A DNA stretch of 32,000 nucleotides, from assembly GCF_047555085.1 (NCBI RefSeq), contig NZ_CP180230.1:240001-272000 (forward strand), read 5' to 3'. Positions 1 to 32,000 of the stretch are shown here, piece after piece. Numbering within the stretch: position 1 is the first letter of the stretch; the number at the start of each line of letters is the position of its first letter. The translations under genes were made by a program, and so were the position numbers. This stretch comes from Candidatus Saccharimonadota bacterium. GTDB lineage: Archaea > Nanohalarchaeota > Nanosalinia > Nanosalinales > Nanosalinaceae. The notes under the pieces are model-generated. The model made no database searches and was not told where the DNA came from. It saw nothing but the letters and a program-made list of their open reading frames with translations.

Positions 1-418
1 CTGATGATGCTGTAAATGCTATCAGGAGTGCTGTGGCTACTGTGAAAAGGCCTGCGACAAATTTTCCGTTGATTATCTCGTCCCGGTATACAGGATATGA
101 TAAAAGCAACTCGATTGTTCCCTCCTCTCGTTCCCGTGAGATAGAATCATAGCTCAACAGAAGAGCAAGTATTGCCGCTGCAAGAGGCAAGTTAAGGCCT
201 ACAAGAGGCCCGAATACATCGATTAGAGATGGCTTTTCCGGTACAGGCCCGTAACTGTTTCCGCCTTCAAAGTTTTCCATCTGCTGATTGTACTCGTCGA
301 CACCCATGTACACCGATCCCATGGAAAGTGCAAGGAAAAGGCCCAGAATCAACAGAAACTTTTTGCTTGAAAAACTATCCTCGATCTGTTTCCGGCCTAT
401 ATCCCACATCGAGCCCAT
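1..418 (-). CDS. ABC-2 type transporter permease, N-terminal part (continues beyond window edge)
   Basis: Hand translation of the minus strand from ATG 418-416, directly after the ATPase stop, stays open to position 1. It reads MGSMWDIGRKQIEDSFSSKKFLLILGLFLALSMGSVY...LLLSYDSISREREEGTIELLLSYPVYRDEIINGKF. There is an N-terminal TM helix, and the ExxGT(I/L)ELLLS-P motif is typical of ABC-2/NosY-like permeases. It lies downstream of the ATPase in the same operon. Confidence 0.6.
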   Translation of the reverse strand, partial: MGSMWDIGRKQIEDSFSSKKFLLILGLFLALSMGSVYMGVDEYNQQMENFEGGNSYGPVPEKPSLIDVFGPLVGLNLPLAAAILALLLSYDSISREREEGTIELLLSYPVYRDEIINGKFVAGLFTVATALLIAFTASS

Positions 419-1327
419 TTATCCGCCACCTGTCAACTTCAGATAAGTTGTCTCCAGAGTTTCCTCCTCCATCTCGAAAGCTTCAACATCAATATCTTCC
501 TCCATCAATCGATCGAAGAGCTTACTTCGGATATCATCCTCCGCCAGGATCTCCAATTCTTTCTTCCCGGCCTCGTACTCCACGTCCATCTCATCAAGAA
601 TTTTCTCCGAGGCCTCCCGATCTTCAGTCTTCAAACGGATATAGGAGTCTGTATCTGTCTCACTGCTCAACTCGTGTCTCGTCCCACAGGCCTCGACTTT
701 TCCGTCACTGAGAATGGCAAATCTGTCGCATAAAGTATCAATTTCGGTGGTGATATGAGATGAAATTATGATGGTCTTGCCACGTTCTCTGTTAATCTTC
801 TTCACCAGATCCTTGAAGGCCTTTTTTCCCTGTGGATCAAGGCCTGTAGTCGGCTCATCGTAGATGATGATCTCCGGATCCTTGATCATCGACTGTGCGA
901 TCCCCAGACGCTTCTTCATCCCTGTGGAAAAATCTCCTACAGATCTATCCGCATCGTCCTCAAGGCCTACAAGATCGAGAAGATCATCCAGATCAGGATC
1001 CGTCCCGGCAAGCTCTGTAAAGAACTCAAGATTCTCCCGCGCACTCATCCCCTCGTAGAAGCTTATATCAGAGGGAAGATAGCCGATCTTCTCCTTTATC
1101 TCCTTCGACTGCGTATGCTCAGTCCCTTTGATCTTCACAGTGCCACTATCCTGCCTTAAAAGGCCTAGAACAGTCTGGAAAAGAGTAGTCTTCCCAACAC
1201 CGTTAGGCCCCAAGATGCCGAAGATCTCTCCTTCCTCTACAGAAAAATCTATACCTTTCAGTACTTCAAAATCTCCGTAGCTTTTCTCAACGCCTTCCAG
1301 TTCGATTATATCTGTCAAAAAATTCAC
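419..1327 (-). CDS. ABC transporter ATP-binding protein (ABC-2 exporter type)
   Basis: Walker A GPNGVGKTT, signature-like FSTGMKKRLGIAQ, Walker B IIIYDEPTTGLD, H-loop SSHI. The GTG start overlaps the upstream stop (GTGA). Confidence 0.9.
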   Translation of the reverse strand: MNFLTDIIELEGVEKSYGDFEVLKGIDFSVEEGEIFGILGPNGVGKTTLFQTVLGLLRQDSGTVKIKGTEHTQSKEIKEKIGYLPSDISFYEGMSARENLEFFTELAGTDPDLDDLLDLVGLEDDADRSVGDFSTGMKKRLGIAQSMIKDPEIIIYDEPTTGLDPQGKKAFKDLVKKINRERGKTIIISSHITTEIDTLCDRFAILSDGKVEACGTRHELSSETDTDSYIRLKTEDREASEKILDEMDVEYEAGKKELEILAEDDIRSKLFDRLMEEDIDVEAFEMEEETLETTYLKLTGGG

Positions 1328-2445
1328 CTTCTGCTGAACTTCCTGTAGACGAATATCAATGCTGCAAGACTCAAAGCCATCAAAACAAGGCCTACACTGC
1401 TCATCCCGCTCTCCTCTCTCACATTGATCCTTATCTCGGAAGGACTCTCTATAGAGGCCTTGTCTGAAGATGCAGAAATCTCTACAAAGTAGTCTCCTGG
1501 CGAGGCCTCAGCAGGTACGTCCAGAGTCAGCATGGATCTCTGACGCTCTCTTGTATCCAGCTCGCTGAATCCTTCAGGATTTAAATCGTATTCCCAGCTA
1601 TCCGGCGCAGTCACCTCTATCTCAACGTTTTCAAGGGCTGCACCGGTGCTATCATCCCTGTATCCGAATCCGGCGCTGTTCCTGACTGTTATAGGAATCT
1701 CCTTTGTCTCATCAGGATTTGACGCCATATAATTTTCTCTTATATTCAGAGACATCTCTCTTTCAACTTCTGCACCACGTATCTCCATCTGGAACTCTTC
1801 TGAAAGCTTTTCTCCGTTCTGAGCGATCAAACGGACTTTGTATGTTCCCAACTCTGCGTTTTCAGGGACTTCAAGATTTGCAGTAACGGATTCCTCTTCA
1901 CCTGCCTCCACGTAGACCTCTGTAACGTTGAAATCCTGAAAACTGAAGGAGGCCTCTACAGAGGCGTTAGTATCCACGGAAAGATTATAGGTTTGATTCA
2001 GAAATCCTGTATTCTCTATAGTGAAAGGTATGTCAGCGCTGTCGTCCTGTGAAACGATTATCTTGCTTGGAGCCGATGAATCGATCTCTCCAGAGGACAG
2101 GATCTCTTTATCAGCCATTATATCAAGATTCAGAAATCTTCCATCCCTGTCCCAGCCGGAAGAACCTATTCTGATGCTGAGATTCTCTGAAATATTCAGA
2201 GTTTCTCCTTCCCTCTCATAGATATCGTCGTTCTCCACCTGATCCATTATACGGAACGATGTGTCCATCCAGCGGCCTATCTCAAGTACGTCGTCGCCGT
2301 TCTGACTGCTGTACTCTACAATGTAGTCGCCGATTTCCTCCTGTTCGCCAAAATACATTTTCTCATCGTGACTGTAGCTCTGGCCTAGTACAAGGCCTGA
2401 AAACAGTAGAAAAAACACCGAAAAAACCAGCATCTTTCGTCTCAT
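1324..2445 (-). CDS. Secreted/anchored cell-surface protein with two CARDB/NEW3-like beta-sandwich repeats
   Basis: N-terminal signal-like MRRKMLVFSVFFLLFSGLVLG and a C-terminal TM anchor plus basic tail (LVLMALSLAALIFVYRKFSRR). Several N-x-S/T sequons are present. It is the first gene of the ABC-2 operon, an arrangement common for archaeal COG1470-like proteins. Confidence 0.7.
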   Translation of the reverse strand: MRRKMLVFSVFFLLFSGLVLGQSYSHDEKMYFGEQEEIGDYIVEYSSQNGDDVLEIGRWMDTSFRIMDQVENDDIYEREGETLNISENLSIRIGSSGWDRDGRFLNLDIMADKEILSSGEIDSSAPSKIIVSQDDSADIPFTIENTGFLNQTYNLSVDTNASVEASFSFQDFNVTEVYVEAGEEESVTANLEVPENAELGTYKVRLIAQNGEKLSEEFQMEIRGAEVEREMSLNIRENYMASNPDETKEIPITVRNSAGFGYRDDSTGAALENVEIEVTAPDSWEYDLNPEGFSELDTRERQRSMLTLDVPAEASPGDYFVEISASSDKASIESPSEIRINVREESGMSSVGLVLMALSLAALIFVYRKFSRR

Positions 2446-2487
2446 AACCTATAAGTTACCTGGCTTTACTTTTTAAATGCTTTAAAG

Positions 2488-2509
2488 CTGTTCGAGGCTT
2501 TTCGAACAG
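2488..2509. promoter_or_regulatory. Perfect 8-bp inverted repeat in a divergent promoter region
   Basis: ctgttcga-ggcttt-tcgaacag, just downstream of the TATA-like ttttaaat/tttaaag (2471-2487). It lies between divergent genes, so it is not a terminator. Confidence 0.3.
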
Positions 2510-2560
2510 AATTCTGGAGTTGCTCTGCCTGAAAATTTATCTTGACTCTCCGCAATTTAC

Positions 2561-3025
2561 GTGGCAGGGGAAGATGTTTTCAAGATTAACTCTCCAACTG
2601 AAAGTATGGATCTGGATGAGATCATCGAGGAAAGTCTCAGGGAACGAACCAGGGAAGCTATAGAAACAGATGTACTTGAAAAAACAGAGCCTGGGATGAA
2701 ACACAAGAAGAACGCACAGGAGGAGAAGATTGAGAGACAGGCCTTCTCCAAGACAGGGGCCTCGATGACACCGCAGCAGGTAGAATACCTTGTACAGGAG
2801 AAAACAGGTATGGACAACGAGGAACTGGAAAAATTCCTGGCAGGAGAACACGAGGCCTCGGAGACGCTCAAGAACTGGAACGATTACTCCCGGACAGAAG
2901 AGAAATTCATGATACAGAACTACCAGACATCCAGTCCTGAAGAGATCGCTGAAAGACTTGACAGGCCTCAGGAAGAAGTTGAAGTCAAGCTGAAGCTTAT
3001 GGGATTTAACCCGGAGAAGATGTAG
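2561..3025 (+). CDS. Hypothetical acidic protein with a possible C-terminal helix-turn-helix-like segment
   Basis: 154-aa ORF with a GTG start. The composition is acidic like the neighbouring genes. The stop TAG overlaps the GTG of the next gene (TAGTG). The C-terminal segment WNDYSRTEEKFMIQNYQTSSPEEIAERLDRPQEEVEVKLKLMGF looks HTH/Myb-like, which is weak evidence. Confidence 0.55.
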   Translation: MAGEDVFKINSPTESMDLDEIIEESLRERTREAIETDVLEKTEPGMKHKKNAQEEKIERQAFSKTGASMTPQQVEYLVQEKTGMDNEELEKFLAGEHEASETLKNWNDYSRTEEKFMIQNYQTSSPEEIAERLDRPQEEVEVKLKLMGFNPEKM

Positions 3026-3792
3026 TGGAGGCCTCTGAGATGGATAGAGAAGAGATTAGAGATAAGGCGCTGAAACAGACGCGTGAAAAACTGCGCAAGC
3101 CTGTGGAGAAAGATCTTTTTCTGGTGAAAACTGTACAGCAACTCGACAAGTTGAACAAGAACTTCCGTGAAGACGTTGAAAACTTCCGTGATCTTTACTC
3201 ACAGCACTTCCCGGAGCTTGTATCAGAACTGACCGATGACGAAAGATTTGTGGATATGCTGGATCGCTTTGGAGTACAGAGATCAGAACTTGAGCCGTTT
3301 CAGGAGCTAGCAGAAAGTTCTACAGGCTCTGCGATAAACGATGAAGAAAAACAGATAATTGAAGATATCCTCTCCCAGCTAGTTGAGACAAAAGAGACTA
3401 CAGAACGACTGGAGGCCTATGTTGAGAAAGAGGCGAAAAAAGAGTTCCAGAATCTTTCAGGCCTTCTGAATCCGCTTCTGGCGACAAGATTAGTCGCTCT
3501 GGCAGGAGGCCTGGACGAACTGGCGAAGAAGCCGGCCTCTACAGTCCAGATGCTTGGAGCAGAGAAAGCACTTTTCCGTTACCTTCACGGAGAAGGCACG
3601 CCACCGAAACACGGAGTTCTATTCAATCATCCGTTCGTGAAAAATCTTCCTGAAGAAGAAAGAGGGAAAATGGCACGTTTCCTCGCCAACAAAGCAGTTA
3701 TGGCAGCCAGGATTGATAACTACGGCGATGAGGATAAATCCGAAGGCCTCAGAGAAGAGGCCCGTGAAAGATACGAGGAACTGAAGAACTAG
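3025..3792 (+). CDS. nop5: Nop5 (Nop56/58) box C/D sRNP protein, coiled-coil plus Nop domain only
   Basis: DLYSQHFPEL (coiled-coil start) and a Nop domain: LGAEKALFRYLHGEGTPPKHGVLFNHPFV...ARFLANKAVMAARIDNY. It is only 255 aa. The first residues align to the linker before the coiled coil, so the N-terminal fibrillarin-binding domain is absent. Confidence 0.85.
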   Translation: MEASEMDREEIRDKALKQTREKLRKPVEKDLFLVKTVQQLDKLNKNFREDVENFRDLYSQHFPELVSELTDDERFVDMLDRFGVQRSELEPFQELAESSTGSAINDEEKQIIEDILSQLVETKETTERLEAYVEKEAKKEFQNLSGLLNPLLATRLVALAGGLDELAKKPASTVQMLGAEKALFRYLHGEGTPPKHGVLFNHPFVKNLPEEERGKMARFLANKAVMAARIDNYGDEDKSEGLREEARERYEELKN

Positions 3793-3796
3793 ATTT

Positions 3797-4261
3797 CTAG
3801 AGATCTTCGTCGAGATAAGGATGGCTGTATTCCGAAAAATTCTCTACATCCATTGTTCCGTTCTCCTTCATCTCGAAGGCCTTGAGCACTATATCGTTCC
3901 TGAGCTCTCTATCTTCGATTTCCTGTCTTGAAAGAAATTCTGCATCCAGAACTTCCTCGTCGAACTCCGGATCAGGCCTTCCGTCCTCCACTTTACATGA
4001 GAAAACGAAGACAAAGATCGGATGTCCGTCAAGAGTGGAATTTCCTTCAGCTACTCCGAGAAGGCCTTTCACTTCTTCAACTTCGAGGCCTGTCTCCTCC
4101 CATACTTCTCTTTTGACGGCTTCTGCTGGATTTTCTCCATGCTCAACAGCTCCTCCCGGGATGTTCCATGTGCCTCTGCATCGTTCTTTGCCTTCTTTTA
4201 TCATAAGATACTCTCCGTTTCTCTCGATCAATGCATCTGCTGCAACATAGAAACTTGCCAT
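3797..4261 (-). CDS. NUDIX hydrolase
   Basis: NUDIX box GGAVEHGENPAEAVKREVWEETGLEV. The ATG at 4261 (MASFYVAAD...) is preferred over the track GTG at 4276 by alignment with the paralogue at 6139-6594. Confidence 0.85.
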   Translation of the reverse strand: MASFYVAADALIERNGEYLMIKEGKERCRGTWNIPGGAVEHGENPAEAVKREVWEETGLEVEEVKGLLGVAEGNSTLDGHPIFVFVFSCKVEDGRPDPEFDEEVLDAEFLSRQEIEDRELRNDIVLKAFEMKENGTMDVENFSEYSHPYLDEDL

Positions 4262-4315
4262 AAGAACTTTTTGCACGCAGTAAGACTAAAACTTTCACGT
4301 CAGAAAAGAATCTAC

Positions 4316-4963
4316 ATGAAACAGATACAGCCCGGCATCTACGAAAAAGGCCAGAAACTTTACACAAAGGCCTCATCCACGCAGAAAGTCTACGGGGAAA
4401 AATTCATAGAGGAAGACGGAGAAAAATACCGTGAATGGAATCCCAATCGTTCCAAAGCCGGAGCAGCAGTCAAAAAAGGAGTAAATCTTGAACTAGGCCT
4501 TGATTCCGATGTGCTGTATCTCGGCGCCGCCTCAGGCACCACAGTCTCACACTTCTCCGATATACTTGAGGAAGGCTTCGTCTTTGCACTTGAGTACTCC
4601 GATACAGTGATTAGAAAACTTGTAGAAGTCGCAGAATCCAGGAAAAACATCGCACCGATCCTCGGAAACGCCAGAAATCCGGACGAATACGAAGACCTTG
4701 TCACACAAGTCGATGCCGTATTTCAGGATATCTCACAGAGCGATCAGGCGGAAATATTCACAAAAAACGCCGAAAAATACCTGAAAAAAGACGGAGTAGC
4801 ACTCCTCGCAGTAAAGGCCCAGTCAATATCCACTTCAAGGCCTGCAGAAGAAATCTTTGATGAGGTCAAGGAAAAATTGAAGGCAAAATTCGAGATAAAA
4901 GAAGAAACTCTCCTTGATCCGTACGAAACAGATCATCTGTTCCTGAAAATGAAATTAAAGTAG
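4316..4963 (+). CDS. flpA: Fibrillarin-like rRNA/tRNA 2'-O-methyltransferase
   Basis: YREWNPNRSKAGAAV, SAM motif VLYLGAASGTTVSHFSDI, DISQSDQAEI. The internal ATG at 4316 removes a non-acidic 98-aa extension that overlaps the NUDIX gene. Confidence 0.9.
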   Translation: MKQIQPGIYEKGQKLYTKASSTQKVYGEKFIEEDGEKYREWNPNRSKAGAAVKKGVNLELGLDSDVLYLGAASGTTVSHFSDILEEGFVFALEYSDTVIRKLVEVAESRKNIAPILGNARNPDEYEDLVTQVDAVFQDISQSDQAEIFTKNAEKYLKKDGVALLAVKAQSISTSRPAEEIFDEVKEKLKAKFEIKEETLLDPYETDHLFLKMKLK

Positions 4964-4974
4964 AAAAGAAAAAT

Positions 4975-5730
4975 TCAGGCCTCGGCAAGTTCCTTCGCCC
5001 ACTCGTAGCCTTCATCTTCCAGCTTCTCAGCGAGCTTCGGGCCTCCAGACTCCACTATTTTTCCGTCTACCATGACGTGGACGTGATCAGGCTTGACGTG
5101 ATCCAGAATCCGCTGGTAGTGCGTGATCATCAGGATTCCTCTGTCATCATTGGCCAGTGCGTTGATACCTTTCGCCACTACCTGTAGAGCATCGATATCA
5201 AGGCCTGAATCAATCTCATCAAGGATAGCGTACTTTGGATTCAGTACTGCCATTTGAAGGATCTCATTGCGCTTCTTTTCTCCGCCGGAGAATCCTTCGT
5301 TCAGATATCTACGGGCATAGTCTTCCTCCATGTCCAGTAGTTCAAGTTTTTCTCTGAGAAGTTCGTTGAACTCGCTCTGAGGCATAGCATCTTGCCCTTC
5401 TTCCTCTCTACGGGCGTCGATCGCTTCCTTCAAAAATTCTGCGACTGTGATCCCGGAGATCTCGCTTGGATACTGGAAACCAAGGAAAAGGCCTTCACGC
5501 GCTCTCTCATCTGTTTCTTCATCCGTAACGTCTTCGCCGTCGACAAGGATTTTTCCTCCGTCGATGCTGTAGACTGGATTGCCCATCAGGGATTTGCAGA
5601 GGGTGGATTTTCCGGAGCCGTTAGGCCCCATGATTGCGTGGACTTCTCCGGGCCCGACTTCTAGAGAAACTCCTTTTACGATGTCTTCGTCTTCAACTGA
5701 AACTTCCAAGTTTTCAACTTTTAATGTCAT
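4975..5730 (-). CDS. sufC: Fe-S cluster assembly ATPase SufC
   Basis: MGPNGSGKSTL, LNEGFSGGEKKRNEILQ, ILDEIDSGLDIDAL, ITHY. An SD GGTGG lies 8 nt upstream of the ATG. Confidence 0.93.
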   Translation of the reverse strand: MTLKVENLEVSVEDEDIVKGVSLEVGPGEVHAIMGPNGSGKSTLCKSLMGNPVYSIDGGKILVDGEDVTDEETDERAREGLFLGFQYPSEISGITVAEFLKEAIDARREEEGQDAMPQSEFNELLREKLELLDMEEDYARRYLNEGFSGGEKKRNEILQMAVLNPKYAILDEIDSGLDIDALQVVAKGINALANDDRGILMITHYQRILDHVKPDHVHVMVDGKIVESGGPKLAEKLEDEGYEWAKELAEA

Positions 5731-5788
5731 TCTAGCCCACCTTTGAGCAGAATGTAGTAGAAATTCTTTGAATTTCGTGTCATAATAT

Positions 5789-5816
5789 TTTAGGTAGGCC
5801 TAAAATTTCTTTAAGG
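5789..5816 (-). promoter_or_regulatory. sufC promoter module: TATA-like element plus 16-nt dyad shared with sufB
   Basis: The plus strand reads tttaggtaggcctaaa-atttctttaagg. The 16-mer is identical to 16768-16783 and is followed by tctttaa in both copies. On the sense strand it reads TTAAAGA...TTTAGGCCTACCTAAA. Confidence 0.4.
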
Positions 5817-5885
5817 TGGAGGCTGGAACATAGTCTGGTATAAATAATTTTCCTGTCTATTCAGTATTTCCGGAGGAGAGATTAA

Positions 5886-6131
5886 ATGTCAGCAGTTGAA
5901 TACACGGACAACAGTATAGAGGATTTTGTACAACGGGTAAAGACCTACGATGCATCGTGGACGGATGAAATCGATAAAATGGATGTAGAAGAGGACGGCG
6001 ACTTCATGTATCTTGAATTAGAGGCCTCTGAAGATATAGCCAGCGAGTTCCACGAGTTAGGTCTGGAGCTATCAGCTCACACTGCTGAGATCAACAACGG
6101 TGAAAGATACAGACTGGCCCGGGAAAAATAA
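5886..6131 (+). CDS. Hypothetical small acidic protein
   Basis: 81-aa ORF with a strong SD (GGAGGAG) 6 nt upstream of the ATG and acidic composition. No family was recognised. Confidence 0.55.
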   Translation: MSAVEYTDNSIEDFVQRVKTYDASWTDEIDKMDVEEDGDFMYLELEASEDIASEFHELGLELSAHTAEINNGERYRLAREK

Positions 6132-6138
6132 AATTTTA

Positions 6139-6594
6139 CTACTGATCCAGATCCTCTCGACAGTCCACGACAGTGTCAAGAGGCCTCAAATCCCCTCTTT
6201 CAAATTTCTTTACTGCCTCATCCAGGAAAGGGATTCTTACATCGATATCTGAAAATTCCTCGGGCGTGAAAAACTTTACATCAAGAATTTCTTCGCCTTT
6301 AGGCCTTTCAACTGAGAAATCCTGAGGCCTGGAATGGAAAACGAATACGAGGACGGTTGAGTCGCTTCTGTCGCTGTCATCTACGAATACACCCATGAAA
6401 TTTTCCAGTTCTACTTCAAGGCCTGTCTCCTCTCTTGCCTCGCGTACTGCAGCGTCCTGAATACTTTCGTCTTTATCTACTCCTCCGGCAGGAAGATTCC
6501 ATTCTCCTCTGACGGCCTCTTTCCCCTCCTGTACAAGAAGGTATTCTCCGTTTTTCTCGATTAGATTCGCCGCTACAGCGTGAAAATCCGACAT
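6139..6594 (-). CDS. NUDIX hydrolase (paralogue of 3797-4261)
   Basis: NUDIX box AGGVDKDESIQDAAVREAREETGLEV. It aligns along its whole length with the other NUDIX ORF. The ATG at 6594 (MSDFHAVAAN...) is preferred over the track TTG at 6621. Confidence 0.85.
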   Translation of the reverse strand: MSDFHAVAANLIEKNGEYLLVQEGKEAVRGEWNLPAGGVDKDESIQDAAVREAREETGLEVELENFMGVFVDDSDRSDSTVLVFVFHSRPQDFSVERPKGEEILDVKFFTPEEFSDIDVRIPFLDEAVKKFERGDLRPLDTVVDCREDLDQ

Positions 6595-6622
6595 AGAAAA
6601 CTTTTCTACTCCAAGATTCAAG

Positions 6623-6973
6623 TCATTTTTCCAGAGCTTTCTGAACTGTTTTCAGGCCCAGCATCGCACACTTCATACGCATAGGGGAGATCTCGATACC
6701 GAGTTCTTCCAGCATCCAGTCGCTGTCAAGGCCTTCGATCTCCTCCACGTCTTTTCCTGGCAGTTCCTCTGAAAGTATCGATACTGCTGCAGTACATATC
6801 GCACAACCGTCGGTCTCGTGCTTCATGTCCTGAATTCTTCCGTCCTCTACATCCAGAAAGATATGCGTGTCGTCGCCGCAACTGGCGTTTTCTCCCTCGG
6901 CCTCGTACGCTGTATCAAGTCTTCCCTCGTTTCGAGGCCTCTTGTAGTGATCAAGGATTTCGTCTCTATACAT
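6623..6973 (-). CDS. sufU: SufU/IscU-family Fe-S scaffold or sulfur-transfer protein
   Basis: Three conserved Cys contexts are present: SCGDD, DGCAICTA and MRMKCAMLGL. The N-terminus ILDHYKRPRN is typical of NifU-N/SufU proteins. Confidence 0.85.
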   Translation of the reverse strand: MYRDEILDHYKRPRNEGRLDTAYEAEGENASCGDDTHIFLDVEDGRIQDMKHETDGCAICTAAVSILSEELPGKDVEEIEGLDSDWMLEELGIEISPMRMKCAMLGLKTVQKALEK

Positions 6974-7052
6974 ACTTGTTTTATCAGGCCTCCAGATTTA
7001 AACCTGAAATTGTTGTAACTAACCGGTAAATACTTAACTCTCTGGTGCGGCC

Positions 7053-7796
7053 GTGATATCTGTGAAGCTATCGGAGTATGCAGAGATGCTTCTTGAACAG
7101 CCGAAGCAGCCTCAAGATGGGAATATGAATGAAGTTTCTATAGGCAAACATAGGGTTGCAAGAAAGTATAATGACCCTCCTCTTGTACAGCAGTATGTCT
7201 CTAATTTTTTTGATGAAGGCTATGGTCAGAAAGGAGATGAGAGAATCGAGAACTCGAGAGAGGCCTACAGAAATCGTGGAGGTATTGGTTTCAGAGTTCC
7301 AGAAATAATTCACTCGGATGGCGTCATAGAAGAAGTTGAAATGGTTCAAGGATCCAGTTTAGAGGAATATGTTTTATCAGGTGATAGGGAAGAAGTAGAG
7401 GATATAGCTGGTAAGTTTGCTGAGGCGCTAAAAGAAACTCATGAAAATGGGTTTGCGATTAGAGACTGTCGGCTCGAGAACTTCATTTATGAGGACTGCA
7501 GCTTCAGTGATGAAAACTATATCGCTGCTGTGGATACAGAGTGGTTTGAGGCCGATGCCTCAGAAGAAGATATAGCTGACGATTTAAGAGGCCTGGCGGT
7601 AAATATCAGTCAGCTGCCGGAAGATACGAGAAGAGAATTTCGACAGGCATTTGAAGAGAACTATGGAGAAAGCCTTGAAAACTATGTAACAACAAGAGCA
7701 AAGAGAGACATGGTAATAGAAACTACACGCGACAATTTAGCTAAAAGAGACTTCAACAAGATCAAAAACACTTTACAATATCTCACGTCGCGTTAA
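7053..7796 (+). CDS. Protein-kinase-like fold protein (RIO/Bud32/Kdo-like), degenerate catalytic motifs
   Basis: VARKY (ATP-lysine-like), a hinge-like EMVQGSSLEEYV, a catalytic-loop-like IRDCRLENFIY and a metal-binding-like AAVDTEW. The start is uncertain (GTG 7053, or ATG 7086/7125). The 3' end overlaps sufS convergently by 14 nt. Confidence 0.45.
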   Translation: MISVKLSEYAEMLLEQPKQPQDGNMNEVSIGKHRVARKYNDPPLVQQYVSNFFDEGYGQKGDERIENSREAYRNRGGIGFRVPEIIHSDGVIEEVEMVQGSSLEEYVLSGDREEVEDIAGKFAEALKETHENGFAIRDCRLENFIYEDCSFSDENYIAAVDTEWFEADASEEDIADDLRGLAVNISQLPEDTRREFRQAFEENYGESLENYVTTRAKRDMVIETTRDNLAKRDFNKIKNTLQYLTSR

Positions 7797-8967
7797 AGAT
7801 TTCCGAGGCCTCTCGGACTGATTCCAGGAATTTTTCCACGTCTTCTTCAGTATTGTAGATGTAAGGTGATGCCCGGGTCGCACCGTTTACATCAAGTTCC
7901 ACCATCTGCGGCTGAGCACAGTGATGACCGGCTCTCACAGCAACTCCATGCTGGTTCAAAACCTCTGCAACATCGTGCGGATGCGCGTACTCGCACGTGA
8001 AAGAAACAAGATTCGCTCCCTCCGGAGAAATCACGTCGATACCTTCGATCTCCTCAAGGCCTCCAATCATTTTCTCTGCAAGCTTCTTGCTGTGAGCTGA
8101 AACATTCTCCATACCTATATCTTCAAGATACTCGACAGCAGCTGCAAGGCCTACAGCACCTGCAACATTCGGTGTTCCGGCCTCGAACCTTTCGGGAGCA
8201 TCTGCATACTTTACTTCGTCGTGCTCAACAGAGTTGATCATTCCTCCGCCAACCTGATAAGGCCTCATATCCTGCAATAGCTCTTTTTTACCGTAGAGCA
8301 CTCCTGTTCCTGAAGGCCCCAGCATCTTGTGGCCTGAGAAAGCCACGAAATCCGCATCGATATCTTTGACATCAAGAGGCCTGTGAGGAGCACTCTGGGC
8401 GGCATCAAGCACAACTAGAGCATCGTTGTCGTGAGCTATCTCAATAATTTCTTCTACGGGATTCTCAGCTCCAAAAACATTTGATATATGAGATATAGCT
8501 ACAAGGCCTGTATCTTCATCGATCTTATCTTTTGCGGATTTGATAGAGATCTTCCCGTTCTCTGTCCCAAGGTACTCTATATTTTTATCTTCTTCATCAG
8601 CTTTTCTGCGCCATGGCAGCTGTTCCGAGTGATGAGCCATCTTTGAAAGCACGATACCGCCTTCAAAATCAAGAGATGAGGCCAGAAGATTTTCTGCCTC
8701 AGTAGTATTCCTTACGAAAATTACTTCGTCGCTGTCTGCATTGATGAATCCTGCTACCTTACTCCGGGCATCCTTGTAGGCCTGCGTGGCATCGTTCGCC
8801 AGTTCGTAAAGGCCTCTACCAATATTTGAATTATTTTCTCTGTAGAAATTCTCTACGGCATCTATAACTGATTCTGGTTTCTGTGAAGTGGCTGCGTTGT
8901 CGAGATACGCCAGTTCAGGCCTTTCATCGAATATCGGGAAGTCTTCCCTGATTTTTTCTGGTTTCAT
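7783..8967 (-). CDS. sufS: Cysteine desulfurase SufS (class V aminotransferase)
   Basis: PLP-lysine motif FSGHKMLGPSGTGVLYG, active-site RAGHHCAQP, N-terminal YLDNAATSQKP. Confidence 0.92.
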   Translation of the reverse strand: MKPEKIREDFPIFDERPELAYLDNAATSQKPESVIDAVENFYRENNSNIGRGLYELANDATQAYKDARSKVAGFINADSDEVIFVRNTTEAENLLASSLDFEGGIVLSKMAHHSEQLPWRRKADEEDKNIEYLGTENGKISIKSAKDKIDEDTGLVAISHISNVFGAENPVEEIIEIAHDNDALVVLDAAQSAPHRPLDVKDIDADFVAFSGHKMLGPSGTGVLYGKKELLQDMRPYQVGGGMINSVEHDEVKYADAPERFEAGTPNVAGAVGLAAAVEYLEDIGMENVSAHSKKLAEKMIGGLEEIEGIDVISPEGANLVSFTCEYAHPHDVAEVLNQHGVAVRAGHHCAQPQMVELDVNGATRASPYIYNTEEDVEKFLESVREASEIFNAT

Positions 8968-9060
8968 GTTGTATTGTTGGGAGGCCTGATCTTTTCAGGT
9001 TACTGTTGGTGTCATTGACGTTACCTAAGTTCTATAAGTATTGTAAAATGTCTCTCAATT

Positions 9061-9612
9061 ATGGCGGAGGATTCAAAGCAGAAAATAATGGATGCGACTT
9101 ACTGCGCGCTCTGTGAGCATGGATATGCAGATCTTTCTATACAGAAGATTGCTGATGAGTTCGATAAAGGGAAGTCGCTGATTTACTATCACTACGATGA
9201 TAAAGAGGACTTGATGCTGTCCTTCCTTGACTACATGCAGAATCATATGGAGAGTACTCACGAAGAAATCATGGATCTATCTCCGGAGGAAAGACTGGAC
9301 GCATTTCTTGACAAGGCTCTGGGCCTGGAGGAAAAGGAGCGATGGGAGTTCCAGAAAGCTTTCCTCGAGTTGAGAGCTCAGGCAGCCCACAACGAAAAAT
9401 TCAAGGAAAAATTCGGACAGATGGACAGACAGATACTTGAAAATCTGGAGGAGATACTCTCAGGCATCGGAATTGAAAACAGAGATATATCTGAGATAGT
9501 TCTTTCCTCAGTAGAAGGAGCAGCAAGTAGGAAAGTTTCCATAGGCGATAGAGAAGGCCTCCAAGAAATGAAAGGAACGATAAAGGATACTGTAGAAAAT
9601 CTTTCAAATTAA
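9061..9612 (+). CDS. TetR family transcriptional regulator
   Basis: N-terminal HTH KIMDATYCALCEHGYADLSIQKIADEFDKGKSLIYYHYDDKEDLM. A TATA-like tataag lies about 28 nt upstream of the ATG, so the transcript is probably leaderless. The gene is divergent from sufS. Confidence 0.88.
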   Translation: MAEDSKQKIMDATYCALCEHGYADLSIQKIADEFDKGKSLIYYHYDDKEDLMLSFLDYMQNHMESTHEEIMDLSPEERLDAFLDKALGLEEKERWEFQKAFLELRAQAAHNEKFKEKFGQMDRQILENLEEILSGIGIENRDISEIVLSSVEGAASRKVSIGDREGLQEMKGTIKDTVENLSN

Positions 9613-9619
9613 AAATTTT

Positions 9620-11158
9620 TTAACTGCTGAAGAAGTCCGGTAGCTCCGGCTTCAGGCCTCCTAGCTTCTCTGTAATGGTTCCTCCGAATCCTTCAGTCTC
9701 CTCTGCAACTTCTCCCTGTGCTTTATCGTCGTCCGTAATTTTTTGACGCCATGTACCTTTCTGGTACCACAGATATGCGATAGTTGCGCCTGCGACATTC
9801 GAGATGAAGAATGCGGCCCACACACCTGTTGTGCCGATCTTGATCGATCCGATGTACGCAATCGGGAGTCTGATCAGGCCTAGTGTGGCGATTGAGATTA
9901 CTGCGGCTGTAGCTGTCTTTCCAGCTCCTCTGAAGCTGCCGTTGTAGCTTCTGAGGATTCCTATGAATCCGAAGCTGAATGCAACGTATCGCAGGAACTC
10001 TGCACCGGTGCTTGCGATAAGAGCGCTGTTCTCCTGCCCTGATCCGATGAATACACCTGCTATCTGATCAGCAAAGATGAATGTAAGGATTCCAAGGCCT
10101 GTGAGTATCAGGAAGCTGTACTTTGCTCCGTCTCTCGCCGTCTCTCCTGCTCTATCATAGTTTCCTGCTCCCAGGTTTTGACCTGTCATTGATTCCACTC
10201 CTCTGCCGACTGCTGCGGCCGGAAGGAAGATCATTGAGAAAATTCTGATTCCGATTCCGAATCCTGCGACGATTGGGCCTGCGAACGTCCATCCAACGAC
10301 TGCTGTCAGTGCGTTAACTGAGATGGATCGTCCTGCGCCTTCGACTGTCGCCGGGACTCCGATCGCCATCATCTTCTTGAAGAAGCTGAAATCCGGCCCC
10401 ATCTCGCTGAGTGAGATCTGTGGGCCTCTAATACCTTTGAACAGGAGGCCTATTCCGATGCACAGCGATAGTGTTCTTGCAAGTACTGTTGCGACTGCTG
10501 CCCCCTCTACTCCCATCTCCGGTATAATCCAGAATCCGAAGATGAAAAGCGGGTCTATTATGATGTTTAGGATCACTGTTCCGAGCATCAGCAGCATCGG
10601 TGTTACTGTGTCGCCGAATCCTCGCATCAGTGACTGGAAGACCAGGAATCCGAACATTGAGAACAATCCGATCGAAATTATCTCGAGATAGCCTGAGGCT
10701 GAAGCTGCTACAGCGCCTTTTGCACCTAAGAGGCCTACGATATCACCGATGAAAAAGTATCCGAAAAGGCCCAGTATAACAGAGGCTAAAGCAGAGAAAG
10801 CGATAGTTTGAGATGCTGCGTAGTCTCGTTTCTTAGTTTTTCCCGATCCTTCGAACTGTGCTACCAGTACGCTACCTGCGACCGCCAGGCCCATTCCCAG
10901 CGAGATAAGGAAAAATACAAGAGGGAAGGCAAAAGTTATCGCTGTCAAGGCCTCTCCAGAGTACTGCCCCAGCCAGAAAGTATCCGCCAGATTATATGCG
11001 GTCTGAAGAAGATTGATTACAATTACCGGCAGCGAGAGGTAGAAAAGATTTTTCCCGACAGGCCCGTTCAAGAGGTCAAGCTCTTCTTTGGATTTGAACT
11101 GGCCTTTGAACCAGTTGCCTGAGATCGAAAGATTGTCCTTGATTTTGGATAGAACCAT
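9620..11158 (-). CDS. MATE family efflux transporter
   Basis: 12-TM protein. Its N-terminus GPVGKNLFYLSLPVIVINLLQTAYNLADTFWLGQ is typical of MATE/NorM. The ATG at 11158 is used because the longer track ORF would overlap the PadR gene. Confidence 0.88.
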   Translation of the reverse strand: MVLSKIKDNLSISGNWFKGQFKSKEELDLLNGPVGKNLFYLSLPVIVINLLQTAYNLADTFWLGQYSGEALTAITFAFPLVFFLISLGMGLAVAGSVLVAQFEGSGKTKKRDYAASQTIAFSALASVILGLFGYFFIGDIVGLLGAKGAVAASASGYLEIISIGLFSMFGFLVFQSLMRGFGDTVTPMLLMLGTVILNIIIDPLFIFGFWIIPEMGVEGAAVATVLARTLSLCIGIGLLFKGIRGPQISLSEMGPDFSFFKKMMAIGVPATVEGAGRSISVNALTAVVGWTFAGPIVAGFGIGIRIFSMIFLPAAAVGRGVESMTGQNLGAGNYDRAGETARDGAKYSFLILTGLGILTFIFADQIAGVFIGSGQENSALIASTGAEFLRYVAFSFGFIGILRSYNGSFRGAGKTATAAVISIATLGLIRLPIAYIGSIKIGTTGVWAAFFISNVAGATIAYLWYQKGTWRQKITDDDKAQGEVAEETEGFGGTITEKLGGLKPELPDFFSS

Positions 11159-11193
11159 GTAGTGAGATTCTTCTGAAAAAGTTAAAAACCTGT

Positions 11194-11224
11194 ATCGAAT
11201 CGAAACATTTCGAATCGTAATCGA
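11194..11224. promoter_or_regulatory. Cluster of TCGA-containing repeats in the MATE/PadR divergent spacer (candidate PadR operator)
   Basis: Palindrome tcgaaa-ca-tttcga at 11200-11213. The heptamer cgaatcg occurs twice (11196-11202, 11211-11217), and atcga recurs at 11194, 11199 and 11220. Confidence 0.3.
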
Positions 11225-11252
11225 CAAAAAGATTCGTCCACGCTCAAGATTC

Positions 11253-11642
11253 ATGGGAAAGAAAATCCCGGGCAAAGTCCTGAGATTCATGGTGCTGGAG
11301 GCCTGTGAAGAAGGCCCGACCTACGGATATGAAATAGTCTCACGTATCGAGGATATCACCGAAGGCCACTGGAGTCCCAGCTACGGTACTATCTATCCTT
11401 TGATTCAGAGACTGGAGGAAGAAGGCCTCGTCAAATCTCTTTCTGATGAAGAAGCTGAGGAAGAAGGCCTGGAAACCGGCGACAGGAAGTACTTTGCTAT
11501 CACTGATGAAGGCAGTGAGAAACTGGAAGAGGCCTCAAAGGAGAAAAAAGGAAAGTTTGAAGACCTGATTAAAGGGTATCTGAAAGTTTACGAGCATGTT
11601 CACGGCCAGAACGATCTTGAAGAGTTTTTAGGCGACTACTGA
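11253..11642 (+). CDS. PadR family transcriptional regulator
   Basis: GPTYGYEIVSRIEDITEGHWSPSYGTIYPLIQRLEEEGLV...RKYFAITDEGSEKL, a winged-helix PadR signature. Confidence 0.88.
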   Translation: MGKKIPGKVLRFMVLEACEEGPTYGYEIVSRIEDITEGHWSPSYGTIYPLIQRLEEEGLVKSLSDEEAEEEGLETGDRKYFAITDEGSEKLEEASKEKKGKFEDLIKGYLKVYEHVHGQNDLEEFLGDY

Positions 11643-12281
11643 CTACTTCTGTTTCTGGTATTCTCTGTAGGAGTAGAGAACCGAGTAAAGCGAGACTGCA
11701 AGCACCGGTGCCACAGTCAACAGTATGAAGTAATCCGGAAGAATTACTGCTACAAGAGTGATAACTGCAGCAACCTTGAACAGAGGCCCGCATCTCTCAT
11801 GAGTCTTTTTCCATACCTCTTCATCGCTGAGAGTCCACGGCGTTCGGATACCGATAAACCAGTTTTGCCGGGCCTCACCAATCACAACGCCCATAATATA
11901 GTAAAGTGCTGCTATGCCGGGAACAAGGGCCTGGCTGATGCTGAAAGAGTAGCCTAGATTCCAGGAAACTATCAAGGCCTGAATGTAGGTAAGGAATCCC
12001 AGGATTGCTGATATAATAAGCTGGTACTGTTCTTTGAAATCCTGAATATTTTCTCCCAGAGGATCAACGCGTGGAAGAGCTTTGAAAAGGCTGTAGAGAC
12101 CCAGAAACATTGCAGGCATCATTAAGAGTCCGAATAGCTTGCCAGTGACGTTGTCTGGCTGTCCTGCAGCGTTGAAATGTATAGCTATCTGATCTGGTAG
12201 ATTGATCCATCCATAAATGGTGATAGCTGCGAGCAGGAGGCCTGTAAATCCTGAAATATAGTCGTGCTTTTCCAGCTCCAT
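11643..12281 (-). CDS. SdpI/YhfL-family membrane protein (DUF1648 + SdpI domains)
   Basis: LPDQIAIHFNAAGQPDNVTGK (DUF1648-like) and NWFIGIRTPWTLSDEEVWKKTHERCG (SdpI-like), with multiple TM helices. Confidence 0.72.
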   Translation of the reverse strand: MELEKHDYISGFTGLLLAAITIYGWINLPDQIAIHFNAAGQPDNVTGKLFGLLMMPAMFLGLYSLFKALPRVDPLGENIQDFKEQYQLIISAILGFLTYIQALIVSWNLGYSFSISQALVPGIAALYYIMGVVIGEARQNWFIGIRTPWTLSDEEVWKKTHERCGPLFKVAAVITLVAVILPDYFILLTVAPVLAVSLYSVLYSYREYQKQK

Positions 12282-12298
12282 AACTTTCGTACCTGATC

Positions 12299-12499
12299 TT
12301 ATTTTTCCAACTTGAAAAGTTCTTCTACCTTTTGATCGAAAAACTCCGCTATCTTCAGGGCCAGTTCCAGGCTGGGATCGTATTTCCCTGTCTCTATCGC
12401 GTTGATGGTCTGTCTTGAGACGTCCAGTTCTTTTGCCAGCTGTGCCTGTGTGATATCCTGGTTTTTCCGGAATTTTTTGACCTGGTTTCTGATCTCCAT
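12299..12499 (-). CDS. XRE-family (Cro/C1-type) HTH transcriptional regulator, 66 aa
   Basis: KKFRKNQDITQAQLAKELDVSRQTINAIETGKYDPSLELALKIAEFF. Confidence 0.88.
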   Translation of the reverse strand: MEIRNQVKKFRKNQDITQAQLAKELDVSRQTINAIETGKYDPSLELALKIAEFFDQKVEELFKLEK

Positions 12500-12504
12500 A
12501 ACGT

Positions 12505-12747
12505 TTAGTTAGACCCGAGATTTGATAGGCTTAGCCCGTTTTCCAGTCCTTTCCAGTGATAGTAAATCATCGAGAGGATAAACACTGCGAACGGTCCAAA
12601 GGCCATGAAGTACAGAATCCACTGAATCTGATCCATGTAGACAAGATTGTAGGCCCAGACACTGAAATTCACAGCAGTGTACGCGATGAAGCCGTTTCTC
12701 GCACTTTCCGCATGAATCCTGTTTTCTCTTTCATCTCCTCCTTTCAC
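12505..12747 (-). CDS. Small 2-TM membrane protein with N-terminal DER motif
   Basis: GTG start preceded by a strong SD (GGAGGTGA, 6 nt). The GGDERENRI motif is followed by two TM helices. It resembles the C-terminal half of the two upstream paralogues. Confidence 0.55.
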   Translation of the reverse strand: MKGGDERENRIHAESARNGFIAYTAVNFSVWAYNLVYMDQIQWILYFMAFGPFAVFILSMIYYHWKGLENGLSLSNLGSN

Positions 12748-12818
12748 TGTTTTTCACCTCCAAGATTATAGTACAGAATATTCGGTGAGATCTGCATATG
12801 AACATCTGGATGCCAGAT

Positions 12819-13223
12819 TCATTTCTTGAGACCTCTGATTCCTGTTTGTCGAAGATTTTTACAGATCATAATAAGGACTGCGGCAGCGACAGATATTATC
12901 AATATCTCGGGTTTTGACAATGAAAGACTTGTGGCGATACCTACACCTGTAAGAGTTGTCATTACTATGAAGCCGTATGCCAGGCCTTGATCCAGGTTCT
13001 GAATATCTCTTTCATCGTAGCCTGGCTTATCTCTAATCTTCTTAGCTGCGAGATTTCCTATGTTGAAGGCTATGACTGCTCCAAGAGCCACTACAAGACT
13101 GACGCCGGTTTCTGTCGAGAGAAAGGTCTCAGCGACCACCATGCCAGTTAAGGCCCCGATAAAAATCATAAAATTCTGCTTAATAGCTCTATCTAGGCCC
13201 TCGATTCTTCCAGAAAATTCCAT
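12819..13223 (-). CDS. 4-TM membrane protein with central DER loop (DUF2178-like, from memory)
   Basis: Two TM helices, then the loop KPGYDERDIQNLD, then two more TM helices. The ATG directly abuts the upstream stop (TAGATG). Confidence 0.6.
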   Translation of the reverse strand: MEFSGRIEGLDRAIKQNFMIFIGALTGMVVAETFLSTETGVSLVVALGAVIAFNIGNLAAKKIRDKPGYDERDIQNLDQGLAYGFIVMTTLTGVGIATSLSLSKPEILIISVAAAVLIMICKNLRQTGIRGLKK

Positions 13224-13631
13224 CTAATCAGTCACCTCCTTCAAACGCTTCAAGGCCTCGATTAAAATAGCGAACAGCATTATCGCACCCCAAGTCAGAT
13301 AATATGGAGCAACCTGATCGGGATAGCTTTCCAGGTAGCCGGTTCCCAGAGCTATTGAGATTCCGATCATGGCTATACCGAGAAACACGCCTGTCCAGGT
13401 AAAGGCCTTGAATATCGAGTCCTTGGCGATACTGATATCGCGTTCATCCTCTATCGGAGTCTCACTTTTTCTCTTTATCAAATACAGGAGGCCTACTGTC
13501 GCAGTTATCGCAACAGCCGCTCCAATGTACAACTCCGCGGCAAACAGGCCTATAGCTGCTATCATTCCAGCCAGTAAAGTAATTTTATGCGTCTTCTTTG
13601 TAGCATATTTTTCCAGTTCCATACTGATCAC
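13224..13631 (-). CDS. 4-TM membrane protein with central DER loop (paralogue of 12819-13223)
   Basis: Same architecture, with the loop TPIEDERDISIAKD. The start is either GTG 13631 or ATG 13622. Confidence 0.6.
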   Translation of the reverse strand: MISMELEKYATKKTHKITLLAGMIAAIGLFAAELYIGAAVAITATVGLLYLIKRKSETPIEDERDISIAKDSIFKAFTWTGVFLGIAMIGISIALGTGYLESYPDQVAPYYLTWGAIMLFAILIEALKRLKEVTD

Positions 13632-13634
13632 ATG

Positions 13635-13679
13635 ATGTAAAGCGTCCTTGACATTTTTAAATGTAAAGTCTGCTTGACA
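13635..13679. repeat. Two 19-nt direct repeats in a divergent promoter spacer (candidate operator)
   Basis: atgtaaagcgtccttgaca (13635-13653) and atgtaaagtctgcttgaca (13661-13679) match at 16/19 positions with a 26-nt period. Each is followed by an A/T run that could serve as a TATA box for the flanking, probably leaderless, genes. Confidence 0.35.
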
Positions 13680-13714
13680 AAAAATTTTAATTAGTTGGGC
13701 GAGGAATCTCTAGT

Positions 13715-13942
13715 ATGGATTTTTTGAGTGGAGGCCTGAAGAAATCGGTTTTGAAAGCAGTGATAGCTGTTATAATCGCTGCTCCACTGACTTATATAGG
13801 CCTGGATTACTATGCTGCATTGACTGTAAGTGTAGATCCAGGAAATATTGTCTATACTATGGCGACAGGAGGAGCAATAATATCTGGACTACTGGCAGGC
13901 CTCTCTGCTTTCCTGAGTTCCTATATTCGTGTTGAGAATTAA
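13715..13942 (+). CDS. Hypothetical small 2-TM membrane protein
   Basis: 75-aa ORF with an ATG about 25 nt downstream of an A/T-rich TATA-like element and two hydrophobic helices. Confidence 0.5.
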   Translation: MDFLSGGLKKSVLKAVIAVIIAAPLTYIGLDYYAALTVSVDPGNIVYTMATGGAIISGLLAGLSAFLSSYIRVEN

Positions 13943-14150
13943 TTTTCCGGTTCGGCCCAGTCCATGAACTTCTCAAATCCGAACATGATGACTGGAACCA
14001 TAACTACACGGCTGTGTGTAGAAGATTTAGGCTGCCAGTAAAGGCTATCTGATTGAAGACGTAAGAAGCCAGCGTGGCCACAAGACCGGAAATATACAGG
14101 TTCCTTCGACTCATGAAACATTTTTGGGTATCGCGACTTATGCTCTTTTT

Positions 14151-15251
14151 CTATTCTTTTTCGTCCAGTTTCCGCTGGACTTCGGCTCTGATAGATTCTT
14201 TAACCTTCGGCACTTTGATCTCTCGCATAACAGGCTCGAAAAATCCTTTTACGACCAGTCTCTCGGCTTTATCCTCGTTAAGGCCTCTGGATTCCAGGTA
14301 GTGTTGTTTGTCTTTTTCGACTGTTCCGGCAGCTGCGGCGTGACTTGCTTCGACATCTGGATTCTCGATCATAAGTTTCGGTGATGCGTCTGACTCTGCT
14401 TTATCGGATAGCATCAGTGTTTCCTGATCCTGGAAACTGGATGTATCGGTTGCAGTTCTCTCGACTTTCTGCAGGCCTTCGTACAGGCTTCTTGCTTTAT
14501 TATCTACTACGCTTCTTGAATCCATGTCGCATTTCGTATTGTCGCCGATATGCCGGACGTGTAGGGAGATATCGTGGTGCTGTTCTCCTGTAGGATACCA
14601 GACACCTGTCATCTCGGTTTCCGAGTTATCGCCTTTCAGAACGGTCTCGATCTTCGTCCTGTTCAGATCGCCTTCGAAGATTCCGTTCAGCCAGTTAATC
14701 GCACCATATTTCTTTGTGATGGCCTTTCTCCTGCTGTAGGAAAATCCCTCTGGTTTTTCAACTGCGCCGTACTCTACAGAAGCGTTCTCACCGACATAGA
14801 TCTCTGTAAAAGAAGTATTGAACTCTTCGCTATCGGTTTCCTCTGTAACAGTCAGTTCAGCGTTTTTCTCTGCGTCAACGATTAAGTGGCTCATCACAGG
14901 CCTGTCCTCACTGTACTCGATATGCAGCTCCGACTCGCCTGAAGCCTCTGCATAGATCAGAGAGTTAATATTGGCCGCGTGAATCGCGTTCAATTTGTTT
15001 TCATCTGCTTTGATCAGGTCAAAGGCCTTTTTACCGGCTTTTTTCAGGACCTCTTCTCCTGTAAAAACTTTTACTTCGCCTTCAGTCTCTATACTGGCCT
15101 CAATACTTTCTGAACTTGTAATTTTTTCTTCAAGGCCTTCAGGGTACCGAGTCCACGTTCTTCCCGGTGTTCGAATGCTTTCTGGCATTTCAAGGCCTTC
15201 GATCTTTGATCTTGCTTCGTCTCTTATCGTATCTAGCTTCATTTCTATCAC
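14151..15251 (-). CDS. sufD: Fe-S cluster assembly protein SufD
   Basis: The C-terminal region DASPKLMIENPDVEASHAAAAGTVEKDKQHYLESRGLNEDKAERLVVKGFF is typical of SufB/SufD. The gene lies downstream of sufB. The start is GTG 15251 or ATG 15242, and both have an SD. Confidence 0.88.
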   Translation of the reverse strand: MIEMKLDTIRDEARSKIEGLEMPESIRTPGRTWTRYPEGLEEKITSSESIEASIETEGEVKVFTGEEVLKKAGKKAFDLIKADENKLNAIHAANINSLIYAEASGESELHIEYSEDRPVMSHLIVDAEKNAELTVTEETDSEEFNTSFTEIYVGENASVEYGAVEKPEGFSYSRRKAITKKYGAINWLNGIFEGDLNRTKIETVLKGDNSETEMTGVWYPTGEQHHDISLHVRHIGDNTKCDMDSRSVVDNKARSLYEGLQKVERTATDTSSFQDQETLMLSDKAESDASPKLMIENPDVEASHAAAAGTVEKDKQHYLESRGLNEDKAERLVVKGFFEPVMREIKVPKVKESIRAEVQRKLDEKE

Positions 15252-15263
15252 CTAGTCCTCCCG

Positions 15264-15329
15264 ACGAAAATCAGAGATTCGAAGATTTTATGAAAATCTT
15301 CTTCAAGAAAATCTCTGGCGGATTTTCGT
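15264..15329 (-). other. Nested hairpin element in the sufB-sufD intercistronic spacer
   Basis: Stems: 15281-15289/15293-15301 (9 bp), 15272-15279/15310-15317 (8 bp) and 15264-15271/15322-15329 (8 bp). The base of the structure abuts the sufD SD. Confidence 0.4.
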
Positions 15330-15360
15330 TTTCTGAGATCCACGGATTTCGACATCCGTC

Positions 15361-16761
15361 TCATCCGAGCGATCCCTCCATTTCAAGCTGTATCAATCTG
15401 TTAAGCTCTACTGCGTATTCAAGCGGGAGTTCTTTAGCGATCGGTTCGATGAATCCTCTTACGATCATTTCTTTGGCTTCTTCCTCATCGATTCCACGAC
15501 TTTGCATGTAATGGATTTCTTCGTCGCCGATTCTTCCTACTGTGGCTTCGTGCGCCATCTCGACGTCGTCTTCCTTGATCTCGATGTAAGGTTCTGTATC
15601 GGAAGTTGCTTCGTCTGAAAACATCAGTGCGTCGCATTCGATTGATGTCTTTGAGCCATGAGATCCTTCAGGTATTCTTACAAGACCTCTGTAGTTTGTA
15701 CGGCCAGATCCTTGAGAGATAGATTTTGACTCTATAGTGGACTTCGTATTTGGCGCATTATGTACTACTTTTGCTCCTGTATCGATATCCTGTCCGTCTC
15801 CGGCAAAGGAAATTGTGATATGATTGGCGCGTGCGCCTTCTCCGTTGAGATGGCTTGATGGGTAGAGCATCGTGACTTTGGATCCCATTGATCCGGACAC
15901 CCACTCCATTGTACCTTTTCCTGAAACCTTGGCTCTTTTCGTGTTCAGATTGTAAGTATTTTTACTCCAGTTCTGGACTGTTGAGTACTGTACGTGAGCG
16001 TTTTCCTTGACGAAAACCTCGACACAGCCAGAGTGAAGATTGTTTCTCGTGTACTGAGGTGCGGAACATCCTTCTATGTAGTGTACGGTTGAGTTCTCCT
16101 CTGCGATGATCAGTGTGTGTTCGAATTGGCCCATTCCTTTCGAGTTCATCCTGAAGTAGGCCTGTACCGGGATCTCAACTTCTACGCCTTCCGGTACGTA
16201 GACGAAGCTTCCGCCCGACCATACTGCTCCGTGTAGGGCGGCGAACTTGTTGTCCTGTGGAGGGACGCATTTGTTCATGAAGTATTCTTTTACCAGCTCT
16301 TCGTGTTCCTGGACTGCTTTGTCCATGTCGCAGAAGATTACTCCTTTTTCCTCCCATTTTTCTTTCATGTTCTGGTAGACGACTTCGGACTCGTACTGTG
16401 CGCCGACACCGGAGAGAGCTTCTCTTTCTGCATCCGGGATTCCGAGCTGATCAAAGGTGTCTTTGATCTCTTCCGGCACTTCTTCCCATGAATCGGATTG
16501 TTCTCCCTCTGCCACACGGAAAGGCGTGATCTCTGAGAAGTCAAGATCTGAAAGATCCGGGCCCCAGTCCGGCATAGGCCTCCTCTTGAAGTGATCGTAG
16601 GCCTGTAAACGTTTTTTCAGCATCCAGTCCGGCTCGTCCTTTTCCTCGGAAATTTTTCTTACTGTTTCTTCTGAGAGGCCTTCTCCGGAGTCGTAGCTGA
16701 TTTCTGCGTCGGTGATATGGTCGAACTTTTCCTGGTTCTTCTGGATTTCCTCGTTGCTCAT
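15361..16761 (-). CDS. sufB: Fe-S cluster assembly protein SufB
   Basis: Highly conserved SufB blocks: FAALHGAVWSGGSFVYVP, HTLIIAEENSTVHYIEGCSAP, CDALMFSDEATSDTEPYIEI, HEATVGRIGDEEIHYMQSRGIDEEEA. Confidence 0.95.
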   Translation of the reverse strand: MSNEEIQKNQEKFDHITDAEISYDSGEGLSEETVRKISEEKDEPDWMLKKRLQAYDHFKRRPMPDWGPDLSDLDFSEITPFRVAEGEQSDSWEEVPEEIKDTFDQLGIPDAEREALSGVGAQYESEVVYQNMKEKWEEKGVIFCDMDKAVQEHEELVKEYFMNKCVPPQDNKFAALHGAVWSGGSFVYVPEGVEVEIPVQAYFRMNSKGMGQFEHTLIIAEENSTVHYIEGCSAPQYTRNNLHSGCVEVFVKENAHVQYSTVQNWSKNTYNLNTKRAKVSGKGTMEWVSGSMGSKVTMLYPSSHLNGEGARANHITISFAGDGQDIDTGAKVVHNAPNTKSTIESKSISQGSGRTNYRGLVRIPEGSHGSKTSIECDALMFSDEATSDTEPYIEIKEDDVEMAHEATVGRIGDEEIHYMQSRGIDEEEAKEMIVRGFIEPIAKELPLEYAVELNRLIQLEMEGSLG

Positions 16762-16767
16762 AGTTAC

Positions 16768-16790
16768 TTTAGGTAGGCCTAAATCTTTAA
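16768..16790 (-). promoter_or_regulatory. sufB promoter module: TATA-like element plus the same 16-nt dyad as sufC
   Basis: The plus strand reads tttaggtaggcctaaa-tctttaa. On the sense strand it reads TTTAAAGA-TTTAGGCCTACCTAAA-gtaact-ATG, so the TATA centre lies about 26 nt from the ATG and the transcript is probably leaderless. Confidence 0.45.
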
Positions 16791-16886
16791 ATCCTGAGCT
16801 GAAGCTTCTGCAAAAAGGATTTAATACCTGAAGGTCACAAAGAAAAAGAGGGGATTGTTGTTTCAGATTTTGAAGAGCTTTACAGG

Positions 16887-17366
16887 ATGGCGGCAGATGA
16901 AGAGGAGTATATGGAGAATTTTAGAGAGAGCTTGACTTCTGCAGTTTCAGGCTATGTGGCGACCAGACTGAGCGATAACCTTTCCGGGGTACCGGTGTAT
17001 CTGGGCGAAGATATAACTGATGAAGAGATTCAGGATGCTGTTAATACTGCCCAGGACGTGTTAATGTTCTCTGAGGCGCGAGTAGGACAGCTAGCCTATG
17101 CGGCACAGGAGCTGAAGAGTCAGAACGGATTCAGACATTACAATGTGAATGGAGATGATGTCAAGGCCTCTGAATTTTCAGACATGTTCTGTGACAGGAT
17201 ACAGCAGTTCGAAGATGCCGAGGAAAGAATAGAGTACAACATGGAAGTCGCTGAACAGCAGGAAGGAATTCCTGTAAACGACGCCGAGATAGAGGCCTCT
17301 CAGGAAGTACCTGATTTCGATATAGATGACTGGAGATGGCCTAGAGAAAATCTCTGGCCTTTCTAG
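16887..17366 (+). CDS. Hypothetical acidic protein
   Basis: 159-aa ORF with an ATG start and acidic composition. No family was recognised. It shares a CTAG stop overlap with the convergent ribL-like gene. Confidence 0.55.
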   Translation: MAADEEEYMENFRESLTSAVSGYVATRLSDNLSGVPVYLGEDITDEEIQDAVNTAQDVLMFSEARVGQLAYAAQELKSQNGFRHYNVNGDDVKASEFSDMFCDRIQQFEDAEERIEYNMEVAEQQEGIPVNDAEIEASQEVPDFDIDDWRWPRENLWPF

Positions 17367-17761
17367 CTGTGAAAATCTTTTATCTTGCTTGACGAAAAGT
17401 CTTCAAGGCCTTCTATGCGTTTTACGGTGACTTTGTGGCCTGTAGCTTCTTCAGCCATTTTCTTTACTTCGTCTTTGCTGTGATTCTGGTCGTAGCCGAG
17501 AGTTATTACGTCGGGATCTATTTTCTCCACAGTTTCGTAGATGTCTCCTTCTGTCCCGAGAACTGCTTTATCTACAGTTTCGAGGGCCTGTACCATTTTC
17601 TGCCTGTCGTTTTCATCGAGGAAAATTTTTCTGTCCTCGTGGCGAGAATCTCTGGATATGACTACAACTAGTTCGTCCCCGAGCTTCTTTGACTCCTCAA
17701 AGTAATGCAGATGTCCTGGATGAAGAATGTCAAAAGTACCCTGTGCCATCACTGTCTTCAT
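17363..17761 (-). CDS. ribL: Cytidylyltransferase-fold nucleotidyltransferase, likely archaeal FAD synthase RibL
   Basis: GTFDILHPGHLHYFEESKKLGDELVVVISRD, and later ITLGYDQ. Its size (132 aa) and motifs match archaeal RibL/TagD-like enzymes. Confidence 0.65.
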   Translation of the reverse strand: MKTVMAQGTFDILHPGHLHYFEESKKLGDELVVVISRDSRHEDRKIFLDENDRQKMVQALETVDKAVLGTEGDIYETVEKIDPDVITLGYDQNHSKDEVKKMAEEATGHKVTVKRIEGLEDFSSSKIKDFHS

Positions 17762-17843
17762 AAATATTCATTTGAGGCCTGAAGCTTTATCGAACTACGG
17801 AAAAAACAACAGTTTTTATTTGTTATCAACAAGTAGTATTCCA

Positions 17844-18359
17844 ATGAGTGATTTTGATCTGGGATCTGCATCGAGAACTGAAGTTCTTGACAGTTTCCGC
17901 ACTGAATACGCCGAACAGATAGAAGAGGCCTACAGAGAAAGATACGGAGATACGATGGATATACAGCTCACAGGCCCGGAGGCGATTACTAACAGAGGCC
18001 CGGCTGTAGCCACAACTGAGTCCGCTATGCATACCTACGAGGCCGATATGGGTCTTTACGATGACGTTCTACCTTTCCGTGTAACTGTCCATGATATGCC
18101 GTACAGCGTCGAAGATATTTTCGATCAGGATGCAATCAATCTTTCAAAGCTCACAGAGGCCTTTACTACGGACTTCGATCCTGAGGCCTCCAGAACACGT
18201 TTTATCCAGTTATCGGTAGATGATCCGGAAAGAGACGGTGAAGATTTCAAGGATCAATGGTTCGCATTAAAGCAAGCTGTGAATGATGCTCTAGATCCTG
18301 AAGATGAATTTCAGACGAATGAGCTTGATCATATCTACGTCTATGAATCAATGGATTAA
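17844..18359 (+). CDS. Hypothetical acidic protein
   Basis: The internal ATG at 17844 (MSDFDLGSASR...) avoids overlap with the ribL-like gene. The product is 171 aa and acidic. No family was recognised. Confidence 0.55.
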   Translation: MSDFDLGSASRTEVLDSFRTEYAEQIEEAYRERYGDTMDIQLTGPEAITNRGPAVATTESAMHTYEADMGLYDDVLPFRVTVHDMPYSVEDIFDQDAINLSKLTEAFTTDFDPEASRTRFIQLSVDDPERDGEDFKDQWFALKQAVNDALDPEDEFQTNELDHIYVYESMD

Positions 18360-20182
18360 CTGAAAAATTCTTCTATCTCTTTCCACGGTGCACGGCTCTT
18401 CCTCAGCTGTTTGTCTTTTGGGAAGACTTTCCTGTAGTTACTCCAGTCATATCTTTCATCCATGTAGACAATAGCTCCTTTATCGGTCTTGGAACGGATA
18501 CATCTCCCTGCTGCCTGTATAGCTGTATTCATGGCAGGATAACTGTATCCGTAATCCCAGCCATGCCCAAATTTTTCATCGTAGAAATCAATCAGGCCCT
18601 GAGTCTCGATATCAGGCCTCTTCAGAGGGATACCGACTATGAATACTGCTTTCAGTATCTCTCCCGGGAAATCGATTCCCTCTCCGAAGCTTCCGGCTGC
18701 TACTCCAAGAAGCACGGAGTTTCCTTCTCCCTTCGTCGCTGCAAAATCATCGAAGAGCTTCTGCTTTTCTTCTTTATCCATCCGTCTTTTCTCTATGAAC
18801 AGGTCTCTGTCCGTTCTGTCCTTCAGAACTTGCTTGATCTTGTGCAGCATTGCATAGCTCGGGAAAAATACTCCGCAGTTTCCTGGTACGGATTCAAAGC
18901 TTTGCTTGAGGTACCAGGCGTATTTTTCTATCATGTCGTCGCCTCTTTCCGAATATTTTGTCGTCAGAGTAGGCACTATAAGATCTAGCTCGTTCTCGCT
19001 AGGGAATGGGGATTCAAAGCTTACTTTGCGTGCATTTTCGAGGCCTAAGAGATCGGCATACATTTTCTGAGGTGTGAGCGTTCCTGACATCAGTATGCTG
19101 GCATGGGCCTTGTTCAAAGGTTTCTCAGTTGATATCTGTGGATTGAGACAGGAGTAACGTACTTTGATGTATCTGTCGCCGCTGCTTGATCGCTCACGTT
19201 TCAGGAAACGGATAAATCCTTTATCGCCTCCTTCCTTCCAGTTCTCCAAGAACTCTGCAACAGAGGCACAGTAACTGCTCTCCTCTTCTTCCTGCACTTC
19301 CTCGGCAACATTCTCGAGTTCTACGATAAGATCTTCGATTTCAGTGAAGCTCTCCACGATATCTGTTATGTCACTCTTTTCAAGCTCTGCCTCGTGCTCC
19401 TCCATTCCTAGCTTGTCGGCTCCAAGTGATGCAACGCCTGATTTAAGCTGTTCAAGCTTCTCCTGTTCGTTGTAGTATCCAAATCTGTCTGTCTCTGTTA
19501 TAGCATCGTTCAGAAGCGGTATAGACAAAGTGAAGGAGAACAGGGAGCGAGTTCGCGATGGAAGATTGTGCGCCTCATCAACTATCAGTATAGAATCCTC
19601 CAGAGTTGTATCCGCCTTTTCGAAAACGATGTCGCGCACCATGGGATGGAATACATGGAAATAGTCGGCGATTACTATGTCTGCATCATGCATCATATGC
19701 ATAAGGATTTCATAAGGGCACACCTCTTTGCAGCGTTGTTTAACTTCTTCTGCTCTCAAGTTCTGATGCTTCAGGGCCTTTATCTTGTTCTTAGCTTTCT
19801 CTGTAAGCTCGTGTGAATCTGTGTATGTCTTGCTGTACCGTGGGCAGTCCGGGCCTTCTCCTGCTGTTGTACCGGGATCTGCCTCACACAGATGGCTTTT
19901 TCCGATTAGATCAACTGAAATTATGTTTTGTCCGTGCCGTTCTTTCATCCCTTTTACTGTCTCCAGTGCGATATCGTGCTGTGAGTGTCGAGGTGTAAGG
20001 AAGAACACTGTCTCGTCTTTCTCCAGAGCTTCCTGGATGCTTGGTGTCAGTGCTGCAGCAGTCTTCCCAAGCCCTGTTGGCGCATGTGCGATAAGAGAAC
20101 TGCTTTCGTCTATTGTTTCCTGTATCTCGTCCATCAGTTCTTTCTGACTGTCCCTAACTTCTTCAAAAGGAAAGAGCTCCAT
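18356..20182 (-). CDS. xpd: XPD/Rad3-family 5'-3' DNA helicase with Fe-S domain
   Basis: Walker A AHAPTGLGKTAA and DEAH box VDEAHNL. Four Cys (C..x13..C, then CKEVCPYE) are consistent with the XPD 4Fe-4S domain. C-terminal motifs GSFGEGIDFPG and QAAGRCIRS are present. The ATG at 20182 (MELFPFEE...) is used because the track N-terminal extension is basic and hydrophobic and looks non-coding. Confidence 0.88.
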   Translation of the reverse strand: MELFPFEEVRDSQKELMDEIQETIDESSSLIAHAPTGLGKTAAALTPSIQEALEKDETVFFLTPRHSQHDIALETVKGMKERHGQNIISVDLIGKSHLCEADPGTTAGEGPDCPRYSKTYTDSHELTEKAKNKIKALKHQNLRAEEVKQRCKEVCPYEILMHMMHDADIVIADYFHVFHPMVRDIVFEKADTTLEDSILIVDEAHNLPSRTRSLFSFTLSIPLLNDAITETDRFGYYNEQEKLEQLKSGVASLGADKLGMEEHEAELEKSDITDIVESFTEIEDLIVELENVAEEVQEEEESSYCASVAEFLENWKEGGDKGFIRFLKRERSSSGDRYIKVRYSCLNPQISTEKPLNKAHASILMSGTLTPQKMYADLLGLENARKVSFESPFPSENELDLIVPTLTTKYSERGDDMIEKYAWYLKQSFESVPGNCGVFFPSYAMLHKIKQVLKDRTDRDLFIEKRRMDKEEKQKLFDDFAATKGEGNSVLLGVAAGSFGEGIDFPGEILKAVFIVGIPLKRPDIETQGLIDFYDEKFGHGWDYGYSYPAMNTAIQAAGRCIRSKTDKGAIVYMDERYDWSNYRKVFPKDKQLRKSRAPWKEIEEFFS

Positions 20183-20268
20183 ACAAGAATAAGACGAATT
20201 GCGAAACCATAAGAAACCTACCCGCCTCCCCGGAAAAACGTAAAAAATTAGAGGCCTGTAAAAAGGAT

Positions 20269-21144
20269 ATGGCCTGGACAGCAGTAGAAAAAATAGAGGA
20301 GGCGGCAAAGCAGACAAGAGAACTACTGCTACCTTTCGAGCCAGGCTTCTGGGCAAAACTAACTTTCCTGACATTTCTAACAGGCTCAGGCCTCAGCACG
20401 GCATTCCTCCAGACATCATACACGCCGAACACAGGGATGCATCAGGGAATGATGTACACGCCTTCCCCACAGATCTCAAATCTTGTAATCGCTATAGCAG
20501 GCCTCATAATCTCACTGGGATTCATCTTCATGCTTCTGAACAGTATAGCCGAGTTCGCACTTTTCAAGACTATTCTAACTAAAAAAGCAAAGCTCTGGAG
20601 CTACTTCAAAGAAAATACAGGCAGAGGCCTGAGATACATGGCATACAGGATAGCTGTCTTAATTACAGCTGTAACAGTATCCGGACTGGCAGTACTAATA
20701 TTTGCGATAAATCCTCTGCTAGGCCTACTGTCTCTGCTGTTGTTGATACCGATTTTCATAGCGCTGGCGGTCTTTGATTTGCTTTTAAGAGACTTTGTTC
20801 TGCTTGAAATGCTGGAAAGCGATCAAGGACTTCTGGAATCCATCAGAACTGTGTATAGAGACTTCAGGCCTCAATGGAAAGAAGTTGCGGTCTACATTAT
20901 CGTAAGAATTGTTCTCACAGCAGCTATAGGCGTGGCAGTTGCGACGGCAGCAGGATTTACAGGCCTCATGTTCGCAGTTCCGGCTGTAATAGTTCTGATG
21001 TTGACAGAGTTATCCCTGATTTTCGTACTGCCTCTAATCGCTCTGGCATTGATGGCAGTAGCTGTAATGGTCGCTGTATCTATGCCTTTCCAGGTATACC
21101 TGTACAGCTACAAGATGGAAGTCTACACTGCCCTGAAAAAATAG
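20269..21144 (+). CDS. Polytopic integral membrane protein, function unknown
   Basis: 291 aa with about 6 hydrophobic helices and an ATG start. No catalytic motif was recognised. Confidence 0.6.
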   Translation: MAWTAVEKIEEAAKQTRELLLPFEPGFWAKLTFLTFLTGSGLSTAFLQTSYTPNTGMHQGMMYTPSPQISNLVIAIAGLIISLGFIFMLLNSIAEFALFKTILTKKAKLWSYFKENTGRGLRYMAYRIAVLITAVTVSGLAVLIFAINPLLGLLSLLLLIPIFIALAVFDLLLRDFVLLEMLESDQGLLESIRTVYRDFRPQWKEVAVYIIVRIVLTAAIGVAVATAAGFTGLMFAVPAVIVLMLTELSLIFVLPLIALALMAVAVMVAVSMPFQVYLYSYKMEVYTALKK

Positions 21145-21211
21145 TTCATCGACTATCTCTGAAGGCCTCTGAACTCGTCTGGATCAGAAAAGAAGGGGGG
21201 GGAGGGGGAGG

Positions 21212-21358
21212 CTAGAGCTCGAAGTCATCGTACTCCTTCAAGAGGAGTCTGACGGCCTCATGAAAAGCGTCAGTCTTGTTTTTGAAGACTCCGTTCTCAA
21301 CTTTCCTGTCAAGTTCTTCATTCAAACTATCAGAGAGTCTTACAGAGACCGTTGCCAT
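21212..21358 (-). CDS. Ribbon-helix-helix (CopG/Arc/MetJ-like) DNA-binding protein, 48 aa (not in ORF track)
   Basis: Hand translation gives MATVSVRLSDSLNEELDRKVENGVFKNKTDAFHEAVRLLLKEYDDFEL. It shows the classic RHH pattern: a beta strand (VSVRLS), helix A, a G-x turn, then helix B. Confidence 0.7.
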   Translation of the reverse strand: MATVSVRLSDSLNEELDRKVENGVFKNKTDAFHEAVRLLLKEYDDFEL

Positions 21359-21413
21359 CAAGCCCTACCCATATGTAATACTGAAAGTCCTCTACATATA
21401 AATCTTTTCTAGA

Positions 21414-21426
21414 TCTGTATTACAGA
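21414..21426. promoter_or_regulatory. Palindromic site 1 upstream of the RHH gene
   Basis: tctgta-t-tacaga, immediately upstream (in the sense direction) of the TATA-like tttatat. Confidence 0.4.
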
Positions 21427-21489
21427 AAAACTTTTTCTGGGGAATACTATGCAAATTTTCCTGTAAAATCTGTGTAAAGGCCTCTATAT

Positions 21490-21504
21490 TTCTGTATTAC
21501 AGAA
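21490..21504. promoter_or_regulatory. Palindromic site 2 upstream of the RHH gene
   Basis: ttctgta-t-tacagaa has perfect 7-bp arms and the same core as site 1. A third core copy, tgtaatac, lies at 21374-21381 between the TATA element and the ATG. Confidence 0.4.
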
Positions 21505-21509
21505 ATTTT

Positions 21510-22691
21510 CTAGAAGTCGGTGAGTGTTGACTGTCGGCCTTCCAGCATCTTGCTTCTTCTCCTGATTCTGTTGTACAGGTATCGGAACTCGTTGCTTACC
21601 CTGTACTTCAGGTCTTCGAACGTCTCGATTTCTTCGGCCTCCTCTGTGAACGCGTTCCGGACTGTCTCTCGTATCACCCAGACTCCCAGAGGTGCCCAGT
21701 AGTCTGGTGTAACGTCTCTCAGGACAAGAGCCTTCGCCTGTTTTCCTCGTTCATCAAGATACTCCATAAGGCCTAGTCTGGTTGCGTAGAAGGCCCCGGC
21801 TGTCTGCTCTGCGTAACTGGTTCTCCCGCTGTATGGCTCGTAGTTCTGTGCGATGTACGTGTTTTTCGCCGCGTTCCATACGGAGCCGGAGCGCTTGAAC
21901 TCCATAAGCTCGTACTCCCATTTCCCGGGTATCAGAAAGATATGGAAATTATTTCCAACGTAACTGTTTCGATAGTACTCGATTTTATCGATCTGATTGT
22001 AATGCTTCACTCTTTCACGCAATTTTTTGGAGATCATATCGTCCGTCGCCGTAATACTCCAGCGTGTAGGAACAAGCTCTCTATTTTCTTCCTCTCCCAG
22101 CATACCTGTGGAAAGTGACTGCTGAATCTTGTAATTATCAACGCCTTTAGAGTAAAGCTCCTTAACACCTGTCTCAGCCTTCAAATCGGTATCGTAAAAG
22201 GCCTTCTCAACTTTCCGTGCTACAGTCGGATTCTCTCCCAGCTGAAACCTCTCTATATCACCTGAGGCAGAAACAGGCGCAGCTCTTCCACCGCTGATAC
22301 TGGCGTTAGGCCTCTTACTGAGATCGACTTCTATATCGACAGGTTTCCTGGCCATAGCGATCTCCCGGGTGTTATCTAGGAATGTATCCGTGTCTTTCAC
22401 CTTCAGCTTTCTCTTCGAGTTCACAAGAGAAGTCCTCAGAGAGGCCACTTTCTCGATAGAGTAGTTTTCACGGTACCATTTGTCAGGAGAATCCATCAAT
22501 TGGGAATCCGTCTGCTGCTGGGGCGACAGAACACCAGTATTCACTTTTGGATAGTTATGAGAACCGATGAACACACTTGGAGGAGAAAGGCCCTGAAAGC
22601 TTTTCTTCCGTTCCTGTGAAGGCATAACTCTTTCCAGCTTCCTGCGGGCCTCGTCCTCACTCATCCCTTTTGCGAGTTTGCCGTAGCCCAT
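21510..22691 (-). CDS. nreA: NreA-like archaeal DNA repair protein (DUF650/DUF651 family, from memory)
   Basis: GLSPPSVFIGSHNYPKVNTGVLSP near the N-terminus and WAPLGVWVIRETVRNAF near the C-terminus match my recollection of the Nre family. Its length (393 aa) is typical. Confidence 0.55.
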   Translation of the reverse strand: MGYGKLAKGMSEDEARRKLERVMPSQERKKSFQGLSPPSVFIGSHNYPKVNTGVLSPQQQTDSQLMDSPDKWYRENYSIEKVASLRTSLVNSKRKLKVKDTDTFLDNTREIAMARKPVDIEVDLSKRPNASISGGRAAPVSASGDIERFQLGENPTVARKVEKAFYDTDLKAETGVKELYSKGVDNYKIQQSLSTGMLGEEENRELVPTRWSITATDDMISKKLRERVKHYNQIDKIEYYRNSYVGNNFHIFLIPGKWEYELMEFKRSGSVWNAAKNTYIAQNYEPYSGRTSYAEQTAGAFYATRLGLMEYLDERGKQAKALVLRDVTPDYWAPLGVWVIRETVRNAFTEEAEEIETFEDLKYRVSNEFRYLYNRIRRRSKMLEGRQSTLTDF

Positions 22692-22772
22692 GTATCTTAA
22701 CAGGAACGTGAATAATTAGAACCTTCCGATACAGGAAAACTGATTCAAGAGTAACTTTCCAATAAAAATTCA

Positions 22773-23243
22773 ATGTCGGAAAATCCGGATCCAGGAAAAA
22801 CTTACCAGCGGGAAATATACAGATACGTCGAGGACATAACAGAAGGCCTCATGGATACAGCTCAAGAAGATATCTCACAACAACTGGAACAGCAGTACGG
22901 ATTAAATTTCTATCCCATAGACAAGGATTTCGAATCCGGTAACAAGTACATGAGAGCAAGCTTCGGACTTTCAGGCCTTCTATCAAGAAAATACTCGAGG
23001 CCTAACGACACTTTCTTCGACAACAGAGAGGAAACATTCAGAGAGTTCATCGAAGAACTCGGAAGATTCGGCACAGGATACGAAAAGACACACCTGATCC
23101 AGTACGCACAGCTTTACTCAGAAATAGCAGATATAGAAGATATAGAGTTCGATCATCCTGTAGAAACACTGGTGCTACAGGATCTTGACGAGGCCCGTGG
23201 CACAGTCAGAGAAATGTTTGATGATCTGGCCGAAAAATTCTGA
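22773..23243 (+). CDS. Hypothetical acidic protein
   Basis: 156-aa ORF with an ATG start and acidic composition. No family was recognised. Confidence 0.55.
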   Translation: MSENPDPGKTYQREIYRYVEDITEGLMDTAQEDISQQLEQQYGLNFYPIDKDFESGNKYMRASFGLSGLLSRKYSRPNDTFFDNREETFREFIEELGRFGTGYEKTHLIQYAQLYSEIADIEDIEFDHPVETLVLQDLDEARGTVREMFDDLAEKF

Positions 23244-23244
23244 G

Positions 23245-25002
23245 TCATCCCAGCTTCCAGTGAGGATTCTTCCTGTCCTTGACTTCAACTATCTCATCAA
23301 GAACAGATTTCTCCCCGCTACTCAATAGATCTTCAAGCTCCTGAAGCACTCTGTAATCATCTGAGTTGATGTCTGTTACCAGTATATCGCCTTCATCAAC
23401 GTTTCTTCCGACTGTGGCTCCTGAGATCGAGACAGCTACTTCGTCACCTTTAGAGGCCTGATCTATACTTTCGTTCTGCTCCTGAATACTTTTCACAGAG
23501 CCGATAACGTCGCCTTCAGGAGTCATAAGCTTTGAACCTGATGTAAGTACTCCGTTAACTATCTCACATCCTACTACAGCAGGAGTGGAGGATCTGAAAA
23601 CGTGATCTGGCATCAGACGTATTCTTGCAGGCCTTGAAACACTTTCCAGCTTCTCCTTTCTCTCTTTTTCCTTTAAATCCTGTTTCCACTCTGTATAGCC
23701 GTCAAGTATTTCGTAAATAACTTTGCTCTGGAAGACTTTTACCTTGTCTTTTTCCAGGGCTTCCTGAGCCTGATCTGTGACGCCTACGTTGAAGGCGAAG
23801 ATCGCACGGTGCTCTGACTCCTCGTCCTCGGCTTTAACTATGTCGCTCTTGTTGACAGGCCCGACTTCAGCCTTCTGCACCTGTATATCCTTGTCCTCGA
23901 TCTCTGTCATCAAGGCCTCAAGGGAGCCGAGGGAATCAGCTTTAACGACTATTCCGTGTGTAGAAGTTTCATAGGACAGTGATTCAAGTTCGTCCTCCAC
24001 TTCCTCTCTTGCCTCCTCGATTTTTCCTTCAGAGGCCGTTCTTATCGGTGCGCCTGAGATTATTCCTTCAAAATCTTTTGCAGAGATCTTCACTCCTGCT
24101 GCTGGCTCAACTTTGTCTGTCTCCGAGTAATGTTTATCCTCACGAATCTCTGTAAGAGGCCTTGGTTCAAGAAGCGCTCTTATCTCTGTTTCTTTCACTC
24201 CATCGGATGTACCGTAAACTACGGTGTCATCGCTTTCCATAATTCCGTCGTAGAGTATAACGTCTGCGGTCGTCCCCATTCCTTTTTCTTTGGAGACTTC
24301 AAGTACTGTTCCTTTTCCTATTCCTTCATGTATATCAAGTTCGTCGCTGAGATAGTTCTGACTGAGTCCTGTAACTACCATAAGTAGTTCAGGGATTCCT
24401 ACGTGTGTTTCAGCTGATATAGGTACTATGGCAACTTTCTCCTGGAAGTTGTCGACACGGTCGAACCTGTCTGATACGATTCCGTGATCGTTCAGCTCTC
24501 CCATTATCTCGTAGATCCTCTGATCAACCTGCTGCTGTACGTGGTCCTGCTGCTCTCTCATACCTTCTGTGAAAAGATCGCTGTCAGTGTTCCAGCCGTT
24601 GACGGTATCTACCTTGTTTAATGCCACAATGAAAGGTGTTCCGGAGTTCTTCAGTATGTCGATAGCCTCTTCAGTTTGAGGCTGAATTCCCTCCTGTATA
24701 TCTATCATCAGTATACCGATGTCGCTGATTGAGCCACCTCTCTTCCTGAGAGATGAGAACGCAGCATGTCCTGGAGTATCAATAAACATAATTCCCGGAA
24801 TCTCTATCTCCGTATCCAGTTGATTCAGAAGGCCTCCACAGACATCCTCCAGTGTTTCAAGAGGAACTTCTGTGGCTCCGATCATCTGTGTTATCTGACC
24901 TGCCTCACCCTCCGTTATACGTGACTCTCTTATGGCGTCAAGAAAACTTGTTTTACCTGCATTTACGTGGCCGAGAACAGAGAGAATAGGTTGACGAGGC
25001 AT
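23245..25002 (-). CDS. infB: Translation initiation factor aIF5B (IF2-type GTPase)
   Basis: G1 GHVNAGKTS, G3 DTPGHAAF, G4 NKVD. The domain order and length (585 aa) are typical of aIF5B. There is no intein. Confidence 0.93.
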   Translation of the reverse strand: MPRQPILSVLGHVNAGKTSFLDAIRESRITEGEAGQITQMIGATEVPLETLEDVCGGLLNQLDTEIEIPGIMFIDTPGHAAFSSLRKRGGSISDIGILMIDIQEGIQPQTEEAIDILKNSGTPFIVALNKVDTVNGWNTDSDLFTEGMREQQDHVQQQVDQRIYEIMGELNDHGIVSDRFDRVDNFQEKVAIVPISAETHVGIPELLMVVTGLSQNYLSDELDIHEGIGKGTVLEVSKEKGMGTTADVILYDGIMESDDTVVYGTSDGVKETEIRALLEPRPLTEIREDKHYSETDKVEPAAGVKISAKDFEGIISGAPIRTASEGKIEEAREEVEDELESLSYETSTHGIVVKADSLGSLEALMTEIEDKDIQVQKAEVGPVNKSDIVKAEDEESEHRAIFAFNVGVTDQAQEALEKDKVKVFQSKVIYEILDGYTEWKQDLKEKERKEKLESVSRPARIRLMPDHVFRSSTPAVVGCEIVNGVLTSGSKLMTPEGDVIGSVKSIQEQNESIDQASKGDEVAVSISGATVGRNVDEGDILVTDINSDDYRVLQELEDLLSSGEKSVLDEIVEVKDRKNPHWKLG

Positions 25003-25148
25003 TAAACATCACTAAGAACACCATCTAACTTTAGCTTTAAATACCTGCCCAGCAGAGAACAACAGAAAAAATTCGATGCAAGGCCTCTGGAGAAAATTTA
25101 ACGAGTTAGAGAAAAATAGATAAGAAGAATATGTTGGTGGTCTCGATT

Positions 25149-25304
25149 CTACTCCTCTCGAGACGCGTACTTGTGATTGCGGTCGTTCTTCCAGTTCTTG
25201 AAATGCTTGCTGGAAGCAAAGTAGAGCCTTTCTCCACTGTTCTTTACGTACATAATGCCTTCAGAAGGCCTGATTTCTTCGCCGCTGTATTCGCATTCTA
25301 CCAT
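25149..25304 (-). CDS. rpl24e: Ribosomal protein eL24 (L24e), 51 aa (not in ORF track)
   Basis: Hand translation gives MVECEYSGEEIRPSEGIMYVKNSGERLYFASSKHFKNWKNDRNHKYASREE. This matches the eL24 pattern C.(Y/F).G..I.PG.G.M(Y/F)V..DG....F.SSKC..N. It sits in the conserved L7Ae-S28e-L24e order. Confidence 0.8.
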   Translation of the reverse strand: MVECEYSGEEIRPSEGIMYVKNSGERLYFASSKHFKNWKNDRNHKYASREE

Positions 25305-25311
25305 TTAGAGA

Positions 25312-25488
25312 TCACCCTTCCATCTCCGTTTCCTTGATGTGGACTACGTCGTCTTCACGGATAGGGCCTCTTGCGTTTCTTACAAGAATCTTTCCTTCTT
25401 CACTTCCCTCGATAATCCTGCATCTGATCTTCCTGACCGTTCTGTGGCCCTGTTCTCCGATGACCTCGATTACTTTAGCTGCTACCAT
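25312..25488 (-). CDS. rps28e: Ribosomal protein eS28 (S28e), 58 aa (not in ORF track)
   Basis: Hand translation gives MVAAKVIEVIGEQGHRTVRKIRCRIIEGSEEGKILVRNARGPIREDDVVHIKETEMEG. This matches the eS28 pattern AEVIEIIGRTG...V.C.ILEG...GRIL.RNV.GPVR.GD...L.ETERE. Confidence 0.85.
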   Translation of the reverse strand: MVAAKVIEVIGEQGHRTVRKIRCRIIEGSEEGKILVRNARGPIREDDVVHIKETEMEG

Positions 25489-25531
25489 CTGATTTTTCAG
25501 TCCTCTTTTGTACCTTTATAGGAAAGGATTT

Positions 25532-25909
25532 TTACTCCTCTTCCTCTGCTTCGAGCAGTTCCTGTGCTTTTCTCTGAACGTCTTCGATCTCGTCTCCTGC
25601 ATTACCTGTAGAAGTTACTGCAACTGAAGCAGCCTGAACGTTGACGCCTGCTGCAATTCCCAGCTCTTCCTTGTCAGGGACGAAAGTGAAAGGAACATCC
25701 TTCTCCTCGGCAAGTGCCGGGATGTGCATAACGATCTCCTCAGGATCAACGTTGCCGGCTACGACAACGAGATCTGCTTCGTTCCTCTCGATAGTCTTCG
25801 TTACTTCGTTTGTACCGGTGACAATCTTTCCGGTATCTCTAGCTTTTTCTACTGCGTTGTAAGTATCGTCGGCGAGCTGATCGCCTGGTTCAAATTTCTG
25901 GTAAGCCAT
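25532..25909 (-). CDS. rpl7ae: Ribosomal protein L7Ae (K-turn binding; also a box C/D and H/ACA sRNP component)
   Basis: GTNEVTKTIERNEADLVVVAGNVDPEEIVMHIPALAEEKDVPFTFVPDKEELG. Confidence 0.92.
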   Translation of the reverse strand: MAYQKFEPGDQLADDTYNAVEKARDTGKIVTGTNEVTKTIERNEADLVVVAGNVDPEEIVMHIPALAEEKDVPFTFVPDKEELGIAAGVNVQAASVAVTSTGNAGDEIEDVQRKAQELLEAEEEE

Positions 25910-25925
25910 TTTTTGATAACACCTT

Positions 25926-25946
25926 TCACGCCCTTGATCATCAAGG
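25926..25946 (-). promoter_or_regulatory. Palindrome with an embedded UGAUGA in the L7Ae 5' leader (weak candidate L7Ae-binding element)
   Basis: The sense RNA reads AGCCUUGAUGAUCAAGGGCGUGAAAGGUG, about 15-45 nt upstream of the AUG. It contains a C-box-like UGAUGA followed 8 nt later by GUGA. The DNA palindrome ccttgat-c-atcaagg lies at 25932-25946. Confidence 0.25.
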
Positions 25947-26015
25947 CTATGTAAAGAATACAGTCGACTGGAACTTTTTTATACCCATTTAATCAAGTCA
26001 AAATCCGTTGTATCG

Positions 26016-26246
26016 CTACACGCTTTCAGGATCCCAGTCACCAAGCTTCCGATTCTCAATCAGATCCAAGTCCTCCTCAAGACCACGGATAACCATGTTC
26101 AACTGATGCTCATTGGAGTCGGAATCCTCAACAGGGAAATCATTCATCTCATCCACAAGCTCATCCCTGAGAAAACGCATTACCTCTATACTAGAGGCCT
26201 CTTCACGAAAATTTTCCAGTGCTTCCTTAACTTCTTCACGACTCAT
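26016..26246 (-). CDS. Hypothetical small acidic protein
   Basis: 76-aa ORF with an ATG start, on the same strand as and upstream of the L7Ae operon. It is acidic and looks helical. Confidence 0.5.
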   Translation of the reverse strand: MSREEVKEALENFREEASSIEVMRFLRDELVDEMNDFPVEDSDSNEHQLNMVIRGLEEDLDLIENRKLGDWDPESV

Positions 26247-26272
26247 AAGATACCCTTACGCGAGAAAAGTTT

Positions 26273-26989
26273 TTACTTCTCCGCCGTCTTGATAGATTTC
26301 TCGATCTCTCCACGCCTCTCACTGTAGGCCTCTATAAGCTCACGTACATCCCGCGAATTTTCCTTCTCACGGTGCACAGTCTTCCTCATATCATCAAGAT
26401 TGCCCTGAAGCTCCTGAGCCAGATATCCCATCTCCTCAATCATCTCCCGCACATCACGGAACTGCTCCTCACGCAGGAACAGCGGCTCGCTGCTTTCAGG
26501 CCTTGTATCCTTTGGCTCGGAACGTATAACTTCTTTCCGTGAACTGTCCGAGTCCTGAGAACTCTCATTCTGGATAGGACTGTCAGCTAGCGGAGAGCTG
26601 GAGGCCTGAGGACTGCTCTGCGTCTGTCCCTGACTCTGCTGATTCCGAGCCGGTTGCTGCGGCTGAGAAGCCGGAGATGGCTCCTGTGCCTGAGAGGCCT
26701 GGCCCTGACTTGTACTGTTCATGTTCTGTCTGGACTGAGGCTGCTGCATCTGGCTTTGAGAACTCTGCGTGTTATCCTGTTGATTACTGTTTTCCTGTAC
26801 GAACTGCGGTGTCTGTCCCTGACTCTGGTTGTTATTATCGTTATTTTCTTCAGAACTTCCGAAATCGTCAAATCCATCGAATCCCTGATCCTGCTGAGTC
26901 TGACGCTTCTTGTCTCCCTGAATCATTCCCTTGATTTCCTGCATATTTTCCTCAAGCTCCTCCTTGTCGTCAGATCCAAAATTGAACAT
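26273..26989 (-). CDS. Hypothetical protein with a long Q/N/S-rich low-complexity core and a C-terminal coiled-coil-like domain
   Basis: 238-aa ORF. Residues about 30-150 are dominated by Q, S, N and P (for example NNDNNNQSQGQTPQFVQENSNQQDNTQSSQSQMQQPQSRQNMNSTSQGQASQAQ). The C-terminal 80 aa are charged and helical. Confidence 0.6.
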   Translation of the reverse strand: MFNFGSDDKEELEENMQEIKGMIQGDKKRQTQQDQGFDGFDDFGSSEENNDNNNQSQGQTPQFVQENSNQQDNTQSSQSQMQQPQSRQNMNSTSQGQASQAQEPSPASQPQQPARNQQSQGQTQSSPQASSSPLADSPIQNESSQDSDSSRKEVIRSEPKDTRPESSEPLFLREEQFRDVREMIEEMGYLAQELQGNLDDMRKTVHREKENSRDVRELIEAYSERRGEIEKSIKTAEK

Positions 26990-27118
26990 AGCAGCTCTAA
27001 CAGAAAATGGGTGCTAGACCGGTTTAAATATTACGCCCTGTTACAGGAGAAATCACTGAAAATTTCGTAGAAAAATCAAGTAGATGTTGGATTAGAAAGT
27101 GGGAAAGAAAAAAGTTTT

Positions 27119-27742
27119 CTAGGCCTCTGCGGCCTCTCCGTCTTCTTCCTCGGAGTAACTTGAGACAAAGTCCTCAAGCTTCGCATCCAGCTTCTCTCCG
27201 TTAGCCTCCTTGATCTGCTGGGCAAGAAGCCAGAATACCATGCCGACAGCGTTCTCTCCCTTGTTGTTAGCAGGGATAACGTAGTCAACATCGTCAAGAC
27301 TGTTCTCAGAGTCAGCGATAGCCACTACAGGGATATCAACATCTGAGGCCTCTGTGATTGCCTGTCCATCCTCTTCAGGATCTGTAACAAGTACGATCTC
27401 CGGCTCCTTGAAGTTGTCGGAGCGTGGATTTGTCAGTGTTCCAGGCATGAAGCGTCCGTTAACGCTGTCTGTGCCAAGAACCTCTGAAAGAGTCTTGATA
27501 GGCTGGTAAACTTCTTCCTTCCTTCCTACTACAAGTATTTCTTCAGGGCTGTAATCCGCAAGGATCTCTGCCACTTTTCTTATCTGTTCATCAGTTTTAT
27601 TCAGGTCAAGAATCGCAAGACCGTTTTTCTTGACGTGGAAAATATAATCATCCATGTCAACGTGCTGTGACCGGGTTCCAATATGGACTCCGTTCTTCAA
27701 GTATTCTTCACGTTCAACCAGTAGTTCTTCTTCATCGCCCAT
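27119..27742 (-). CDS. rps2: Ribosomal protein uS2 (S2)
   Basis: LLVEREEYLKNGVHIGTRSQHVDMDDYIFHVKKNGLAILDLNKTDEQIR. The ATG at 27742 matches archaeal uS2 N-termini. The alternative start at 27790 would make an ATGA overlap with the upstream small ORF. Confidence 0.9.
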   Translation of the reverse strand: MGDEEELLVEREEYLKNGVHIGTRSQHVDMDDYIFHVKKNGLAILDLNKTDEQIRKVAEILADYSPEEILVVGRKEEVYQPIKTLSEVLGTDSVNGRFMPGTLTNPRSDNFKEPEIVLVTDPEEDGQAITEASDVDIPVVAIADSENSLDDVDYVIPANNKGENAVGMVFWLLAQQIKEANGEKLDAKLEDFVSSYSEEEDGEAAEA

Positions 27743-27786
27743 ACCGAGATTGTTGGAGGCAAATATTAAATAAGGCCCCCGACCCC

Positions 27787-28011
27787 TCATCCACTTTGAT
27801 CGATATTCTCAAGATCCAAGTCCAGTATATCACGGAAACGGAAATGTATCCAGAGGCCTGCCGCTACACCTGTCAGAAGAGGGACACCGAACTCAATCAA
27901 ACGGCCAATCTCTGTATCCGGAGCGAAAGTATTCGCCACAAGGCCTGAAATAAGAACGAGGAAAAATGCTGCAGCAGTATACTTCAGTACTTCAAAGTTC
28001 TGTTCTTTCAA
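27787..28011 (-). CDS. Possible small 2-TM membrane protein between eno and rps2
   Basis: 74-aa ORF with two hydrophobic helices and an acidic tail. The only available start is a TTG overlapping the enolase stop (TTGA), and there is no internal Met. Confidence 0.4.
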   Translation of the reverse strand: MKEQNFEVLKYTAAAFFLVLISGLVANTFAPDTEIGRLIEFGVPLLTGVAAGLWIHFRFRDILDLDLENIDQSG

Positions 28012-29129
28012 GGCCTGTACACCTCTCTATCCTCTGTTTCATCCCACAGTTTCAGCAGTCGATTCAGTTTTGCAATCCTGATATCTGCGATACCTGCCTT
28101 GATTACAGGACAGTTCCACTCCAGAGCCAGATCGCTGATCGTGCTGTCGCATGTCTCACCGCTCCGATGAGAGATAACAGGCGTATAATCCTCTTCCTCC
28201 GCCAGTTCAACAGCATCCTCCGTATCAGAAACAGTACCGATCTGATTCGGCTTGATGATAAGACTGTTACAAGCCCCGTGATCAACTCCTTCCTGAAGCC
28301 TGTCTCTGCTAGTCGTGAAAAGATCATCTCCACAGATCATCACATCTGGATTCTGGCTTGTCAACTTGGCATGCATACGGAAATCCTCCTGATCGAAAGG
28401 ATCCTCCACATAAACCAGATCATATGCATCAATAAGATGCTGTATAAACTTCAACTGCTCATTAGCATCGAACTCCTGACGCAGAGAACCAAGACTGTAC
28501 TTCCCCTCGCTGTAGAACTCTGAGGCAGCAACATCTAGGCCTATACGAGCACCATGTCTATCAGCAATCTTTTTCAAGGCCTTCAAAGTCTGCTCATCAT
28601 CCATACTCGTGATCAAAGCACCTTCATCATTCATTCCCTGTATACGATGTGCATAATCCTCTTTCAGATCCTGATAGATTTTCCTGTTGATTTCAATAGC
28701 TTCGGGAAAAGTTTCGGCCTCAACAGGCAGGACAAGGAACTCCTGGATGCTCGTGTTTCCTCCGTGCTCTCCTCCGCCGATAACATTACTCAATGGAAGA
28801 GGAAACTCTTTCCCGTGATCAAATCCAGAGGCCTGTTTGAAAGCAAGACTGGCCGCAATACCTACAGCACCGATACGTGAGAAATCATCGCTTCCATCTA
28901 TATCACGGAGACGGCGATCAAACTCTCTTTGATTCAAAACCTCGCCTTCAAGCTGCTGAAGCTCCTCCTCCAGGCCTTCAAGATCCTCCGGCACGAAACA
29001 TTTCGCCTCATGAGTTCCCGTTGAGGCCCCTGAAGGAGCCTTCCCGCTGAAGCCGTTGATCTCCACCTCTACAGTGTAGTTAGTTCTTGAATCAAGTATC
29101 TTCCGCAGTTTAACAGAATCAATTTTCAT
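28008..29129 (-). CDS. eno: Enolase (phosphopyruvate hydratase), short form of 373 aa
   Basis: SGASTGTHEA, GDDLFTTS, IKPNQIGT, SHRSGET. Confidence 0.92.
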   Translation of the reverse strand: MKIDSVKLRKILDSRTNYTVEVEINGFSGKAPSGASTGTHEAKCFVPEDLEGLEEELQQLEGEVLNQREFDRRLRDIDGSDDFSRIGAVGIAASLAFKQASGFDHGKEFPLPLSNVIGGGEHGGNTSIQEFLVLPVEAETFPEAIEINRKIYQDLKEDYAHRIQGMNDEGALITSMDDEQTLKALKKIADRHGARIGLDVAASEFYSEGKYSLGSLRQEFDANEQLKFIQHLIDAYDLVYVEDPFDQEDFRMHAKLTSQNPDVMICGDDLFTTSRDRLQEGVDHGACNSLIIKPNQIGTVSDTEDAVELAEEEDYTPVISHRSGETCDSTISDLALEWNCPVIKAGIADIRIAKLNRLLKLWDETEDREVYRP

Positions 29130-29204
29130 GTAGAAAAAATTGTGGAGACTTGGATAAAAAGGCCTTATGGAAAAGTAGAGAAAAAATATGTGGAGAGAAA
29201 AATT

Positions 29205-29366
29205 TTATCTTACTGTGATCGGGAGCTTGCCTTCTCTAAGCTCTCTCTTGCTGATCTCCAGAGGTGCATCTCCTTCCTCGGTGTCGACGAATGCCGGAGC
29301 ACCCTGAGCAAGCTGGAGGCTTCGAGCTCCAAGAATCCGTGCTCTCTCGTATCGCGTGTAACTCAT
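29205..29366 (-). CDS. rpoK: DNA-directed RNA polymerase subunit K (Rpo6), 53 aa (not in ORF track)
   Basis: Hand translation gives MSYTRYERARILGARSLQLAQGAPAFVDTEEGDAPLEISKRELREGKLPITVR. This matches the RpoK/Rpb6 core TRYE.ARI.G.RALQ...GA......P..IA..EL..G..P..V.R. It sits in the conserved rpoK-eno-rps2 order. Confidence 0.85.
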   Translation of the reverse strand: MSYTRYERARILGARSLQLAQGAPAFVDTEEGDAPLEISKRELREGKLPITVR

Positions 29367-29391
29367 AACTACTCACTTCACAGGAAGTTTT

Positions 29392-30162
29392 TTATCCTAT
29401 GTACCCGAGATCAGTGTTTCCGGTGTTCTGATCCTGTTCCGGGCTTTCAGACTGCTTCAGATTTTGCACCTTCTTCAGGATATCCTGTGACTCGTTCACT
29501 TTTTCATCAAGCTCCGAGTAATCAACGTCGACATCGATGATCTGCTCGACAACTTTCAGAACTTCTTCAGTAGACTTCGGATCGCTCAACAGGAAGCCAG
29601 GTGTCTCACCGAGAACGCAGACGCCTTCAAATCCTCTTTCCTCTCCGATGCCCAGTAGAAGGCCTGAAACTCCGACGATCTGGCCTACATCGTGATCGAA
29701 AGTGACTCCCATATCCTCGTATCTTTCCTGATCTTCCTTGGAAGTCGTCACTCCGAATACTTCAGGATCCTCAACGACATCTCCCTGCCCGTATCCGCCG
29801 ACTGTAACGATTTGAGAGGCCTCTACATCTTCCACGATCTCCATAACTTTCTCAGCTACTTCGTGGTGGCCTTCTGGCGTTGAGGCCTGTGCATTTCCTT
29901 CCAGAAGCACGAGATCTTTCTTTCCGTCACGCTTCAACTGGTAAATAGTATTCTTGATTGTTTCAACGGTTTTATCGTCAGTCACCATAGCGAAAGGAGG
30001 GAAGTGATGCGAGTATACCTCTCCAACTTTCTCGGATTCTGTATGATCAGCTATGTAACTGACTACATTCCTCCCTATGTGGCCTATACCTGCAAGGCCC
30101 TCTATAAATACCGGATTTTCGACATCAAAATCTTTCTCCATCTCTATTCTTGTAGTCTTCAT
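29392..30162 (-). CDS. PAC2-family (COG1938, proteasome assembly chaperone-like) protein
   Basis: N-terminal VFIEGLAGIGHIGRNVVSYIADH resembles the PAC2 signature. Its position after nop10 matches a conserved archaeal neighbourhood (from memory). Confidence 0.55.
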   Translation of the reverse strand: MKTTRIEMEKDFDVENPVFIEGLAGIGHIGRNVVSYIADHTESEKVGEVYSHHFPPFAMVTDDKTVETIKNTIYQLKRDGKKDLVLLEGNAQASTPEGHHEVAEKVMEIVEDVEASQIVTVGGYGQGDVVEDPEVFGVTTSKEDQERYEDMGVTFDHDVGQIVGVSGLLLGIGEERGFEGVCVLGETPGFLLSDPKSTEEVLKVVEQIIDVDVDYSELDEKVNESQDILKKVQNLKQSESPEQDQNTGNTDLGYIG

Positions 30163-30165
30163 AAT

Positions 30166-30312
30166 TTATTCAACCTCTTTTTTCGTTTTGCGTCTGTACT
30201 TGCCATGCCTGTCCGGGAACGAAAACTTTGGAGGCCTGGCCTTGACAGTTTTCACGCCGTCAAGTTCATCTTTCAACGTGTACCTATTAGTCTCTGGACA
30301 CTTTTTAATCAC
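30166..30312 (-). CDS. nop10: H/ACA RNP protein Nop10, 48 aa (not in ORF track)
   Basis: Hand translation from GTG 30312 (SD GGTGA 9 nt upstream) gives MIKKCPETNRYTLKDELDGVKTVKARPPKFSFPDRHGKYRRKTKKEVE. This matches the Nop10 core YTL....G..T....PP(K/R)FSP.D..GKYRR. It lies directly downstream of aIF2-alpha, as in other archaea. Confidence 0.8.
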   Translation of the reverse strand: MIKKCPETNRYTLKDELDGVKTVKARPPKFSFPDRHGKYRRKTKKEVE

Positions 30313-30347
30313 GGTAACTTTTTCACCTGAGTTAAAGAAAAAATTTT

Positions 30348-31103
30348 TCAGGCTCTTGAGAACTCGAAGTTCCCGTCAAGCTCGTCAACTTTTTCCCGAA
30401 TATTTCTTACAGAGTTATCGATACGTTTCTTCGCAAGCTCCTGTGTACGGCCCCAGGCAGTGATAGAGTACTCTGGAGCGGAGATGTACTTCACTTCAAC
30501 GCCGTCATTTATATCGGAGAGAACTTCCTTGATACGTTCAACTCCGTCTCCCTGAGGGAAAGAAAGCTCCAGTGTACCTTCCAGTTTCTCCTGCTTCAGA
30601 TCGATGTTGTCTCTTGCAACGTCCTGAATAGCCGCTACAACATCTTCATCGAACAGATTCTGAAGCTTCTCTTCCTCGGCCTCTGAAATCTCAAATCCGT
30701 AGAAAGAGCTTCCGAACTCTTCCTGCATCCTGAACCCGATATCTTCGTATACATCATCGACTTCACGATCCAGTTTCTCGGCAAGATCCTCGATAAAGCT
30801 TTCAGCCTTCTGCTCCTTCTTCCAGCGCTCCATCGTATCGCGCTTGTTATTATCATTTACACGCTTCAAAGACAGAGTAACAGTATCTCCCTCTGCGTCA
30901 ATAACCTGTGCAACATTCTTCTCACCCTCACTGAGTTCTTTAGTCATATCCTGAACCCAGGAACGTGAAACCTCGGAGATATGGATAAGGCCTTCAACGT
31001 CCTCGTACTCCTCAAGATCTGCATAAGCAGAGTTCTTGTCAACATCAGTAAGAGTTACAACAACAAAATCTCCTTCCTCAGGCCTATCCTTGTACCATCT
31101 CAT
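30348..31103 (-). CDS. eif2a: Translation initiation factor aIF2 alpha subunit
   Basis: N-terminal S1 domain PEEGDFVVVTLTDVDKNSAYADLEEYEDVEGLIHISEVSRSWVQDM. Its length (251 aa) and helical/alpha-beta C-terminal domains are typical. Confidence 0.9.
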   Translation of the reverse strand: MRWYKDRPEEGDFVVVTLTDVDKNSAYADLEEYEDVEGLIHISEVSRSWVQDMTKELSEGEKNVAQVIDAEGDTVTLSLKRVNDNNKRDTMERWKKEQKAESFIEDLAEKLDREVDDVYEDIGFRMQEEFGSSFYGFEISEAEEEKLQNLFDEDVVAAIQDVARDNIDLKQEKLEGTLELSFPQGDGVERIKEVLSDINDGVEVKYISAPEYSITAWGRTQELAKKRIDNSVRNIREKVDELDGNFEFSRA

Positions 31104-31180
31104 AAATACACAAAACGCAAGACAACTTTAAAAATAAACTGAAAAACATAAAGGCCTCTCCAACTAAAACTCAAGTACAG

Positions 31181-31822
31181 ATGACTTTAATCGGCTACTG
31201 GCCTCTCAACGAAAACTCCGGAAAGGCCTATGATCACTCCGGCAACGATAATCACGGCACAGTGAATGGAGGGGTTACACAGGGAACAACAGGCCTTCTG
31301 GGAGATAATGCCTATAATTTCAACGGGTCAGATAGCTACGTTGACTACGGATTTTCAAAGAACTTCAGCAAGGTATCAATGTTTTGCTGGATATACATTA
31401 CAGATATCTCCAATTACGATTCACTGATCAGCAAGTACGGAGGAGAAAACTCTGTAGGCGGCAGATCTTACGAACTACTTCAAAACGATCAAGGCGGAAT
31501 AAGATTTCACACCTCCGATGATCGCTTCGACTCAGACTCTCAGATCCAGGAATCCCAGTGGCATCACGTAGGCGCCACATGGGACGGAAATCAAGCCAGA
31601 ATTTTCATAGACGGAAAACAGGATAACTCCAGCCAGAACCTGACACATAACACAAACAATATTACCTGGCAAACAGGAAGAAGCCCCAGATCAACTAACT
31701 ACACACAAGGAAAAATCTCCGAAGTCCGTATCTACAATAGGCCTATCACAGAACGTGAAGTCCAGTACCTCTATCAAGTTGGGAGTAGAGGCCTTCAGAC
31801 AACTTCCAAGAAAACTTCCTGA
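31181..31822 (+). CDS. LamG/concanavalin-A-like lectin domain protein
   Basis: LIGYWPLNENSGKAYDHSGNDNHGTVNGG...NFNGSDSYVDYG...WHHVGATWDGNQARIFIDGKQ...GKISEVRIYNRPITEREVQYLY matches the Laminin_G_3 pattern. There is no obvious signal peptide. Confidence 0.7.
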   Translation: MTLIGYWPLNENSGKAYDHSGNDNHGTVNGGVTQGTTGLLGDNAYNFNGSDSYVDYGFSKNFSKVSMFCWIYITDISNYDSLISKYGGENSVGGRSYELLQNDQGGIRFHTSDDRFDSDSQIQESQWHHVGATWDGNQARIFIDGKQDNSSQNLTHNTNNITWQTGRSPRSTNYTQGKISEVRIYNRPITEREVQYLYQVGSRGLQTTSKKTS

Positions 31823-31847
31823 GATAAGAAAAGGGAGTAGAGAAAAT

Positions 31848-32000
31848 TTATTCTACTTCGAGTTCTTCTACTACTTCTGCATTCAAGTCTGCTTTTCCTC
31901 CTGTAGGATGCGCGAGAACTTCACTGCAGACAAGGCATTGTACTTCTTCGGAAGGCCTTGAGAAGATTACTTGCTGATTTCCACATTCGCTGCATTCTGC
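31848..32000 (-). CDS. rps27e: Ribosomal protein eS27 (S27e), C-terminal part (start beyond window edge)
   Basis: Hand translation to the window edge gives ...AECSECGNQQVIFSRPSEEVQCLVCSEVLAHPTGGKADLNAEVVEELEVE. It has the C-x2-C...C-x2-C zinc ribbon and the GGKA motif of eS27. Confidence 0.85.
   Translation of the reverse strand, partial: AECSECGNQQVIFSRPSEEVQCLVCSEVLAHPTGGKADLNAEVVEELEVE

Follow-up and report, generated by a model that had tools for sequence, protein, structure and literature searches.

AGGCCT, a highly iterated palindrome in one clade of Nanohaloarchaeota

Why should 32,000 bp of DNA, the whole stretch analysed here and hereafter called the window, contain the palindrome AGGCCT about once every 225 bases, roughly 20 times as often as chance predicts? 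It is a nanohaloarchaeal stretch with housekeeping content. Its over-representation of AGGCCT is confirmed: exact matching returned 142 copies (Table 1), whereas order-0 and order-1 expectations are 6.5 and 7.7 and dinucleotide-preserving shuffles gave 7.2 ± 2.7 with a maximum of 14. An earlier note on this DNA had reached the same count of 142 against about 6 expected, from base frequencies judged by eye that come near the true G+C content of 45.9%, and had placed some 60 percent of GGCC tetramers in the A_T context, the exact share being 142 of 240 (59%). Its example coordinates 48, 195, 610 and 3029 are all four correct and so are its peptide examples, but some other positions were 1-9 bases off (3467 for 3459, 8991 for 8982, 21167 for 21163). 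In the Markov check that it proposed, low orders lie far above 2-fold, and the observed/expected ratio is 2.0 at order 3 and 1.06 at maximal order. The last value is no refutation because the motif itself trains the model (142 sites for 179.5 AGGCC pentamers), and the proposal to drop the claim if the ratio lay within 2-fold is ill-posed at high orders, where it would wrongly kill a real finding. Masking the motif in the background gives 10.3 copies expected at order 2.

Table 1. Positions of AGGCCT and of related features in the window
Feature	Position	Strand	Remarks
AGGCCT, dispersed single copies	1..32000		117 in genes and 25 between genes; exact match list, starts at 48, 195, 610, 688, 817, 840, 963, 1161, 1388, 1455, 1503, 1950, 2393, 2739, 2853, 2963, 3029, 3413, 3459, 3507, 3744, 3877, 3974, 4062, 4086, 4368, 4495, 4838, 4977, 5201, 5489, 5796, 6022, 6181, 6301, 6325, 6419, 6729, 6935, 6986, 7261, 7589, 7806, 8057, 8147, 8260, 8377, 8504, 8778, 8810, 8917, 8982, 9555, 9654, 9876, 10095, 10446, 10731, 10948, 11299, 11423, 11465, 11530, 11975, 12238, 12982, 13253, 13403, 13489, 13546, 13732, 13798, 13897, 14281, 14473, 14898, 15023, 15133, 15193, 16158, 16576, 16599, 16676, 16775, 17164, 17293, 17406, 17775, 17926, 18157, 18184, 18614, 19041, 20252, 20388, 20499, 20625, 20721, 20866, 20961, 21163, 21478, 21769, 22199, 22308, 22844, 22973, 22998, 23454, 23629, 23913, 24157, 24830, 25081, 25266, 26195, 26326, 26498, 26602, 26695, 27121, 27346, 27854, 27941, 28011, 28537, 28577, 28829, 28972, 29160, 29660, 29817, 29883, 30232, 30988, 31080, 31152, 31224, 31291, 31739, 31789, 31953
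Phase-0 example, AGG CCT = Arg-Pro	2963..2968	+	gene 2561-3025
Phase-1 example, GAG GCC TCx = Glu-Ala-Ser (MEAS)	3029..3034	+	start of Nop5 gene (3025-3792)
Phase-2 example, xxA GGC CTx = x-Gly-Leu	3459..3464	+	in Nop5
TTTAGGTAGGCCTAAA, 16-nt near-palindrome around intergenic AGGCCT	5789..5804		66 bp upstream of sufC
Phase-0 site, peptide MRPY	8260..8265	-	SufS gene 7783-8967, minus strand
Stretch alignable gene by gene with relatives	14151..31103		synteny and codon alignments
Second copy of TTTAGGTAGGCCTAAA	16768..16783		14 bp upstream of sufB (15361-16761, minus strand)

AGGCCT is a DNA-level signal and neither a repeat family, a peptide motif nor an effect of codon usage. As the earlier note had claimed in arguing for a drive on DNA rather than on peptides, the sites lie on both strands and in all codon phases, with 22, 43 and 52 copies in phases 0, 1 and 2 of the window genes (further examples are EAY at 3413 and GL at 3507 and 3744), and spacers are equally rich, with 5.0 per kb between genes (25 sites) and 4.3 per kb within them. 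The synonymous reshuffling that it had suggested left 20.1 ± 4.0 sites in the window genes, at most 33 in 1000 shuffles, against 117 observed. Of 152 amino-acid contexts able to encode AGGCCT in these genes 115 are realised, including 52/69 x-Gly-Leu and 41/61 [K/Q/E]-Ala-[T-initial codon] contexts and every one of the 22 Arg-Pro dipeptides, at which AGA, CGN, CCA, CCG and CCC are absent and for which codon usage predicts AGG CCT in about 5-8%. The flanks show a weak R at -1 and a weak Y at +1, otherwise without consensus, and the sites are therefore not copies of a longer repeat. There is practically no probability that the excess stems from amino-acid composition or codon usage, from a motif in the peptides, from dispersed repeats or mobile elements, or from an artefact of assembly. 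An acidic proteome rich in Glu, Ala and Gly does bring about a roughly 2-fold AGGCCT excess in unenriched nanohaloarchaea, but the ceiling of the synonymous shuffles, the richness of the spacers, the variety of phases and encoded peptides, the dissimilar flanks and the sharing of the trait by four independent assemblies (NCBI, JGI, ENA) all speak against such origins.

AGGCCT is, moreover, a highly iterated palindrome of one Nanohaloarchaeota clade. Four deeply diverged genomes, at least 92% identical in Nre, carry 2.4-4.4 AGGCCT per kb, which extrapolates to thousands of independent single copies, against 0-0.6 per kb in 11 related loci without enrichment, including the sister group (78-79% Nre identity). 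One clade genome (L148) has 51 copies where 3.6 are expected at order 1, and the same synonymous shuffle applied to two other clade genomes gave 7.9 against 48 observed and 7.1 against 41. Compatible contexts are realised in 241/356 cases in the clade and 36/368 in its relatives; Arg-Pro is encoded by AGG CCT in 58/61 against 4/52, and GGCC is present at Gly-Pro dipeptides in 32/39 against 15/54.

Site gain, loss and conservation were traced along the alignable stretch (Table 1), which covers the genes for SufD, SufB, a cytidylyltransferase, an XPD helicase, DUF7544, NreA, aIF5B, L7Ae, S2, enolase, PAC2 and aIF2-alpha. A persistent force pushes each potential site separately towards AGGCCT, fills about 70% of the amino-acid-compatible positions and 95% of Arg-Pro, and holds the motif in place though synonymous sites elsewhere are almost randomised between genomes: identity at four-fold degenerate sites within the clade is only 0.35-0.45, while in clade alignments, wherever the amino acids have not changed, AGGCCT is kept in 65-88% of cases, against 27-33% for control hexamers. 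Among 49 aligned positions, AGGCCT is found in one genome only at 26, in two at 12 and in three at 11, and orthologous hexamers of outgroups are AGGCCT in 12/236. From these alignments with relatives, of the kind that the earlier note had proposed as a check for convergent origin, it follows that new sites have arisen independently in each lineage and that gains are ongoing. The same force has also fixed conservative changes from Lys-Pro or Gln-Pro to Arg-Pro, with KP to RP replacements seen 8 times and QP to RP seen 3 times; per 1000 aa the clade has 2.44 Arg-Pro and its relatives 1.21 (P = 2e-4), the corresponding values for [EKQ]A[FSYCLW] being 6.1 and 3.2. At the conserved non-coding TTTAGGTAGGCCTAAA element outgroups keep TTTAGG-N4-CCTAAA with different central bases, and AGGCCT hence arose there from a near-match, in the enriched clade only.

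The preference is graded and centred on the core, the full site standing far above the pentamer with one complete half-site and the latter above bare GGCC. When the hexamers are kept fixed, 68 sites are pentamers only, where 25 ± 4 are expected, and 17 are bare GGCC, where 28 are expected. Variants with a single change at the outer A/T are together 1.8-fold enriched, chiefly through the transition variant GGGCCT/AGGCCC (4.1-fold); CGGCCT/AGGCCG stands at only 1.4-fold, TGGCCT/AGGCCA at 1.05-fold, and variants at inner positions at 0.9-fold. The pattern described by Elhai for the cyanobacterial HIP1 is similar, with a methyltransferase that recognises the inner core and deviations at the outer bases (PMC4390886).

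The reading that we prefer, tentatively and with slightly less than even confidence, is a HIP1-like iterated palindrome upheld by a bias of repair or conversion that favours the target of a putative cognate methyltransferase. AGGCCT or its GGCC core would be recognised by a clade-specific protein, the most plausible candidate being a DNA methyltransferase of StuI or GGCC type, and this protein would favour the strand with the cognate sequence when mismatches are corrected or genes converted; at each copy losses would be reverted and chance gains fixed, regardless of any cellular function of the sites. A methylation-coupled ratchet of this sort was proposed by Elhai for cyanobacterial HIP sequences (PMC4390886). 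Cytosine methylation specific to AGGCCT exists in bacteria (PMC12128166), nanohaloarchaea carry active Dcm-like methyltransferases (PMC11001535) and there are archaea with GGCC methylation systems (PMC10609329). Two related nanohaloarchaeal contigs are wholly devoid of GGCC (0 against 23 expected), which places enzymes directed at GGCC in this phylum. No methyltransferase, mismatch endonuclease or glycosylase is encoded within the 32-kb window. Against this biased-repair reading, the favouring of five-sixths matches is not obviously explained by methyltransferases of strict specificity, and the spacing of the sites, slightly more even than random, is not predicted by a purely local process.

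A narrower form of repair, put forward in the earlier note, is very-short-patch repair of the Vsr/Mig type, in which a C of AGGCCT or GGCC would be 5-methylated and a T:G endonuclease or glycosylase would correct T:G to C:G, converting TG-containing neighbours into sites and protecting existing ones. Dcm/Vsr enriches CCWGG in E. coli in this way with a small excess, and Methanobacterium, with a GGCC methylase and the Mig.Mth T/G glycosylase, offers an archaeal precedent with the very GGCC core; like these, AGGCCT would be a methylated palindrome whose repair bias alters oligonucleotide frequencies. C<->T in the GGCC core is indeed the commonest single-base difference between the two closest genomes (8/14), and inner variants are not raised despite 253 sites able to decay into them. 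The predicted depletion of deamination neighbours is nevertheless absent: the observed/expected ratio of AGGTCT/AGACCT is 1.18 in both enriched genomes and unenriched relatives, and that of AGGCTT/AAGCCT 0.73 against 0.77, so that AGGCCT lacks any clade-specific depletion of T-containing neighbours. Moreover the drive extends to each of the six positions, outer A and T included, and also removes synonymous codons that differ by transversions or A/G changes (Arg-Pro 58/61), for which C-to-T correction alone is insufficient. The 20-fold effect is an order of magnitude larger than that of Dcm/Vsr, and a Vsr-like protein was not found in the window. We consider this form improbable.

Less probable still in our estimation is an origin by restriction, in which a GGCC-cutting enzyme of the cell, its host or a virus would remove unprotected GGCC and the A_T context would survive under StuI-type methylation. 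The complete avoidance of GGCC in the two related contigs would fit, as would the slight depletion of GGCC without either flank and the A_T share of 59%. Such pressure accounts only for this share and not for the 20-fold absolute excess, however, the enriched pentamer half-sites would be unprotected, and most orthologous comparisons show new sites from non-GGCC ancestors.

The main competitor, less probable than biased repair but far ahead of the two foregoing, is that selection maintains every AGGCCT for its function as a binding site of an abundant protein specific to the clade, with possible roles in nucleoid organisation, chromosome segregation, a symbiont-versus-host self-mark or a DNA-uptake or recombination signal, the last having lately been suggested for HIP1. 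Positions are conserved well above control hexamers, the graded taste for partial sites resembles a binding-energy landscape, a palindrome suits a dimeric binder, and close pairs are few, with 23 pooled spacings under 50 bp against 39.7 at random. Xu et al. took the positional conservation of HIP1 as evidence for functional selection and not biased repair (PMC5861425), the HIP1 literature favours selection with an uptake or chromosome-structure role (PMC5861425; bioRxiv 10.64898/2026.06.24.733823), and nanohaloarchaea live attached to host cells, with an exchange of macromolecules between the two (PMC11001535). A benefit per fragment or per domain would, on the other hand, leave unexpected both the near-saturation and the lack of diminishing returns with local density, compatible contexts being filled equally often at any distance from the nearest other site (medians 109 and 102 bp, P = 0.77). 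A single site in each uptake fragment or kb would be enough, yet there are 4.4 per kb; the benefit of each would have to beat amino-acid changes thousands of times over; intergenic DNA and terminators are not preferred; and neither a competence system nor a candidate protein that would bind the motif is known. Given the near-saturation of compatible contexts, selection and biased repair are inseparable here.

AGGCCT in these salt-loving nano-sized archaea looks like an archaeal counterpart of the highly iterated palindromes of cyanobacteria, an analogy rightly drawn in the earlier note, the genome of the clade having been filled with the motif through rewriting of synonymous codons and even of some amino acids. 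Like HIP1 (GCGATCGC) and the alternate HIPs, it is a short GC-rich palindrome at least 15-fold over-represented (PMC4390886; PMC5861425), dispersed as single copies in all reading frames and spacers, conserved in position across diverged genomes, switched on and off between related lineages, and with one-base deviations gathered at its outermost bases. Unlike HIP1, an octamer of cyanobacteria, it is a hexamer hosted by DPANN archaea, exceeds HIP1 about 4-fold in density (4.4 per kb, HIP1 about 1) and comes near saturation of compatible codon contexts, with compatible dipeptides measurably more frequent. The HIP-methylase link in cyanobacteria is defined by cognate methyltransferases; HIP1 shows a periodicity of 10-90 kb, and the window spans 32 kb.

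The uptake sequences DUS of Neisseria and USS of Pasteurellaceae are 9-12 nt long and not palindromic; they occur about once per kb and are concentrated, as inverted pairs, in terminators. AGGCCT shares with them a short lineage-specific motif found in genes and spacers, spread by molecular drive and affecting codon and amino-acid choice, but differs in being palindromic and six bases long, in its density of 4.4 per kb and in having neither intergenic preference nor diminishing returns. Alcanivorax borkumensis, whose genome of about 3.1 Mb holds about 0.5 AGGCCT per kb, has a StuI-type restriction-modification system with the same recognition sequence. Its AGGCCT cytosine methylation and 1674 genomic copies are documented (PMC12128166). 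An active cognate restriction system normally leads to avoidance or no excess of its site, in contrast to the 20-fold excess found here.

An exact-match search returned 142 copies of the palindrome AGGCCT in the window, one per 225 bp, and thereby confirmed the over-representation claimed in the earlier note; the peptides it quoted as examples are all correct, but a few of its coordinates are shifted by 1-9 bases. Dinucleotide-preserving shuffles of the window yielded 7.2 ± 2.7 copies (maximum 14), and the expectation is 6.5 copies at order-0 and 7.7 at order-1, corresponding to an 18-22-fold excess; at order-2, once AGGCCT itself is masked out of the background, it is 10.3. AGGCCT is the top hexamer of the window by a wide margin, the runner-up among palindromic hexamers being GATATC with 26 copies, and 142 of the 240 GGCC tetramers stand in the A_T context. 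The maximal-order Markov model, which the earlier note had proposed as a check, gives an O/E of 1.06, within 2-fold of expectation; we reject this test, since most of what it counts as pentamers is AGGCCT itself, and the value reflects only these motif-built counts together with a near-independence of the A and T flanking the GGCC core. Avoidance would be expected of a StuI-type recognition site under Type II restriction-modification, and the 20-fold excess is the opposite.

Codon usage and a peptide motif are ruled out as the cause by three kinds of synonymous resampling. The 35 genes called, spanning 84% of the window, hold 117 copies distributed over codon phases 0/1/2 as 22/43/52 and in many different peptide contexts, with a density of 4.3 per kb in coding and 5.0 per kb in intergenic DNA. 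Within-gene permutation of synonymous codons, the control suggested beforehand, produced only 20.1 ± 4.0 copies (maximum 33 in 1000 permutations), from a baseline in which codon usage is already inflated by AGGCCT, and resampling with motif-free codon usage produced 11.8. The amino-acid contexts able to encode the hexamer (Arg-Pro, [EKQ]A followed by a T-initial codon, and xGL) carry it in 115 of 152 cases; in particular, all 22 Arg-Pro dipeptides are encoded AGG CCT, AGG representing 18% of the Arg codons and CCT 45% of the Pro codons. A repeat family or REP/MITE-like elements are likewise ruled out, the copies having no flank similarity: the flanks display a weak R/Y preference at most and are otherwise heterogeneous.

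The sole longer context of AGGCCT recurring in the window is an operator-like 16-mer found twice, the near-palindrome TTTAGGTAGGCCTAAA, located directly upstream of sufC and sufB. The same element is present in relatives upstream of sufB and sufD. Outgroups conserve TTTAGG-N4-CCTAAA upstream of suf with other central bases, the AGGCCT centre being restricted to the enriched clade. The element probably serves as the binding site (operator) for a suf regulator, and its centre would have been converted to AGGCCT in the clade. In the clade relatives, sufB and sufD are separated by an inserted gene for an Lrp/AsnC-type regulator, accompanied by one or two small genes; these are missing from the window.

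Positions of the features discussed in the text
Feature	Sequence	Position
suf 16-nt element	window	5789-5804; 16768-16783
suf 16-nt element	MAG NHA29 (L001)	~10690; ~13022
suf 16-nt element	JGI population (L143)	~15128; ~18119
suf 16-nt element	nanohaloarchaeal locus L136	14041; 18670
sufB-sufD insertion	MAG NHA29 (L001)	12110-13080
sufB-sufD insertion	JGI population (L143)	16550-18180
sufB-sufD insertion	ENA contig (L148)	16587-18121
sufB/sufD compared	MAG L002	11500-13300
sufB/sufD compared	window	14151-16761
Palindrome CAGGCCTG	window	14897-14904
Fibrillarin ORF, part 5' of conserved protein	window	4022-4315
XPD ORF, part 5' of conserved protein	window	20183-20374
MATE ORF, part 5' of conserved protein	window	11159-11290

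The enrichment is a trait of one nanohaloarchaeal clade, composed of four genomes whose NreA proteins share 92-94% identity with that of the window: the window itself (4.4 AGGCCT per kb, GC 45.9%), the MAG NHA29 (4.0 per kb, GC 44.7%), the JGI population represented by L143, which is the same as L134 (2.5 per kb, GC 41.9%), and the ENA contig (2.4 per kb, GC 40.7%). The excess reaches 16-21-fold over the order-0 base-composition expectation in NHA29 and the JGI population and about 14-fold in the ENA contig (51 copies vs 3.6 at order-1). Divergence among these genomes is deep: their DNA identity is 73-84%, and their identity at four-fold degenerate sites is 0.35-0.45, hardly higher than the 0.30-0.35 with the outgroups. 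The next group out, L145 and L147 (NreA 78-79%), has 0.5 AGGCCT per kb and the remaining nanohaloarchaeal loci 0-0.5, and no other hyper-abundant palindrome was found in the unenriched nanohaloarchaeal loci compared. The otherwise unenriched MAG L002 has sufB and sufD with 87% and 93% amino-acid identity to those of the window, nearer to them than the clade members' own suf genes, and 5 of its 7 AGGCCT are located there, which suggests that its suf region may have been transferred from an AGGCCT-rich lineage. IMG/VR was scanned for three clustered AGGCCT with the aim of finding viruses or plasmids of the clade; among the matches listed no AGGCCT-rich ones were found, and tandem repeats and unrelated contigs were retrieved instead. 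One match, L128, was discarded, its richness being due solely to a tandem repeat. Two unrelated contigs are rich in AGGCCT and do not contain tandem repeats: IMGVR_UViG_3300029432_000018 (13 copies in the first 3.6 kb, GC 36%) and the bacterial plasmid- or phage-like IMGVR_UViG_3300031867_007516 (22 copies vs 4.4 expected).

Comparison of orthologous positions revealed how sites are gained and kept. In the 24,953 codons compared for the clade as a whole, 241 of 356 compatible contexts are filled, including 58 of 61 Arg-Pro, vs 36 of 368, with 4 of 52 Arg-Pro, in 42,985 codons from 11 outgroup loci. Outgroup hexamers orthologous to clade sites are AGGCCT in 12 of 236 cases and are mostly one to three substitutions away (e.g. 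AGGACT, AGGCAT, AAACCT or CGTCCA). Codon alignments of three clade genomes show the motif at 49 positions, of which 11 are shared by the three genomes, 12 by two, and 26 are confined to a single one. If only positions with the same amino acids in the three genomes are considered, AGGCCT is present at 48 of 60 possible sites. Between clade genomes, site-to-site retention with unchanged amino acids amounts to 65-88%, vs an identity of 27-33% for control hexamers and 0-11% for AGGCCT against outgroups. The two closest genomes (83% identity) share 29 sites and differ at 25, for a control hexamer identity of 0.37, and their single-base differences at sites are mostly C↔T in the core, as an ordinary mutation spectrum would give. 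As judged from these alignments, the force has acted continuously in every lineage of the clade, both keeping and creating AGGCCT. It also reaches into protein sequence: amino-acid changes at the sites include KP→RP (8 times), QP→RP (3 times), GI→GL and others, and the clade exceeds its relatives in RP (2.44 vs 1.21 per 1000 amino acids, P = 2×10⁻⁴), [EKQ]A[FSYCLW] (6.1 vs 3.2) and xGL (5.7 vs 4.1).

Other restriction-like signals were found in these genomes. Two related nanohaloarchaeal contigs from brine (SL_4KL_010_BRINEDRAFT), L139 (7.8 kb) and L140 (11.2 kb), contain no GGCC in 19 kb, vs 23 expected, despite GGC and GCC being common. This behaviour is opposite to that of the window and is the footprint classically left by a restriction enzyme cutting GGCC. 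The existence of relatives devoid of any GGCC suggests that nanohaloarchaea evolve under major pressure from GGCC-directed enzymes. The window itself strongly avoids CTTAAG (0 vs 10.4 expected), GAATTC (4 vs 17) and CTAG (38 vs 129), and GATATC is mildly enriched over the 9.7 copies expected; CTTAAG avoidance is common to many nanohaloarchaeal loci, these observations covering the window, L002, L005, L135, L136 and L138.

The pressure towards AGGCCT is persistent, clade-specific, exerted at the DNA level and effective copy by copy. The pattern is robust and surprising, and it is from its details that we infer a mechanism. The filling of a compatible context is unrelated to the distance to the nearest other AGGCCT (median 109 vs 102 bp, P = 0.77). 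A benefit whose unit is the DNA fragment or the domain, as with uptake, strand discrimination or a domain boundary, should plateau near one copy per kb, and site-by-site filling together with near-saturated contexts argues against it. A Vsr/Dcm-type drive, in which very-short-patch repair of T:G mismatches would generate the motif, is not supported: the depletion of T-containing neighbours predicted for it in the earlier note did not materialise, AGGTCT/AGACCT having an O/E of 1.18 and AGGCTT/AAGCCT of 0.73, the same as in unenriched relatives (1.18 and 0.77), and positions beyond the reach of C→T correction are driven equally hard.

The preference extends to partial sites. When synonymous codons are shuffled but the hexamers kept fixed, 25 ± 4 sites limited to a pentamer (AGGCC or GGCCT) are expected, vs 68 observed, and bare GGCC is slightly depleted (17 vs 28). 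Gly-Pro is coded with GGCC in 32 of 39 cases in the clade, vs 15 of 54 in relatives, and Trp-Pro is TGG CCT in 3 of 3. One-base variants at the outer positions have an O/E of 1.8 as a class, vs a background value of 0.9 for the inner positions; this excess comes chiefly from the transition GGGCCT/AGGCCC (4.1), with 1.4 for CGGCCT/AGGCCG and 1.05 for TGGCCT/AGGCCA. A similar outer-base variant pattern in HIP1, the highly iterated palindrome of cyanobacteria, was read by Elhai as methyltransferase recognition of the inner core (PMC4390886).

As the most likely cause, we tentatively favour, at slightly less than an even chance, a bias of conversion or repair coupled to a recognising protein. A protein recognising AGGCCT or GGCC, most plausibly a methyltransferase cognate to the motif, along the lines of the ratchet model of Elhai, would direct conversion or repair towards AGGCCT. 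This explanation is favoured because the force acts site by site and contexts are saturated, because of the core-versus-flank pattern, and because GGCC-directed enzymes appear to shape other nanohaloarchaeal genomes. The main rival, which we consider less likely, is that every copy is selected for, whether as a protein-binding site, as a self-mark or as an uptake signal. It agrees with the graded preference for partial sites, with current thinking on HIP1 and with a mildly regular spacing. Indeed, spacings are slightly more even than random (coefficient of variation 0.84-0.88 in three genomes), those below 50 bp numbering 23 when pooled, vs 39.7 expected, a mild deficit of close pairs; in the window none is shorter than 23 bp, with 10 such pairs expected, and six fall at 23-27 bp. 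Positional conservation cannot separate selection from conversion bias, because the contexts are saturated. A hard exclusion zone between sites is ruled out by spacings of 10-20 bp in NHA29 and the JGI population. The extended palindrome CAGGCCTG occupies 1 of the 142 sites of the window, vs about 7 expected from the frequencies of its flanks; its depletion was only weakly reproduced over the four clade genomes (6 of 304 sites, vs about 15 expected) and was dropped as a real signal.

Why certain genomes are saturated with a single short palindrome has been debated for three decades, since the description of HIP1, and selection on function, biased repair and uptake all still have their advocates. 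AGGCCT displays the features of highly iterated palindromes that were tested: a short GC-rich palindrome in excess (at least about 15-fold for this type, 18-22-fold in the window), dispersed as single copies in all frames and in non-coding DNA and forming no longer repeat, more conserved in position than control oligomers, and deviating by one base mostly at the outermost nucleotides. Because motif and host domain differ, it is the same kind of phenomenon and not HIP1 itself: HIP1 is GCGATCGC in cyanobacteria, whereas AGGCCT, in a nanohaloarchaeon, is shorter and about four times denser. The HIP1 type is also defined by the presence, wherever the motif is abundant, of a methyltransferase (in many cases an orphan) cognate to it or to its nested core, and by a 10-90 kb periodicity along the chromosome, to be set against 32 kb here and a mild close-pair deficit. 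DUS/USS are 9-12 nt long, non-palindromic, present at about 1 per kb, enriched in intergenic DNA and often arranged as inverted pairs at terminators, unlike this palindromic hexamer found at 4.4 per kb, similarly dense in genes and spacers, and filled independently of its neighbours. AGGCCT methylation and restriction are known in bacteria (PMC12128166); archaeal GGCC systems exist (PMC10609329), and a nanohaloarchaeon has methyltransferases of other specificity (PMC11001535). In the paper library searched, no paper was found tying AGGCCT abundance to nanohaloarchaea or describing an archaeal HIP-like element.

AGGCCT could possibly represent, in a reading to which we give not quite half our credence, the first case of a highly iterated palindrome beyond the cyanobacteria, either as a site-autonomous, sequence-specific conversion drive in a DPANN clade or as a dense methylated self-mark in the DNA traffic between symbiont and host, having saturated the genome and remodelled the proteome. 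It would then have arisen independently in another domain of life, with a motif of its own and at greater density, and the gene behind HIP-type phenomena could be found by presence/absence comparison, because of the recent origin, the tiny genome (about 1 Mb) and the unenriched sister lineages. The clean on/off contrast among close relatives with very small genomes makes the old question directly testable. Moreover, a DNA-level force can nearly fully override codon preference and make a dipeptide twice as frequent, with a bearing on codon-usage models and on the phylogenetics of these proteins, and AGGCCT density provides a sharp clade marker for binning.

Scanning the 32-kb window with Pfam, NCBIfam and PADLOC did not reveal genes for a methyltransferase, a nuclease or a defence system, nor was any vsr-like endonuclease, T/G glycosylase or RNA gene found in it. 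Its genes are ordinary housekeeping ones with very acidic products: SufBCDS, NifU, Nop5, fibrillarin, XPD helicase, NreA, aIF5B, aIF2α, L7Ae, S2, enolase, PAC2, a MATE pump and regulators. The nearest relatives are Nanohaloarchaeota, aIF5B sharing 81% identity with that of NHA29 and 77% with that of Candidatus Nanosalina J07AB43. The fibrillarin, XPD and MATE ORFs begin far 5' of the conserved protein; these upstream parts are probably untranslated, the true starts being internal ATGs.
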